64,000 nucleotides of DNA, from NCBI GenBank assembly GCA_026397015.1, contig JAPLVR010000003.1, forward strand, positions 128,001 to 192,000, written 5' to 3'. Shown here in pieces: positions 1 through 64,000 of the stretch. The notes beneath the pieces were generated by a model. The model saw only the letters and a list, made by a program, of their open reading frames with translations. It was not told where the DNA came from and ran no database searches. Numbering within the stretch: the first letter of the stretch is position 1; every line of letters begins with the position of its first letter. Both the position numbers and the translations under genes were made by a program. This stretch comes from Candidatus Iainarchaeum sp. (GTDB lineage Archaea > Iainarchaeota > Iainarchaeia > Iainarchaeales > JAAZKV01).

Positions 1-23
1 CATCCTATACTTCCGCGCCGGTA

Positions 24-3000
24 ATGCTCTGGCCGGACAGGCAGGCTGTTTTCAATATTACCGTAACAAAAAATATTCTTGGGCCTTCAATCGAAATGGG
101 CGGAGTCTACAATTCTGAGGGCGCGCAGGTTCAAACTCTCGAGGCGGGAAAAAAATATTATGCGAGGATGATTTTGAAGGCGGACAACGAATACTCAAAC
201 GTGCTGATGCATTTCAGGGCGGGCGAAGAAAACCATTTGGACAACGATTTCATCGAAATTGAAAAGGTAGAAGGAGCGGATGTTTATTCCGTTGCCCGCG
301 GCGCAACATACGACCCCGAACAGGGCTATTCATATGATTCGCAAAATCTTGTTGACGGGCCCGCGAAATGGATTAATGCTGAGTGGAGGAACAAAAACTT
401 CGGGGAAGGCGTGCGCGAAGTAAATGTTTGGTTCAGGGTAAAAGATGAAACGCCGCCGAACCAGAAACTAAAATTATTTTGGAGGGCATTGTTCGACAGC
501 AAGAGGCTGCCTGAAAGCAATATTCCGGAAGAATTTTATTCGGACACATACAGCGCCACATACTACGAAGGATTTTCGGAAACATGCGACACGGAATTTT
601 GCTTTACGTCGGAATGGCTTTACTCCCAGAAAGACGAATTATACATGAACCAGCCTTACGCGTTGAGGCAGGTTTTGAAGTACGATTACCACTTCCAAAT
701 CATAAATAACTCACAGTACGATTACATGAAAGGAAAAAAGCCGATTTACATGTACGTTGAAATTGTGGGCGATGAACAGGGCGAGAGAAGGATAAGGATT
801 GAGGATTACAAAATAAAGGACGCGCTCGGAATAGTCGACAGCAATGTTGAAGTGTTTGAAATAAGAAGGGTCGAGTTAAACTCATTCGACAAAAAAACTT
901 CTATTGATACGACAATGACGCTGATGGGATTAAGCGAGGGCGCGGAAACAATAAGGGTAAGGCTTCAATCCGAAGGGGTGGAAATTTTTTCAAAAGACAT
1001 TTCATTCACGATTCCGACTGAAAAGGAAATGAAGGTAACGGTAAAGCCTGATTTTATTCCGGCGCTGAGCAACACGCCGATTGAAGTTGAAGTGAAGGAC
1101 AACAAAAACGCGCCGCTGAGGGATGCGAGCGTAAAGCTGAAAATAAAGGAGCCCGGATTCGAGGAAATAATATTTGACGAGGCGAAAACAGACAGATATG
1201 GAAAAGCAATCGTAAATTCCGGCATGCATTATCCAAACACAACTCTTGTAATTGAAGTGCAAAAGGAAGGGTTCGCGATAAGCACAACAGAGCTCATTGT
1301 TTCCGACAAGGTCGTTGAATTCGAGCCGGCGGAAGCGAGCATTGAATTAAACACCGTAACGAAAAGGGAGGAAACGAAAAGCGTAAAAATAAAAAATCTC
1401 ACGATGAACGACTTCTCGATAAAGGGAATAACATTGGATGCAAAATTCGCCGGGCTGATAAATGAAAATGCATTAAACGCGTGGCTCGAAGAGCTCTCGG
1501 GAGAAATAATTGCAGGGGATGATACGACAGAATTGGATTTGTTAAAAATAAGGCTGGCAAACGACATTACGCCGGAAAATTTCATTGAGCCTGCTTCGAT
1601 TGACGGAACTATTTTGGTTTCATTCGAAGTAAAGGAAACAGGCGCGGCGTACGATGTGGAATTGCCTCTGAAACTCGGCATCAGTTCGGATGCAACGGTT
1701 GAGGACGGATGCATACTCGTCGATAATGCGACACAGTCAAAGGTTACACAGCAGGGGCGCGTAAGCTTTTCATTTGTTTTAACGAACGCCTGCAAATCTG
1801 AAGATGTTGCAATAGGATTGGAAAGTTTGAAGGCGAGCGCCGGTGGCGAAATCAAGGGGCTCACGGAACTTTCACTACAAAGCCTTGGCGGCGGAACAAC
1901 GGGGAGAACGGCGCTCGACCAGACACAGAGAATTACTTTCGGCAGGGTTTCGCCCGGAGAAAAAATTGCAGGAACTGTTACTTATGTTCCGTCGATGGAT
2001 GCGGCAGGGAGTTCAGTAACAATAATAGTTGCAATCGAGGGCGCCTATGCGGGAAAAAAACTGAAAACAAATCCGGCGGCTTTGAATTTTACCGTAGATG
2101 TAATTAATTTGAAGGAGTGCATGAGCATAAGCAGCAACCCCGGGCCGGTTGAATTTGACGCCTCAACAACGGTAACTGTCGACGCTTCCGGATGCCCGAA
2201 ACAACAGATTGATGTTATTTTATGCAAAGGGGATTCAGGATGCTCCGGCGGCGCGGAAGGCTCGATAAATTTGAGCAAGAAAAGTTTTACACTGAAAGAA
2301 AATTCTGAAACCATTACCGTTTCTTCTCCTTCGATTGCCGGCGCTTACGGCGTAACTGTTCATGCAAGGGCGAAAGGAAGCGGCTCCTACATTTATATCG
2401 GGGAAGTTCCTGTTTCATTTAACCCGTCGGAAGGAAAATATTTCAAGCTTAACAAATACGAATTAAATTTGTATGGGAAGGGTTCAAAGGACGCAGTAAT
2501 TCTTACAAACAAATTGCTTTTGGAAAGCGTTGACGTAAAGGCGGACGAATGCGCATGGGGCAAACAGGACGCCGGATTCGATTGGGCGAGCGGGCTGGTC
2601 GGCGCGGGCATCGGTGCAGGGCTGGCATATATGGTTACAGGCGCACTCCCAATGTCAACGATTTATGGTGGGGGATGGATTTCCGGAGGATTAATAATAG
2701 GCGCAGGAATAGCGGGATTGCTGATTGGCGGCAACATGGGTTATGAATGCGCGGACCATTACCAGGTAAATCCGATGAATGATTTCATAATATTTTTACA
2801 GGGAGATACGATAAATATCAACGGAGAAGAAAAGCAAATTCCCGGAGATGCGGGGGCGCTGGGTTTCAGCGTTCCGAAAATAGGGGCGGGCTGGAACTTT
2901 GAAGATGCGGAATATTCAGCCGAAGAAACTGTCGGAATAACTTTTTCAAATTCGGGGCTCAATGACCCGAAACCGAAATACGGATTGCTTACAATCAACG

Positions 3001-5315
3001 CGACCGAGCACGTGCACGGGGATCCGTTGCACACAAAAAGATTGGGCGGAGCAATCGGGGGAGCGGCTTCTACCCCGGTCGGAACAGGAACGCCCACTGG
3101 CACAGGCACTGCTACCGGGACAGGTGGAGCATCAACAAGCCCTGCAAATAATTTGACAACGAAAGCAAAGAAGGCATCATTCATACTTGGGATGGGCGAA
3201 GGCACGGACAATGGAGAAACTTTGCAAGGAGATGTAGATTGTAAAAGTGACACTTTCGGAAAATATTGGATTGGCGCGGGAGAAGACCAGGGAGCATGCG
3301 AAGGGGCAGCGGACAACGATTATTCCCAGCAATTCAGAATGAGGGTTTTGAGCGGCGAGGCTGTTGACCAGGACGCATATTTGAAGAAGGCGACAAGCTG
3401 CTACAACGGAGCAGTTGCCGGCTCAACCGGAAAGGATGCCGTTCCAAGGATAAAATTGAATTGGGAATGGACTAACATAAAGAGCGATTCTTGTGATTAC
3501 GGCAACAATGATTACATTTACTGCGATGCTTCACAGTTCAGCATTGAGGTTTCGAAAAAACTTGCGATACTTGCGGATTTCTTCAACAAAAATCCGAGTT
3601 TCCAGTGTCCCCCGGATCCTGCGGAGAAGGAAATAAAGGAACAAACCGAAATCATAAACGGAAAGCCGGCGAGCGTTGCTGGAGGAAGCATTGGAGTAAA
3701 AGAAATTTCTGCCTTGGTGGACCCTAGCACTGACAATACAAAAATAACTGTAAGCGTGGAAAACAAAACATCCACTTCCGCCTCTGCAACAATAAATATG
3801 ATAGTGCGCGGAAAAACAAATTCCCCTCCGGTTACGCACCAGCAAACATTCGCAGTAGGAGTAACAACTGTTGAATTTACGGCAATAACACAGAAATACA
3901 ACGGGCCTTACTTCGTTTCTGCGGCTGTAAGCGGCGCCCTCTCCAACAATCAAAGCGTTACAAGAATTTTCACAAACAGAGATACGCCAAGCGGCTGCTG
4001 GCTTGACCCGAGCACAAAAATGGTCGGAGGAAAACCCGCGATATTTTACTACATTGACACTAATAATATCGGAAGCGTTGTTTGGACCGAAAAAATAACT
4101 AATTTAGAGGCGCTGCACAATGCGCTGCTGTTCAAGGCATACCTGATAAAGGACGGTTATGGGGAAACTTTTAGAAAAGACTTCAGGGATTATTATTTGA
4201 AAACTTTCCTGCAGGCGCCGGTAACAACGGAAGAAAAAAGCATAGTGGAAAACTTTGATTCGGGCAAATTTTCATTCAAGAAAAAATACCTGAACAGTTC
4301 GGATGTTGAAGCAGGATTGTATGAAGTAAGATTCAATATTGATTCAAATGAAACCTTCAGAATACTGAGGGCGGATGGAACGCTAAACGGAAATGTCGGA
4401 GTGGAATTGCTTTTGGTAAAGAAGCCGCCAATAGAATACCCGTTTTACAGCATTCCTTTCGACGGTGTGCTTGGAAAAGAAAACGGAAGAACAGGATACG
4501 GTTCGGTGTATAACAATGAAAATGGCGAGCTCTTATTCGGGGGGGAAGCAAGCACATTTGAAAGCGCAAGCGGAAACGGAATTGTAAATGTGAAGACAAG
4601 GGTCCCGAACGATTTGGCTTCGCTGACTTCATTTGCGAGCACCAGAGGGCAATTGCTTTCAGCCGCAGCATCCGGCGGAAATGCGGAAATAATATTTTCT
4701 CCAAATTACGCGACGCCTGTAATCGGAAAATACTCATTGAACGAAGGCACTTCCGGAATATTCGGATTCACCGTAAATCAGGGAGGAACTCCGAAGGCAA
4801 CGGGCGGCAACATGACATACTGGACAGGCGCAGCAAAGAGCAAAAGCTTCGACGGAGGGAACGCTGTTCAGGTTTACAATGATACCCCCGATTACCAGAT
4901 GGATGAAACGAGCGGAGTTTCACAGCCGAACGTTACATACGGGTTCAAATGGGATGAAGCTTCAATTGGCGGAACGATTTACCTAAAAACAATAATTTAT
5001 ACGCCCATAAACGAAGTGTACAGCATAATCGGCGAATCAGGCACCGAGTTCTGGACCCCGGACAGCGAGTTCTCCGGAAATGTGGAACTTTCGGGAATAA
5101 GCGGGATGCAATACAACAGCAGACAGGGCGGAGGAAAAATAAGAACGCTTGAAGAAATTTTCGATCTCGTGAAAAAGGAAAAGGTTTGCGTAACAAATAA
5201 CGGAAGCAACGCTTCCTTCTGGTGGAATCCGAAAACAATTGCAACCTCGGTCGGCAGCGCGGGCAACAGCGTTGAAACGAAAGAGGATTTTCTCGGCGGA
5301 AGCGCTTTAAAGTAA
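24..5315 (+). CDS. Giant Cys-containing, beta-rich putative surface protein (paralog A); 5' end probably lies before the window
   Basis: 1763-aa ORF; the frame is open back to the window start (SYTSAPV before M). Ig-like low-complexity stretches. C-terminal blocks are shared with 20162..26947 and 55518..61043 (SC..G..G..GK...P...L.W.W, PFDG..G, LE..F.....VC.......WN). Confidence 0.85.
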   Translation: MLWPDRQAVFNITVTKNILGPSIEMGGVYNSEGAQVQTLEAGKKYYARMILKADNEYSNVLMHFRAGEENHLDNDFIEIEKVEGADVYSVARGATYDPEQGYSYDSQNLVDGPAKWINAEWRNKNFGEGVREVNVWFRVKDETPPNQKLKLFWRALFDSKRLPESNIPEEFYSDTYSATYYEGFSETCDTEFCFTSEWLYSQKDELYMNQPYALRQVLKYDYHFQIINNSQYDYMKGKKPIYMYVEIVGDEQGERRIRIEDYKIKDALGIVDSNVEVFEIRRVELNSFDKKTSIDTTMTLMGLSEGAETIRVRLQSEGVEIFSKDISFTIPTEKEMKVTVKPDFIPALSNTPIEVEVKDNKNAPLRDASVKLKIKEPGFEEIIFDEAKTDRYGKAIVNSGMHYPNTTLVIEVQKEGFAISTTELIVSDKVVEFEPAEASIELNTVTKREETKSVKIKNLTMNDFSIKGITLDAKFAGLINENALNAWLEELSGEIIAGDDTTELDLLKIRLANDITPENFIEPASIDGTILVSFEVKETGAAYDVELPLKLGISSDATVEDGCILVDNATQSKVTQQGRVSFSFVLTNACKSEDVAIGLESLKASAGGEIKGLTELSLQSLGGGTTGRTALDQTQRITFGRVSPGEKIAGTVTYVPSMDAAGSSVTIIVAIEGAYAGKKLKTNPAALNFTVDVINLKECMSISSNPGPVEFDASTTVTVDASGCPKQQIDVILCKGDSGCSGGAEGSINLSKKSFTLKENSETITVSSPSIAGAYGVTVHARAKGSGSYIYIGEVPVSFNPSEGKYFKLNKYELNLYGKGSKDAVILTNKLLLESVDVKADECAWGKQDAGFDWASGLVGAGIGAGLAYMVTGALPMSTIYGGGWISGGLIIGAGIAGLLIGGNMGYECADHYQVNPMNDFIIFLQGDTININGEEKQIPGDAGALGFSVPKIGAGWNFEDAEYSAEETVGITFSNSGLNDPKPKYGLLTINATEHVHGDPLHTKRLGGAIGGAASTPVGTGTPTGTGTATGTGGASTSPANNLTTKAKKASFILGMGEGTDNGETLQGDVDCKSDTFGKYWIGAGEDQGACEGAADNDYSQQFRMRVLSGEAVDQDAYLKKATSCYNGAVAGSTGKDAVPRIKLNWEWTNIKSDSCDYGNNDYIYCDASQFSIEVSKKLAILADFFNKNPSFQCPPDPAEKEIKEQTEIINGKPASVAGGSIGVKEISALVDPSTDNTKITVSVENKTSTSASATINMIVRGKTNSPPVTHQQTFAVGVTTVEFTAITQKYNGPYFVSAAVSGALSNNQSVTRIFTNRDTPSGCWLDPSTKMVGGKPAIFYYIDTNNIGSVVWTEKITNLEALHNALLFKAYLIKDGYGETFRKDFRDYYLKTFLQAPVTTEEKSIVENFDSGKFSFKKKYLNSSDVEAGLYEVRFNIDSNETFRILRADGTLNGNVGVELLLVKKPPIEYPFYSIPFDGVLGKENGRTGYGSVYNNENGELLFGGEASTFESASGNGIVNVKTRVPNDLASLTSFASTRGQLLSAAASGGNAEIIFSPNYATPVIGKYSLNEGTSGIFGFTVNQGGTPKATGGNMTYWTGAAKSKSFDGGNAVQVYNDTPDYQMDETSGVSQPNVTYGFKWDEASIGGTIYLKTIIYTPINEVYSIIGESGTEFWTPDSEFSGNVELSGISGMQYNSRQGGGKIRTLEEIFDLVKKEKVCVTNNGSNASFWWNPKTIATSVGSAGNSVETKEDFLGGSALK

Positions 5316-5408
5316 TTGCCTCGGGCGCGCCAAAAATTTAGTGAAATTGCGGGCGGGTGCGAAAACAAATTCTTTTATATTCGAAAAAACTATTATTAGC
5401 TGATAAAA

Positions 5409-5846
5409 ATGTTTGAACCTACAATGCTGGCGCTGCCTGTTTCGCTCTTCATCTTGAGCTTTGGGGAACTCGCAATTGACTTGAACATAGTGCTCAAAAT
5501 ATTTGTGATGATGACAATAATTTCTTATATTACGCAGCACCTCGGGAGGGGCCCGCTCGCGGTTCTCCTGATACTCGGAATAAGCTGGTTCGTGCTATTT
5601 GATTACTGGAAATTTTTCGGCGGAATATATGTTTTATATGTTTTGGTAACATTCGGGGCAGCCTCAATCCTGATTGACTTCTTCTTTGTAAGCGGGGGGC
5701 AGCAGCCGCCGCAGGGAATGGAACAGGAACAAGCGGAAGGAGGCATCTCACACGGACTGGATTTCCAAAAAAGAAACGCGACATTCGTTCACGCAAGGCA
5801 AAGCGTCGCGCAAAACATGCTTAGAAGAAGGGGGCCGATGGGCTAA
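5409..5846 (+). CDS. Small multi-pass membrane protein (TFG-motif paralog 1)
   Basis: 145 aa, several hydrophobic segments, polar C-tail. Confidence 0.8.
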   Translation: MFEPTMLALPVSLFILSFGELAIDLNIVLKIFVMMTIISYITQHLGRGPLAVLLILGISWFVLFDYWKFFGGIYVLYVLVTFGAASILIDFFFVSGGQQPPQGMEQEQAEGGISHGLDFQKRNATFVHARQSVAQNMLRRRGPMG

Positions 5847-5861
5847 GCTGTTCTGCGGCAA

Positions 5862-6022
5862 AAAAAGGGCAAAATTGGAAAGTCAAAGTAGGGGGTAAAA
5901 AGGGAAAAAAGAATGAAAAAGATTTTGTGAAAAAAGAATGAAAAAGATTTTATGGAAAAAGTGAATAAGAAAATATGAAAAAAAATGAAAAAAATTTTGT
6001 GGAAAAAATGAATAAAAAAAAT
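5862..6022. repeat. A-rich degenerate intergenic tandem repeat
   Basis: aaaaaagaatgaaaaagatttt-like unit repeated with decay. Confidence 0.6.
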
Positions 6023-6033
6023 TGGTGAAAAGG

Positions 6034-6357
6034 ATGAATGAAAAAGGAAATTTGATATTAATAATTCTCTTTGGAATGGCTTTGCTGGTACTGCTGCTTC
6101 CCGCAGTAATGTACGCTTTTGAGCCGGCCGACTTCATAATAAGAATAATTCTTGCGTTCCTGATATTTACCACGGTAAGGGGCTATCTCGGAACAGGGAC
6201 AGTTTCCCTGCTTGTAACAGGAATATTGATTTACATATTGGTGATAAAACACGCGTATATTGCCGCCAGCGGCGCATTTATTCTCATGGTACTTTTAACA
6301 TTCGGGCTCTTCAGCGTGGTTGTTTGGGGAATAGGAATGAACATGCGCGGGCGATAA
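6034..6357 (+). CDS. Small multi-pass membrane protein (TFG-motif paralog 2)
   Basis: ATG at 6034 after GGTGA; almost entirely hydrophobic; aligns by eye with 5409..5846. Confidence 0.8.
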   Translation: MNEKGNLILIILFGMALLVLLLPAVMYAFEPADFIIRIILAFLIFTTVRGYLGTGTVSLLVTGILIYILVIKHAYIAASGAFILMVLLTFGLFSVVVWGIGMNMRGR

Positions 6358-6449
6358 TTTTGCCGGCATGGTAAGGTTTATTAGCAATAAAAACGTATAA
6401 TTTATCGGGAAAGAAGGAAATAGTGTTTGAAAAGGAACAGGTGATTTGA

Positions 6450-6710
6450 ATGGCTTTTGATATTGTAAGCGCACTAAGCGGCGAAGATTTCGGCTCCAGC
6501 ATTGCGCTCGCTTTGTTGATAATTTATTTCCTGTGGCTTTTCTCATGGGGAAAGAAACAAGTTGGAATAAAGATAGGAATACTTGTCGCGTTGACGCTCA
6601 CCTACCTCATATTTTACACCAACGAGTGGCTCATCTGGATCCCTGTAATCGGCTTCCTGTTGATAACATTCGGAAAGGAACTGCTGGAGAGAATTCCGAA
6701 AGCAAAATAA
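6450..6710 (+). CDS. Small multi-pass membrane protein (TFG-motif paralog 3)
   Basis: 86 aa, AGGTGA RBS, three hydrophobic segments, LLITFG. Confidence 0.8.
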   Translation: MAFDIVSALSGEDFGSSIALALLIIYFLWLFSWGKKQVGIKIGILVALTLTYLIFYTNEWLIWIPVIGFLLITFGKELLERIPKAK

Positions 6711-6808
6711 GAAAATTTATTTTGATTTTTGATTTAGTCGGTAATTTGGTATTTGATTTAGTAAATAGTTTGATTTATTTTGTAGTTTGATTTCCGAGAA
6801 GTGATTGG

Positions 6809-7147
6809 ATGGATTTGGTCAACTATTTGATTTCGATGCTGCTTGTCGGCATTGCCTTCCAGCTCGACCAGGCGTGGATTGCAGTCGGAATAGTGATAAT
6901 CCTGATAGTTGCGTCAAAAGACGTGAAGGCAAGCATCTTCATGGCATTTTCTGTTTTCGTGCTCTACTGGGTAATGGGAATAGGAATGAATGATTACTGG
7001 CTCTTTGCGATGCTCGGGCTGGTCGCAATAGGGTATGTGATAGGGCTTGGAAAGGAAGAGGCGGGGGGAGGAGCCGAAGGAATGCCAATGGACCCTTACG
7101 GTGGAATGGGCGGCGGTTACGGGGGATTGGGCGGCCTCGGGATGTAA
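6809..7147 (+). CDS. Small membrane protein with Gly-rich tail
   Basis: 112 aa, about four short hydrophobic helices, tail MPMDPYGGMGGGYGGLGGLGM. Confidence 0.8.
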   Translation: MDLVNYLISMLLVGIAFQLDQAWIAVGIVIILIVASKDVKASIFMAFSVFVLYWVMGIGMNDYWLFAMLGLVAIGYVIGLGKEEAGGGAEGMPMDPYGGMGGGYGGLGGLGM

Positions 7148-7206
7148 TGCTTGAGCTGGCTGAATTTTATTGCGAAAAAGTTTTTATTGCAAAAGAAGGC
7201 GCTAAA

Positions 7207-7548
7207 ATGAAGGCATACACTCTAATCGCTTTTTTGGTTGTCGGCTTCTTTTTTCTTTTCATAGGGGTTGAAATGCTCGGCTGGCTTTTCCTGATTCTTG
7301 CAATGGCTTCACTTTTCTACATGATTGTCAAGACGAAGGCGAAAAGCGCGTGGGAAGAAATGAAAGAAGCGGAAGGCCCTTACCCCGAAGGAAAAATAAC
7401 GGAATACGCCAAAAACATTGCCGGCTTGTTCGCCGACAAAATAACTGACACCAAAGAAGAGAAGGAATACAGCGCGGAAAGGGCAGTGAGAAGAATTCCG
7501 CACGGCGCGGAAAAGGCGCGCTCGGAATTCAAAAAGGTTTTCAAGTGA
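7207..7548 (+). CDS. Two-TM protein with charged C-terminal region
   Basis: ORF track gives 7147..7548; likely start MKAYT at 7207. Confidence 0.7.
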   Translation: MKAYTLIAFLVVGFFFLFIGVEMLGWLFLILAMASLFYMIVKTKAKSAWEEMKEAEGPYPEGKITEYAKNIAGLFADKITDTKEEKEYSAERAVRRIPHGAEKARSEFKKVFK

Positions 7549-7553
7549 GTTAA

Positions 7554-8225
7554 ATGCCTTTCTTCAAAAAAAAATTGGTCCAAAAAATAATTAAAGAAAA
7601 TCCAAACATTGACCGATATAAGTTGGAAAAAGAAGCCGGTCAAAGCAAAAAAGGCAAAAGAATAATTTACGGGCACCGGAAAATGTATTTTTGTATACAC
7701 AGTTCGTTAAAAGAGATTGATCGGGATTTTGGGCACAATCTGATCAAAGAGATAAATCTGCTCAAAAAAACGAATAGAAACAAAAAAATAAGAATATTGG
7801 ATTGGGGTTGCGGAACGGGGCGCGCAATACGCGAACTCGCCCTCCAAAACAAGAGAATGGAATTTATAGGATTTTCAAAGGACTCGTATATCGAATGGAA
7901 AAATTATTCACGCAAAAACTTGAAATTTGCCCACACAACATTTCCAATACTTGAAAGGTACCTCAAAAAAAATCCAGTGCACTTGATGTACAGCCGTTTA
8001 GGCATAACGCACTTAGCGGAGGAGAGCACTAAATTTGAGTCTATTAAATTAATAAATCACTTGATGAAACTAAGAGAGGGGCTTATTATTGGGGGAAAAA
8101 TACTAATAGCCGGCGAAATAGGAGATATTGCTAAGGAAACTCTCGAAAAAAGTGGCTTTGCGGTTGAATTCAGAGATAGGCCAAAATATGAAGAAAAGAT
8201 TTCAGTTTTGACTAGAATCAAATAA
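7554..8225 (+). CDS. Class I SAM-dependent methyltransferase
   Basis: Motif I ILDWGCGTG; Lys-rich N-terminus. Confidence 0.8.
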   Translation: MPFFKKKLVQKIIKENPNIDRYKLEKEAGQSKKGKRIIYGHRKMYFCIHSSLKEIDRDFGHNLIKEINLLKKTNRNKKIRILDWGCGTGRAIRELALQNKRMEFIGFSKDSYIEWKNYSRKNLKFAHTTFPILERYLKKNPVHLMYSRLGITHLAEESTKFESIKLINHLMKLREGLIIGGKILIAGEIGDIAKETLEKSGFAVEFRDRPKYEEKISVLTRIK

Positions 8226-8276
8226 AAAGATTTCCATCGCCCCTGCAAAATGTCAAAGATACAAAAAAATAATGTA

Positions 8277-8783
8277 TCATCTTCGCGCTTCCAAATCAGT
8301 CAGCATTTTCCTGTTAATCTCGAGGATTTTTTCCATCAAATCTTTTGTGGCATTGGCTGTTGCGCCGACTTCCTCCATCTTTGACTGAAGCTCGTTCAAT
8401 TTTGAAAGAATCGCGGGGTCTTGCGCCGCAGCCGGCATATTGGAAACGGCCGATTTTACCTCATCAAGTTTTGCATGAACTTCATCGAGCTTTTGTCCGT
8501 GCATATCAAGAACATTGTGAACGGCAGTATCCTGAAGAGCCTCGGTTTGCGCGTGCGTTTCAAATTCTTCCTTCATCAAATTTACATTGCCGAATTGCTG
8601 CCGAGCCATTGAAGGCGTCTGTGATTGGGGCGCAGGCTGCGCCGAGGAAACTTCCTGAATTATTCTTTGCGCGTCGCCGTCCGAAAGCCCTATGTCCATC
8701 AAAGTGGAAGCTATCGTTTGATTGTCAATCTTTGAATCAAGCATCCTTTTTACAGTGTCGCGCACAACCTGTTCGTTGACCAA
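8277..8783 (-). CDS. Hypothetical protein: small helical N-domain plus coiled coil
   Basis: 168 aa, GGTG-type RBS, heptad-like C-terminal half. Confidence 0.75.
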   Translation of the reverse strand: MVNEQVVRDTVKRMLDSKIDNQTIASTLMDIGLSDGDAQRIIQEVSSAQPAPQSQTPSMARQQFGNVNLMKEEFETHAQTEALQDTAVHNVLDMHGQKLDEVHAKLDEVKSAVSNMPAAAQDPAILSKLNELQSKMEEVGATANATKDLMEKILEINRKMLTDLEARR

Positions 8784-8959
8784 TCATACCACCAAAAAAC
8801 AACCAAAGCGAAGACTCGTTGGCTTTTAATATTAGTAATTAATCCTATTTAAATTATCGCTTTTCAGGACGCGGGCGCCAAAGAAAGGCATAAATAAGCA
8901 AAAGTCCATATTACTAAAAGAAAAATTAATGAAAAAAATTGCGGTTAGCGGTGCAAAAA

Positions 8960-10501
8960 ATGGATTTTAAGATAGATAACGGGCCGTGGGAAACGATTTT
9001 CGCCGGGAAATTTTATGACAGAGATATTGAAATTGTTTCGAATCCGGAACACCTGTTCCTGATTTTTGCTTATGAGAGTGATGGAAAAGAAAAAATTGGC
9101 GCGCTGGTCGAGGGATACAAGGCATTTACCACGCGCGGAAACATGGAAGCATTCATAGAGACGCTTCCGAAGCCGAGCGTCGGAATAATGAAAAGCCTCG
9201 GCGACAGGACGGTAAAACTGTTTTTCGTTTCGCTTGATTTGGTCTACCTTGATTTTAAACATGAAGACTTCATAAGAAAAATAGACAAACTAATAGCAAA
9301 TGTTTCGGAAATGGGAAGCACAATCTTCGACTTGGCAAGGGCTTCATCGCTCGAATTAAAAGAACTGAGCCTGTCGCCGAAAAACGATTATGAACCGATA
9401 CTCGGCGACCCCTTCACACTGAGACTGCTGGCGGGCGGGGCGGCAAAATCGGTCGAGGGAGAAGAAATGCGGACAAAGGCCGTTGCTGCCGAGGGAAGAA
9501 AGCTTCAAATCGGGCTCACAAAAGAAAGGGAAATGGTCCTTGAGGATGTCGAAAACTTTTCAAGAACGCTGATAATGGCGAACAGTAAAAATGAACAAAA
9601 TTATTCAATGTACATTGTTGCGGAAAACTTTCTGCTTGAGAACTCGCCGCTGCTTATTTTCGACAGCGACGATTACTTTGAAAAATTAAAAGTGCCCTCG
9701 AAAGACGAAATTGGTTTGAAAGAGGCGCTTGTGGAATTCGACCCCATCGGGTTTCCAGTGAAAAAAATGAAGGCAAAAAACGAACTCAGGGTTTCGCTGA
9801 AGGACGCTGACTTTTTACTGCTGCTAAACCTGCTCGGGATAGGAGACCAAGAATTTGAAAAAAAGTTTGCTCTGGCGGCTTCTTCGGCAATGGTTGACAC
9901 GCCTGAAGAGCTTTTGGGAAGAATAGAAAATTCGCCGCCAAGCGATGCAAAAAATTTTGAGAAATTAAAGTTTGGGGAAAACGGCGCCTATTTTGTATCA
10001 GGGCTTACTGATTTTGAAAAACTTAAGGCGGAAAGACTGACAAAAATAATCGAGCAGGAATTCAATAATTTGTTCGGAAAAAGCATCGACCCGAACGAGC
10101 TCATAAGAGATTGGCCGGGCAACCTTGGAAAGGCGACGGTGGTGGACACGAAAAATCTTTCGGGAAAGGAACGGACCATTTTTGAGCAAACAATTTTGCG
10201 CGCCCTATTGAAATCGTTGAAGGGAAAAAACAGGGCTGATTACAAGGTTTTCATTCCGAATGCGGAAGGGCTGTTCGGCGCAATGCCGGAAAAAACGGCG
10301 CCAATAATAATCTCGCTTGAGAACAAGGGAATAGGCTTTGTCTTTGGGATATGCTCGAAAACATTTCCGAGCGATCTGATTGAAACAACAAACGCCAAAA
10401 TAAGCGTCATAGCAAAAAATGATGTCGCGGTTTCAATAAAAAACCAGAGAAACTACCGCGTTCTTTTGAGGCCTTCCCTGAGCGGCGACGCAAAAATTTA
10501 A
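8960..10501 (+). CDS. HerA/VirB4-like (DUF87) ATPase-fold protein with degenerate Walker motifs
   Basis: LQIG...RTLIMANSKNEQNYS...IVAENFLLENSPLLIFD and later YKVFIPNAEGLF, NKGIGFVF follow the HerA motif order, but GKS and DE are absent; likely start MDFKID at 8960. Confidence 0.65.
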   Translation: MDFKIDNGPWETIFAGKFYDRDIEIVSNPEHLFLIFAYESDGKEKIGALVEGYKAFTTRGNMEAFIETLPKPSVGIMKSLGDRTVKLFFVSLDLVYLDFKHEDFIRKIDKLIANVSEMGSTIFDLARASSLELKELSLSPKNDYEPILGDPFTLRLLAGGAAKSVEGEEMRTKAVAAEGRKLQIGLTKEREMVLEDVENFSRTLIMANSKNEQNYSMYIVAENFLLENSPLLIFDSDDYFEKLKVPSKDEIGLKEALVEFDPIGFPVKKMKAKNELRVSLKDADFLLLLNLLGIGDQEFEKKFALAASSAMVDTPEELLGRIENSPPSDAKNFEKLKFGENGAYFVSGLTDFEKLKAERLTKIIEQEFNNLFGKSIDPNELIRDWPGNLGKATVVDTKNLSGKERTIFEQTILRALLKSLKGKNRADYKVFIPNAEGLFGAMPEKTAPIIISLENKGIGFVFGICSKTFPSDLIETTNAKISVIAKNDVAVSIKNQRNYRVLLRPSLSGDAKI

Positions 10502-10618
10502 AAAAAATAAAATTAGTTGGACGGAATTTCAAACAAAATCAGTTTTTTACAATTACCTGCTTCTGCACAACGTCGCTCCAAGGCATCGTATTGTCGCCTT
10601 CGCCCCGGGCTTGTTTTT

Positions 10619-11209
10619 TTATACTGCAAGCAAAAACAAAATTCCCAAAGTATTGCAAACAAAACCTATTATTGCGAGGTCGCGCGCCTTCAAATCTGTG
10701 AGCCCCGCAAGCAGGACAACGCCGGCTTCATCGGGAAGGGGGGAAGCGATCAAAATAAACGCAAAGGCGAAGGACAAATAACTAAGCAATTTTTTTCCCA
10801 AAATTTTTCCCGCAAAGCCATTCAACCGCCTGACTGCCCACTCCTTTCGTACGCCCTCGAATTCATCGCGAAAAGAAACCCTGATGAAGCGGAAAATTAT
10901 GAGGTCGGAAATGAGCGCGCCAAGACCGCCAAAAACTGCGGCAATAAAAATATTTTTTGGAATGGCTTCAAGAAAAAATGCCGCAGAAAATGGAGCGGTA
11001 AAGCCGAAAGCGAAAAATATTCCCGCAATAAAGCTCCCTAAATAACTCAGTTCACCGAGATGGCTGACAAAAAAACCAACGTCCCTGTTTTGCAGCAAAA
11101 AATACGCCGCCAAAATAGCAAGACAGAAAACCAAGAGCTTTGGGTATTTGAAATGAATGAAAAAAAAATTTCTTGCGAATTTTTTGTTTTTCTCAGCCAT
11201 AAAAACCAA
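10619..11209 (-). CDS. Integral membrane protein (DedA/VTT-like)
   Basis: Multiple TM segments; GGLGALISD and SPLPDE motifs. Confidence 0.65.
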   Translation of the reverse strand: MVFMAEKNKKFARNFFFIHFKYPKLLVFCLAILAAYFLLQNRDVGFFVSHLGELSYLGSFIAGIFFAFGFTAPFSAAFFLEAIPKNIFIAAVFGGLGALISDLIIFRFIRVSFRDEFEGVRKEWAVRRLNGFAGKILGKKLLSYLSFAFAFILIASPLPDEAGVVLLAGLTDLKARDLAIIGFVCNTLGILFLLAV

Positions 11210-11273
11210 GACAATTGATTTTAGAAATCATTTTAAACTCATTCTGCCCTCACTCTTTGTAAAAGTGGCCGGC

Positions 11274-12245
11274 ATGCACATAATAGAAACAAAAAATCTC
11301 ACAAAAAAATACGGGAAAGAAGTTCTCGCGGTGGATAACTTAAACCTCGAAGTAAAAGAGGGTGAAATTTTCGGTTTGCTCGGACCGAACGGTGCGGGAA
11401 AAACGACCACTCTCATGATGCTCACCACCCTTCGGCCGCCGACTTCGGGAACGGCAAAAATAAACGGCTTTGACATCATAAAAGAGCCGCACAAAGTCAG
11501 GAAATCAATCGGAATTGTTTTTCAGGATCCGAGTTCGGATGAAATTCTTACAGGCTATGAAAATCTGAAATTGCACGGGCTGCTTTACGATATGCCGAAG
11601 GAACTGATGGAAAAAAGAATCAGTGAGGTATTGAAGCTGGTTGATTTGGAGAAGAGAAAAAATGATGTCGTGAAAAAATATTCCGGAGGAATGAGAAGAA
11701 GATTGGAATTGGCACGCGGCTTGATGCACCGCCCAAAAATTCTTTTCATGGACGAACCGACTCTGGGTTTGGACCCGCAGTCGAGAGAACATATCTGGAA
11801 GTACATTGAAAAATTGGCAAAGGAAAACAAAATGACAATAATAATCACAACGCATTACATGGACGAGGCGGACAAATTGTGCGACAGGCTTGCGATAATT
11901 GACGCGGGAAAAATTGTCGTGCTGAATTCTCCGAAAGAACTGAAAAAAGAGTTGGGCGGCGACGTAATAAAAATAAAAACAAAAAAATTAAACGCCAATG
12001 CGCTAAAAAAATTAAAGTATGTGAAAAAAATACAGAAAAGCGGCGGCGAATACTGTTTAACCGTAAAAGACGCGAGCACGCACCTGCAGGAAATACTGAA
12101 GGGGACAGGCAAAATTGATTCTGTTGAAATTCATTCCCCAACATTAGACGATGTATTTTTACATTACACTGGAAAAGCGATAAGAGAGGATTCGCCGGAA
12201 GGCGGATGGGCGCAAAAAGCGATGAACATGAAGACAAAAAAATAA
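11274..12245 (+). CDS. ABC transporter ATP-binding protein (DrrA-like)
   Basis: GPNGAGKT, YSGGM, ILFMDEPT, TTH; likely start MHIIETK at 11274. Confidence 0.95.
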   Translation: MHIIETKNLTKKYGKEVLAVDNLNLEVKEGEIFGLLGPNGAGKTTTLMMLTTLRPPTSGTAKINGFDIIKEPHKVRKSIGIVFQDPSSDEILTGYENLKLHGLLYDMPKELMEKRISEVLKLVDLEKRKNDVVKKYSGGMRRRLELARGLMHRPKILFMDEPTLGLDPQSREHIWKYIEKLAKENKMTIIITTHYMDEADKLCDRLAIIDAGKIVVLNSPKELKKELGGDVIKIKTKKLNANALKKLKYVKKIQKSGGEYCLTVKDASTHLQEILKGTGKIDSVEIHSPTLDDVFLHYTGKAIREDSPEGGWAQKAMNMKTKK

Positions 12246-12394
12246 AAAAAACAATAAAACAAAAACAAAATAAAAAAAATTGAAAAAAGCAAAAATAATG
12301 ATGAAAAAATAAAAGAAACAAATTTGAAAAAAATAAAGACAGAAAAATGGAAAAAAGGATTTGAAAAATCAAAAATATTTTTAAAGGTGAAAAA

Positions 12395-13165
12395 ATGGGC
12401 GAATTAAAGGGGATTTATGCGCTATGGTACAGGGAGTTCAAAGTATTCCAAAGGGAAAAGTCAAGGGTAATAGCTTCAATAATCAGTCCGATACTGTGGT
12501 TCCTTGTAATAGGCGGGGGAATAGGTTCGTTCGTTTCGCTCAACGGATTAAATTATCAGGCATTCATTTTTCCGGGCGTCCTTATGCAAGCGGCGCTGTT
12601 CTCATCGGTATTTTTCGGGGTCTACATTGTTTGGGACAAAAAAATAGATTTTTTGAAGGAAGTTTTGGTGGCGCCGCTTTCAAGAACGTCAATATTTATC
12701 GGAAAAATTCTCGGGGGCGCTACAGACACCCTGATTCAAATTGTAATACTTCTTGCAGTCGGCTACGCATTCACAGCAAGCGGGATGCTCATAGGGCTTA
12801 ATTTCAGTTTATTTTCGGTGCTGCTCTCAATGGCAATTCTTTTCATCGCAATTGTCGGGCTGGTAAGTATTGGGCTCATAATTGGTTCGCAAATGGAAAG
12901 CCCCGAAGGATTTCAATTGATAATGAGTTTCCTCGTGTTCCCGCTGTTCTTTCTTTCGGGCGCGCTGTTCCCAATAAATAATCTGCCCGCATGGATGGCG
13001 CCAATTGTTTTTGTTAATCCTGTAACTTATGCAGTTGATGGATTAAGATGGGCACTGCTGGGCTCTTCGACCTTCCCGTTGATTCTCGATATCGCGGTAA
13101 TCAGCGTATTCTCAATAATAATGGTTGGAATCGGAACCTACGCATTCAAGAAGATGAAGCTGTAA
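12395..13165 (+). CDS. ABC-2 type permease (DrrB-like)
   Basis: Six TM segments; FLSGALFP, NPVTYAVDGLR; AGGTGA RBS. Confidence 0.93.
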   Translation: MGELKGIYALWYREFKVFQREKSRVIASIISPILWFLVIGGGIGSFVSLNGLNYQAFIFPGVLMQAALFSSVFFGVYIVWDKKIDFLKEVLVAPLSRTSIFIGKILGGATDTLIQIVILLAVGYAFTASGMLIGLNFSLFSVLLSMAILFIAIVGLVSIGLIIGSQMESPEGFQLIMSFLVFPLFFLSGALFPINNLPAWMAPIVFVNPVTYAVDGLRWALLGSSTFPLILDIAVISVFSIIMVGIGTYAFKKMKL

Positions 13166-13190
13166 AACAAATAATCTTTTTTAATATTCA

Positions 13191-13261
13191 TTTTTTCGCC
13201 AGCCTTTTTCGAAAAAGGGCTGTGCCGAAGGCATTTTCGCCGGCCTTTTTTAAAAGGCCGA
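13191..13261. repeat. Palindromic repeat (TTTTCGCCRGCCTTTT..AAAAGGCYG), two copies abutting the tRNA-Ser 3' end
   Basis: Near-identical to 19990..20078; same unit next to tRNA-Arg, -Met and -Glu. Confidence 0.8.
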
Positions 13262-13345
13262 CGCGGAGGAAGGGATTCGAACCCCCGCTTCCTTTCGGAA
13301 ACGTGCTTTCGAGGCACGCGCATTGGACCGCTCTGCCACCTCCGC
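13262..13345 (-). tRNA. tRNA-Ser(CGA)
   Basis: GCGGAGG/CCTCCGC acceptor, CGTGC-CTCGAAA-GCACG anticodon arm, long variable arm, GGTTCGAATCC. Confidence 0.95.
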
Positions 13346-13525
13346 ACAGCCTTTTTCAAAGGCTGGCGAAAAAATCTATCTTCGCTGATGTGGCAAACCC
13401 GAGGTTTGTCACACGTCGCAAAAGCTTTGAGCTTTTGCTTAGTGCTCGATAGATTTTGCTCCGCAAAAGCCCTTTAAAGGCTGACAAAAAATTGTTCACT
13501 TCGCAAACGTGCCTTTGGCACTAAC
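13346..13525 (-). repeat. Structured repeat in the tRNA-Ser leader (ATCGAGC..GCGAAGAT motif plus hairpins)
   Basis: tctatcttcgc...gctcgataga at 13375..13453 encloses two hairpins; agcctttttcaaaggctggcgaaaa lies next to the tRNA. Confidence 0.75.
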
Positions 13526-13579
13526 CAAAAAATTATCAATAAAAGAAATTAAAAAGCGAGGGTGCGGCGCCGGAAAGAA

Positions 13580-14221
13580 TTATTTCAGTTTTTTGAGGGT
13601 TTCCTTCGCTTTCCCAACCTTGCAGACCAGTATAATCGTATCGTCTTCGCGAATTTTCCTTTCCGGTTCGAAATGGTAAGCTCCCTCGGAAAAGGTTGCG
13701 AGCGCAAAGTAATCCTTGTCCCTTACTTCCTCTATCTTTTTCCCGACGGCCTTTGTTTCCTTGGCATGAATTTCGGTCATATCCATTTGGCCCTGGTCGA
13801 GATTGATTAAGTCATAAACTTTCGGGCGCGTTATCATCAATTCCGCGTTTTTCATTGCAAGGTTTTCCATATTTATCGGGAACATTCCAAGCTTCCTCAG
13901 GATCGGCACAGTTTTCTCGGTGGAGGTTCTGACAAAAATTTGCTTAACACCTGCATCGCGCGCATAAAGTGCGACGAGCACATTTGTTTCTTCAACATCT
14001 GTAGCGGCAACAAATACTTCGCACTGGTCAAGCTTTAACTCGTCAAGTGCTTCCGTGTCGCCGTAATCCGCGCTGATTACAATCGCATTGGTTTCGGCGC
14101 TGACTTGGGTGGCTCTCTGCTTTTCCTCAATAAAAAAAGTTACCTTGTTGTTGCTCTGCTGAAGCAGCGCTTTCCCAAGCTCAAGAGCAAATTCGGTCGC
14201 ACCGACAATAACAATCCTCAT
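13580..14221 (-). CDS. trkA: Trk system potassium uptake regulatory subunit
   Basis: RCK N- and C-domains (MRIVIVG, FVAATD..ETN, IREDDTIIL); adjacent to trkH. Confidence 0.88.
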   Translation of the reverse strand: MRIVIVGATEFALELGKALLQQSNNKVTFFIEEKQRATQVSAETNAIVISADYGDTEALDELKLDQCEVFVAATDVEETNVLVALYARDAGVKQIFVRTSTEKTVPILRKLGMFPINMENLAMKNAELMITRPKVYDLINLDQGQMDMTEIHAKETKAVGKKIEEVRDKDYFALATFSEGAYHFEPERKIREDDTIILVCKVGKAKETLKKLK

Positions 14222-14257
14222 CCAACCCGCCCCCCAAAAAAACCTATTTTCCTTAAA

Positions 14258-15718
14258 TCAAATCCTGCTTATCGGCGAAAGGAAGCCCCTTATGAGGACC
14301 AATACAGGAATTATTTCCATCCTTCCTATCAACATATGGAGGCTCAGCAATATTTTTAAAACCGGAGCCATTAGATACCAAGCATCACCGCTGACCATGC
14401 TTAAACCAACGTTTCCTTGTGCTGAGGCAACTGTGAAGACCGATTCAATCACAGGAAACCCGTAAAACATAAAGATAATGCTTCCTGCTAAAAGGAAAAA
14501 TATGTAAAGGCAGATGTATGAAAGGGCGCCGAGAGCTTCCTCTCTCTTCAAAACCTTGTCGCCTATTTTTATCGGGACAATTGCGCCCTTCGGAAGCAGA
14601 GCCTTCAGGATTCCCCTCCTGACCACTTTAATTACTATTAAAATACGCCAAATTTTGAGAGCCCCGCCGGTTGAACCGTAGCATGAACCGGCAATCATCA
14701 ACAAAATTAAGACGACAATAGAAACGCTCGGCAGGGCATTGACCGCGGTCAGCGTGTTTGCTCCCGTCGTGGTAATTGCCGAAATTGCGTAAAAAAATCC
14801 GTCAAAGAAAAGGCTCTTGTTAAAGATAATTAAGTCAAGTGCAATCAGGGCAAAGCCGCCCAGAGTCAAAAGAAAATAAGTTGCAACTTCCGGGTTTGTA
14901 AAAAATTTTTTTATTTTTCCGCTCAAAAGGTCCTTGTGGGAAACAAACCCTATTCCCCCCAAAAGCATCAGGAGGCACATTACCACCAACGCATTTATTC
15001 CGAAAACACCAGGGCCTTGCGAGACGCTTGAAAACCCGCCGGTCGCAAGCGAAGTAAAAGTGTGGAAAACGGAATCGTAAAATGACATTCCAGTTAAAAG
15101 AAATAAAACTGTTCCAAGAACGGTGTAAATCAAATAAATTCCGATAATCATCCGCGCAATTTTTGTGACGCTCACATAAAAATCTTCGTTCCTTCCTTCT
15201 GCAAGGAAAAGTTCGTGTGCGGTTTTCGGGTTCTCATAAAACATAAGGGCCATTACGACAACTCCAAAGCCGCCCGCCCACTGGGTAAAGGCACGCCAAA
15301 AGTTGAGGCTCATAGGCAACTGCTCAGGAAAAGGCACCATTGTAAGACCTGTGGTTGACCATCCGGAAATGCTCTCAAACAAAGCATCAACCCATGAGAT
15401 GTTATGCAAAACAAAAGGAATTGCAGAAATTATCCATATCACAATCCAAACCGCCGCAATTGAAACTAATGCATGCCTGAACTCGCAGGTTTCCGCCTTC
15501 AACAGGCGCCTTACAACAGTAAAAACACCCGTTAGGACGAGCGCCATCAAGCCAAAAATTATTACAAATTTGGTTTCGCCGTAAAAGAGCGCAACAAGCA
15601 TCGGAATAATTATCAGAACGCCGAAGACGCGGAGCATATTGGAAATTATTTGCAAAAGGATAAGCAAATCCTCCAGCTTAAGCTCACTAATCCACGGCAG
15701 CTTCATAAAAACCCACAC
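14258..15718 (-). CDS. trkH: Trk system potassium uptake membrane protein
   Basis: FESISGWSTTG, QWAGGFG, LATGGFS, GSTGG, GNVG, GRMEI. Confidence 0.95.
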   Translation of the reverse strand: MWVFMKLPWISELKLEDLLILLQIISNMLRVFGVLIIIPMLVALFYGETKFVIIFGLMALVLTGVFTVVRRLLKAETCEFRHALVSIAAVWIVIWIISAIPFVLHNISWVDALFESISGWSTTGLTMVPFPEQLPMSLNFWRAFTQWAGGFGVVVMALMFYENPKTAHELFLAEGRNEDFYVSVTKIARMIIGIYLIYTVLGTVLFLLTGMSFYDSVFHTFTSLATGGFSSVSQGPGVFGINALVVMCLLMLLGGIGFVSHKDLLSGKIKKFFTNPEVATYFLLTLGGFALIALDLIIFNKSLFFDGFFYAISAITTTGANTLTAVNALPSVSIVVLILLMIAGSCYGSTGGALKIWRILIVIKVVRRGILKALLPKGAIVPIKIGDKVLKREEALGALSYICLYIFFLLAGSIIFMFYGFPVIESVFTVASAQGNVGLSMVSGDAWYLMAPVLKILLSLHMLIGRMEIIPVLVLIRGFLSPISRI

Positions 15719-15799
15719 AACAAAATCAAAAAATAACTAACCCCACACAAAAAATAAAAATTAAAAATAAAAACAACTAAATGTGCAAATAAATCGCAT

Positions 15800-16321
15800 C
15801 TAAAAATCGCTCGACTGAGACTGCCCTCTTGAAGGGAACTGTTCTTTTTTCTTCAGCTCTTCCATTCTTTTGTCAATCAAATCACGAACTTGCGAAAGGG
15901 TCGCAAACTCGAGCGGATTAATCGAATCAATCACATACTTCAGTTCTTTTACTTCCTCTTTTGTCGCCGTCCTGCCCCTGAAATCCTCGAGCACCATTTC
16001 AAGAGCGGAAACCTTTTCGCTTAAAGCACCCAGTTCCGCGGAAGAAACCCCGCCCTGCGTGCCCTGCATCTGGTTCTCAACAATTTTGTCGCTCAGGGAC
16101 TTTATTTTTTTATTTAAAACGATAAGGTTTCGGCCAAGAATTTTTTCATTTCTTACCAAGTATTTCATTTTTTGGGTTATAAGAAGAATGCTTGAATTGA
16201 GCGCGCGGATGTCGTCGCGTATATTTCCCACGGGCATCTGGCTGCCGGCTGCCTGCGGCGCCATTCCCTGCTGCACCGCCTGCTGCTGTTGGGCGCGCAT
16301 TGCTCTTTCCGGCCTTGGCAC
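15800..16321 (-). CDS. Hypothetical coiled-coil protein
   Basis: ORF track gives 15800..16528, but the upstream part overlaps polB; GTG at 16321 or ATG at 16300 is more plausible; ELKYVIDSINPLEFAT block. Confidence 0.7.
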   Translation of the reverse strand: MPRPERAMRAQQQQAVQQGMAPQAAGSQMPVGNIRDDIRALNSSILLITQKMKYLVRNEKILGRNLIVLNKKIKSLSDKIVENQMQGTQGGVSSAELGALSEKVSALEMVLEDFRGRTATKEEVKELKYVIDSINPLEFATLSQVRDLIDKRMEELKKKEQFPSRGQSQSSDF

Positions 16322-16395
16322 AAAATCACTAACCCGCCAGCGGCAAAAAGCCTTGGCTATTATTAAATAGATATTGATACTTAAAAATGTATTGT

Positions 16396-18909
16396 ATGCC
16401 CAAAGCCGTTTCCGAACATAAAAAAAATTCCAAGGGCGAAAAGGAGCCCGTAAAGGGAAAGGTTGAAATGAAAAAAGGGCTGCTTCTCGACGCAAGTTAT
16501 TTTGACGACGAAGAAAAAGGAAAATCAATAATAAAACTTTTCATCAAAATCGGCAAAAAAGGCGGGAAAAAAAATGCGCCCCGCAGATGGTTTTTCGACA
16601 GCGAATTTAGGCCGCACTTTTTCGTTCTTTCAGGCAAAGCCAATGCGGAAAAAACAATAAAAGAGCTTGAGGGGCTTGAGCTCGGCGACGAAGAAAAGTT
16701 CAGGATTTTCAGGGCTGAAAAAACAAGCCTGCGTGCATGGGGGCGAAATGAAACAAACGCAGTAAAGGTTTCATTCGACAAAGTAAGCCACCTCGTTCAG
16801 GCGAGAAAATTGTTGAAAGATTTGGGCTTTGAAATATTCGAGTATGATGTGCCCTTTGGGAAAAGGTATTTGCTGGACAAAAGATTGAATCCGTGTGGTT
16901 TTGTCGATATTGAATTTGAGCCCGCCTCAAACGAAATAAAAAAAATAACCCCTTCAAATGAAATCGTTGAACCGATGAGGGATATTGAGGCGATTGCATT
17001 TGATTTGGAAACATATTGCGGAAAAAAATTTGCAATAGGCGCGGAGCCGATAATAATGGCTTCCATGGCGGACATGAGGGAAGAACTTGGAAGAGTAATT
17101 TCATACAAAACAAAAAAAGTAAAGGGATTGGAACTGGTTGAGTCGGAGGAAAAAGTGATAAACGAAATCGAAAAAGGGTTGAATGAAGCGGATTTAATTG
17201 TCACCTACAACGGGGATAATTTTGATTTTCATTATGTAAAAGAAAGGGCGAAAAAGCTCGGCGCGGAATTCAAAATCAACGGTGTCGAGCCGCGGATAAT
17301 CAGGAAGGGGCTGGACAATGCGGCAAAACTGAGCGGGGTGCAGCACATCGACTCCTACCAAATAATGCGCTTTCTTCAGCGCACTGGCGCGATTCACATA
17401 GTGAAACTGGACATTGAAAACGTTTCGGAAAAAGTTTTCGGGGAGAAAAAGGAAAAAGTTTATCCTCTTGAGCTGAATGAGGCGTGGGAAAACGGAAAAG
17501 GCTTGGAAAGGATGGTTGATTACAATCTGAAGGATTCAATCGTCGCAATGAAAATTGCGAAAGAGTACCTGCCTTTGTTCATGGAAATTTCCAAACTCAC
17601 CTCACAAACGCTGTTTGATACCACAAGAAGCGCGACTTCCTCAATGGTTGAGGATTTGCTGATGAAGGAAGCGCACCACAAGGGCTTCGTTGCGCCGAAC
17701 AAACCGAACGAATTCGAGGTGCGGGAAAGAATCGAGAACCCGATAAAGGGCGCTTTTGTGAAGGAACCGTTGGTTGGATTGCATGAAAACATCGCGGTTC
17801 TTGATTTCGCCTCGCTTTACCCGAGCATAATTGTTTCGCACAACATCAGCCCCGAAACATTGAATTGCGAACATGAGGAATGCAAAAAAAATGTTTCTCC
17901 CGACGGAACGTGGTTCTGCAAAAAGGAAAAAGGATTGTTTCCGGAAGTTTTGGGAGGGCTGGTGACGGAAAGAATAAAATTGAAAAGGGAATATGGCAGA
18001 AAGAAAGCGGGCGGAGAAGAGGCAAAGGTTTTGTTCTCGAGCCAGTGGGCGCTGAAAATCGTTCTCAATTCCGCTTACGGATATTTGGCGTATCCAAGGG
18101 CGAGGTGGTATTCGAGGGAGTGCGCCTCTGCGATTACAGCATGGGCTAGAAATTATATACACGAAACAATCAGGAAAGCTGGCGAAGCGGATTTTGAAGT
18201 CCTTTATACGGACACAGATTCCACATTCCTCCTAATGAAAAGGAAAACAAAAAGGGATGTTGAAGAATTTGTAGAGAAAATAAATAAGGAACTGCCGGGA
18301 AATATGGAGCTCGAGGTGGACGGATATTATAGAAGGGGGATTTTTGTTACGCGAAGAAAAAAAGAAGGGGGCGTTGCGAAAAAGAGATACGCGCTGATGG
18401 ACGAGAAAGGAAATCTGAAAATAGTCGGCTTTGAGTATGTGAGAAGGGATTGGTGCAACATTGCAAAGGAAACACAGCGCACCGTAATTGACATGGTCCT
18501 GCATGAAGGAGATTCTTCAAAGGCGGCCGATTATGTGAGAAAAGTAATAAAAGATTTGAAGAGCGGAAAAGTTCCGAAGAAAGAGTTGGCAATAATAACA
18601 ATGCTGAAAAGAAAAGTCGACAGTTACGATGCGAAGGAACCGCATGTAAGCGCGGCAAAAAAAGCAATTGCGCAAGGGACGGAAATTGAAGTCGGAACAA
18701 TTCTTTCATATGTAATTACAAAAAACGGGAAAAGCATTTCGGACAGGGCGGAGCTGGAAGAATTTGTGGAAGAAGGAAACTACGATGCGGATTACTACAT
18801 TCAAAACCAGGTTCTGCCTGCTGTGATAAAAATAATGGAAGAATTGGGTTACTCCAAAGAAGATTTGATTCACGGCGGAAAACAGACAGGGTTAAACACT
18901 TGGGGATAA
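16396..18909 (+). CDS. polB: Family B DNA polymerase
   Basis: Exo motifs FDLE, YNGDNFD, YNLKD; pol motifs DFASLYPS, K..LNSAYG, YTDTDS, KKRY; start uncertain (16387/16396/16468). Confidence 0.97.
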   Translation: MPKAVSEHKKNSKGEKEPVKGKVEMKKGLLLDASYFDDEEKGKSIIKLFIKIGKKGGKKNAPRRWFFDSEFRPHFFVLSGKANAEKTIKELEGLELGDEEKFRIFRAEKTSLRAWGRNETNAVKVSFDKVSHLVQARKLLKDLGFEIFEYDVPFGKRYLLDKRLNPCGFVDIEFEPASNEIKKITPSNEIVEPMRDIEAIAFDLETYCGKKFAIGAEPIIMASMADMREELGRVISYKTKKVKGLELVESEEKVINEIEKGLNEADLIVTYNGDNFDFHYVKERAKKLGAEFKINGVEPRIIRKGLDNAAKLSGVQHIDSYQIMRFLQRTGAIHIVKLDIENVSEKVFGEKKEKVYPLELNEAWENGKGLERMVDYNLKDSIVAMKIAKEYLPLFMEISKLTSQTLFDTTRSATSSMVEDLLMKEAHHKGFVAPNKPNEFEVRERIENPIKGAFVKEPLVGLHENIAVLDFASLYPSIIVSHNISPETLNCEHEECKKNVSPDGTWFCKKEKGLFPEVLGGLVTERIKLKREYGRKKAGGEEAKVLFSSQWALKIVLNSAYGYLAYPRARWYSRECASAITAWARNYIHETIRKAGEADFEVLYTDTDSTFLLMKRKTKRDVEEFVEKINKELPGNMELEVDGYYRRGIFVTRRKKEGGVAKKRYALMDEKGNLKIVGFEYVRRDWCNIAKETQRTVIDMVLHEGDSSKAADYVRKVIKDLKSGKVPKKELAIITMLKRKVDSYDAKEPHVSAAKKAIAQGTEIEVGTILSYVITKNGKSISDRAELEEFVEEGNYDADYYIQNQVLPAVIKIMEELGYSKEDLIHGGKQTGLNTWG

Positions 18910-18968
18910 ATTGGAAAAAAAGAAACCACCAACTAAACCTTTTTAATTGTTCTAATCTCAAATCACTA

Positions 18969-19865
18969 ATGGAAGAGGAAGAACTGAAAGCGTACAAAAA
19001 ATCCGCCTTCGCGTGGAAAAAAGCGATTTCATTTGCGAGAAAAAAAGCGAAAGAAGGAAAGCTACTGCTTAAGTTGGCGGAAGAAATCGAAAAATTAATT
19101 AAGGCGGAGGGGGCGGAGCCGGCTTTTCCTGTAAATCTGAGCAGGAACGAGGAAGCCGCGCATTTTACTCCGAAATGGAATGACGCTGAAATTTTGAAGG
19201 AAAGCGATTTGCTTTCAATCGACATTGGAACAAGCGTCGAAGGGTTCATCTGCGACGGCGCAATTTCAATAAATCTGGACAACAAATACGCAAAACAGAT
19301 TGGGGCAACGGAACTCGCACTTGAAAACGGGATAAGCAAAATCGGTTTTGGAAAAAGTGTTGATGATGTTGGAAAAGAAATTGAGCGAACGCTGAAAGAA
19401 AAAGGGCTTAATCCTGTTTACAATCTCGGCGGGCACGGCCTCGCGCAATACGACATTCATGGGGAACCAAGCGTGCCAAACCACTCAAGCGGAAACGAAG
19501 CGAAATTTGAAGAAGGAGTTATCGCAATCGAACCTTTCTCATCAACGGGGGATGGATTCGTGGGCGAAACTCCTGCGGTGGAAATTTTTGCGGAGCTGGA
19601 AGGCGCGAAAACGAGAAACATCTATGCGAGAAAACTACTTGAATTTGTGAAAAAGTATGAGGGATTGCCGTTCGCGGAACGCTGGATAAGAAAAGAAAGC
19701 AGGCTGAACGAATTTCAGGCAAGCGTCGGATTAAGGGATTTGATGAAAAATGGCTGCTTTGAAACATTCCCGGGATTAAAAGAAGCAAAGGGCGGAATCA
19801 TTGCACAGGCGGAGAAAACGGTAATCGTGCTTGAAGGGGAAGCAATTGTTCTCGGAGAAAAGTGA
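18969..19865 (+). CDS. map: Type II methionine aminopeptidase
   Basis: AFPVNLS.N..AAH, IDIG, DGA, GGHG, IEPF, AQAEKT; start MEEEE at 18969. Confidence 0.95.
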   Translation: MEEEELKAYKKSAFAWKKAISFARKKAKEGKLLLKLAEEIEKLIKAEGAEPAFPVNLSRNEEAAHFTPKWNDAEILKESDLLSIDIGTSVEGFICDGAISINLDNKYAKQIGATELALENGISKIGFGKSVDDVGKEIERTLKEKGLNPVYNLGGHGLAQYDIHGEPSVPNHSSGNEAKFEEGVIAIEPFSSTGDGFVGETPAVEIFAELEGAKTRNIYARKLLEFVKKYEGLPFAERWIRKESRLNEFQASVGLRDLMKNGCFETFPGLKEAKGGIIAQAEKTVIVLEGEAIVLGEK

Positions 19866-19884
19866 CAAAACTATTGTTTTACCA

Positions 19885-20080
19885 CAACTTTTTCGCCAAT
19901 TTTTTTGTCAGTTTTTTCCCAAAAGGTCATTCCCCACAAGTTTTTGCCAACCTTTTCCCAAAAAGCTCTGCAAAGCCTTTTCGCCAGCAATTTTTCGCCA
20001 GCCTTTTTAATAAAAAGGCTGTGCCAAGGGCTTTTTTTCGCCGGTCGTTTTTCGCCGGCCTTTTTAGGAAAAAGGCCGAG
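19885..20080. repeat. Cluster of degenerate and intact TTTTCGCC/hairpin repeats
   Basis: Multiple tttttcgcc units; hairpins agcctttttaataaaaaggct and ggcctttttaggaaaaaggcc. Confidence 0.8.
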
Positions 20081-20161
20081 AGGAAGATTTATTAAAAGAG
20101 AAAGCGGTTATTTTATCGCTTCTATATGTAGTGGCATTAACAGTGTTTCCGGTGCGGTTGA

Positions 20162-23100
20162 ATGGGAATTTACTCTGGTTTGGAGGGCAAATGGTACGAT
20201 ACTGTTGACAGCCTCGGCTTGGGCGGCATAATAGACAAAATTGATTCCATTGTACCGAGTTTTATGCTTTTCATCGGAATAATTTTAATTCTCGTAATTT
20301 TTTTAATAACCACTCTCATCACTTCCGGACCGCGAAATTTTGACGCAGAAATACTTGTAACTTCAAGCGACGGTGGAAAACCGATAGGCGGGGCTGAAAT
20401 AACTCTTAGCGCAGAATGCCTTGAAAAACAAGGACTGACTAACAGCGGAAGTACGGATAATGAGGGAAAACTCACATTGACAATCTGCAACTCGGATTTA
20501 TTTTCAGTAAGCGTTGCAAAAACTGGGTACCAAACTTATTCTGATAAAATCGCAATAATGGAAAGCACCCAAGTTCCGATAACGCTTGAAGAAACGATAA
20601 CACCGAAAGAATTCAACGCAAGAATCGTCGATGAATCCGATAAAATAATAAAGAACGCAAAGTTGCAGATGATTTGCGTTAATGACCCTAAAAACAAACT
20701 TGATTTGCCCGAAAAGGCAGGCGGAACACAGCCCGCCGACGGATTCACTTTCACACTAATATCAAATTGCAGCGAGATACAGTTGAATGCGAGCGCACAG
20801 GGATACATTGACGAAAAGGGAAAGGAAGTTTCGACAAAAACTGTTTCGCAGAGCGACGAACGATGGGCTTTCAAAATGAAGAAGAACGTTGCAACCGGAA
20901 ACGTTACTTTTGAAGTGCAAATGGACAATGAGCCCGCGGAAGGGGTCGACATTACACTTTCAACCGAAGAAAGATCGGCGATAAAAATGATTACTGATGA
21001 AAGCGGCGCGGCAACGACTTCACAGCCGATTCAGGCCGGCGATTACAGCTATGTTGCGATAGCAAAAAACGGCGCAGTAGACAGCAATTCTTTCACGCTC
21101 GGCGCAAATGAAAACAAAACAATAAAAATTTTCATGAAAAAGCCAAAGGACAAAAGCAAAATAAAACAGCTTTACCTGAAAATAAGCGATGAGGCGGGAA
21201 ACGCGGTTTCCAGCGCGAAATACTCTCTCTTCAAAATGCCGGACGGAAACCTTTTCATCGAAGAAAATTCAAACGCGAACGGGCTGGTGCAGCGGACAAT
21301 TCCGGACGGAAATTATTTCGTTGCCGTGAAAAAAATAGGCTACCAAACTGCAATTGTGGAGGTTGCGCTGAAAAATGATGGCGAAGAGCCACAACAGATT
21401 CTTTTGAGCCAGGGCGGCGCCACAATAAAAACACACGTCATCGACGAAACAAAGGCGGGAATAAAAGGCGCGAACATTACACTCAGGATTGCGGGATTCT
21501 CGGGCGTGCTGGAAAAAGTTTTGAGCGACAGCAACGGCACATATGAGTTCAGGGGACTGCCGCCGGGAGATTACACCATAAAAGTTTCAACAGAAAGCGC
21601 ACAGGGCGAAGGAACTGTTTCCGTCGCAACCAACCAGTCAAAAGAAATCACAATTTCTCTTACCATAAGCGAGGGAAAAATTGCTTTCAACTTGTCGGGC
21701 GCGGATGGAACAAAAATAAACGCAAATTACCAGCTCTACGTCAGAAACGGGGCGAGCGGAAACTTTGTGAAACAATCCGAAGGGGTAACGACAAAAAATG
21801 TGTTCGATACTGGAATGCTGAAATACGGCACGGAAGTGAAGGCAATTGTTGGCGGGGGAACATACATTCCCTACGAGACAATGGTTTACAAGATTCAAAA
21901 GACGACTGCGACTTCGCCTGTAAATATTTTTATCGAATTAAGGACTTTGAGCGGCCTGCCGAACCCAAACAATGTGCAAATGTTCCTGACGGACATTTAT
22001 GAAACAAGCCCGCTGGCTGGCGGAAAGTCAAAGCCGGCAAGCGTCGACAAAATACTTGCGGGAAAAAATTACCATATGCTTTTTGATTTGGTTCTGTTGG
22101 ACGGAAATGACACTACAACAATCACAAACTTTTTTGTCGGGCCGAAAGACCAGGCGGGGCTCCTCACAAAAAACCCTTTCATAATAAACGGCGCGTATTC
22201 AATTGAGGGGGCAGTAACTGTTTTATCAAACGTTCACGAGGCTTTCGAAATTCCAAACAACCAAAATATTGTTGACACGGGGGCGAAACAGGGGAATGTG
22301 CTGCTGGGCAAAAAAAGCGGTCCGATTACGATTCCTGTTGTTTTAGTTGTGCAGACAGATTTGAATGCAGAGGGGAAAGAAAAAATATTTTACGAAGCAA
22401 AATTCGGAGACCGGCAAAGCCTCCAATACTCAAAAGAATTTGAATTCGGGAAAAAGTTTTGCACCAAAAACTGCCCGGCTTTTTTGATTTCAAGCTATCT
22501 CAAAACAGGGGGCGGAAATTATGAGCCGATAAGCGACTCGAACAAACCGATCCTTTACATCGGGGAGAGCTACAAATTGAAAACGATTGTCGAAAATTTA
22601 TTGGAAGAGGATATAGGCACGCCGAACTTAATAGTCGAAAGCAAAACAAAAACAGGCAACGAATATGCAATAGTATTCCCGGTTGGGGGCGACTCAAACT
22701 CGGATTCAAATGCGGCAGTTGCCTCGATTACGCTTGCGCCGCTTTCAACTTCCACGCCCGCCGAATTCAATGTAAAACCCAATAAAACTTCGAGTTCGGC
22801 AAAGGTTGATGAATATCTGAGCAAACTTGTTGACGGAGTAAATGCGCTGAAAAAATATGATGGAAGCAGCGTTTCAATGAGCGTTCAGGTGAAAGAGAAA
22901 AGCGGAATCGAAATTTCGATAAGCCCCGAAAGAATTGATTCGGGGGAAGAGTATCCTCTCTTTGTAGTCAAGGCAAAAGGAACGACAACAAAGAAGGGAG
23001 TTCCGGCGAGCATTTATTATTCGGTTGAGGGCGGCGGCATGATTTACATGGGAACGGCCGATGAGAACGGGCTGCTGATAAGCGAGTTCAGCGCGGTAAA

Positions 23101-26100
23101 TTTGGGCGCGAACACGAAAGTGCTTTTCACCGCGGAAAAATCTGGAATGGTTTCTGGAACAAAAGAAATAATTATAAGCGCACCTTATTCCCCAATTCCG
23201 GGTGAACCGGTAGAGCCGGAGTGCCTTGCGATAAGCGCGGACGCAAACAAGGCGCTGAACATAAGCATCAACGGAACGGGAACATTCGGTTTAACTTCAA
23301 CATGCACGGAAGCGCGGAGAATTTATCTTCAGACTGATTTGCCGGTGAGCAAAAAAATAGTCGACCTTGCGCCCGGAGGAAGCGAAACAATAAAGGTAAC
23401 TGCGGCGCCGCGCGACGGACTGCTCGGGATTTATCCCGTACAAGTGTTGGCAATAAAGGGGGCCAAATACAGGCAGCTCGGAATAGTGGATGTTGTGATA
23501 AACGATCCGAATTCCTGCTTCGAGATTTCCAAAACGGCTTTTGATTTCAAAAATGAGGATACCGTTTCAGGAACGATAACAAACAAATGTTTTGCGGGAA
23601 GAAAAGACAATTTTAATCCGCAGATGAATGTTCAGACGAACAGCGTTTCGCTCGAATATGACAAGCCGGGAATACCTGAAAAAATCACTTCAAAAGTGAG
23701 TGTCATGGGAATGGCGCCCGAAGGTTATTTTAGCGGACTTATGAAATCAAATATTCATTTCGCCGCGGACATTGAGTGCGAAGGGGCAATTGATATTCCT
23801 GAAACACCTGAAGCTGCGCTGGAAGGGCCGATGGAAGAAGCTGCGGGCACATGCGAAGGACAGGCGCAAAAAATGAATGAGTTGAGAAATAAGAAGACAC
23901 CAAAACCCGAACCAGATTTGAACGAAACAAAAGTCACACCTGACAAGGTTTTGCAGCCTTCAGAAGTAAAATCAATCACCGGCCCAGCTTCGGAAATAAT
24001 CCCATCGACCCCTGCAGCTGCAAAAACAAGTTCGGGAGGATTTGCCCCGCCAAGCGAAATCTCGAAAATCAAAAAATTAAGTTTCCAGGAAGAGGGAGGA
24101 GATGGCGAGGGAGAAGGAGAAGGGATGCCTTCAGAAGAAGGGGAGGGAGGAGCGCCTACCGAGGGAGAAGGGCCTCCTGAAGGATCGGAAAGCTGCGCTG
24201 TTATTCCAAGCGGAAGCACGGTTGATTACATTTATTCATGGTATACTGACCCTTACTGCGGCGGAGGATACGGTGCGTTCCGCCCGAAAGAACCGGATGG
24301 AGATGAATTTGGTTCCGGCCCATGGTGGAAATTAAGGGGGGAAGGGATAGAAGGATCAACAGCGGTATATGAAGTTTTGGAGGCAGGTGGCCCAGATACA
24401 ACACATGAAGTAGCCATAGCAGAGAGATTCGGAGAAGGCGGTGCTGGAATGTACTACCAATTATTGGTTCAAAGCGAAGGATCCGGAGGGTGGGGGAGCA
24501 GCTTCTGTCATGGCGCGTACTTAAAAATACAAAACGACTGGTTCTCAATGTATGAAAATATTTCCGGAAGATACAATACTGTAACAAAAGAATTCACTCT
24601 TGTTCCGATTGAAGGAAAGGCATATCCTTTGGGGTCGTATAGCGAGGCGACGCCAATGCCTGCATGGATGGGGGACATGAAACCTTATGAGCATTCACAA
24701 GGGGATTCATGGACACTCAGCGAAAACGCCGGCAGTTCGCTTTACACCCTCGTCTGCGGATTTGGTGAAGGATTCTTAGACCCGGAATATGCCGCCAGCG
24801 TAACAAAGTCGGATGCGGATAAAACACCAAACATTCTTACAAGAGTTTGGTTTGTGTTTGATGCAAATCATCCTCACGTTGAATTTGATTCATCCGGAAA
24901 AATACAATATTTCCTTTACACCGAAGAAATGATGAAATATGGGGAAGCATATATTAAAAGCCTTGTAAATTACAACGGGATTCCTCCGGAGCCGGACAAA
25001 GACGGCTTGAGGTACTTCCTCAAAAATCACCAAATATGGGCGGAGTATGTTGGAAAGCCGACCATTGCAAGCAACGTAATCAATTTTTCACTCACAAACA
25101 ACAATCTGCTCGGAGATGAATACTCTATTCTCACTGTGAAGGACTGGATAAACGGAACGGAAAAAGAAAAGAAGGCGTTCCAAATAAAACTTTCAGGAAA
25201 CCCTTCGAGCTGTTATTCGAGCGACGGCACAATCGGCGCAACGGGAAAAGGATTTTCGCCAAAACTTTTATTTGACTGGGATTGGGCGAATATTCCTGAA
25301 AACCAATGCGATTCTTCAAATGAAGATTACACCTATTGCGACGGAACGCAATTTACAACAGCGCTCTTCAAAAAACTTTACAAGATAGACGAGTACACTA
25401 CAAAAGGAAAAATCGAGGAGCTGCCGACAATAACGGCGTTCTATTCATACCTAATAAAGGACAACTACACAAAAGAATTCTTGGGCGATTTCAGCGAATA
25501 CTATTCGAACACGCTCGCAAACGCGGACACGAAATTTACCGGCACTTACAACAAGTTCATAACACAAAACAAAATAAAATTCACACTTGACGACAGCGGC
25601 GGACCGGGCAGCGCCTGTGAAGAAAGCGCAACCGGAATTCCCGAAACAATAAATATTCTGCCAGGAAGCCCCGCCACACAATTTTTCGCCCTGCCAAACG
25701 AAGTAAGCCACGCGAACATCGTAAAATTCAAGGCAACGGACAACGAAAAGTGCGCAACAGCAGAAATAAGGCTCGGGGGAAGCGGCGAATGGATTGATTT
25801 GGGCGATGTTGGAACGCCTGCGGCTGAAAAAGAATTCAACTTGGGAAAAGACTACGGGCCAGTAAGGGCAGTAGAAGTGAGGGTAAAGGAAAAAGAAAGC
25901 GAGCCGTCCTGCGGAACGGAAAGCGTTGCAATTGAATCAATAAAGGTCGGAGGAAACTGTGCAAGCGGCGGACAGGAAGGAGGCAATCTTCCAAGCGGCG
26001 GCCTTTACAGAATAACAATCGATTACAATTTGCTGGACCCGAGTTTGAGAAGCCTGCTTGATAAGGGCGAGCCGAACGCATCAATAAATGTGAAATTCAA

Positions 26101-26947
26101 ATTAATCCAGCCCGCGCCGAACTACAATCCGTTCTATGAAACGCCGTTTGACGGGGAAGTCGGAAAAAAGAACGACCAATTTGTGAGGCACAACTACGGG
26201 GTAAGCGTGGACAGCCCCGGCACGGAAACCCTGAAATTGAATTCGAATGTGAGTTCGGCAAAATACTCCGGAGCGATGGACACAATAACACATACAACCA
26301 CAAAAGACCTTGCAAAGCTTGACAAGCAAATAATCCTTACTTACAACAAAGAAAAGAAAACACTTGAATTTAATCCAGCACAGCCAACCCCGGTAATATT
26401 TGAAATAAAAGCCGATGCCGACAGGGTAGATGCGCAATACACGCTGAGCGGAAGCATAAGCGGAACGCTGCCTTCAAAAAAATGGAGAATGGTTTATTCC
26501 AACATAGGGAAGAAAGAATGCTACGACTTTTCAGACCAGCACAAAGTGGTTTTCAACGACAGGGAAATTGCGCCGAACAAAAGGGGGCTGGCATGGGATG
26601 TCAGGAAAAAAGGGACAATCGGACTCGGAACGACCTTCTTTACGCCGAAAGCAACCGACATAAGAATAGCGCCTATTCCGGGAAGAGGGGGAAAAATAAT
26701 AGGGTTTGAACAGCTAACAAATGCGGATGCAATAACACTGAATTACTTTGATGCGGCGGCTACAACAGAATATGATTCGCTGGAAAAGCTGTTCAAAATG
26801 ATTGACAACAAACAGGTTTGCGTTTCAACCGGCTCAAGCTCCGAAGTGAAAATATGGTGGAACCCCGAATACCTTGACGGACTGGCTTCGCAAATCAACG
26901 CCGGCACAGGATACACATGCAACCAAGAACAAGCCGGTGCAAAATAA
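20162..26947 (+). CDS. Giant membrane-anchored putative surface protein (paralog B) with carboxypeptidase-regulatory/Ig-like repeats
   Basis: 2261 aa; N-terminal TM (FMLFIGIILILVIFLI); repeated ..GA.I.L....TD..G....L..G.Y units; shared C-terminal scaffold. Confidence 0.88.
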   Translation: MGIYSGLEGKWYDTVDSLGLGGIIDKIDSIVPSFMLFIGIILILVIFLITTLITSGPRNFDAEILVTSSDGGKPIGGAEITLSAECLEKQGLTNSGSTDNEGKLTLTICNSDLFSVSVAKTGYQTYSDKIAIMESTQVPITLEETITPKEFNARIVDESDKIIKNAKLQMICVNDPKNKLDLPEKAGGTQPADGFTFTLISNCSEIQLNASAQGYIDEKGKEVSTKTVSQSDERWAFKMKKNVATGNVTFEVQMDNEPAEGVDITLSTEERSAIKMITDESGAATTSQPIQAGDYSYVAIAKNGAVDSNSFTLGANENKTIKIFMKKPKDKSKIKQLYLKISDEAGNAVSSAKYSLFKMPDGNLFIEENSNANGLVQRTIPDGNYFVAVKKIGYQTAIVEVALKNDGEEPQQILLSQGGATIKTHVIDETKAGIKGANITLRIAGFSGVLEKVLSDSNGTYEFRGLPPGDYTIKVSTESAQGEGTVSVATNQSKEITISLTISEGKIAFNLSGADGTKINANYQLYVRNGASGNFVKQSEGVTTKNVFDTGMLKYGTEVKAIVGGGTYIPYETMVYKIQKTTATSPVNIFIELRTLSGLPNPNNVQMFLTDIYETSPLAGGKSKPASVDKILAGKNYHMLFDLVLLDGNDTTTITNFFVGPKDQAGLLTKNPFIINGAYSIEGAVTVLSNVHEAFEIPNNQNIVDTGAKQGNVLLGKKSGPITIPVVLVVQTDLNAEGKEKIFYEAKFGDRQSLQYSKEFEFGKKFCTKNCPAFLISSYLKTGGGNYEPISDSNKPILYIGESYKLKTIVENLLEEDIGTPNLIVESKTKTGNEYAIVFPVGGDSNSDSNAAVASITLAPLSTSTPAEFNVKPNKTSSSAKVDEYLSKLVDGVNALKKYDGSSVSMSVQVKEKSGIEISISPERIDSGEEYPLFVVKAKGTTTKKGVPASIYYSVEGGGMIYMGTADENGLLISEFSAVNLGANTKVLFTAEKSGMVSGTKEIIISAPYSPIPGEPVEPECLAISADANKALNISINGTGTFGLTSTCTEARRIYLQTDLPVSKKIVDLAPGGSETIKVTAAPRDGLLGIYPVQVLAIKGAKYRQLGIVDVVINDPNSCFEISKTAFDFKNEDTVSGTITNKCFAGRKDNFNPQMNVQTNSVSLEYDKPGIPEKITSKVSVMGMAPEGYFSGLMKSNIHFAADIECEGAIDIPETPEAALEGPMEEAAGTCEGQAQKMNELRNKKTPKPEPDLNETKVTPDKVLQPSEVKSITGPASEIIPSTPAAAKTSSGGFAPPSEISKIKKLSFQEEGGDGEGEGEGMPSEEGEGGAPTEGEGPPEGSESCAVIPSGSTVDYIYSWYTDPYCGGGYGAFRPKEPDGDEFGSGPWWKLRGEGIEGSTAVYEVLEAGGPDTTHEVAIAERFGEGGAGMYYQLLVQSEGSGGWGSSFCHGAYLKIQNDWFSMYENISGRYNTVTKEFTLVPIEGKAYPLGSYSEATPMPAWMGDMKPYEHSQGDSWTLSENAGSSLYTLVCGFGEGFLDPEYAASVTKSDADKTPNILTRVWFVFDANHPHVEFDSSGKIQYFLYTEEMMKYGEAYIKSLVNYNGIPPEPDKDGLRYFLKNHQIWAEYVGKPTIASNVINFSLTNNNLLGDEYSILTVKDWINGTEKEKKAFQIKLSGNPSSCYSSDGTIGATGKGFSPKLLFDWDWANIPENQCDSSNEDYTYCDGTQFTTALFKKLYKIDEYTTKGKIEELPTITAFYSYLIKDNYTKEFLGDFSEYYSNTLANADTKFTGTYNKFITQNKIKFTLDDSGGPGSACEESATGIPETINILPGSPATQFFALPNEVSHANIVKFKATDNEKCATAEIRLGGSGEWIDLGDVGTPAAEKEFNLGKDYGPVRAVEVRVKEKESEPSCGTESVAIESIKVGGNCASGGQEGGNLPSGGLYRITIDYNLLDPSLRSLLDKGEPNASINVKFKLIQPAPNYNPFYETPFDGEVGKKNDQFVRHNYGVSVDSPGTETLKLNSNVSSAKYSGAMDTITHTTTKDLAKLDKQIILTYNKEKKTLEFNPAQPTPVIFEIKADADRVDAQYTLSGSISGTLPSKKWRMVYSNIGKKECYDFSDQHKVVFNDREIAPNKRGLAWDVRKKGTIGLGTTFFTPKATDIRIAPIPGRGGKIIGFEQLTNADAITLNYFDAAATTEYDSLEKLFKMIDNKQVCVSTGSSSEVKIWWNPEYLDGLASQINAGTGYTCNQEQAGAK

Positions 26948-27024
26948 GACAGGCACTTTTTTACGGCACTGCCCTGGAAACCTTTAAAATAGCAAATCAA
27001 CACAAAAAATGCTGAAGAGCATTT

Positions 27025-27096
27025 GCTCCTATGGTGTAGTGGATAGCATATCAGCTTGCGGAGCTGGCGGCCCGTGTTCGACTCACGGTAGGAGCG
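27025..27096 (+). tRNA. tRNA-Arg(GCG)
   Basis: GCTCCTA/TAGGAGC, TCAGC-TTGCGGA-GCTGG, GTTCGACTC. Confidence 0.93.
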
Positions 27097-27256
27097 TGGC
27101 CTTTTTAATAAAAAGGCCAGCGAAAAAAATATTAGCAAAAAAGTCTATCTTCACTGAAGCCTTTAATAAAGGCTTGCGAAAAATGCGACCTTCGGTCGCG
27201 TGCTCGATAGACTAAGCTTCGCAACAGCCTTTTTAAAAAAAAGACTGGCGAAAAAA
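27097..27256 (-). repeat. Structured repeat abutting the tRNA-Arg 3' end
   Basis: ggcctttttaataaaaaggccagcgaaaa; gtctatcttcac...gtgctcgatagac at 27143..27212. Confidence 0.8.
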
Positions 27257-27322
27257 TTAAAGGAAAACAATTAATGAAAAACAAGCACAATTAAAAACAT
27301 TAAAGGGAAAATATAGTTATCT

Positions 27323-27394
27323 GGCTGCGGTAGTCTATCGGTAGGACTCAGGGTTGTGGTCCCTGCGGGCTGGGTTCGACTCCCAGCCGCGGCC
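27323..27394 (+). tRNA. tRNA-His(GTG) with encoded G-1
   Basis: G-GCTGCGG/CCGCGGC-C, CAGGG-TTGTGGT-CCCTG, GGTTCGACTCC. Confidence 0.93.
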
Positions 27395-27431
27395 CTTAAA
27401 AAAAGTGTTGAGAATTAATTAAAGTGGTTTT

Positions 27432-28865
27432 ATGGAATTCCAAACAGTAAGAGGAATGAGGGATTTGATTGGGGAGGATGCGCTGCTCCAGCAAAGGATA
27501 GAGGACACTATCAGAAATGTTGCGGAGAAATACGGATACGCGCCGCTCTACACTCCTGCAGTGGAAAGTTTTGATTTATTTAAGGCAAAGGGAGGCCTTG
27601 GCGAAGAGATAAGAAACGAAATTTACTGCTTCAAGGATAAGGGCGAAAGGGAACTTGCGCTGCGCTTCGAGCTTACCGCTTCGCTTGCAAGAATAGCTGC
27701 AAGAAGCCAGCTGAAAATGCCTTTCAAAAGATACCAGATAGGGGAGGTTTACAGATACGACAGGCCGCAGGCGAAAAGATACAGGGCATTCACACAAGCG
27801 GACATCGATATCTTAGGGGTAAAGGGATTGAAAGCGGAACTGGAATTAATGCTAATAATAAGGGATATTTTTTCACAGCTGAATTTGAAGCCGAAAGTTG
27901 TTTTCAACAGCAGAAATTTGCTCCAGGAATTGCTTTCAATCTTCGGAAAAGGAAAAGAAGTCGAAGCGATGCGCATAATCGACAAAATGGAAAAAATCGG
28001 CGCCGAGGAAGTTAAGAAGGAACTGAAAAACATAGGAGTTTATGAAAAAATCGTTGACCTGATAAAATCAAACTCGATAGAAGAGGTTTCAAAAATAGGG
28101 GGCATGGGAAGCAGCACCGGACTGAAAGAAGTAAATGATTTCATTGAAATAATAAACGCAAACGGGCTTGATTTTGTGGAGCTCGATTTATCGCTCGCGA
28201 GAGGCTTGGATTATTATACGGGACTTGTTTTTGAGATAAAGGCAGGGGAAGGTCCCTCAATCGGCGGAGGCGGCCGATTTGACAAGCTAATCGAGGCATA
28301 CGGCGGCAATCCGACGCCGGCGGTTGGAATAGGGTTTGGAGTGAGCAGAATACTTGATTTCATGAAAGAAAAGGGTGAAAAAACCGAAGCCAAAGGCATC
28401 TTTTTGTTCGGTTTGGGGGTGCCATATGGCAAAGTCCTTTCTGTGGCACAAACCCTGAGGAACAGGGGAATAAACGTCGAAAACGACCTCTCTGAAAAAA
28501 GCATCTCGAAAAATCTTGAATGCGCACAGAAAAAAAGATATTCATTTGCGGGAATAATAGGAGAAAGGGAATTGAAAAAAAATGTAATTACACTGAAGAA
28601 CATTAATAACGGAAAACAAATATTGGTTTCGGTGGAAAAGGTTGAGGACATAAAAAAATTTATGAGTGAAACCTCAAAAATAAAGATGGAACCGAAAAAA
28701 CAGGATCAGAAAAAAATAATCGGAAGCGGGATAGCGAAAAAGGCCCAAGAAGTCGGCAAAGTATTCCAAAAAATCGGCGAAAAAAAGTTCATCCAAATCA
28801 GGAAAAACCCTCCTGAAGCGGCACTGCAAAAACAGGAAGCGCAAAAAAGCACCGAGAAAAAATAA
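27432..28865 (+). CDS. hisS: Histidine--tRNA ligase
   Basis: VRGMRD, LALRFELT, VYRYDRPQ, RGLDYYTG, GGGRFD; Lys-rich C-terminal extension. Confidence 0.96.
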   Translation: MEFQTVRGMRDLIGEDALLQQRIEDTIRNVAEKYGYAPLYTPAVESFDLFKAKGGLGEEIRNEIYCFKDKGERELALRFELTASLARIAARSQLKMPFKRYQIGEVYRYDRPQAKRYRAFTQADIDILGVKGLKAELELMLIIRDIFSQLNLKPKVVFNSRNLLQELLSIFGKGKEVEAMRIIDKMEKIGAEEVKKELKNIGVYEKIVDLIKSNSIEEVSKIGGMGSSTGLKEVNDFIEIINANGLDFVELDLSLARGLDYYTGLVFEIKAGEGPSIGGGGRFDKLIEAYGGNPTPAVGIGFGVSRILDFMKEKGEKTEAKGIFLFGLGVPYGKVLSVAQTLRNRGINVENDLSEKSISKNLECAQKKRYSFAGIIGERELKKNVITLKNINNGKQILVSVEKVEDIKKFMSETSKIKMEPKKQDQKKIIGSGIAKKAQEVGKVFQKIGEKKFIQIRKNPPEAALQKQEAQKSTEKK

Positions 28866-28871
28866 AAAAAT

Positions 28872-28945
28872 GCTCCAGTAGCACAGCCAGTGGTTGCACG
28901 TCATTGGTAATGACGAGGTCGCGAGTGCAAATCTCGCCTGGAGCT
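28872..28945 (+). tRNA. tRNA-Thr(GGT), atypical D- and T-loops
   Basis: GCTCCAG/CTGGAGC-T, CGTCA-TTGGTAA-TGACG; T-loop TGCAAAT. Confidence 0.9.
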
Positions 28946-29025
28946 TCAACCAAAACCTCAAACTGCTACATAAGCGGCGCATAGGAGGTTTTTTATTTTG
29001 CAAAAGAATTAGTGTGTTGGTATAA

Positions 29026-29697
29026 ATGATTCTTGACAACCATGTTGAAGTGCTCCTAGAAAAATACATTAAAAATAATTCCGTTGTTTCATTCGGCACC
29101 GGCCAGTTAAACGAGCTTTTCCTGAAAAAGCTCGCAATTTACGCCGAGAAAAATAACTTGAAAATAAAATTTGTGCCGACTTCGCACAGGCTAACGGAAC
29201 TCTGTTCAAAACTGAAAATCGAAACCGTGTCACTTGATGACAACGATATAGATGTCGCATTTGATTTTGTCAATATGGTTGATGAAGATTTCAATTACAT
29301 TTCAAATGAAACCACCTCGCTAATAAGGGACAAGATGATTGCACAGAACGCAGGCGAAATGATAGTTGTTTGCGAGGACAAAAACTTCGTGAAAAAACTA
29401 TGCGGAAAAATCTGCCTCGAAGTTAATCCTTTTGCAATCAACAAAACACTTTTGCAGATAATGAATCTTGGGGAGCCGAAACTCAGAGTGAATGGGGAAA
29501 AACCCGCATTAAGTGAAACGGGAAACTATTTCGTCGATATCGAATTGGACGATATTTACTCCCTTGACGATTTGGAATTTCAGGCGAAAAACATTCCCTG
29601 TGTCCTCGAAACCAGCGTTTTCATAGGGTATGCGGACAGGGTTGTTCTGCACGGCGACAAAGTAGTGGTAAAAAGCAGGATGACCAACAAAGAATGA
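29026..29697 (+). CDS. rpiA: Ribose-5-phosphate isomerase A-like protein with divergent active site
   Basis: FGTG, VPTS, LEV.PF, ETGNY, IP.VLE..VF; DGAD and KGGG replaced. Confidence 0.8.
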   Translation: MILDNHVEVLLEKYIKNNSVVSFGTGQLNELFLKKLAIYAEKNNLKIKFVPTSHRLTELCSKLKIETVSLDDNDIDVAFDFVNMVDEDFNYISNETTSLIRDKMIAQNAGEMIVVCEDKNFVKKLCGKICLEVNPFAINKTLLQIMNLGEPKLRVNGEKPALSETGNYFVDIELDDIYSLDDLEFQAKNIPCVLETSVFIGYADRVVLHGDKVVVKSRMTNKE

Positions 29698-29747
29698 GCC
29701 TTTTAAATTCTTTTCCCGGCAAGTTTTTCTAAAGGCCTGCGCAGCAC

Positions 29748-29802
29748 GGCACATCGAGCAAAGCGAAGATGGGCCTTTTCGCCGGCCTTTGAAAAAGGCC
29801 GT
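29748..29802 (+). repeat. Structured repeat in the tRNA-Met leader
   Basis: catcgagcaaagcgaagatg followed by ttttcgccggcctttgaaaaaggccg. Confidence 0.8.
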
Positions 29803-29875
29803 GCCACTGTAGATTAGCAGCCAAATCGCCTGACTCATAATCAGGAGATCGGCGGTGCGAACCCGCCCAGTGGCA
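29803..29875 (+). tRNA. tRNA-Met(CAT), elongator-type, atypical D- and T-loops
   Basis: GCCACTG/CAGTGGC-A, CCTGA-CTCATAA-TCAGG; T-loop TGCGAAC. Confidence 0.9.
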
Positions 29876-29905
29876 TTTTTATTTTTATAATTTGCAACCC
29901 CTTTT

Positions 29906-32086
29906 TTACAATTTAACTCTTTTCAGAAGCAACGCATTTGAAACGACCGAAACGCTTGAAAGCGCCATCGCACCGCCAGCAATTGCGGGAGAAAGAAGCA
30001 ATCCGAAAGAGGGGTAAAATATTCCTGCCGCAACGGTTATTCCCGCAACGTTATAAATCAGCGCCCAAAAAAGATTTTGCTTTATTTTGTCCATTGTCGC
30101 CCTGCCAAGTTTCAGTGCGCGGGAAATATCAAGGGGGTCGCTTCTCATCAAAACAATAGAGCCGGCTTCGATTGCGACATCTGTTCCTGCGCCTATTGCG
30201 ATTCCGATGTCCGCCTGTGCCAAAGCGGGCGCATCATTTATCCCGTCGCCGACCATCGCGACTTTTTTTCCCTCGCTCTGAAGCTTTTTTACATATTCAG
30301 CCTTCTCCGCAGGCATTACTTCTGAAAAATAGTTTTCGATTCCGACTTTTTTTGAAATTGCGGAAGTGACGCGCTCGTTGTCTCCGCTTATCAGCCATAC
30401 TTCTAGCCCCAATTTTTTAAGCTCAGCTATTGCGGAAGCGCTGTTTTTCCGCAAAACATCCGCTACCCCAATCACAGCAGTTGTTTCGCCGTTTTCTTTC
30501 AAAACAACTGCAGTTTTCCCTTCCTCTTCTATCGCCGCCAATGCTTCCAGCACTTCCTTTCCTTCATTCGTGCCTGCCTTTCCTAAAAACAATTTTTTCT
30601 TTCCGATAATCCCTTCAACGCCGACTCCATGAATTGCCCTGAATTTTTGCATCTTCAGCAAAGAGGCTTTCTTCTTGGAAGCATAACCAATAATTGCGCC
30701 TGCTAATGGGTGCTCGGAATTTTTTTCAAGCGAATAGGCAAAGGAAAGCGCCTCTTTTGCCTTTTGCTTTTCAAAAACGATAAAATCGACTACCTCGGGC
30801 TTTCCTTCTGTTATCGTGCCGGTTTTGTCTAGAACAACCGTGTTTATTTTGTAGGCGGATTCGAGCGCCTGCGCATTTTTTATCAGAATTCCTTTTTGCG
30901 CGCCTATGCCTGTCCCAACTATTATCGCCGTTGGTGTGGCCAGCCCAAGCGCACAAGGGCATGCAATTACGATGACAGAAACTGAAATAAGAAGGGCAAA
31001 TGAAAAGGACTGCCCTAAAACAAAGTACCAGATAAAGAAAGCGACAAGCGCAATAAGTATTACCGTTGGAACAAAATATGCGCTTACCCTGTCGGCAAAG
31101 CGCTGGATTTCGGCTTTGCTCGCCTGCGCCTCGGCGACGATTTTCACAATACCGGCAAGCACGGTTTCTTTTCCAACCTTCTTGACCCTAAATTTGAAGG
31201 CGCCGCCCTTATTTATCGACCCTGCAAAAATCCTCACCCCCTTGCCGACTTCTACCGGAATGCTTTCCCCTGTGAGCATGCTCTGGTCAATTGATGATTC
31301 GCCCTCAACAACAAACCCGTCAACCGGAATTTTTCCGCCGGGTTTCACAAAAACAATATCCCCTATAACAACTTCTTCAATCGGCAGAACAACTTCTTTT
31401 CCAGCCCTTAATACAATCGCTGTTTTTGGCGCGAGGTTGAGAAGTTTCTTTATCGCTTCGCCCGTCCTTCCTTTTACAAGCGCTTCAAGGTATTTTCCCG
31501 CAATAACGAATGTTATCAGGATTGCGGAAATTTCAAAGTATTGCTCTGTTGCGAAGCCAAGAAGGGCTGCGACGCTGTAAAAGTAAGAGGCGCTGGTTCC
31601 GATTGCGATGAGTGTGTCCATGTTCGAGGTTTTGTTTTCCAGAGCCTTCCACGCGCCAGAATAGAATCTCCAGCCGACGCCGAACTGAACGACGCTCGTG
31701 AAAGCAAAAAGAAGAAGCATTCTGAATGGAAAATCCATCAGGTACATTCCGAGCAGAACGGTGGGAACGGAAAAAATAATGCTTATCAACAGTGAAAATT
31801 TCAATTCACTTATTTCCTTGGATTTGAATTCGGCTGCATGGTCTCGTCCGGAATGGGAATACCCTTCATTGGCAATTGCCTTGTAGCCTGCCGCCTCTAT
31901 GACGCTGATTATTTTTTTCTCGTCAACCAGCGATTCGTCAAATTCTACAACAGCCTTCTCGGAAGCGAAACTTGCATTTGCGCTTTTGACACCCTCAAGC
32001 TTCCCAAGGATTTTTGTAATTGTCAGGGCACAGTTTGCGCAGTGCATTCCGCCGAGTTTGAATTCCGCCTTTTTCATAAAATCCAC
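29906..32086 (-). CDS. copA: Cu(I)-translocating P1B-type ATPase
   Basis: GMHCANC, TGES, CPC, DKTGT, SEHP, GDGIND, YN, MALSS. Confidence 0.96.
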   Translation of the reverse strand: MDFMKKAEFKLGGMHCANCALTITKILGKLEGVKSANASFASEKAVVEFDESLVDEKKIISVIEAAGYKAIANEGYSHSGRDHAAEFKSKEISELKFSLLISIIFSVPTVLLGMYLMDFPFRMLLLFAFTSVVQFGVGWRFYSGAWKALENKTSNMDTLIAIGTSASYFYSVAALLGFATEQYFEISAILITFVIAGKYLEALVKGRTGEAIKKLLNLAPKTAIVLRAGKEVVLPIEEVVIGDIVFVKPGGKIPVDGFVVEGESSIDQSMLTGESIPVEVGKGVRIFAGSINKGGAFKFRVKKVGKETVLAGIVKIVAEAQASKAEIQRFADRVSAYFVPTVILIALVAFFIWYFVLGQSFSFALLISVSVIVIACPCALGLATPTAIIVGTGIGAQKGILIKNAQALESAYKINTVVLDKTGTITEGKPEVVDFIVFEKQKAKEALSFAYSLEKNSEHPLAGAIIGYASKKKASLLKMQKFRAIHGVGVEGIIGKKKLFLGKAGTNEGKEVLEALAAIEEEGKTAVVLKENGETTAVIGVADVLRKNSASAIAELKKLGLEVWLISGDNERVTSAISKKVGIENYFSEVMPAEKAEYVKKLQSEGKKVAMVGDGINDAPALAQADIGIAIGAGTDVAIEAGSIVLMRSDPLDISRALKLGRATMDKIKQNLFWALIYNVAGITVAAGIFYPSFGLLLSPAIAGGAMALSSVSVVSNALLLKRVKL

Positions 32087-32133
32087 ACATTTTGCCTGAA
32101 AAGAGGCATAATTATTTTTCCTCCAAAATTGAT

Positions 32134-32712
32134 TTAACTTGAGACCATTTTGGCGGGAAATTCCCTGAATACGCTTAAAGAAAGCATTTCTTCAACCGAC
32201 GTTTTTGAAGGGTCATAAGTGACTAAAAAATCGTTCGGCAGAAGAAATTTTACCGAATCAATTCCTTGAATTGTTTTCAGCTCGCCCGATATTAGTGTCG
32301 CATGGCCCGGGCACGGAATGTCAACCTCCAATTTTACGGAAGCCGTTTCCGCGCCCGGAACCGCTGGTGAGCCATCAATTAGTGAAAAATTTGCAAGCAT
32401 CGGGAAAACGAGCATGAAGAAAAATAAATTAACTCCTATTGTGGAGCCATACATCAGGGAAAGGTACTTCCATTTCCTTTTTATTCCTCTGAGAGAAAGT
32501 ATGCCGTTGTTCCGCAGGTAAATTGCAGAGGAAATCGTTGCGAAGAGAATAGAGAGAAGAATGAGAAAATAGAAGAAATACCTGTTCATGAGGAGGGGCT
32601 TGAAGAGTTGGGTTAGGAAAGTTACGCCAAGTATGGATGCTGCTATGAAAGTTATGCAGCCGATGTGCGGAATGATGCCGTAAATTATTCCTTTTGAAAT
32701 TTCTTTTTTCAA
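32134..32712 (-). CDS. Membrane protein with C-terminal HMA-like domain
   Basis: Three TMs with PHIGC; C-terminal IPCPGH...V.YDP. Confidence 0.75.
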   Translation of the reverse strand: MKKEISKGIIYGIIPHIGCITFIAASILGVTFLTQLFKPLLMNRYFFYFLILLSILFATISSAIYLRNNGILSLRGIKRKWKYLSLMYGSTIGVNLFFFMLVFPMLANFSLIDGSPAVPGAETASVKLEVDIPCPGHATLISGELKTIQGIDSVKFLLPNDFLVTYDPSKTSVEEMLSLSVFREFPAKMVSS

Positions 32713-32736
32713 GCAAACTCCCCTAAGAATAAAAAA

Positions 32737-32826
32737 TTAACAATTGCAACTCAACCAAAAATTAACAATTGTTAAATAATATTATATCAAACCGAACGCA
32801 TTATAAACCTTTCTTAACAATTGTAA
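32737..32826. promoter_or_regulatory. Three copies of the palindromic operator-like TTAACAATTG(TTAA)
   Basis: At 32737..32746, 32762..32775 and 32814..32826, between divergent genes. Confidence 0.65.
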
Positions 32827-32829
32827 ATT

Positions 32830-33117
32830 ATGCTGCCGTGCGAAAAAGCCCATTGGACTTTAATCCCTGCCATCAGGAGGGAGTTTGCAAAAGTATATAT
32901 TGAAGAAATCGGTTTGAGTCAGAAAGAGGCGGCGAAAAGACTCTGCATCAGCGAAGCCGCCATTTCACACTACGTAAAGGGCAAGCGCGGCAACACTTCT
33001 GTTTTGAACAAAAAAACAAAAAAATACATAAAAAAACTCGCCAGATCCGGGGCTAAAAACGGGGAGAAACTCATATGCACGACGTGCAAATTCGCAATAA
33101 AGCAGAACCTTTGCTGA
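32830..33117 (+). CDS. HTH transcriptional regulator with Cys ligands
   Basis: LPCE...SQKEAAKRLCISEAAISHYVKGKRG...CTTC. Confidence 0.85.
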   Translation: MLPCEKAHWTLIPAIRREFAKVYIEEIGLSQKEAAKRLCISEAAISHYVKGKRGNTSVLNKKTKKYIKKLARSGAKNGEKLICTTCKFAIKQNLC

Positions 33118-33155
33118 CTGCAAAGCAACCGGACAAAAACCCACAATTATTTTAA

Positions 33156-33731
33156 TTGTTTGGATTTCCAATTGAATTTATGTACCAGCAGATAAGGGCC
33201 GCAATCGGCAAGATGGTTGATTCCGGAACGCACATAAATGTGGCCGAGGCAACCGAAATAATCGCAAAAAAACTCGGCCTGAGCGAAGCGATGGTGCAGT
33301 TCGCGCACATTGAAATAAGAAATTCTGTTTTTGAGCCGGAATACAAAAAAATCCCTTACAAACAAAGGATCCTTTTTTTGCCCCACTGCGCAAGGAACAT
33401 CAAGAACTGCCGGGCGAAGCAAACGGGCGAAGGATTGAGATGCGGACATTGCAAATCGTGCGACATCGACAAGGCGGTGAAGCTGGCGGAAGACCTGGGT
33501 TACATGAAAGTTTTCATCGTGCCGGGGGGCAGCATGGTAAAAAAGCTCCTGCAAAAATACAAGCCGAAAGCAGGCATCGGGGTGTGCTGTTTCAACGAGG
33601 CTCTTATGGCATTCGACATGATTAAAGGCAGTGGGGTAGTGCCGCAGGTGGTTTTACTTTTGAACGACGGCTGCAGGGACACGAAAATAAATATGCCTCT
33701 ACTGGAAGAAAGGATAAGGCTAAGGGAATAA
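33156..33731 (+). CDS. DUF116-like Cys-rich protein
   Basis: LFLPHC, CGHCKSC, IVPGGS, GVCC, GC.DT. Confidence 0.75.
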   Translation: MFGFPIEFMYQQIRAAIGKMVDSGTHINVAEATEIIAKKLGLSEAMVQFAHIEIRNSVFEPEYKKIPYKQRILFLPHCARNIKNCRAKQTGEGLRCGHCKSCDIDKAVKLAEDLGYMKVFIVPGGSMVKKLLQKYKPKAGIGVCCFNEALMAFDMIKGSGVVPQVVLLLNDGCRDTKINMPLLEERIRLRE

Positions 33732-33742
33732 CTTGGAAAGTA

Positions 33743-34393
33743 TTACTCTATTCCGAGCAGTTTTTCTATTTCCGCAAAATTTTTGGCAATATAAATGGGT
33801 GCAAATTTTTTCAGCTGAAACTCTGTTGAGATGCCGGTTCTTTTTGCCACAAACGTCACGCCGGCTCTCCTGCACATCAAGCCGTCCTGGTTCGAATCGC
33901 CGACAAAAACAATTTCCTCTTTTTTAACTTTAAGTTTTTTGAGCGCCTTTTCAAGCGGCTCTATGTCCGGCTTTTTATGTTCAACATCGTCGCTTGTAAT
34001 TATGCAATTTACAAACCGCCTTGTTTTTTTGCCGAGAACCGCATTTACAAAAGACCAACGCGACCCGGTCACAATTCCAACTTTGTATTTTTTCGAGGCT
34101 TTTTCCAAAAAAAATTTGGAATCTTCGAACCAAATATCTTTTTCTTTTTTCAGAAGCCTGAGAAAAACCCGCCTCCTGTAATTCACAAAATCGCCAAGAT
34201 TGAATGAAAGTTTATTTTTATCCATGAAATAATACGCCACTTCGCGCGAGTGAACCTGCGATAATTCCCTGAGCTTCTGCCTTGAAATCTTGAAACCGAA
34301 GTGCCTTATCGTTTCATCAAAACTTTTCATTATAAGCGGAATGGAATCAATCAGTGTTCCGTCCAAATCCATCAAAACTGCTTTGAGTTTCAT
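33743..34393 (-). CDS. HAD-family hydrolase
   Basis: DLDGTLID, VTG, KP, VGDS..D; start MKLKAV at 34393. Confidence 0.9.
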   Translation of the reverse strand: MKLKAVLMDLDGTLIDSIPLIMKSFDETIRHFGFKISRQKLRELSQVHSREVAYYFMDKNKLSFNLGDFVNYRRRVFLRLLKKEKDIWFEDSKFFLEKASKKYKVGIVTGSRWSFVNAVLGKKTRRFVNCIITSDDVEHKKPDIEPLEKALKKLKVKKEEIVFVGDSNQDGLMCRRAGVTFVAKRTGISTEFQLKKFAPIYIAKNFAEIEKLLGIE

Positions 34394-34447
34394 TACAGAG
34401 AGGTTCGGGAAAAGCAATTTAAACCTAAGCGGAGACAAACTCATAAG

Positions 34448-34589
34448 CCGGCTGCTCTTTGCGGAGCAGGGCTTACCAAGCGAAGCGAAGGTGGGCAATT
34501 CGGCCGGTTTTTTTTAAAAGGCTTGTACGAAGCATGATTCATCGAGCATCAGTGAAGATGAATCTTTTCGCCGGCCTTTCTAAAAGGCC
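34448..34589 (+). repeat. Structured repeat in the tRNA-Glu leader
   Basis: gattcatcgagcatcagtgaagatgaatc at 34536..34564 followed by ttttcgccggcctttctaaaaggcc; variant motif at 34471..34496. Confidence 0.8.
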
Positions 34590-34662
34590 GCCCCGATAGT
34601 GTAGCGGTCAAGCACTCCACCCTCTCACGGTGGAAACTCGGGTTCGAGTCCCGATCGGGGTA
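34590..34662 (+). tRNA. tRNA-Glu(CTC); integration site
   Basis: GCCCCGA/TCGGGGT, CCACC-CTCTCAC-GGTGG, GGTTCGAGTCC. Confidence 0.95.
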
Positions 34663-34762
34663 TATCGTAAAACAGGGTATATTATTCGCCAGATTACTGG
34701 TTGTACAAACCTTTATATAGCGACCAAACTCGAAGAATATATTATTCTCAGAGTTGGTTTGA

Positions 34763-35932
34763 ATGGTAGATTTGTACAATAACAAGGCGAGGTATGCCCG
34801 AAAAAAAAAAGAACTAATTGATGAGTTCGAGGGCGAAATAAAAGAAATTTTGAAAAAGTACGTTGCCCTGCATGACTCAAAATTTGAACGCGAACAAATG
34901 GCTTACGGCTCTGCCTTACGAAGCCTTGAAACCGCACGGGACATTTCCAGTTGGAAAGATATATTTTCAGAGAAACCTTACTCAGTTGAAGCGGCTAAAG
35001 AATGGTGGAAGCACCAATTAGTAAGACCAAGTCAGAAGAGCAAACAAAAGCTGACCATTAGTACCTTGGAAAAGGCACAAGGGCAAGCGTCAAAATTTTT
35101 CAAATTCCTTGAATTCCTAGAAACTGAAAACGACATTGCTTTTTTTAACACTCAAAAATTACCTCCTGCAAAAGCCAGCAGGTATTTTATCGTGGAAATA
35201 CCAAAAAAACAAAAAGAAATCCCCCGCCTCAACCTAACTAAATTTATTGAGGTGTTTCATACTTTGACAAAATCCCCCATGTATTACGAACGGCTTGCAG
35301 GAATTCTGTTCATTGCTGCTTATGATTTGGGTTGCCGGTTTGGCGAACTCGCTTCACTAAAGAACAAGAGTTTTCAAGTGGTTGAAGGGCAACTGCTAAT
35401 TAACTTGGAGGACTCAAAAACCAAGACGAGAACCGTTGTCCCAATCTTGTCAAAAAAATACTTAATTAATTGGCAATCCATGTCGCCAACTCGCGATGAC
35501 CCCGAAGGATACTTCTTTTGTGACCGAAAGGGCAGCTTTGTTCCTTATGACAAGGTCAGTATGGCTTTGAAAGAAGCGTGTGCTAAGGTCGGTTTTGAAT
35601 TTCCAGGATGCAAATTATGGCATTACCTTCGCCACGAATTTGCTTCTCGGGCCTACCAAATGCCAGAAAATCTAATTAGGTATTACCTTGGTTGGAGTGA
35701 TGGAAGCATTAGAGCAGTTTATTCGCACAATAATTGGAAGGAGTGCTTGCCATACCTTCACAAAATGAACGAGGGGCACCCATTGCTTGATGAGCCTTTA
35801 TCCGTACTTGAAAAAGAAGAAACAAACAAATTTGAGAGCCAGCTCGAGCAATTGATAGAGAGCAAAGTTGTTGAATGGTTAAGAAACAATCAAAAAAACG
35901 GAGGTGATTTACATGAAGAAATACAAATTTAG
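34763..35932 (+). CDS. Tyrosine recombinase/integrase
   Basis: GCRFGEL, SKT, HYLRH, LGW, VY catalytic set. Confidence 0.92.
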   Translation: MVDLYNNKARYARKKKELIDEFEGEIKEILKKYVALHDSKFEREQMAYGSALRSLETARDISSWKDIFSEKPYSVEAAKEWWKHQLVRPSQKSKQKLTISTLEKAQGQASKFFKFLEFLETENDIAFFNTQKLPPAKASRYFIVEIPKKQKEIPRLNLTKFIEVFHTLTKSPMYYERLAGILFIAAYDLGCRFGELASLKNKSFQVVEGQLLINLEDSKTKTRTVVPILSKKYLINWQSMSPTRDDPEGYFFCDRKGSFVPYDKVSMALKEACAKVGFEFPGCKLWHYLRHEFASRAYQMPENLIRYYLGWSDGSIRAVYSHNNWKECLPYLHKMNEGHPLLDEPLSVLEKEETNKFESQLEQLIESKVVEWLRNNQKNGGDLHEEIQI

Positions 35933-36050
35933 ATGCACTCGCTGCGGAATAGTTGTTGAATCAGACACAATTCCCCCAGAAAGAAAACTTGTCGGACCAT
36001 GCACTCAAGTACACAACGGAGAACATTATTGGTACAAAATATGGGGGTAA
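35913..36050 (+). CDS. Small Zn-ribbon-like protein (45 aa, below the ORF-track cutoff)
   Basis: GGAGGTGA RBS; MKKYKFRCTRCG...GPCTQVHNGEHYWYKIWG. Confidence 0.65.
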   Translation: MKKYKFRCTRCGIVVESDTIPPERKLVGPCTQVHNGEHYWYKIWG

Positions 36051-36172
36051 TGAAGTATCTTGGCAGATATGACCAAAAGTGCGCAATGGCGACCACTATT
36101 GGCTATACCATGGTGGCAAGGCACTCTAAGAGCATTTAAAAAGATAAAACTGAAAATATTATTGGTGTTGGG

Positions 36173-37402
36173 ATGAAAACGATTAACCATACATGGGATT
36201 TTTCTGGTGCCAATACTAAGTACTACACTCACGGCATTCATTCTTATCCCGCAATGATGATTCCTCAAGTTGCCCACAGAATAATAGAAGAACATGGAAA
36301 AAATGCAGAAACTGCTTATGACCCATTTTGCGGCTCAGGAAGTGTATTACTCGAATTCAAAACCGCAGGAATCGAATGTTATGGCTCAGACTTAAACCCA
36401 TTAGCAATACTCATTAGCAAAGCAAAAACAACTCCTATTGCTACAGAAAAAATTGAAAAAGCATTTCAAAAAATATCTCAACGGATAAAGGAGATTGAAA
36501 ATAAACCTTGTGAAGAACCCAACTTTTCAAAAATAGATTTTTGGTTCAAAAAGAAACCCATCAAAGACCTTGCAATAATCAAGCTAGCTATTGACGAGTT
36601 AGAGGAAACTACTCTAAAAAACTTTTTCCTTGTTTGCTTTAGTGAAACAGTTAGAAAAAGCAGTAACACCCGTGGAGGAGAGTTCAAACTCTACCGCCTA
36701 GGAGAAAAAGATCTTGCGAAATATAATCCCAAGGCAAATGAGATATTTGGAAAAATATACCAGCGTAACGTGGCTGGCATGAATGAACTTAACAATCTAA
36801 CCAAACAAAAAGAACTTCCAAGTGTTACTGTTCTTGAAGCAGACGTAAGCAAAAAAGTCCCCATAGAACCCAAGAGCATAGACCTGATTGTTTCATCCCC
36901 CCCTTATGGGGACAGTAGGACCACTGTAGCTTATGGGCAATTCAGCCGATTAAGCATGCAATGGCTCGGAATTAATCACAATAAAAATACTGACGTGGAC
37001 AAAAATAGCTTGGGCGGTAAGCCACAAAAAGAAAACCTCGTAGAACATTCCACAAATCTCGAAAAAGCCATCTCAAAAATAAGCAAAGAAGATGAAAAAA
37101 GAGCTCAGGACGTGATATCTTTCTTTAATGACTTTTATCTTGCTGCACAAAACATAGAAAAAGTCATGAAAGAAAACTCAACCATCGCATGGGTAGTTGG
37201 GAATCGAACAGTAAAAGGCATAAAAATTCCAACTGACCAGATACTCGTCGATATGTTCAGAGACCTCAATTACACCCATGATAAAACAATTATCAGAAGC
37301 ATTCCATCAAAAAGAATGCCAAGAAGCAACAGCCCGACAAATAAGAAAGGGGTTTTATCTCCAACAATGAATGAAGAGTACATCATTATTTTGAAACGGT
37401 GA
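36173..37402 (+). CDS. Site-specific DNA methyltransferase, probably N4-cytosine
   Basis: H.YPA, YDPFCGSG, then SSPPY. Confidence 0.9.
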   Translation: MKTINHTWDFSGANTKYYTHGIHSYPAMMIPQVAHRIIEEHGKNAETAYDPFCGSGSVLLEFKTAGIECYGSDLNPLAILISKAKTTPIATEKIEKAFQKISQRIKEIENKPCEEPNFSKIDFWFKKKPIKDLAIIKLAIDELEETTLKNFFLVCFSETVRKSSNTRGGEFKLYRLGEKDLAKYNPKANEIFGKIYQRNVAGMNELNNLTKQKELPSVTVLEADVSKKVPIEPKSIDLIVSSPPYGDSRTTVAYGQFSRLSMQWLGINHNKNTDVDKNSLGGKPQKENLVEHSTNLEKAISKISKEDEKRAQDVISFFNDFYLAAQNIEKVMKENSTIAWVVGNRTVKGIKIPTDQILVDMFRDLNYTHDKTIIRSIPSKRMPRSNSPTNKKGVLSPTMNEEYIIILKR

Positions 37403-37611
37403 AGCTTATGACAGTACACGAATCATTAAGAGATGGAAGAAAAATATACAACACGATAAAGAAAGATGGCGACCGACTAATTTTTTCTAAAGATTTCCCA
37501 AATTGCAAAGGTCTTTATCCCGACTGCCCCTCAAATCCTTCGCTTACGGAAAAAAATTGTAGAACCTGCCCAAAAACAGACGAATTGAAAAAACCAAAAA
37601 TGGAAAGTTAA
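37399..37611 (+). CDS. Small Cys-rich hypothetical protein
   Basis: 70 aa, overlaps the MTase stop; CKGLYPDCP...CRTCP. Confidence 0.55.
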   Translation: MKLMTVHESLRDGRKIYNTIKKDGDRLIFSKDFPNCKGLYPDCPSNPSLTEKNCRTCPKTDELKKPKMES

Positions 37612-37623
37612 TATGGTGAACAA

Positions 37624-38121
37624 ATGACACTTCAAAAACAAAACATCTGCAATGCGGGGGAGTATTATTTTGCATCAATACTTTCAGCACAAAATTTTAC
37701 GGTAACCATAACTCTTGGAAGGGCAGAAAAGTATGACATACTTGCAGTAAATGAAAAAGGAAAGACAATAAAAATATCTGTAAAGTCAAGATACAAAGAG
37801 GCAGTAAAAAGATTTCCTTTAAAAGAAAGTGATGAAACTAATGGTGCTGACGATTTCTTTTATGTCTTTGTTCGGCTCAACGAATTTAAAAAAGAACCTG
37901 ACTTTTGGATTGTTCCGAGCAAAAGAGTTAATGAACTGACTCATCACGCTTCGCACATTTATTTTGACATCAAAAAACGCAAAGATGGCAAGCGCCACAA
38001 GGATACAGGAATAAGGAATTTTTGGTTAGTCATAAATAAAACAAGTAAAGGGCTGTTTCCAAAAAATTGGGAAAACGAGCTAAAGACTTATCACAAAAAT
38101 ATTTCTCAACTTACTCGTTAA
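37624..38121 (+). CDS. PD-(D/E)XK-like nuclease
   Basis: AGEY...LS, YDILA, ISVKS; GGTGA RBS. Confidence 0.65.
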   Translation: MTLQKQNICNAGEYYFASILSAQNFTVTITLGRAEKYDILAVNEKGKTIKISVKSRYKEAVKRFPLKESDETNGADDFFYVFVRLNEFKKEPDFWIVPSKRVNELTHHASHIYFDIKKRKDGKRHKDTGIRNFWLVINKTSKGLFPKNWENELKTYHKNISQLTR

Positions 38122-38161
38122 TATTTAAAGCAAAGATATTTTCAAAAAAGGAAGCGAAATA

Positions 38162-38641
38162 ATGACTGATGAAGAAAGTTTAGATTATCTGAAAAAAACA
38201 TATCCTTCAATTTTGTCTCAAGCAAAATCCAATCGAGACGAATATTTCTCGAAAGTTATGGGTAACGTTAAAACGTACTGGCGGAAGAAAAACTCGCTGG
38301 TGTTTAAACGTTCTCAAGAAAATTTATTCATTTTTGGATTCTATTGCGAAGCATGTGTCGTGTCAAGAGTTGTTTTAGAGGATGCCATACGGCGAAAATA
38401 TAATCCTTCTTCAAAGAAAACACTCGAAACGATTATTGATGAATGCCTTATAGGCAAAACAAAAGATTTAGCACACAAAATACGAAAGAATGGAAATAAT
38501 TTTGCCCATGAAAACTGGCGCAGAAGACAACCCTTATTTCCAGAAAAAGACGAAAAGGAAAAAGCCATGAAATCTGCAAAAGCGTTAAATCAAGTATTAG
38601 TTGATTTGGGTTATAAAGAACCAGAGTTTTTTCAGGGTTGA
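38162..38641 (+). CDS. DUF4145/HEPN-like protein
   Basis: R.VLE..I and IRKNGNNFAH. Confidence 0.6.
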   Translation: MTDEESLDYLKKTYPSILSQAKSNRDEYFSKVMGNVKTYWRKKNSLVFKRSQENLFIFGFYCEACVVSRVVLEDAIRRKYNPSSKKTLETIIDECLIGKTKDLAHKIRKNGNNFAHENWRRRQPLFPEKDEKEKAMKSAKALNQVLVDLGYKEPEFFQG

Positions 38642-38691
38642 AAAGCACTTAAAAACCCTAAGTTAGGGAATATTTCGGAGGGTTATCCTCA

Positions 38692-38979
38692 ATGAATATG
38701 CAACGTGTACAAGAAACTCTCGGCAAAGTTGGGGGAAGAAACCTTAGTTCAAGCACAGAAGCCTTGCAAGAAGGTTTGGAATACATTGCAGGAGAGGACG
38801 ACCAAATTCCTTATGCAGGGTATGCACAAGGGTTAATAGAACGTGAACTTGAAAAACGCCAAAATAAGGAAAACATTGCAATTGCTAAAACAAACCTGTT
38901 TTGGCAAAAAGTTGGCATCATTGTTTCAGTCATTGCTGCGTTTATTGCAATACTTATTGCAATTTACTTAAAAAAATAA
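38692..38979 (+). CDS. Hypothetical protein with C-terminal TM
   Basis: 95 aa, GGAGG RBS. Confidence 0.6.
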   Translation: MNMQRVQETLGKVGGRNLSSSTEALQEGLEYIAGEDDQIPYAGYAQGLIERELEKRQNKENIAIAKTNLFWQKVGIIVSVIAAFIAILIAIYLKK

Positions 38980-38993
38980 AGTAAGTGGTTTTC

Positions 38994-39212
38994 ATGCAAA
39001 TCGTGTTGTGTGCAAGTTGTCAAAAAGGTTATTTGTGCTTCAAAAAGAAACATCTTGAAAACATTATTGAGAATAATGCCCCAAGAGAACAATTCAGATG
39101 CACAAACCCTTTGTGCAATAGAATTTTTTCTGCCGAAGACGTTAGAGGGATATATGCGTTTACTCGTATGAAACCAACACCCCCAGACCATTGGTTGCTT
39201 AATCAAAAATAG
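38994..39212 (+). CDS. Small Zn-finger-like protein
   Basis: CASC...CTNPLC; start at 38985 or 38994. Confidence 0.55.
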   Translation: MQIVLCASCQKGYLCFKKKHLENIIENNAPREQFRCTNPLCNRIFSAEDVRGIYAFTRMKPTPPDHWLLNQK

Positions 39213-39345
39213 ATATTTTAGTACACGTGCCTCATTTAAGTACAGGTTTTACATTAAAATACGCAGCCCTGGCGTGGGAAAGTTTTAAATATTAGTTAAC
39301 ACAATAGTACTTGGTGGTGGTGACGGCTTACGAAAACCCGCCACA

Positions 39346-40164
39346 TTAATTCTTATCAAAAATTCTGGGTTTTGGAAATAATATTATTCTAAAATCGTCA
39401 ATATTAAATCTGCCAACTCCCACCATCTTGGATTTTAGCTTAAGTAAATATTTCTCGCTTTGAAATTTTTCCCCGTAATTTTGTCTCAGCCATTGTGAAT
39501 ACAGTTTTTGATAGGCATAACATACTGCGTCTGCAAAATCAAAAAATGTTGATTTATGAGATTTATCAATGTTTAATTGTCTGAATACATGATTAATTTT
39601 GTCATAATCTGTTCCTTTGTCAACAAAATGTTCATGCGCTTGTGTTAATTCTTTAGCTAATCGCAAACTTGATTCAGAAAGATTTACACAACCAAAAGAA
39701 TTTTGTTCCTCATTTTTTATTTTTATAAAACCTTCAAATCTCTCTAAAAGTACCATATATGCAAATGGATAGGGATTAAGGGGCGTTCTGTATTGTTTAC
39801 GATGTTCAATATTGTCAATCACAACTGCAATTACATTAATTTCTAAAGATGCCAAGAAATCATAAAACTTTTGTAAAATATCTTTTCCTTGCTGTCTTGT
39901 TAGTATTCCTACATAAGGATTTTTTCTTGAATTCTTGCCGCCACTAATTTCTTTTATATTATTTAAATCAACTGAATGAATTGGCACATCAATAAGACTT
40001 TCTGGAAAATTCTGCTTTTTAAACTCTCGAAATCTTGCAATATAATCGTTTAGATGTTCTTCTTTAATTATTATGCCTCCCAATACAAAAAAGTCATATT
40101 CTTTTTTCCACCACATATCATATATTTTCGAGTTTCCAGATTCATCAAGATATAGGAAAAACAT
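39346..40164 (-). CDS. DUF3800 family protein
   Basis: LYLDESG, FFVLGG, IHS, FAD..CY. Confidence 0.8.
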   Translation of the reverse strand: MFFLYLDESGNSKIYDMWWKKEYDFFVLGGIIIKEEHLNDYIARFREFKKQNFPESLIDVPIHSVDLNNIKEISGGKNSRKNPYVGILTRQQGKDILQKFYDFLASLEINVIAVVIDNIEHRKQYRTPLNPYPFAYMVLLERFEGFIKIKNEEQNSFGCVNLSESSLRLAKELTQAHEHFVDKGTDYDKINHVFRQLNIDKSHKSTFFDFADAVCYAYQKLYSQWLRQNYGEKFQSEKYLLKLKSKMVGVGRFNIDDFRIILFPKPRIFDKN

Positions 40165-40397
40165 ATCAAGATAATAATTTTTTTCTTAATAAGCTTATCT
40201 TACTGCTGAATGCAATGCCCTTATTCAGCATGCAGACTTTACGAAAAGTCCTTTTAACACAAATCACATAAGCACTGTCTAAAAACGGCTTTTAGTACAG
40301 TTGCCCTTTATTTGGGCTTTAAGTACAAGCCCGAGCACAACAAAATCTTTAAATAACCAAACAATTTTACGAACAAAATCAGCAGCAGCAAAAATAC

Positions 40398-41141
40398 TTA
40401 AAGTACTTTCTTTTTTTTCACATATAATATATCTAAGTTTTTTTCCATTGCCCTAAAAGCGGTTCCATGGTCGTGACGTTTTCCTTTTAGTCGCCCGCTC
40501 TCATAATGCCCTAAGCGAATGTCAATTTTTACGACGCCGTGATACAACGCACTTATGAAACCCTTAAAGTCAAACCCTTGCAGCGCATATGCTTCTTTGT
40601 ACAAAAATTCTTCCTTTTTTGATTTATTAAACCTTGACTCGGCCTTAACAAGAAGCAGTGCATTCTTGAACTTTGTTTCAAATGCTTTTTGCAAATCACT
40701 CTTTAGCCAGTAACAAACAATTTCCCCTTCGCCATTAACTATGTTCAATCGGTCTTTTTTGCCTTTGACTTTTAGTTTTTTTCCATTTCGTAATTTAATA
40801 AATCGATTGTTTTCGAGAGTTACATGCAATTCAAGGTCACCACCCGCTTCTTTGCTGGGATATCCATATGTGTTGCGTATGCACAAGTTTATTCCTCGTG
40901 GCAGTGGGGATTTTGTAAAAAGAGTAACCATACTTGACGAGTTTATCCTTGCTGATTTTAATTCAAATTCAATGTGGTCAGGACCAGCAACATTGTTCTC
41001 TTTCATCCCAAGTTCATCTTCAAGGGTTTTTCCTACCCCCGTATCGCTTAAACGGTGAGTCTCAATATACCCTCTTTTCTTAATTTTTTCCAGCTTTTTC
41101 AGAAAAGCATCAAAAGAAAGCATGAATAAATTGAATTGCAA
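40398..41141 (-). CDS. MvaI/BcnI-family restriction endonuclease
   Basis: DTGVGKTLEDELG..ENN..GPD...ELKS.R, VTLFTK.P, HDHGTAFR. Confidence 0.85.
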   Translation of the reverse strand: MQFNLFMLSFDAFLKKLEKIKKRGYIETHRLSDTGVGKTLEDELGMKENNVAGPDHIEFELKSARINSSSMVTLFTKSPLPRGINLCIRNTYGYPSKEAGGDLELHVTLENNRFIKLRNGKKLKVKGKKDRLNIVNGEGEIVCYWLKSDLQKAFETKFKNALLLVKAESRFNKSKKEEFLYKEAYALQGFDFKGFISALYHGVVKIDIRLGHYESGRLKGKRHDHGTAFRAMEKNLDILYVKKKKVL

Positions 41142-41218
41142 TTAAAATAAAAGGTTTCGCAAAAGCGGCACAGAGGCTGGTCAGGGATTTAAAAACCATT
41201 AAATGGCAAAGTACTTTA

Positions 41219-41698
41219 GTGAAACAAATGAATGCAGTGACTGAAAGATATCTTGAAAAACTCAAAGCAGTGGAACAAACTAAAGAATTTCCATTTGACT
41301 TGATTTCAAAAAAAGTTTACCTCCTTTTAATGTTCCACAACACAATAAACGCAAAACCTAGTGGGCTTGAAAAATCATACAAAGAGGTGATAGATAAAGC
41401 AGGCATAAAGGATTATGCACCCATGCTACTAGACTATGCCTTGCTTGAAATAAGGGATTTTTATAAAAAGGCATGGCTTAAATTCAAAGAAAGCATTACC
41501 TACCCAAAAACTCACGAAAAAGTGCAAGTATTTAGGGATAATGTTGTTGGGCACTTAAAAGAGGATGTTGATTTGCTAGACCTTTTGAAGGAATACTCAA
41601 AAATTAATGCCGAGGGAGGATTCCAAGAAATTTATAACGAATGGACCATTTTCCGCAGCATGCTTTTTGAGAAAATTAATGCAGAAAAGGTTTCATAG
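41219..41698 (+). CDS. Hypothetical protein, possibly HEPN-like
   Basis: Helical; FRDNVVGH resembles the HEPN R-x(4-6)-H motif. Confidence 0.5.
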   Translation: MKQMNAVTERYLEKLKAVEQTKEFPFDLISKKVYLLLMFHNTINAKPSGLEKSYKEVIDKAGIKDYAPMLLDYALLEIRDFYKKAWLKFKESITYPKTHEKVQVFRDNVVGHLKEDVDLLDLLKEYSKINAEGGFQEIYNEWTIFRSMLFEKINAEKVS

Positions 41699-41729
41699 AT
41701 TTATTTTTTTCGGGAAATGGTGAATAGTC

Positions 41730-43031
41730 ATGGCTGATGGGAGGGTTATTGCATTTATTTGCGTTGTAGGAGTAATAATTGCAATTATATTAATTGCTTT
41801 TTTGAAGGCGTATATTTTCACCCCAATTGGAAATACACAGATTACCCAAACAACTCAACATTATCTCCTTGCCAATAATTGCGATTCAAACAGATTTATT
41901 CAGGAGTATGGCCGGCATGAAACATGGGGGCAATTTTCGTACAATTCCAAGGATTACTTTATCCTTTATTTTAACAATAACTGGCCAGCAATAGTTGAAT
42001 CAGCAAATGATGGAAAGTGTTATTTTGTGGATAATGAACAACAAAGTGAAGACCTGTTTCGCACGGCATATTTTGCCACTGCCATTTATTCAGTTGATTC
42101 AAATTTTTATTCGCCTTTCATTCTATGCAACAGGCCAAGTGTTGGCGCACAAAAAGTTTGTGATATTACCTCGGCTATAACAAATGCGCTAGATTCCATC
42201 ACTGTTAATTTGATTGTGCATGTTCCTGATTCGGCATTTGATGCAGTGAAAAGTAAACTTGAAGGAGAAGGTTTCACTGTAATAAATGTACTTAAAAACG
42301 GAGTAAAACTAGTAAAGTATGTTAAAGGAAGTATTGCCTTTACTGTTTCTATCGAGTTGATAAAAGAAACTTCCTGTGCATTAGCTGATGCCCAAGAAGT
42401 TAAGATATTCCACACCGCTAATGACATTAACCAAACATTTACCGATGCTAAAAATGCTATTTTTAACTCTGACACTTTGCCAATAATTGTTGCAACCAAC
42501 GAAACACTTAAAGATTTGTATTTAATACGAGCCCAAAACACCAATATCGTTAAAGGGGCAACTGATTGGTTGAGCAATACCATGGTTTCCCCATATTGCA
42601 ATTCTTTCAACCCAATAAATGAAATAAATTCTTTTGAAAATAAAACACAAAATGTCGATACGAATGGCGTTACAATGGCCACTCTTTATTATTCAACTTA
42701 TCTGTCGCTAAAAACAGCCGCTTATAGCCAACTGCAGATTGAAAATTCAGAAAAGGACAGGTATCAGCCCGATACCTTCAAATGGTTTTTTCTCACAGGC
42801 AAATCTATAGGATATACAACTCTTTCATCAGGAGCTAATAACATCGCAAATCAGCAATTGTTCAAATCAGCTACAAACGCCTCAAAGGATTTTTTGCCTA
42901 ATTACAAAGAATACTGGTGGGAGATCACCCCCTTAGACTACGTCCCAAGTTTGGCAGCAGTTATTGTAATTTTACTAATTGGGCTTATTGCGTTCTTGCT
43001 TCCAATGACACTCAAGCCAAATGAAAGTTAA
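41730..43031 (+). CDS. Membrane protein with N- and C-terminal TMs and a large polar loop
   Basis: 433 aa, GGTGA RBS, Asn/Thr-rich loop. Confidence 0.7.
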   Translation: MADGRVIAFICVVGVIIAIILIAFLKAYIFTPIGNTQITQTTQHYLLANNCDSNRFIQEYGRHETWGQFSYNSKDYFILYFNNNWPAIVESANDGKCYFVDNEQQSEDLFRTAYFATAIYSVDSNFYSPFILCNRPSVGAQKVCDITSAITNALDSITVNLIVHVPDSAFDAVKSKLEGEGFTVINVLKNGVKLVKYVKGSIAFTVSIELIKETSCALADAQEVKIFHTANDINQTFTDAKNAIFNSDTLPIIVATNETLKDLYLIRAQNTNIVKGATDWLSNTMVSPYCNSFNPINEINSFENKTQNVDTNGVTMATLYYSTYLSLKTAAYSQLQIENSEKDRYQPDTFKWFFLTGKSIGYTTLSSGANNIANQQLFKSATNASKDFLPNYKEYWWEITPLDYVPSLAAVIVILLIGLIAFLLPMTLKPNES

Positions 43032-43104
43032 GTTACTGTTATCTTCTTTGACACAGGATTAAACCCTACAAGCCCAGCAAAAATAGTTTCTTTTTTCACT
43101 TTTA

Positions 43105-43662
43105 TCACCCTTTATTTTTCATATAATCCTTCATAAATAGCGCTTTTTCCACGTCTCTGCAACTTAGACCCGTTTGTTTAGATATTTGCCTTACTCTCTC
43201 AAAAAACTTGATGAGCGATATGGTGCTGGAGTAATCTTTTACTTCTTTCTCACTGCCAAACAATTCCCTCCACGCGTGTATGTCAAAAACACAATACTTT
43301 TTTGGGTTATAAAATGTAAGCGCTACGCTGCACACGGCATTTCCAAATCCTCTAATTGTTTTGAGTAATTCTACTCTTACTTCGTCGCTTTTGCCTGATT
43401 CAAATGCTTTCTTTGTCAGAAGAATAATGCACTCCTCAGGAATCTTGTTTATGTGATTGAGTTCGGTTATGCGCCTATTTCTGTTTCTCTTGTCATCAAA
43501 CTTCCACTTTATGAGTTCAATCAGCTCTGCCTTTTTTATTTGCTTGTTTTTCTGGAAGTTCTTTGTTAACTCTTCTTCCGTTTCTTTTTCCGATAAGCTC
43601 TCCAGTTCAGCATATTTTTTTAACCATTGAAGAAGCTCTTCTTTGCTGTACTGTTTGTCCAT
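43105..43662 (-). CDS. HhH-GPD-like DNA-binding or glycosylase-fold protein
   Basis: KWK, L.TIRGFGNAVCS, VFDIH. Confidence 0.6.
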   Translation of the reverse strand: MDKQYSKEELLQWLKKYAELESLSEKETEEELTKNFQKNKQIKKAELIELIKWKFDDKRNRNRRITELNHINKIPEECIILLTKKAFESGKSDEVRVELLKTIRGFGNAVCSVALTFYNPKKYCVFDIHAWRELFGSEKEVKDYSSTISLIKFFERVRQISKQTGLSCRDVEKALFMKDYMKNKG

Positions 43663-43749
43663 TCTGCCTGAATTATGATTTGTAACCCCTTTTAACTATT
43701 GCCTGTTGGGCAATAAAGGTATTTATCGGGCAACAACCGGCTTTGTTTC

Positions 43750-44031
43750 ATGAATGAAGCGCAGCTAAAGGCTATTTCCGACCCAACAAGACTCAAGATA
43801 CTAGGATTACTTGCCCAAGAATCTTTGACCAACACGGAACTTTTCGATAAACTTGACAAAAAAAAGCTTGGACACGGTTTGAAGGGCAGAGAAGCCGTAT
43901 ACAAAGCCCTAAAAAAACTGAAAAACGCGGGTTTAATTAAGAGAACCTTCAAAGAACGAGTTGGCTACAAATATACCCTAGATTTTGCCGAATTAAAGGT
44001 TGAAGGTCGCCTAATCCTAAAAATCAAGTAA
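43750..44031 (+). CDS. ArsR-like winged-helix regulator
   Basis: LKAISDPTRLKILGLL...LKKLKNAGLI. Confidence 0.85.
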   Translation: MNEAQLKAISDPTRLKILGLLAQESLTNTELFDKLDKKKLGHGLKGREAVYKALKKLKNAGLIKRTFKERVGYKYTLDFAELKVEGRLILKIK

Positions 44032-44161
44032 AAAAACCAGCCAAAACTAAAGGACATAACCTGTTTTTCTTTTTGTTTTTGATTTCCTTTTAAAAACGCC
44101 ATTGGGGGTTTTTTATTAATTATTGGTTGCCAATTGCATGGTTAAACATTGGTTATTTTGG

Positions 44162-44902
44162 TTAGAGGTAAGGAACCAAGTACGGTCGCATGCCGACCAT
44201 TGATTCGAAAATATGTTTCCTAAACCCGAATTTTATGTAATCAAAAATTTCGTAGAATTCCACTATTGTGAATGATATTCCTTCGTACTCGCCCAAATCA
44301 TACAATCTGGCTTTTTCTTTCAAATAGTATGCCCTTTGTTTTTGAGGGATTAGTTCTGTGAGTGCGTCCATTAATTCTTGCCAATTTTCTTTTTCAGCGA
44401 GGATTACGGCATTCACCAGCTTACATTCGCCTTCTCTTTGGAAGAATGCAGGGGTGTGATAGTAATTGAATCGCTTACGAACATCAAAAAGAAGTGAAAC
44501 TATTGTGACGGCAAGGTTTTCGCCACAAATTTTTTTGCAAGCGTGATAATAATCTTCAACACTAAAAGATTCAGGCAAGTATTTTTTTAGCGCGAATCCT
44601 CTTTTTTTGCCTAACCAATCTAATCCAAAATTGAGTGCATCGGTTACTGCCCATGGGTCTCGCCGTTGAAGTTCAGTAAGGTCAAGGATTCGTTGGAGTT
44701 CTACCACAAAATAAATGATTTTGTCATCTCGCAGCATAAATTCTGGCGCATTCTCGACGAGACCAGTCGTGCTAGTTCCGAAGTATGGGTAAATGCTTGG
44801 TTTAGGCTCAAGCAGCCAAGCATCGCATTTCTCAAAGTAGACCCCAGTGCCTGGAAGTGCTTCCAACAATTTTGAGAGCGTGTTTGCTTCCAATGATACC
44901 AT
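44162..44902 (-). CDS. Hypothetical protein
   Basis: 246-aa ORF, no recognised motif. Confidence 0.6.
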   Translation of the reverse strand: MVSLEANTLSKLLEALPGTGVYFEKCDAWLLEPKPSIYPYFGTSTTGLVENAPEFMLRDDKIIYFVVELQRILDLTELQRRDPWAVTDALNFGLDWLGKKRGFALKKYLPESFSVEDYYHACKKICGENLAVTIVSLLFDVRKRFNYYHTPAFFQREGECKLVNAVILAEKENWQELMDALTELIPQKQRAYYLKEKARLYDLGEYEGISFTIVEFYEIFDYIKFGFRKHIFESMVGMRPYLVPYL

Positions 44903-44973
44903 TTCCTTTTTATTACATTAAGCCATAAATAATTTTTAATGGTATTGCCTGTTAGGCAACAGCCGTGGTTGAA

Positions 44974-45888
44974 ATGAAAATAAAAATATTTTTGGTTGTT
45001 TCATTAATCATACTAATTCTGCTTTTTGCCGGTTGCACCGAAGAGACTCCGCGCGGAAATGTAGCCGCACCAGGGAACAATCATCCAACGCCAACACCAA
45101 ATAGCACTGATAATACAAGCACAACCGAAGCGCCGACAAGAGACTTTTTTTTAATAGGCGAATCATACACAAGCGATGATGGTTTGCAAATAACAGTCAC
45201 AAGAGTGGCGAACATGGAAAATTGTGGTCGAGACGATGCAGGGTGCACAAGTGTTTATACTGAAATAACTAATAATGGACAAAAAGCTAATTCAGCATAT
45301 TTCATGCAACCGGTGATATTAGAGGATACAGGAAATCAAATCGAGTTAGCAAGCTATGGATGCCCAAATGAGTTAGAATATCGAAAAGACATATATCCTG
45401 GAGTTATACAAGAAGGTTGGATTTGTTTTGATAAAATATCAAGCGCTGCAACAAACCTGAAAGTCGTTCTGCCAATGGGTTATGGAAATAAAGTTAATTT
45501 GGTTTATGGATTACCTGCCAATGCGATTCAAACAGCCAAAAAAACTGCAACAATTTCTGTACAAGACCTTGCCGGGGAATATAATGGCTATTACACAAAT
45601 ATCACAGGAAATGTCGTCGTAGAAAATACTGGAGAAATAAATCTTGATGATCTAAAAGTTGGTCTAAATTTTAAACAAAATGGAGTTTCTATTCTTGAGG
45701 ACAAAGAGATAAGACCTTTGATATTATACTCACTTGCCCCAAACAAAACCGATCAAGCGGAACTATCCGTGATGGAAACAAAAAACATATTCCCAGGCGA
45801 CTATAACGTGGATTTTATTCTGTGGGATAAAACAGGAGTTCTCACACAAACAACCCGTACACTAAAAGTTATTCCTGGCACAAGCTAA
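44974..45888 (+). CDS. Lipoprotein with DUF4352/CARDB-like Ig domains
   Basis: Lipobox LFAGC, Pro/Thr linker, IYPG...EG.I.F, V.NTG. Confidence 0.75.
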   Translation: MKIKIFLVVSLIILILLFAGCTEETPRGNVAAPGNNHPTPTPNSTDNTSTTEAPTRDFFLIGESYTSDDGLQITVTRVANMENCGRDDAGCTSVYTEITNNGQKANSAYFMQPVILEDTGNQIELASYGCPNELEYRKDIYPGVIQEGWICFDKISSAATNLKVVLPMGYGNKVNLVYGLPANAIQTAKKTATISVQDLAGEYNGYYTNITGNVVVENTGEINLDDLKVGLNFKQNGVSILEDKEIRPLILYSLAPNKTDQAELSVMETKNIFPGDYNVDFILWDKTGVLTQTTRTLKVIPGTS

Positions 45889-46253
45889 AGCAACCCTCTT
45901 TGCACCCCTTATCTTTGGAGGAACATCTAATCCAAGCCACCTTTACTTTGCCCTGTACTCCTTCGGTAAAGAAAAACAACCACCACCAACCTGTTTTTTT
46001 AAAAAAAGGTACTTCCGTAAAGGAGAAATGCCTTTGGTAACCTAAATCAAACCATCCCCAAACAGATTGCTGTTGATTCACGCTTTCAAATCACAGTCAA
46101 ATCAAAAACTTTGGTTTATAAAAAATTATATTCCTAATAAATCCCTCGCCCGTGCTGCGTGCCTTCTTTCCCGTTTTTTTAGTGGGGTCATAGGGGGCTT
46201 GCCCCCTAGTGACCAACGTTTCTGAAGGGATTTCCCTTCCTTTCCTTTTTTTA

Positions 46254-47330
46254 CTAAGTGGTAAAAGGAGAAAAAGGATGAACCACTACGTAATGCCCCT
46301 TTGTAGTTCGAGTGAGAATGCCCCTCTTGCACAACCCGGTAAGCGCTTTTTCCCTTGCCGATTGAGAATACGCACGGAATTCACGAGTTATGTCTTCCGT
46401 AGTGAGCGTATTCCTCTTGTTTTTTTTAACCCAATCAATGATTTCATTTTCGAGTTTCTCATGAACTTTGGGTGGCGTTACAGATTCGCATGATGGCGTG
46501 TAGGTGTTGATAAGCTCGATGACAACAGCGTTTTTTCCATTGATGAGGTCGTCGCGAACCATGAATTTGAGTCCTTGGTTCAACCCGTCATTGTCGCGTT
46601 GTAGTCCTACTTCGAGCTTGTATTCGGCTATGTAGTCTTCTTCCTTGATTTTGCTGAGAATGAGCATGTTGCCTACCATTGCTGCAAAGTCCCCGCTGCC
46701 ACGCGCATCTCTTGGCTGTACCGAATCGGTGCTTTTAACGGTGTGATGCAGTAACAAGAAAGAACAATTGTATTTTGTGAAGAGTTCTTTTGCTGCATGG
46801 AATACCCTTCTAACGTCTTCCGCGCTATTCTCGTTTCCCTGCATCACCCTGACTATTGAGTCCATTATGACTAGGTCAGGTTTTACCTCTTTGATTACCT
46901 TTTCCAGCCGTGCCTTGCCTTCTGGCGTGGTCAACACAAGCCCCTTCATTGAAATAAACATCATGTTGTTGTAGATGTCTTCAATTTCGGAGGGGCTTAG
47001 CTGCATACCAGCAACAAGTTTTCCCAAACGAGTAGCTACACGACGCTCCCCGTTCTCTTCATCGTGGTAAAGCACCCTGCACTTTTTGGTTCCACGATTC
47101 AAGAATTGCCGACCCGTGGCACAAGAACACGCCATGAACAAGGCTACAAAGCTTTTGAACTCTTTTGCCTTGCCCACGAGCATGTCTACGCCCTCGTCAG
47201 AGAGCAGTCCTTCAATACGCCATTCCTGTGGAGGCAAAGGAGTCGTTAGCAACTCCCTTGCTGTAATGAACTCCTTTGCCTTTAATTCGGCGAGATTTTG
47301 CTTTAAAATCACATTTTGGTTTTCAGCCAT
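46254..47330 (-). CDS. AAA_25/RepA-like replicative helicase with C-terminal wHTH
   Basis: W.IEGLL, GKAKEFKS, VLY.DEEN, LVIMDS, LLHH..K, ARGSG. Confidence 0.8.
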   Translation of the reverse strand: MAENQNVILKQNLAELKAKEFITARELLTTPLPPQEWRIEGLLSDEGVDMLVGKAKEFKSFVALFMACSCATGRQFLNRGTKKCRVLYHDEENGERRVATRLGKLVAGMQLSPSEIEDIYNNMMFISMKGLVLTTPEGKARLEKVIKEVKPDLVIMDSIVRVMQGNENSAEDVRRVFHAAKELFTKYNCSFLLLHHTVKSTDSVQPRDARGSGDFAAMVGNMLILSKIKEEDYIAEYKLEVGLQRDNDGLNQGLKFMVRDDLINGKNAVVIELINTYTPSCESVTPPKVHEKLENEIIDWVKKNKRNTLTTEDITREFRAYSQSAREKALTGLCKRGILTRTTKGHYVVVHPFSPFTT

Positions 47331-47331
47331 A

Positions 47332-47709
47332 TTAATCCACCTTTGAGTTTTTTTTAGTTTCAGACAAACAGCGCTTATATGATTCTAACCGCTGCTCAAT
47401 TTCGTCATCTTCGTTCTCTATGCTGGGCACGTATTTTCTGGGTTTACCAACAAAGATTAATTGAGTACGACTCCCGTCACCACCTGCGTTTACAAAAAAG
47501 ACGCATTCTTTTCTGTTAACCGCGTATAGTGGGATACGGTTTCCATTGATTTCTTGCTCTGCTTTCTCTATCTCTTTGAATGTCTTCAAAAGCATTGGCC
47601 CCAAATCAATCACTTGTGGTTTACTCACAGTTAATGTGATTCCAATCTCGTAATTCCCGTCGCCAACTGTGTGCTCATGGTCTATTTCTGCAATTTCCAT
47701 GCGACACAT
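47332..47709 (-). CDS. Hypothetical protein coupled to the helicase gene
   Basis: 125 aa, GGGGTGA RBS. Confidence 0.6.
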   Translation of the reverse strand: MCRMEIAEIDHEHTVGDGNYEIGITLTVSKPQVIDLGPMLLKTFKEIEKAEQEINGNRIPLYAVNRKECVFFVNAGGDGSRTQLIFVGKPRKYVPSIENEDDEIEQRLESYKRCLSETKKNSKVD

Positions 47710-47817
47710 TTATTTCACCCCCCCATTATTTTGCCCTGCCAATATTGCCCAAACCCGGCTTTCTTCCAAGCCATGCTTTTTGGCAACTTTTTCCATTATT
47801 TTTTGTAAATCAATCAT
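47710..47817 (-). CDS. 35-aa ORF heading the replication operon (below the ORF-track cutoff)
   Basis: GAGGTGA RBS; MIDLQKIMEKVAKKHGLEESRVWAILAGQNNGGVK; stop abuts the next ATG. Confidence 0.5.
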   Translation of the reverse strand: MIDLQKIMEKVAKKHGLEESRVWAILAGQNNGGVK

Positions 47818-47900
47818 TTTGATTCACCTCGAGACACCCTGACTTTTGGTCGCTTTATAAAGAAGAGCATTATAAAAAAACTTCGACCAGTCAATGAGTT

Positions 47901-48560
47901 ATGCTTGAAGAAAATTATTTGCCTGAAAAAAGTTGTTTGACAGAAGAAGAAAAGCATCTAACAGACCCTGGGCGAGACATTATTCGTCAATATAAGACAA
48001 AGAAAAAAAAACTTTCGGCATTGATTATCTGCGCCCAGTTTCTTTTGAGTTGTTTTTGGACAGAAAAAAAGAGATTATTTTACAAAGCCCTTATGAGTGG
48101 AAAATACCCTGAATATTATGACAGAGAAGAAAAGGCTGAGGTCCCTTTAGAAAATTTAGTTTATGAATGCAGATTTACACTGGCAGAGGTATGGGATTAT
48201 TTTACGCAAAATCATGACTTAACAGAAGTTATTGAACACGAAACAAAATTGAGTAACAGCTACAAGCAAGAATACTTAGAGGAAGTAAAGAAGGGAAACT
48301 ATATGATACACGACAAGAAATTTGTAGAAAAATTAATTCTTACGAATAAAGAAATAACACCAATTGACATTACGCATCATAGTGCGATGGAAGGAACTAA
48401 TTCAGCTATTTACTGCTATGAACCAAAGACAGGCGCTAGGTTTTGGCATGAGACAAGAGGATTGGATAATGCTGGGCTAGAATTATATTTTGACAAAGTT
48501 ATGCAACCAAGACTAAAAAAAATGTATTCGGTGCTTTTATCCAATTTGAAAAAAAGTTAG
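47901..48560 (+). CDS. Hypothetical protein
   Basis: 219-aa ORF divergent from the helicase operon. Confidence 0.6.
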   Translation: MLEENYLPEKSCLTEEEKHLTDPGRDIIRQYKTKKKKLSALIICAQFLLSCFWTEKKRLFYKALMSGKYPEYYDREEKAEVPLENLVYECRFTLAEVWDYFTQNHDLTEVIEHETKLSNSYKQEYLEEVKKGNYMIHDKKFVEKLILTNKEITPIDITHHSAMEGTNSAIYCYEPKTGARFWHETRGLDNAGLELYFDKVMQPRLKKMYSVLLSNLKKS

Positions 48561-48669
48561 GTTTGAAAAAACATTGCCGTTTAAAAATATATTTATTTAT
48601 ACATAACATATTCGAGTTTGGAATATAGGTTGAAACAACCTTAATCCGATCGGGGTATTTTTTTCTTAA

Positions 48670-48822
48670 TGGGGCATGGGGGGATTGAACCCCCGCCTGA
48701 CGCTTGTTCTCGCCTTTCGCCAGCCGCTACAACGCTACTGCAAGTAGCGCATCAGCGTAAATCGTTGTACACGGGCGAAACCGTGTCCCGAAGCGCCGAT
48801 CCTACCACTAGACTAATGCCCC
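48670..48822 (-). tRNA. tRNA-Pro(CGG) with 82-nt intron at 37/38 (48705..48786)
   Basis: GGGGCAT/ATGCCCC, GGCGC-TTCGGG|A-GCGTC, GGTTCAATCCC. Confidence 0.88.
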
Positions 48823-48846
48823 TTAAATAGAAAATTAATGATAAAA

Positions 48847-50328
48847 TTAATAAAAAGGAAGCAGGAAAACAATGCTGGCCAAATAAACGATGAACACCAA
48901 TTTTTCGTCATAATTTTCTTTGTTAATGAGGCAAAATTCCAGAGCTGCAAAAAACACAAGCGGCATTAAAAGCAGCGGATTATTGAAAATAAAATACGCC
49001 AAAAAATAAGCCGCAACAAAAAAAGTGCCGATTAAAAGCTTCGCGTTTTTCATTCCGAGAAGAACGGGGAGAGTTTTTATTCCGTTTTTTTTGTCCTCGT
49101 CCAAATCCTTAAGATCAATAAAATTTATTGCAAGCGAAACTCCAACGAGAAAGAAAACCGTTATTGAAAGGGGAAATGAAATTATTTGGTTACCAGCCAA
49201 AGAATACCCAAGGATTACAAGAATAAGGCTGTTAAGAGAAAGAAAAAATTTTGAAATAAAAGGAAACCTTTTCAACCTTAAGGGCGGAGCCGAATATATG
49301 AAAAAAATGCATGCCCCGAAAAGCAAAACGGCCGCGGAAAAAAAATTCGCAATTGCGGAATAAAAAAGCCCAAGCAGCAGGAAACCTCCGGCTAAACCTT
49401 CATTGGCCTTGCCGGCTTTCAACTCTGAATCCGCAACATCATTTAATATTGCAGAAGAAATTCCAACACAAAATATCCCAATTGGAATCAAAACGAACTG
49501 AAAAATATTTTCACCGGACAAAACAAAAACGCCGCTTTTGAGCCCAATAAAAACGCCCGCAAAAAACATCAATTCATAATGGACAAGGCGCAACCCTCCT
49601 TTGCCCCCTAATAACCAGAAAAATCTTTTTTTATCGGAAAAATAAAAAACCAGCGCGCCCAGCACAAAAATCAAAACCGCATAAATGCTTGAAAAAACGA
49701 TGTCCCAACTGTCAAGCAAATTTACCCCCAAAAAATCAGAAACAAATTTGAGAAAAAAAGGAACCAACAAAAAACAGAAACCGCAAACATAAATCAAAAA
49801 AATGCAAAAAAAACTTTTAATAAACCCTAATTTTTTTGAATAAAAATAAAAAAATGCGAAAAGCAGCGCAACCAGTGCAACAAGCTTTATTCCGGGCGTC
49901 ATGCCCGCGGGCGCGAAGCCTCCTCCAAAAGTAAAAAATCTGATTAAAATATCATTATGGATGTCGGGCAAAAGATAGGATATTGTGAACCCCTTGCCGC
50001 CGCTCAGAATAATATCCACAATCGGGGCAAAAATTATCAGCGTAAAAAAAGGCAGAATGGTTCGTGCTATTTTTTTTATTTCAACCCCTGTAAAAAAGCG
50101 GAAAAACAAAACCAGCACAAGAAAAAGCGCGGCATAATAAAGATAGAAGTGCAGGAACATCCACGTATCCAATTTGGCGCCGCTGAACAGGACCTCGAGG
50201 AAATTTCTCAAAGTTACTGAAACAAAAAAAATAAGAATTAAATAAACGAAAGGCACTTTTGAATTTTCAAGCTTTTCTACAAAACGCTTCAAATTTTTTA
50301 TGCCTTTCCTTCTGTGTCTTTCCATCAT
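48847..50328 (-). CDS. UbiA-family prenyltransferase with extra N-terminal TM region
   Basis: NDVAD, YSAPPLRLK, DLKDLDED..NGIKTLP. Confidence 0.85.
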   Translation of the reverse strand: MMERHRRKGIKNLKRFVEKLENSKVPFVYLILIFFVSVTLRNFLEVLFSGAKLDTWMFLHFYLYYAALFLVLVLFFRFFTGVEIKKIARTILPFFTLIIFAPIVDIILSGGKGFTISYLLPDIHNDILIRFFTFGGGFAPAGMTPGIKLVALVALLFAFFYFYSKKLGFIKSFFCIFLIYVCGFCFLLVPFFLKFVSDFLGVNLLDSWDIVFSSIYAVLIFVLGALVFYFSDKKRFFWLLGGKGGLRLVHYELMFFAGVFIGLKSGVFVLSGENIFQFVLIPIGIFCVGISSAILNDVADSELKAGKANEGLAGGFLLLGLFYSAIANFFSAAVLLFGACIFFIYSAPPLRLKRFPFISKFFLSLNSLILVILGYSLAGNQIISFPLSITVFFLVGVSLAINFIDLKDLDEDKKNGIKTLPVLLGMKNAKLLIGTFFVAAYFLAYFIFNNPLLLMPLVFFAALEFCLINKENYDEKLVFIVYLASIVFLLPFY

Positions 50329-50391
50329 AACCGAAATATAATCTCAAACCTATTATTTAAATCCTTTCCGCGCCAAAAATACGTTGATTAA

Positions 50392-51123
50392 ATGAAAAGT
50401 GGAAAAAAGAAGAAGGGAAAAAAACTTTCGGCCGAAGGGTTTGAGCCAAAAGGAATAAGAAAAGTTTTCAGTGAAAGACCGGGCTTGGCGGTTGCCGCAG
50501 CGATTTCTGCGGTAGTTATTGTTCTGTTCATAGCTTTGCTGATTTCGAACCCGCTTGCAAGCAGGGAGGAACTAGCCTATGCCGGCGCCGTTTTTGAAGA
50601 GAACCAAGCGACAATTAGCGACTATTTAACCCAAATCGACGAAGAACTAAAAACAGATTACACAAACACTCTTGACGACGATTACCTTTATTCGTTAAAA
50701 GCGGATCTTGAATGGCTAAAACAAAAGGAAATTAGTGCACACAGTTCGCCGCAAAAAAAAGAGGTTTACCTGAAAGAAATTGCCTTCAGCGCTTTGCTCG
50801 AAATGATAATGCAGGTAAATCAGAACATAGCAATTGACATTGGAAACCCGGATTATGATTCGATCATTTCTCTCGCACTGTCAACAGATACAAATTCAAT
50901 TGAATTGTTTTTGGCAGAGGATTTTAATGACTCAATAAATCCGAAAGAATACGCAATTAAAACAAACGAAATATTAAATCAGCTTCTGAAAGAATATGTT
51001 GCCGAAAAGAAGGTTTTAATCGGGAGTGACGCCTCGATTGAGAGAAGATACGTGGAAGCAAAAAAAATAATCCAAATAGGCTACATTAATTTTGATTATT
51101 CGGAATATTCGGAGTTCGAATAA
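50392..51123 (+). CDS. Hypothetical single-TM protein
   Basis: Basic N-terminus, TM, acidic helical domain. Confidence 0.7.
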   Translation: MKSGKKKKGKKLSAEGFEPKGIRKVFSERPGLAVAAAISAVVIVLFIALLISNPLASREELAYAGAVFEENQATISDYLTQIDEELKTDYTNTLDDDYLYSLKADLEWLKQKEISAHSSPQKKEVYLKEIAFSALLEMIMQVNQNIAIDIGNPDYDSIISLALSTDTNSIELFLAEDFNDSINPKEYAIKTNEILNQLLKEYVAEKKVLIGSDASIERRYVEAKKIIQIGYINFDYSEYSEFE

Positions 51124-51755
51124 GCCAATATTGCATTTAAATCGCTTATTGATATTTCTCCAACCGCCTCTTCATTTAAGAAAAGCCTTCCATTTTTTGG
51201 AGGCGTTTTCCACACGCCCTCGAACCCGTTCTTGTCTATTTTTTTGAAATATTTTTGCACGGTTCTGAACTGTTTCCTGTTTTCTTTCAGGTTTTTGCAG
51301 CCGGCTTCCCCAAGCCTGTAAAGCCCGCAAAAGGGATAACTTTCCCTATATCCCGGAAGAACAATGAATGGAAAAAGTTTGCACACTTCCGGCCTGGCGG
51401 AATAAATTTTGCAGCTGTTGCCCCTCAAAAGAAACGAGCACCTTTTCCCGTTTCTTTTCAATGCAATCTGCGGGAGAACGAAAAAACTCTGCGGGGAAAA
51501 ACCCAATTTTTTCTCAATCGATTTGTAAATTTTTTTCGGAAAAAAAGTTGAAGGGCACGTAAGAAGGCCCGGCACGGTTTTTGGAAAAACCTTCACCGAC
51601 AAAACACAGTTTTTTTCCAAAAAATCATTTTCAGAAACCTTGAGAAATTTGGAAATTCTTTTTGATTCTTCGGGAAGGATTGTTATCCAATAGCGCCTGC
51701 AGCACTCGCCGCACGCGAGGCAGATTCGGCTTTTTTTCTTTTTGTCCAGTTTCAT
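51096..51755 (-). CDS. YkgJ-family (CxxCxxCC) Fe-S/Zn cluster protein
   Basis: CLACGECC, C.FL...C.IY..RP..C..FPF. Confidence 0.85.
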   Translation of the reverse strand: MKLDKKKKSRICLACGECCRRYWITILPEESKRISKFLKVSENDFLEKNCVLSVKVFPKTVPGLLTCPSTFFPKKIYKSIEKKLGFSPQSFFVLPQIALKRNGKRCSFLLRGNSCKIYSARPEVCKLFPFIVLPGYRESYPFCGLYRLGEAGCKNLKENRKQFRTVQKYFKKIDKNGFEGVWKTPPKNGRLFLNEEAVGEISISDLNAILAYSNSEYSE

Positions 51756-51874
51756 TGAAAAATCTCTGCTGAGAAGATTTTAAAAAGCAAAAGACAGTAC
51801 TGCCGATGCGAGAAAAATTCCCTTAATTGCAAATATTTATTAAGGACTTAAATCAACCTTTTAATGCAATTTTT

Positions 51875-52387
51875 ATGGTTGACAAGGAAAATGTCGTTCC
51901 AACGATAAAGCAATATCCGTTGGAGAGAGTAAAGATACTGAAAAAGTTTATCGCGAGCGAAATAGGCTATTTGATATGGGGAATCATATTTGCCGGATTA
52001 ACCGTCCTTTTGTCGCTCGCGCCAATAATCTCGGGAATTTCTACAATATTGATTATGTCAATCGTTGTTTTGTTTTTGCTGATAACGGCTATCAACTGGT
52101 GGTATCAAACGAAATATTATGAGACCTATTACTATGACATTAGGCAAAATTTTCTGGTCATAAAAAAAGGAGTTTTTATGCCGAGAGAAACCACCCTCCC
52201 ATTTGAGAAGCTGCAGGATGTTTATGTTGATCAAGACATTTTTGACAGAATCTTCAATCTGTGGGACCTGCACGTTTCAACCGCAACAATCATGTCAGGA
52301 ATGGAAGCGCACATTGACGGCGTAAATATTGGGAACGCCAACGTCATGCGCGAAATTCTGCTCGGAAAAATAAAAGAAACAAAATAG
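51875..52387 (+). CDS. bPH_2 (YdbS-like) membrane protein
   Basis: Two TMs, then IKKGVF...PFEKLQDVYVDQ; likely start MVDKE at 51875. Confidence 0.8.
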   Translation: MVDKENVVPTIKQYPLERVKILKKFIASEIGYLIWGIIFAGLTVLLSLAPIISGISTILIMSIVVLFLLITAINWWYQTKYYETYYYDIRQNFLVIKKGVFMPRETTLPFEKLQDVYVDQDIFDRIFNLWDLHVSTATIMSGMEAHIDGVNIGNANVMREILLGKIKETK

Positions 52388-52395
52388 GTTTTTTT

Positions 52396-53880
52396 ATGAC
52401 AATTGAAAACAGGGTTTTCCAGCCGAGCATGCTTAGCATTATTCCCGCGTTGGGCTTTGTCCTTTTTTTTCTTTTTATTTGGCTTTTCGGGCTGTTGATC
52501 TTTACCCCGCTCCTTTTTCTGCTCGTTTTTTTTGGCGCAGTAATCTTAATCGGCGGGATAGTTTATTTGAAAGTGAAAAACACATATATAGAAATAAAGG
52601 AGGACGGCATTCAGGTGAGAAAGGGAATTATTGCAAAATCACAATCCCTTTTCCTGTTCTCTAACATACAGGATGTCGATGAATCGCAGGGGCTTCTTGA
52701 AATTATTTTTGGACTGAAAACGCTTAGCATAAAAACGATGACTGCCGGTTCAATTCTTGGCGGAAACGTTTCGGGCCTAAGGCAGGACGATGCAAAGTTC
52801 ATAAGAGAATTTGTTCTGAATAGGATAAATGAGGATTCTTTGAAAAAATTAAAAAAGGAGAGCCCAAAAGTGTTTGAAAAAGCCGCAGCTGGTTCCGAAG
52901 CGGATGAAGAACTTGTCCTCAACCCGTGGCCTGTTCATTTCTTCAAGGCGACAGCGATACCTTACTTGTTTGCCATCATTTTCACAATCGTATGGTTTAC
53001 AGCAGGACTTTTTTTTCAGCCGCTAATGACACTTTTCTTTTATTTTATAATATACATCCTGTTTTTCATAGTAATTTCCCCAATCAGCCTCCTTATCAGA
53101 ACAATTTCCTTCAAGTACAAGCTTGGAAAAACAAGGATTGAAATAATTTCAGAATTTTTGTCATTTTACAGAAGCACCGTTCCGTTCTATAAAGTACAGG
53201 ACATAATCTTGAACAGAAGTCTTTTCGATAAAATTGTCGGCCTTGGCAACATAAGAATCGAAGCGGGTGAAATGACTGTTTATACAAAACAGGGGGGTTC
53301 AAATGTTTCCTTCAATATTATTCCTGCACTCGATTTCGGCAATGCGCTTAAGCTTAAAGATAAAATATTTGATTTTTTGTCGGTAAATTTGACTGAACTT
53401 GTGCCGGAAATCTCAAAACGATTTCCTCTTGAAAAAAGAAAAATTTTGAAAAAAACTATTGTAAGGTCCCTCTGGCTCGTGATTATCGCTGCAATTATCA
53501 TTGCATTAATAAGTGTCAGCCCTTACTTTGCTGTTTTCGCAGGCTTGATTGTTATGGCACTGATTTTACTCATTTTGATAATACTCATCCACCAGTGGCT
53601 GTACCTGAAAGGTTATTACTACAATGTCTCAATCGACGCAGTATTCATCAGAAAGGGCGTAATAAATTCAAACGAAATAATACTCCCTTTCAAGATGATT
53701 CAAAATGTATTTGTAGATCAGGATATTCTTGACAGGTTGTTCGGGCTTTATGACGTGCATATTTCAACCGTAACGAACACTTCTGCATTTTTATCCCATA
53801 TTGACGGCGTGAACAAAGAAAACGCGGAAAAAGTGAGGGACATCATTTCAAGATGTATGACTGAACAAAAAAACAAATAG
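52396..53880 (+). CDS. Membrane protein with three bPH_2 domains (YdbT-like)
   Basis: Three (2TM + G.....F..IQ.V) units. Confidence 0.82.
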   Translation: MTIENRVFQPSMLSIIPALGFVLFFLFIWLFGLLIFTPLLFLLVFFGAVILIGGIVYLKVKNTYIEIKEDGIQVRKGIIAKSQSLFLFSNIQDVDESQGLLEIIFGLKTLSIKTMTAGSILGGNVSGLRQDDAKFIREFVLNRINEDSLKKLKKESPKVFEKAAAGSEADEELVLNPWPVHFFKATAIPYLFAIIFTIVWFTAGLFFQPLMTLFFYFIIYILFFIVISPISLLIRTISFKYKLGKTRIEIISEFLSFYRSTVPFYKVQDIILNRSLFDKIVGLGNIRIEAGEMTVYTKQGGSNVSFNIIPALDFGNALKLKDKIFDFLSVNLTELVPEISKRFPLEKRKILKKTIVRSLWLVIIAAIIIALISVSPYFAVFAGLIVMALILLILIILIHQWLYLKGYYYNVSIDAVFIRKGVINSNEIILPFKMIQNVFVDQDILDRLFGLYDVHISTVTNTSAFLSHIDGVNKENAEKVRDIISRCMTEQKNK

Positions 53881-53969
53881 ACCATAAAAAGCTGACTAAG
53901 AAAATCTGCAAATGTAAAGTTTTAAAAAGTAATTAAGGCTCAATCTATTTAGATCCGAAAGGAATTGGA

Positions 53970-54737
53970 TTAATGTGTTTGCCAGAGTAGCTCAACGGTA
54001 GAGCTGCACTCTTGTAAAGTGCGGGTTGGGGGTTCAAATCCCTCCTCTGGCTCTAAAATGTGCTTAACCTTTCTAAGATGCTTTTCATTGGAAAAACCAA
54101 TTAATTCAACCCATTTCTTTATCTGCCCGTTGCCATAAATCACAATGTCATATCTGTCGTTCCAATCGGTTTTTGACTTGGAACAATAAATCGAAAAATC
54201 TGCCGAAAGGATCTCTTTTAATTGTGAAAATAAAGGCTTGCTGTATGTTACCAAATGTATTCTTCCGTATGGTTTTCTGTAAATATTTCTTTCGTCAATG
54301 TAAACGCATCCATCCGTATCGGCTATTCCTCTTATTGCTGCATAAATAAAACTTTTTTTAGAAACCAATATTTCTTCAGGTATTTTAACGGTTAGCGTTT
54401 TTTCTCCCGGGACAAATTCAAACCTTTCGGTCAGCAAAGAAAATGCGAACTTTGAATAAATATTTAGAATTATTGCATTTGAATCTTTTCTGAAACTTGG
54501 GTTGGCGGTTGCGCCAAAGAGTTTCCTAGCAAGTGGGGCAAGCCTGTTTACTAAATAATCCTTATCAAGATTAGCATCACCTGTGACGCTTATGTGATAG
54601 TTTGGCTTGCCGCTTTGTTTAGTGTAACCGCTGACGCATCCATCCCCAATAACCGCGCCAATAAATTCGCACAACTCTTCTGTCAATGGAAACTCATCAA
54701 CGGGCGTTTTTCCAAAATGATGCCCAGAAAATTCCAT
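53970..54737 (-). CDS. Free-standing two-motif LAGLIDADG homing endonuclease
   Basis: EFIGAVIGDG and AIRGIADTDG; IP..I; no intein splice motifs. Confidence 0.85.
   Translation of the reverse strand: MEFSGHHFGKTPVDEFPLTEELCEFIGAVIGDGCVSGYTKQSGKPNYHISVTGDANLDKDYLVNRLAPLARKLFGATANPSFRKDSNAIILNIYSKFAFSLLTERFEFVPGEKTLTVKIPEEILVSKKSFIYAAIRGIADTDGCVYIDERNIYRKPYGRIHLVTYSKPLFSQLKEILSADFSIYCSKSKTDWNDRYDIVIYGNGQIKKWVELIGFSNEKHLRKVKHILEPEEGFEPPTRTLQECSSTVELLWQTH
53981..54052 (+). tRNA. tRNA-Thr(TGT)
   Basis: GCCAGAG/CTCTGGC-T, GCACT-CTTGTAA-AGTGC, GGTTCAAATCC. Confidence 0.95.
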
Positions 54738-54784
54738 GCAATAAATTTATATTATTCGTCGGTTCTTAATGATTACGAGGCTTC

Positions 54785-54819
54785 CGTGCCGGTCGGGGGT
54801 TCGAATCCCTCCCGAGGCT
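54785..54819 (+). pseudogene. Orphan tRNA 3' half (Thr-like)
   Basis: CGTGC CGGTC GGGGG TTCGAAT CCCTC CCGAGGC T; no matching 5' half adjacent. Confidence 0.65.
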
Positions 54820-54832
54820 TTTTGTGATTTCG

Positions 54833-55177
54833 ATGCCGTTTAAAAGAAAAATCCCCGCGATAAATCAGGGGCAAGAAAAAATTTGGGAACTTAATTTTGC
54901 AAGCGGAAAAGGCGCGCAGGGGATTGCTTACGCTGAAATAAAAGAAAGCAATTCCCACTACCACAAAAAAATCACAGAACACTACTTCATATCGGGCGGC
55001 AGCGGAACAATAACAATAGACGGCAACATTGCGAAGGTTGGAAAAGGAGATTTAATTACAATAAAGCCAAACCAAGTTCATTCTGCAAAGGGCGGCTTTT
55101 TAGAGAAATTGGAAGTAGTTGTAATAAGCAGTCCCGCGTGGAAAAAGGAAGACCATTTTGTGGCCAAAAAAGGCTAG
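54833..55177 (+). CDS. Cupin-domain protein
   Basis: HYH...E.Y....G.G and GD...I.P...H. Confidence 0.85.
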   Translation: MPFKRKIPAINQGQEKIWELNFASGKGAQGIAYAEIKESNSHYHKKITEHYFISGGSGTITIDGNIAKVGKGDLITIKPNQVHSAKGGFLEKLEVVVISSPAWKKEDHFVAKKG

Positions 55178-55246
55178 AAAAAGTCGGCAAATTTTCAACC
55201 AAAAGAAAGCCTTTTATACTTCTGCAAGGGAATTATTTAGGTTCTT

Positions 55247-55441
55247 ATGGCTGAGAAAAGAGAGTCGAGGGAAATTCTTATAGGAATGGCTTCGCTGCTG
55301 GCCGGAAGCTATTTTGTGCTTTCCGGAATGGAAGTCATAGATATTCCATTCAGAATTTTTGAACAGGGGCTGAGCATTTTGCTTTCCGTTCTTTTGGTCG
55401 GGATAGGAGTTTACCTGCTTACAAAAAACACAAACAAATAG
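55247..55441 (+). CDS. Small two-TM protein
   Basis: 64 aa, two hydrophobic helices. Confidence 0.65.
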   Translation: MAEKRESREILIGMASLLAGSYFVLSGMEVIDIPFRIFEQGLSILLSVLLVGIGVYLLTKNTNK

Positions 55442-55517
55442 GCTCTGAAGGGAATTTTTTTATAAAAACCATTCGGGCAAAATTTCTTTTTCGCCAAACC
55501 CTATTTTTCTTCGAAAA

Positions 55518-58500
55518 TTATTTTATGCAGCCGGCTGAGAGCGAATCTTCCCTTGAGGAGAGGCTGTGCCCGTTGGAGGCATCAGCAGTTGAAAGGCTTC
55601 CTTCGTTCCAGAACAGCATTGCGCGGTTGCCCATATTCGAAATGCAGACATCGCCCTGTTTAACTGCATCGAACAAATCTTCAAGGCTAAAAATGCGGGA
55701 ATTGTTTGTCTCGTCGTTGAAAACCATTCCGCCAATTCCCTTAAGCGGAGCGGAATTTGCGTTGCTTCCCTGAAGAGTATGAAGCGAGGTTCCCTGAATC
55801 GGCTGAATCGAATATGATTCAGAAACTGGGGAATAAATGATTGTCTTGAAATAAATGTCGCCGCCCTGAACAGCCTCATCAAATTTGAGCCCGTAATATC
55901 CTCCAAACTTGGAATCCGGATAAAGGAAATAATTCTTTGCTGCGGAAGTTCCTGAAAAGTCCCTGCATTTTCCATTGCCGATTCCGGTTAAAAGCAAAAA
56001 GCCGGGGCTTGTTGAATTAATGTCTTTTGAGTCGCGCATGGGCTTGTAAAGCAGCTGCGCCTTTTCTCCCGAATTTGCGTGCGTTGAAACTATCAGCGGC
56101 GTTGCAAAAGAGGGTGCAAATGTTATGTATGAATTCGCATCGGTGCCGCCCTTCGGGTTGTACGCATACTTGTAATCAAAAAGCTTTCCTCTCATCGAAT
56201 TTAGGCTGTTTATTTCGAAAAGGCTTTTCGCGTTGCGGTAAGGAATATTCAAAAGGGCTGTTGAGCCTGATTCAATTATGCTTCCCTTATTGTCAACATT
56301 GAAATAATCGTCATTCCCGCCGGAAATTCCGAATCCGTAGCCGTCGCGCTTTGAAACGCCGCCAACAACTACAATTCCGTTTTTATCCGTTCCCGGAGAA
56401 TTTTGGTCCGCGACACCCGGCGAATTTGCGTCATAAACATTTCCATCCTCTGGGATAACATCTGTGGAACTTTCCATTCCTACTGCACCGTCAAAAGGGG
56501 AATAATAGAAGACGCTAAAAGAATCGTTGATTGGCTTTACAGGATAGAGTTGGAAAATTATTTTTGCGCTTGGCGCTCCTGAAGAAAAGAGCCCAGTGTC
56601 TTTCAAATCGGCAAGCAGTCTCACACTGTATTCTCCCGCATCGGGAACAACAAATCTGTCCGAAGCAGAGAAACCCGCGGCTTCTGAACTGTAATAACAA
56701 TTTGCACCCCTAAAATATTTTGCCATCCCCTTGTCGGAATCCGTAAATGAGGGGTGCGAAAGCAGTATTTTTGTAGTGTATTCTTTCGTGAAATCCTGCT
56801 GGAATTTTGTCCCGAAACCATCCTTCATCAATTTGACGTTGAAATTCAAAATCTTTTCAAATTCGTCTGCATTGCCTGAAACGAAATAATACAGCGCGGG
56901 CTTGCCGTCGTACAAGCGGGTGGTAAGAGGGAGGTAACACTTCGGCAAATCTTTTGGTAAGTATTCACTCGGCTTTACGATTTGCAGCACTTCAAGAGAA
57001 GGATTTGGCGGACAGGAAGCGGAAATGCTTTTCAGCGCCTCATCAAATGCGGTAAGTTTTTTGCTCAAAACAATTGACATTTGGGCGGCGTCCAAATACT
57101 TTGAATCATCAAACCCATCCCATTTCCACGAGAGATTTATATTCGGGAGGGCGTCCTTTCCTTCCGCGCCCCTAGTTAAACCGTTTGAACAGCTGCCAAG
57201 TTTCAATCCTGTTGCGGCTTCAACCCTTGGCGCAGCATTAAATTTGAAATGGAATTTTTTTGAAACGGTTTCGGTCGAGGCATCCGGAATATTGAAAGGG
57301 CCGAAAGGCTGGCCGTCAATTTTCACAATTTCGCCGCCTTCTTCATTACCGCTGCTTTTTGGTTTCTCTTTCACAGTAGTTACGGTAAGTCCTGAATCAT
57401 CGCCTTCTGTTGAAGAAGAAGTGCTTGAATCTGCGCCGTTTCCATCAGTGCTTTCTGCCAGCGGACCGTGAATGTGCTTCGTTGCATTCAAAGTAACTGT
57501 CCCGTAACCGTTTTTCACCAAACCATTATTTGAGAAAATTACGCCGACTTCCTGCTTCTCAAAAACATCAAACATTTTCGCATCGCTGAAACTCCAAGTC
57601 GCGCCGACGCCCTCATTTGAAACCCCTATCGGCTTGCCGTCCTTCACCAAATTAATTACGTAATCAGTTAAACCCAAATCAATTCTGTTGGCGCAATCCT
57701 GAGTAAAAGACTTGTTTAATCCTTCTGTGAAATTGGCCGCCTCATCCTCTGCGCTTGTTGAATCACTGCTGCCGGAATCGCCCGCAAGCAAAATTTTATT
57801 TGAATTAAATTTATTAGTTTGGGAAGAGGTGCCTATGTTGCCGGTATTCAAGCCTGTGCCCGTTCCGGTTAAAGCCGTTCCGGTGTCCGCGGTCGTGTAA
57901 ACGCCGCCTTCATATGCGCCTGCGATGTAGCCGTGCGAAACTGCGGAAGCGATTAAACCAGCCAATCTTTTTTTGTTGTAAGAAGAATCCGCGAAGTTGG
58001 CGCTGGAATAAGTTGCAGCATCACTTGAAGCTTTTTCATCATTTGAAAGCTCGCCCGCCGCAATTATTGCCGCATCAAGAGAATCAATTGCTTTTTGCTG
58101 CACATCAATCACATCTCCATAAGTTGAAATCGTTGATTCATACGCCGATTTGGCGCCGTCAATGTCTGCGCCGGTATCTTTCATCATATTTAAAAATACT
58201 GCAAATACGTCTCCTGCTGTAACAAGAATATCCAAGGTGCTTGTCACCATTTCAAGTGTTAAGCCACTGCTAATCGAAGCAAGTTTCGTCCTTAAAGCAG
58301 GATCAGAACCACCAACACCTGTGATTAAAAGACACTTCGCATATGCCGCCGCACACTTTTCGTCGCCGCTGCACTTTAAACATTCTGTCGCAATAACAGT
58401 AATTCCTCCGGTTCCGGTAGCCACTACCATTTCTGCTTGGGCACTCCCAATAGCGGTATGTGCAGTGTAAAGTTCAGACAATCTCGCCACATACAACACC

Positions 58501-61043
58501 GTTGTAATGTGCGAAAGCCCATCAATAACATCAATAATTTCACTTTTTCCGAATTCATTGGTTTCTTCCAAATCATCAAGCGCATCCGTTGCCGAATTCA
58601 AGCTTTCAGTTGCCGCTTCCAAATTTGCTATTGTTTCTTCGTGTGCGCCCTTTGCCATTTCCAAATATTTTTTAGCATCCGCATCATCGCTTGATGCAGA
58701 GTAGAAAGCATCAATTGCAGCAGCTTCCAATGCTTTTTGGGCATAATTTACAGCATTTTTGGAACTTTCAACTGCCGCATTGGCGGATTCCAACGAAGCC
58801 TTTGCAAATTCTAATGTTTCATCCGCACTTGCTTTTCCGTCCCCCTCAGACAATGTCATCACTGAATCTACTGCTTGCATCATGCTCGTAACACTATCAA
58901 GAATTAACAAAAAACCTTCAAAATAACTTATTTCATATGCGGTTTTTGCAGTGACATATGAAGAAGCGACTTTGCCAGCAGCTGGAATTGCAATCAGTGT
59001 GCCGGCTGTTGCAGCAGATGGCCCACAAACCGAACCTGCAATAGCCGCCGCAGTTACAGAAGCAACGTACATGTTTACTGCATAATCCCCTCCAGTGAAC
59101 AATCCCCAGTTCACAACACAAACAGCTCCTTGAGCGGTTAACTCCGTAAGCGCCAATGTTAACTGAACTGTCGCAACCGTCTTCCCGTAATCCGTTCCTT
59201 CCCCAAATGAATCAACTGCAGCTTGCGCAGCATCGACAGCGGATTGCGCGGCATCTTTTACTTTGAGGGCTTCCTCATGAGCTTTTATTGAATCCAAATA
59301 AGCTTTTTTTATCAAAGCATTTCGCGGAGCGGAAAACGCCTGCGCCGTTGCGCGCGCCTCATCAATTTGCTTCAGAGTTTCTGTCAGGGACGCCTGATAT
59401 TTTCCGACGCCTGCTTCTTTTCCTAAGTTGTTCCACCAGCCGCTTCCACCGGTGGAAGTGTCTTTTGATGTGCTTGAACTATTTACATCAGTAGAACCGC
59501 TTCCGCCTGAATTTGAATCAGCGGACAATGCTTCGCCTGCATTTGCATAAATGTCGCAGATGCTTGCATTCACATGAACGTCTTCCGCAAGAGTCGGGTT
59601 GGAGACGCGAATGGAATCTTTCGTGCCATTTCCAAGCAGAGAAATCACAAACTTATCGGGCTTAAGCATCTCATCGCTTGGCTCAACAAAAACTTCTTTT
59701 TCCGCAATGAATGCTTTTTTGTAGCCGACAATGTTTGCGTGAACTGTTAAGCCGTAAACGCCCGGAATTTCTCCTTTTGTAATCATAATTGTTTTTTTGG
59801 AATTGCCGCGGGGGGAAAGGCTGAATGAAGCCGGAGAAATGTCAATTGAGCCCTCGCTCGCGCCGCCGGTGCACCCATCATCGCCGTCGCAGATATAGAA
59901 CGCTATTGAGTCGGAGCTGCAGGCGGAAGCGTCAATTGTAATTTCCGCGCTTTCTTCGCCCTTCGGAATAACTAATTCTGATTTTGAAAACTTTACGCAC
60001 TGCTCTAAATTGTCCAATGCAACATCAAAATTAATTCCGACTCCGTTTTGGTCCGAGCCGAACATCACCGAAAAATTTGCTTTCTGCCCCGCATACTCGA
60101 CAAAAGGGGTAAAAATTATTTTTGCGGGGTAATCGCTTTTCGTAGCGGAATTTGTTAAAAGCGCCGGAGAAAGGGAGAGCGTTCTTCCCATTAATTCTCC
60201 TTTCTTATCCGCCATAACCACCTCGACTGTCCCCATTTGTTTGCTGTTCCATTTTACGTAAGCATTCAAATCCGCCTTTGTGTCGCAACTTACTTTAAGT
60301 TTGAAATCCGTTTCGAGCATTCCGAAGGGAGTTGATTCTCTCACCGAACTTTTGTTGAGCGCGAGGCAGCCGTTTGAAAAGTAATCTTTTATTGTCACGT
60401 GGACAGGAATCGTTATTATTGTTGTTTCATTCGTATCGGGATTGAGAACGGTAATTAGAACATTGACATCGTATTCTCCGGGCGGCAATCCTTCGGGAGG
60501 AAAGAGGTCAAAGGAAATCCTTCCATTCGCATCCACAGCAGCATTTTCAACCAGCCACACTATTTTGCCGTCGGTGCTTTTTCCCTCCGCCTTAACTATT
60601 ATTGAATTTGGGGAAACCAGCGGCTCGCCCTTGATGCGCAGGGAAACTCTTGCGGAGGAATCGCCTGAAACCATAACTGCTTCCAACGGCGGGCCTTTTG
60701 AATTAATTGTTTTGTCTGCCTTTCCGTCCTGGAAATGCTGAATCGTTCCGGCAACATCATTTCCTGAGTCGTCGGTAAACGAGTATGCACCCGAACCGGA
60801 AAAATTTCCCGGATTCATTAAAACGAGCAAAATTATTATTGCGACAACGATTGCAACAGGAACGATAAGCTGATTTCTTTTATCTTCCAAAAAAAATTCT
60901 AACTTGGTCAAAAGCCCTTCCTTTTCCGCGCTTTCTTCCTCTTCATCGCCGTAAAAAGAGGGTTTGTATTCTCTGGGCGAATAGTCTTCTTCAATGTCAC
61001 CATAATAACTATCAGAACCCTTTGAGCGCTTTTTTGAAGCCAT
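55518..61043 (-). CDS. Giant membrane-anchored putative surface protein (paralog C) with large Ala-rich helical insert
   Basis: ORF track extends to 61079; likely start MASKK at 61043; N-terminal TM; collinear with paralog A apart from a 620-aa insert. Confidence 0.88.
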   Translation of the reverse strand: MASKKRSKGSDSYYGDIEEDYSPREYKPSFYGDEEEESAEKEGLLTKLEFFLEDKRNQLIVPVAIVVAIIILLVLMNPGNFSGSGAYSFTDDSGNDVAGTIQHFQDGKADKTINSKGPPLEAVMVSGDSSARVSLRIKGEPLVSPNSIIVKAEGKSTDGKIVWLVENAAVDANGRISFDLFPPEGLPPGEYDVNVLITVLNPDTNETTIITIPVHVTIKDYFSNGCLALNKSSVRESTPFGMLETDFKLKVSCDTKADLNAYVKWNSKQMGTVEVVMADKKGELMGRTLSLSPALLTNSATKSDYPAKIIFTPFVEYAGQKANFSVMFGSDQNGVGINFDVALDNLEQCVKFSKSELVIPKGEESAEITIDASACSSDSIAFYICDGDDGCTGGASEGSIDISPASFSLSPRGNSKKTIMITKGEIPGVYGLTVHANIVGYKKAFIAEKEVFVEPSDEMLKPDKFVISLLGNGTKDSIRVSNPTLAEDVHVNASICDIYANAGEALSADSNSGGSGSTDVNSSSTSKDTSTGGSGWWNNLGKEAGVGKYQASLTETLKQIDEARATAQAFSAPRNALIKKAYLDSIKAHEEALKVKDAAQSAVDAAQAAVDSFGEGTDYGKTVATVQLTLALTELTAQGAVCVVNWGLFTGGDYAVNMYVASVTAAAIAGSVCGPSAATAGTLIAIPAAGKVASSYVTAKTAYEISYFEGFLLILDSVTSMMQAVDSVMTLSEGDGKASADETLEFAKASLESANAAVESSKNAVNYAQKALEAAAIDAFYSASSDDADAKKYLEMAKGAHEETIANLEAATESLNSATDALDDLEETNEFGKSEIIDVIDGLSHITTVLYVARLSELYTAHTAIGSAQAEMVVATGTGGITVIATECLKCSGDEKCAAAYAKCLLITGVGGSDPALRTKLASISSGLTLEMVTSTLDILVTAGDVFAVFLNMMKDTGADIDGAKSAYESTISTYGDVIDVQQKAIDSLDAAIIAAGELSNDEKASSDAATYSSANFADSSYNKKRLAGLIASAVSHGYIAGAYEGGVYTTADTGTALTGTGTGLNTGNIGTSSQTNKFNSNKILLAGDSGSSDSTSAEDEAANFTEGLNKSFTQDCANRIDLGLTDYVINLVKDGKPIGVSNEGVGATWSFSDAKMFDVFEKQEVGVIFSNNGLVKNGYGTVTLNATKHIHGPLAESTDGNGADSSTSSSTEGDDSGLTVTTVKEKPKSSGNEEGGEIVKIDGQPFGPFNIPDASTETVSKKFHFKFNAAPRVEAATGLKLGSCSNGLTRGAEGKDALPNINLSWKWDGFDDSKYLDAAQMSIVLSKKLTAFDEALKSISASCPPNPSLEVLQIVKPSEYLPKDLPKCYLPLTTRLYDGKPALYYFVSGNADEFEKILNFNVKLMKDGFGTKFQQDFTKEYTTKILLSHPSFTDSDKGMAKYFRGANCYYSSEAAGFSASDRFVVPDAGEYSVRLLADLKDTGLFSSGAPSAKIIFQLYPVKPINDSFSVFYYSPFDGAVGMESSTDVIPEDGNVYDANSPGVADQNSPGTDKNGIVVVGGVSKRDGYGFGISGGNDDYFNVDNKGSIIESGSTALLNIPYRNAKSLFEINSLNSMRGKLFDYKYAYNPKGGTDANSYITFAPSFATPLIVSTHANSGEKAQLLYKPMRDSKDINSTSPGFLLLTGIGNGKCRDFSGTSAAKNYFLYPDSKFGGYYGLKFDEAVQGGDIYFKTIIYSPVSESYSIQPIQGTSLHTLQGSNANSAPLKGIGGMVFNDETNNSRIFSLEDLFDAVKQGDVCISNMGNRAMLFWNEGSLSTADASNGHSLSSREDSLSAGCIK

Positions 61044-61194
61044 TTTTCCCACTGAAAACCCGCAATTTTGCCGCAACAATTATTCAAAAACCTGCAACCT
61101 CGCTGTAACTATTATATGCAATCTTGCTATAACTATTATTTCTCTTTCATATATATATGCATGTTGTTCTGCGGAATTCATTAATTCAAACGCA

Positions 61195-62166
61195 TTAATC
61201 CCTTTCAATTATTTTGGTTTTAAAGCGGCTTTTCCTTTTTTTCAGCAAAACAATTCTTGACTCCTTTTTTTCTGATTCATATGCATAGGAAGGCATCTTT
61301 TCGAGCAGCTGTTCCGAATATGCTTTCACCTCGGAGTGGGAAGGCATTGCCTCGTACTTCAGGCGGCGCCTTGAAAAGCCGAGATTCATATACGCTTTAA
61401 CCTCGATGAAATCGCTTTGAACGGCTTCCAAAACTTCCGCAAATTCGCACAATGTTTCCTCGGAATAATTCAATTCTTTTATGAGTGTTAGGCGGATAAC
61501 CGTTCTGCACGGAAGCAGTTTCAGAAGCGCGAGAGATTTCAAATAATTTTTCCAGCCGTTTTTTTCGGTGTTGCATGTGATTTTTCTGTAAAGCCCTTTA
61601 TTTGGAGCCGCTATGGAAATGTAAAGCTGGGTCGGGAGGGAATTTTTTTCCCACAACTGGAAAAGCATTTTTGGGTTTTGGCCGTTTGAAACCAAAAAAA
61701 CCGTTTCTGTTTTTGGTCTTTTTTTCAAAAGTGAAATCAGCTGGGGAAGTTTTTTGTAAAGGGTGGGTTCGCCGCTCAAAGAAATCGCCCAGTGTTTTTC
61801 CTCCATCGCTTCGTCATATCTTTTTCTTGCAGAAGCGCCGCTGCTTTTGAATCCGCTGATAAGAATTTTTCTTTCTTCAATCAACCCTTCAATCATTTTT
61901 TCCGGAGAGAGCGGAGAAGGGGGTTTGCCTCGCATATATTCCATCGGGCGCCAGCAAAAGACACAGGAATTGTTGCACCACAAAGCACTCGGAGTAATCT
62001 GGTGGCAGCTGATGCAGTGCGCGCCGTAAAAGTCCTGCTTGTAGCAGTGCCCCTTGCCCCTGAGCGCTTTCTTGTTCCACTCGCACACCTGAATTGCGGC
62101 ATCGCCGTTGCCGAAGAAACGGTACTGCTTTTTCCTGAACTCCCTTAAAAGACTTTCCTTGTTCAT
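61195..62166 (-). CDS. taw1: 4-demethylwyosine synthase (radical SAM, TYW1/Taw1)
   Basis: CYKQDFYG, CHQITP, CNNSCVFCWR, ISLSGEP, EVKAYM..G.SR. Confidence 0.93.
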   Translation of the reverse strand: MNKESLLREFRKKQYRFFGNGDAAIQVCEWNKKALRGKGHCYKQDFYGAHCISCHQITPSALWCNNSCVFCWRPMEYMRGKPPSPLSPEKMIEGLIEERKILISGFKSSGASARKRYDEAMEEKHWAISLSGEPTLYKKLPQLISLLKKRPKTETVFLVSNGQNPKMLFQLWEKNSLPTQLYISIAAPNKGLYRKITCNTEKNGWKNYLKSLALLKLLPCRTVIRLTLIKELNYSEETLCEFAEVLEAVQSDFIEVKAYMNLGFSRRRLKYEAMPSHSEVKAYSEQLLEKMPSYAYESEKKESRIVLLKKRKSRFKTKIIERD

Positions 62167-62269
62167 TGAAATTATTGGAGTGAGGAGTTTTTTTAAACAG
62201 GAATTTTTTTAAACAAAACAGGCATTACTTCTAACAGCAAATATAAATCTGAGACAAAGGGTGAAAAAA

Positions 62270-62707
62270 ATGGAGGGTTCAATACAATTCATTTCGAATT
62301 ACGAGGATTGGAAGGCAATAAAAAAAATAAAGATAACAGGGCAAACTAATCCGAGAACGGTTGCGGAGTTTCTTGCTGGCCTTTCAACGAGCCTTGATTC
62401 GAAAGTAGAATCAAATTTAAGAAAAATAGTCGCGCTCGACAAGCTGGACGCGGCGGTAAAAGAACTTGCATTCGGAAAAGGGGATTCGGCAAGGGCGCTT
62501 GAAGAAATCAATTCGAGAAAAATTTCTGCCGTAATAAACGAAATTATTGAGCTTCCAAATTTGCAGGCGAATGAAAAAAAGGAATTGCAGCAATTCTGCA
62601 GGGTTTATGCGACAAAAAAGGCCCTGAAAGAATGCGGGCTCATGGTTGATTATTCGGAAATCGATATTCCCGGAATGAAAAGGCTCAAGAAAAAAAAAGT
62701 TGAATAG
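62270..62707 (+). CDS. Conserved archaeal hypothetical protein (DUF2666-like)
   Basis: IQF...Y.DW...KK.KI...P..VAEFLA; family call is from memory. Confidence 0.55.
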   Translation: MEGSIQFISNYEDWKAIKKIKITGQTNPRTVAEFLAGLSTSLDSKVESNLRKIVALDKLDAAVKELAFGKGDSARALEEINSRKISAVINEIIELPNLQANEKKELQQFCRVYATKKALKECGLMVDYSEIDIPGMKRLKKKKVE

Positions 62708-62791
62708 GTTAGAAAAAACCCTATAAATTAAAATAGGTTAGAAAAAACCCGATAAATTAAAATAGGTTAGAAAAAAATCCAATAAAAATAA
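62703..62791. repeat. 29-bp tandem repeat, three copies
   Basis: aataggttagaaaaaaccc(t/g)ataaattaa at 62703 and 62732; degenerate copy at 62761. Confidence 0.85.
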
Positions 62792-62843
62792 TATCAAACA
62801 AAAATATCAAATAAAAATTCATCTGAGAAAAAAAGTGCTGTAA

Positions 62844-63680
62844 ATGTTCGACGAAATAATTGCCAACCAAATTTTGCAGGGATTCATGAGCCCCGCGCTT
62901 ACCTTATTTTTTCAAATAGTGACTTTCTTCGGCCACCCGATAATTTGGTTCGTTGCGGCTGCATGGCTTTTCTGGCTCGGAAAGGAAAAAAGAAGCGCAA
63001 TACTGGTTTCGCTTATCGTGGCGGTCGCAGTAATTTCAACCGGGGTTAAAACGCTGATTGCGAGGCCGCGGCCGGCGGGAATTGAAATACTTGAAATGCA
63101 GGACACGACCTATTCGATGCCCTCAAGCCACGCCGCAATAGGCGGGGCGATGTACGCGTTCTTTGAAAAAAAATTGGTCGGAAAATTAAAACCTCTTCAG
63201 GCACTCCTTCTCGCGGCAATAATTCTGATAGCGATTTCAAGAATCTATTTGGGCGTCCACTTCCTCAGCGACGCAATTGTCGGGCTTTTTTTGGGTTACA
63301 TCATTGCAAAGGCGGTTCTGATTTACGAAGAAAGAATGGTAAAAATAAATCTGGTAAAACTTGTCAAGATGGAATGGCCTTTCCTCCTTTCAATAATTTT
63401 CATCGCATCCATTCTTCTGATTCAACTGCTTCCGAGCGCCCTTTACGAGGCACAGACGCTTCTCGGGTATTATTTTGGTTTTATACTTCACAAACAGGGG
63501 CACAAAATATACGACGCAAAAAACAGGCCCCTAATACTTTTAATCGGAACCGCACTTCTTGCAGCAATCGGCTTTTTCGCGTATGAAATCGGGGGAATAG
63601 TCGGCGCTGTGCTATTCTTCACCGCCGGATTATTTGTAACGTTCATCTGGCCGTTTGCTTACTCAAAGTTGAAGCTTTAA
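62844..63680 (+). CDS. PAP2-family membrane phosphatase
   Basis: K.LIARPRP, PSSH, SRIYLGVH...D. Confidence 0.9.
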   Translation: MFDEIIANQILQGFMSPALTLFFQIVTFFGHPIIWFVAAAWLFWLGKEKRSAILVSLIVAVAVISTGVKTLIARPRPAGIEILEMQDTTYSMPSSHAAIGGAMYAFFEKKLVGKLKPLQALLLAAIILIAISRIYLGVHFLSDAIVGLFLGYIIAKAVLIYEERMVKINLVKLVKMEWPFLLSIIFIASILLIQLLPSALYEAQTLLGYYFGFILHKQGHKIYDAKNRPLILLIGTALLAAIGFFAYEIGGIVGAVLFFTAGLFVTFIWPFAYSKLKL

Positions 63681-63848
63681 CCGGCTTCAAAAGTCAAGGA
63701 TAAAACTTTAAAAACAAAGCAGCAACTAATTATAGGGTTTTGTCCGCAAAGCGGAGAACCAATTGTTTGTGGCAGTTGCATTTGCGAAGTATGCTGCATC
63801 GAGCGAAAGCGAAGATGCTGCTCAGATGCCAACTGGCTGCAGCAGTTG

Positions 63849-64000
63849 CCCCCCTTAGTTTAGTAGCTTGAACGCTCGGCTGTAGATATAGCCCTTTTCT
63901 TTTCGAAAGAAAAGTGCTATCATCCCAAAAGAAATTTTAGGATGCTTTTATTTCAGCGATTGCTGATACGAGTAAAAGGAATAGCTACCGAGAGATCCCC
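63849..64000 (+). tRNA. tRNA-Tyr(GTA) with 101-nt intron (63886..63986); truncated by the window end
   Basis: C1-starting acceptor, CTCGG-CTGTAG|intron|A-CCGAG; BHB central helix CTGT/ATAG with CT|A bulge. Confidence 0.88.

Follow-up and report, generated by a model that had tools for sequence, protein, structure and literature searches.

In a 64,000-nucleotide stretch of a Candidatus Iainarchaeum contig (hereafter the window), five tRNA genes are accompanied by a short imperfect hairpin with a GA/GAA purine loop, and the locus raises the question of what this motif is and how it came to lie beside tRNAs. The original prediction had placed six copies here, and reading the sequence directly we found all of them at their positions (Table 1), including the AA variant, whose ACC-AA...GAA-GGT form also occurs in two relatives (loci L088 and L117). 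The strict pattern ATCGAGC-N(1-30)-GYGAAGAT matched the plus strand of the window three times, compared to 0.02 matches expected (100 shuffles, none of which reached three), and a wider regular expression run on the genome picked up both minus-strand long forms (13378-13450 and 27147-27208). As had been claimed, four of the five copies are sense in tRNA leaders: ARAGORN and Rfam placed tRNA-Ser, tRNA-Met and tRNA-Glu immediately 3' of hairpin copies on the same strand, and tRNA-Tyr follows from 63849. The long copy at 27147-27208 on the minus strand faces the 3' end of the plus-strand tRNA-Arg. Minimum-free-energy (MFE) folds gave the stem, 2x3 loop and GC stem for two of the three short copies and one of the two long forms; the MFE z-scores of the five window copies were -3.6, -2.7, -0.9, -6.2 and -5.4.

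Table 1. Hairpins, second domains and adjoining tRNA genes in the 64-kb window.
Feature	Position	Strand	Remarks
Further second-domain repeat copy near tRNA-Ser	13194-13222		
Stand-alone second-domain repeat	13235-13260	+	Adjoins tRNA-Ser 3' end, inward-pointing
tRNA-Ser(cga)	13260-13346	-	
Second domain: U-run, CGCC, GC-clamped hairpin, A/T-rich loop	13347-13371	-	Adjoins tRNA-Ser(cga) 5' end
Long-form GA/GAA hairpin	13370-13458	-	Outer stem and loop as in short copies; two extra hairpins in apex; MFE fold exactly the proposed structure, z = -6.2
tRNA-Arg(gcg)	27024-27097	+	
Second-domain repeat	27097-27125	-	Adjoins tRNA-Arg(gcg) 3' end, inward-pointing
Long-form GA/GAA hairpin	27139-27216	-	38.7 bits, z = -5.4; faces tRNA-Arg 3' end
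Nested second-domain repeat	27157-27181		In apex of the 27139-27216 long form
Short GA/GAA hairpin	29748-29775	+	Covariance model 54.4 bits
Second domain: UUUUCGCC and GGCC hairpin	29777-29801	+	Adjoins tRNA-Met (29802-29876); GAAAA of hairpin loop can pair with the U-run
Variant hairpin ACC-AA-GC-gaa-GC-GAA-GGT	34471-34496	+	
Short GA/GAA hairpin	34536-34564	+	8-bp outer stem, inner-stem G·U pair; 59.6 bits, z = -3.6
Second domain	34566-34590	+	Adjoins tRNA-Glu(ctc) at 34590-34662
Short GA/GAA hairpin	63791-63823	+	U·U mismatch, outer GC clamp; 55.2 bits
Second domain, CAACUG/CAGUUG type	63824-63848	+	Putative H-type pseudoknot; adjoins tRNA-Tyr
tRNA-Tyr	from 63849		Cut by window end

A stem maintained through compensatory change

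The hairpin (domain 1) comprises an outer stem, an invariant internal loop of 5'-GA and 3'-GAA, a GC stem of 2 bp and a variable apex in which large inserts are tolerated; within the outer stem, a G-C/C-G clamp is usually followed by a U·U mismatch and then by a 5-bp stem. Among the 16 copies of the own-genome set, 82.8% of the cells were paired and 6 of the 12 pairs changed on both sides, with slid controls at 29-43%. A larger alignment of 95 matches (94 distinct) bore out the covariation that had been proposed, as 83.1% of the cells were paired (26-47% in slid controls) and 11 of the 12 pairs changed on both sides, with the qualification that alignment A2 was fitted to the structure of the covariance model, which favours pairing. 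The stem structure is maintained through compensatory change and the purine loop is confined to one strand. Over the 95 copies, GA and GAA were each conserved in 92-95 and the U·U mismatch in 63, and a conserved GCA stands immediately 5' of the stem. In the ten core pairs we tallied from the alignment table 15 G·U-type against 7 A·C-type combinations on the sense strand. The opposed purines would most likely form tandem sheared G·A pairs with one extra A.

A covariance model (R1) was built and run on related genomes, where it found copies in 43 of 101 at E<=0.01, and it detected about 19 (18-20) in the 0.9-Mb genome of the window itself; phylum-wide, 49 of 151 genomes carried copies at E<=0.001. 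The own genome (G000), its congener G001 and three further genomes (G005, G013 and G084) hold 9-18 copies each. No Rfam family matched the motif: a gathering-threshold scan of the window with Rfam 15 returned tRNAs only, and a scan of ten loci at E<=1 gave only tRNA or tRNA-like matches, on the tRNAs themselves, and no ribozyme family. The hairpin is an uncatalogued, deeply conserved purine-loop RNA motif, and the element that contains it appears to be specific to the Iainarchaeota (DPANN).

Insertion of a two-hairpin unit at many sites

The idea of a structured motif without a known family stood as far as single-strand structure, covariation and the Rfam searches are concerned, but the hairpin is merely the 5' half of a ~62-nt unit, with a second hairpin 3' of it that ends 31-36 nt after the GAA in 105 of 108 unique copies. 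This second domain of ~26 nt varies in sequence from copy to copy and includes a GGCC type with 4-6 T residues 3' of the first hairpin and a CAACUG type without the U-run; about 40 second-domain repeats stand alone. Pairing of its loop with the linker can give rise to a putative H-type pseudoknot. Linker-loop complementarity averaged 3.61 versus 2.88 +/- 0.10 in 1000 permutations, a test inflated by related copies, and no more than 39 of 87 copies had a pseudoknot helix of at least 4 bp.

Exact flanking direct repeats of at least 12 nt, with lengths of 13-40 nt, were found for 13 of 83 copies compared to 1 of 83 in the control, which identifies those copies as insertions; the remaining 70 had no flanking repeat, so that most copies could be old or of other origin. 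The downstream repeat begins 32-35 nt after the GAA in the clear cases, while 8-55 nt separate the upstream repeat from the GA core, giving the unit a constant 3' end and a variable 5' end. At locus L097, for example, a 62-nt insert is framed by a 40-nt repeat, and similarly clean insertions were seen at L038, L115, L111, L024, L035, L042 and L046. The inserted DNA is 62-130 nt long and non-coding, and some copies are nested. At duplicated tRNA sites the unit is flanked by the intact tRNA and, on its opposite side, by a partial copy of it, and non-tRNA targets (ORF ends, UTRs and sRNAs) were duplicated too. The unit has therefore inserted at many sites with target duplications of 13-40 nt. Turnover is visible at tRNA-Val, which carries different unit variants in the own genome (L002) and in the congener (L083). 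Stems differ among copies of one genome, unlike in a recent MITE burst, which argues for a function in place or for conversion between copies.

The tRNA leader, where the motif had been noticed, proved to be one landing place among several. Domain 2 adjoined a tRNA 5' end in sense orientation in 21 of 88 copies and a tRNA 3' end in antisense orientation in 7, and domain 1 adjoined a tRNA end in a single copy; these counts are lower bounds because ARAGORN missed at least the tRNA-Met of the window in this survey. The spacing from GAA to tRNA position +1 is fixed at 32-36 nt. Nine copies lie inside anticodon-loop introns predicted by ARAGORN, which calls their insertion points at positions between 34 and 40; eight of the nine are antisense, and three of the introns (63, 66 and 69 nt) match the reverse complement of the unit almost exactly. 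In position, these copies resemble the bulge-helix-bulge tRNA introns of archaea, which are not known to derive from any dispersed repeat that flanks tRNA ends too. Other copies were found in a C/D sRNA loop, beside C/D sRNAs, in four l7ae leaders, at ORF ends and in ordinary 5' UTRs. Surviving copies have domain 2 flush with the ends of stable-RNA coding segments. Tyrosine integrases lie next to two unit-bearing tRNAs, and RNase P RNA, which could remove leaders, is present.

Our preferred reading, to which we give a probability of roughly 0.5, is that a ~62-nt, two-domain insertion element specific to the Iainarchaeota carries the motif as its conserved 5' hairpin.

Kink-turns, mobile elements and other readings

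The purine loop could also be read as a cis-acting RNA element only, namely a K-turn-like L7Ae site in pre-tRNAs, sRNAs and l7ae leaders that couples L7Ae-dependent RNP maturation (RNase P substrates, C/D sRNAs, l7ae mRNA) to L7Ae supply, with the duplications being by-products of tRNA-locus rearrangement and not of mobility. Archaeal l7ae autoregulation through a 5'-leader k-turn is established (Daume 2017, PMC5539422; Huang 2019, PMC6298567), and tandem G·A is the part of the k-turn read by L7Ae. In line with this, the own l7ae leader holds one copy 48 nt before the ATG (gene at G000:C5:281773 onward), three l7ae leaders of relatives hold one as well, copies lie next to tRNAs and within or beside C/D sRNAs, and compensatory change conserves the structure. 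Like K-turns and K-loops, the hairpin has opposed GA dinucleotides by a short, loop-capped GC helix, its apex tolerates insertions, and it occurs at similar sites (l7ae leader, C/D sRNAs, beside RNase P substrates). Unlike a K-turn, it lacks the 3-nt bulge that separates the capped helix from the G·A pairs; its 2 x 3 loop instead carries one extra A 3' of the GA, and we rejected a standard kink-turn for this reason. A register with GAA as the bulge was also rejected, since the next two bases, a GA on which the G·A pairs would then depend, covary as Watson-Crick pairs (C-G to U-A in three copies, U-A to C-G in five) and pairing is 26% instead of 83% when the partner is slid by +2. Moreover, only 4 of 30 l7ae leaders contain the hairpin, and nearly all leaders of sufficient length retain a distinct C/D-box-like motif together with UUGA beside the SD (judged by eye, uncounted), which is the likelier candidate for the autoregulatory k-turn. 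The antisense copies at tRNA 3' ends and in introns mean that the host transcript there bears the pyrimidine complement, and target-duplicated copies at ORF ends and in ordinary 5' UTRs also speak against a purely cis-acting role, which we consider unlikely.

With regard to mobility, a single-stranded DNA transposable element of the IS200/IS605-PATE or REP/RAYT kind, in which a HUH/Y1 enzyme acting in trans would recognise the imperfect hairpin with its T·T mismatch and purine loop, is improbable. The strand-specific structure (the G·U-type excess), the conserved stem mismatches, a hairpin at each end of the unit without terminal inverted repeats, and one Y1 transposase gene ~400 nt from a copy in genome G025 would all fit. 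However, Y1 transposase (PF01797), TnpB and reverse transcriptase (RT; PF00078) were not found in the own genome (85% complete), PF01797 was not found in the other four copy-rich genomes either, and RT was not found in the genomes with most copies. Among the 101 relatives, RT was present in 17 and Y1 transposase in 25, and neither tracked copy number. IS200/IS605 elements and REPs are not known to duplicate their targets on insertion, as the unit does, and domain 2 with its variable sequence would be a poor protein target. We therefore rejected membership of the IS200/IS605-derived PATE or REP/RAYT groups. MITEs end in inverted repeats and duplicate a short target of fixed length, and a classical MITE was likewise rejected, given that the two ends of the unit are different hairpins and the duplications vary in length. 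The unit does resemble MITEs, REP/BIME, the Correia elements of Neisseria and the palindromic elements of Rickettsia as a short, hairpin-forming multicopy family in intergenic regions, leaders and tolerated gene loops, with nested copies and putative co-transcription with neighbours. It differs from them in lacking terminal inverted repeats and an identified partner transposase, in its long variable duplications, in its strict polarity toward RNA-gene boundaries and in stems that covary round an invariant purine loop. No described REP family matched by name, as the original prediction required; the behaviour of the element is nevertheless REP/MITE-like. Duplications of variable length together with a constant 3' end are as in TPRT-type retroposons, and the putatively structured RNA and the copies beside tRNA genes recall SINE-like retroposition, but the unit has neither A-tail nor tRNA-derived body, and the pattern of RT genes given above does not supply the host enzyme. 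The partial and intact tRNAs flanking the unit and the nearby integrases are also reminiscent of att-site duplication and of the tRNA gene disruption model of Sugahara 2012 (PMC3293823). Unlike tRNA-targeting integrative elements, the unit is very short, encodes nothing and also duplicates non-tRNA targets.

It is highly improbable that the copies are independent tiny sRNA genes of ~35 nt (~85 nt for the long forms) with their own TATA-like box and a U-run end. A/T-rich TATA-like boxes that precede the ATC by ~26 nt in many copies (by eye), the GCA right 5' of the stem and the T residues of the GGCC class would agree with such genes, but the CAACUG-type copies have no U-run and T6 runs are not avoided within long ORFs (476 in 494 kb), so they would be poor terminators in this genome. 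Furthermore, the U-run class leaves the tRNA without promoter room because the second domain adjoins it, and the insertion unit takes in domain 2. The fixed distance from GAA to tRNA +1 could point to a DNA-level promoter or operator element, or to a small self-cleaving ribozyme freeing the tRNA 5' end, and GA...GAA around a short GC stem resembles the stem-II junction of the hammerhead ribozyme. Covarying stems of differing sequence argue against a protein site on duplex DNA, though, and in the CAACUG class the region at -26 from the tRNA does not look like a TATA box; as for a ribozyme, the element is a two-way and not a three-way junction without the rest of the hammerhead core, the ten loci gave no ribozyme match, and RNase P RNA is present. 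We regard both possibilities as extremely improbable.

Proposed persistence at RNA boundaries and a possible route for the arrival of tRNA introns

If the motif belongs to an insertion element, the unit would be transcribed, with its ends and processing likewise predicted, and copies may persist where the cell removes or tolerates them. RNase P would remove those in 5' leaders and the splicing endonuclease those in introns, and 3' trailers and apical loops would be further such places. On this view the GA/GAA hairpin would be a protein-binding platform on the transcribed strand, either as RNA or as single-stranded DNA during spread, with an L7Ae-type protein as no more than a tentative candidate partner. 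It is also conceivable, albeit rather doubtful, that the 62-nt leader RNA released by RNase P is itself the mobile intermediate and the source of new tRNA introns. The unit would then be the exact RNase P product, from near the transcription start past the GA/GAA hairpin to tRNA position -1. Copying of this structured RNA would begin at its constant 3' end and use nicks at the edges of RNA-coding segments, which would account for the variable target duplications, the 5'-shortened copies (the stand-alone second-domain repeats) and the strict polarity.

In this family one dispersed unit bears insertion signatures beside tRNA ends and also makes up three tRNA introns in full, so that intron gain can be tested by comparing filled with empty sites; introns of this phylum are unusually long. 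How archaeal tRNA introns arrive is still regarded as an open question, and a 2026 Asgard census found 'no general route'. If a freed leader were the intermediate, its landing in an anticodon loop would create a new spliceable tRNA intron and provide a concrete, testable route of intron arrival. The hairpin would lend itself readily to binding experiments with proteins of the L7Ae family, and it would serve as an annotation marker for Iainarchaeota leaders, on which tRNA finders and Rfam are silent.

Distribution and structure of the GA/GAA hairpin

Inspection of the window sequence located every site named in the original prediction, and four of the copies do precede, on the same strand, the genes for tRNA-Ser, tRNA-Met, tRNA-Glu and tRNA-Tyr, the fifth being directed at the 3' end of tRNA-Arg. 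A strict pattern for the hairpin, i.e. an outer stem, a 5'-GA opposite a 3'-GAA internal loop, a 2-bp GC stem and a variable apex, matched three times in the window (0.02 expected), and the two minus-strand long forms were recovered with a wider regular expression. The genome sequence (898,628 bp, six contigs, the window being C5:128001-192000) contains 16 short copies and three long forms of this non-coding element, with a sense copy upstream of 13 of the 37 tRNA genes called by ARAGORN. When the 16 short copies were used to train a covariance model, a check suggested in the original prediction, the model matched 18-20 places in this genome. At E<=0.01 it also hit 43 of the 101 relatives, 27 of the 37 same-family genomes among them, and at E<=0.001 it hit 49 genomes of a phylum-wide sample of 151, almost all of them from a single order.

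Scanning 185,579 species genomes with a 20-base pattern returned 42 loci. Archaeal records accounted for 36 of these, many titled Candidatus Iainarchaeum or Diapherotrites and including Ca. Iainarchaeum andersonii SCGC AAA011-E11, and the family flank pattern was seen at all 36. The six bacterial loci had neither stems nor flank pattern, fit chance and were left out of the second-domain analyses. A viral origin was also rejected: the 81 pattern matches among the IMG/VR loci listed (at least 118 stretches; L162-L241) were chance-like, three having partial stems and none the family pattern. No description of the motif or element was found in the literature searched, a limited full-text collection.

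Within 95 aligned hits (94 distinct) fitted to the covariance model, 83.1% of cells were paired and both-side changes occurred at 11 of 12 pairs, whereas slid controls were only 26-47% paired; an independent MAFFT alignment of the 16 copies gave the same pairing picture. From the outside inwards, the consensus comprises a G-C/C-G clamp, a U·U (63/95), five pairs, the 5'-GA opposite 3'-GAA (92-95/95), G-C/C-G and an apex formed by either a 3-5-nt loop or large inserts. Together with the purine loop, the excess of G·U-type over A·C-type mismatches in the ten core pairs (15 versus 7, tallied from the alignment table) suggests that the listed strand would be the one that folds.

The two-domain unit and its genomic contexts

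The GA/GAA hairpin is the first domain of a unit of ~62 nt. A second hairpin, its end 31-36 nt beyond GAA, was present in 105 of the 108 unique copies considered, all free of N, with at least 40 nt downstream and without the six bacterial loci. Complementarity between hairpin loop and linker averaged 3.61 as compared with 2.88 +/- 0.10 in permuted pairings, and a loop-linker helix of at least 4 bp was found in 39 of 87 copies versus 19 +/- 3.6 after permutation, with matched changes including UUCG/CGAA, UCCG/CGGA, CCCAG/CUGGG and CUCAA/UUGAG. An H-type pseudoknot of second domain and linker is plausible, and is unproven because related copies inflate the complementarity test.

Also dispersed in the genome is another family of repeats, in which TTTTCGCC leads into a GC-clamped hairpin whose loop is of the T-run/A-run type; roughly 40 canonical copies were read from a noisy 252-row list (coordinates in the table). 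It adjoins about 10 tRNA 5' ends and 7 tRNA 3' ends, always oriented inward, and in many units it also serves as second domain. The genome has an RNase P RNA, within which there is a copy of this hairpin-plus-GCGAAAA repeat, apparently situated in a peripheral helix. In 10 of the 16 own copies a conserved box, TTGCGAAGCA, precedes the hairpin by about 8-14 nt; it falls outside the minimal inserted unit. The sequence GCGAAGC forms a very stable DNA mini-hairpin.

Among the 88 hits with a regular-expression core (7 of the 95 are without one), 21 have the second domain in sense against the 5' end of a tRNA and 7 have it in antisense against a tRNA 3' end; in one hit it is the first domain that adjoins a tRNA end. 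Predicted introns hold eight antisense and one sense copies, and 50 hits have no ARAGORN tRNA nearby, the relatives being annotated by ARAGORN only and many contexts being unnamed. These tRNA-context counts are lower bounds, since two tRNAs of the window, tRNA-Met and the truncated tRNA-Tyr, escaped ARAGORN. The reverse-complemented unit accounts almost exactly for three introns, which measure 63, 66 and 69 nt. At one locus called as tRNA-SeC, the exons, by eye, fit tRNA-Gly(UCC), its intron of 91-96 nt being one complete unit in reverse complement, and the counterpart in the congener G001 is called Gly(tcc). ARAGORN predicts introns in 12 of the 37 tRNA genes, 11 of them 58-148 nt in length, which is unusually long for archaea. 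A leader-trailer processing stem around tRNAs was rejected, as matching flanks occur at tRNA-Ser(cga) only.

Coordinates of the unit, related repeats and neighbouring genes (G000, own genome; C, contig; L, individual locus inspected)
Feature	Location	Remarks
Second repeat family	window 13194-13222, 13235-13260, 19993-20021, 20050-20078, 27097-27125, 27225-27253	about 35 more in G000
Hairpin-plus-GCGAAAA repeat	L077 about 1616-1650 (G000:C6)	RNase P RNA gene, 76951-77220
Conserved upstream box	window 34522-34531	example
Unit in C/D sRNA	L043	D'-C' loop
Unit at C/D sRNAs	L035, L024	3' flank
Unit at ORF ends and in UTRs	L042, L115, L111, L097	
Unit as tRNA intron, reverse-complemented	L119, L094, L021	intron almost exactly the unit
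tRNA gene called tRNA-SeC	G000:C1:177553-177719 (L003)	
tRNA-Ala to 23S rRNA spacer	L079 2950-3330 (G000:C6)	small open reading frame seems present
Sister symmetric-loop hairpin	G000:C1:170630-170640; C2:39040-39050; C5:204275-204285	
Sister symmetric-loop hairpin	L010 about 180-200	l7ae leader, immediately upstream of GA/GAA hairpin
C/D-box-like motif of l7ae leaders	L047-L076	about 100 to 10 nt ahead of l7ae start codons
Tyrosine integrase	window about 35309-35734 (G000:C5:163309-163734)	just downstream of tRNA-Glu(ctc), unit upstream of tRNA
Tyrosine integrase	G000:C3:120396-120893	just downstream of tRNA-Ser(gct), unit upstream of tRNA
Tandem arrays in relatives	L034 1380-1620; L023 1417-1552	adjoining N runs

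Insertion signatures and mobilising genes

Exact matches of 12 bases or more between the upstream flank and the sequence beginning 32-35 nt after GAA were present in 13 of 83 testable copies, compared with one of 83 in a reversed-flank control. These flanking repeats measure 13-40 nt; sites that have them include L097, L115, L111 and L038, and at L097 a 62-nt insert, starting at the first stem base, is bracketed by a 40-nt repeat. The 3' edge of the unit is constant and its 5' edge varies (8 to 55 nt), and the tRNA-Val leaders of the own genome and of G001 carry different unit variants. Some relatives contain tandem arrays of a tRNA or sRNA 3' fragment plus unit, which could be genuine arrays or assembly effects.

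Three tyrosine integrases are present, two of which adjoin unit-bearing tRNAs and are likely integrated elements. The own genome, which is 85% complete, yielded no Y1 transposase, TnpB or RT, and among the 101 relatives neither RT (17/101) nor Y1 transposase (25/101) was associated with unit copy number. To an HUH-type ssDNA element we give a smaller weight.

Kink-turns, transcription and the preferred reading

The GA/GAA internal loop recalls a k-turn, and units occur in the l7ae leader at 4 of 30 loci, two of them truncated. A Kt-7-like register would make GAA the bulge and place the GA that follows in G·A pairs. It fails because both bases of that GA covary with Watson-Crick partners in the 5' arm; the outer stem pairs Watson-Crick and the closing pairs covary. 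Unlike l7ae-UTR k-turns, which have a 3-nt bulge (PMC6298567), the hairpin has a tandem GA plus one A without such a bulge and is for this reason not classed as a k-turn. A fixed, L7Ae-linked leader element appears unlikely to us. Some units are preceded by a sister hairpin whose loop is symmetric (CC-GA-GC-AAA-GC-GA-GG) and whose register would suit a K-loop better than that of the GA/GAA form. By eye, almost every one of the 30 l7ae leaders of sufficient length shows a C/D-box-like GCC-RAUGA-N-CUGAUG with UUGA right before the GGAGG Shine-Dalgarno, which would be the likelier canonical autoregulatory k-turn of this family.

One unit copy is probably transcribed in sense because it is located between the 16S rRNA and tRNA-Ala genes; the spacer between tRNA-Ala and 23S rRNA measures about 800 nt and has an apparent ORF, which may mean that this locus is not a single simple operon. 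The U-run was rejected as a terminator: T6 runs are common within ORFs, and it therefore need not stop transcription. Independent sRNA genes are given a smaller weight, as is a promoter or ribozyme element; the sequence at -26 of the tRNA was not TATA-like in one class (judged by eye), and a hammerhead or other ribozyme was rejected, the element being a two-way junction with no Rfam match. The reading that we prefer, with a probability of about one half, is that of a mobile two-hairpin unit that would persist where processing removes or tolerates it and whose functional core would be the GA/GAA hairpin.
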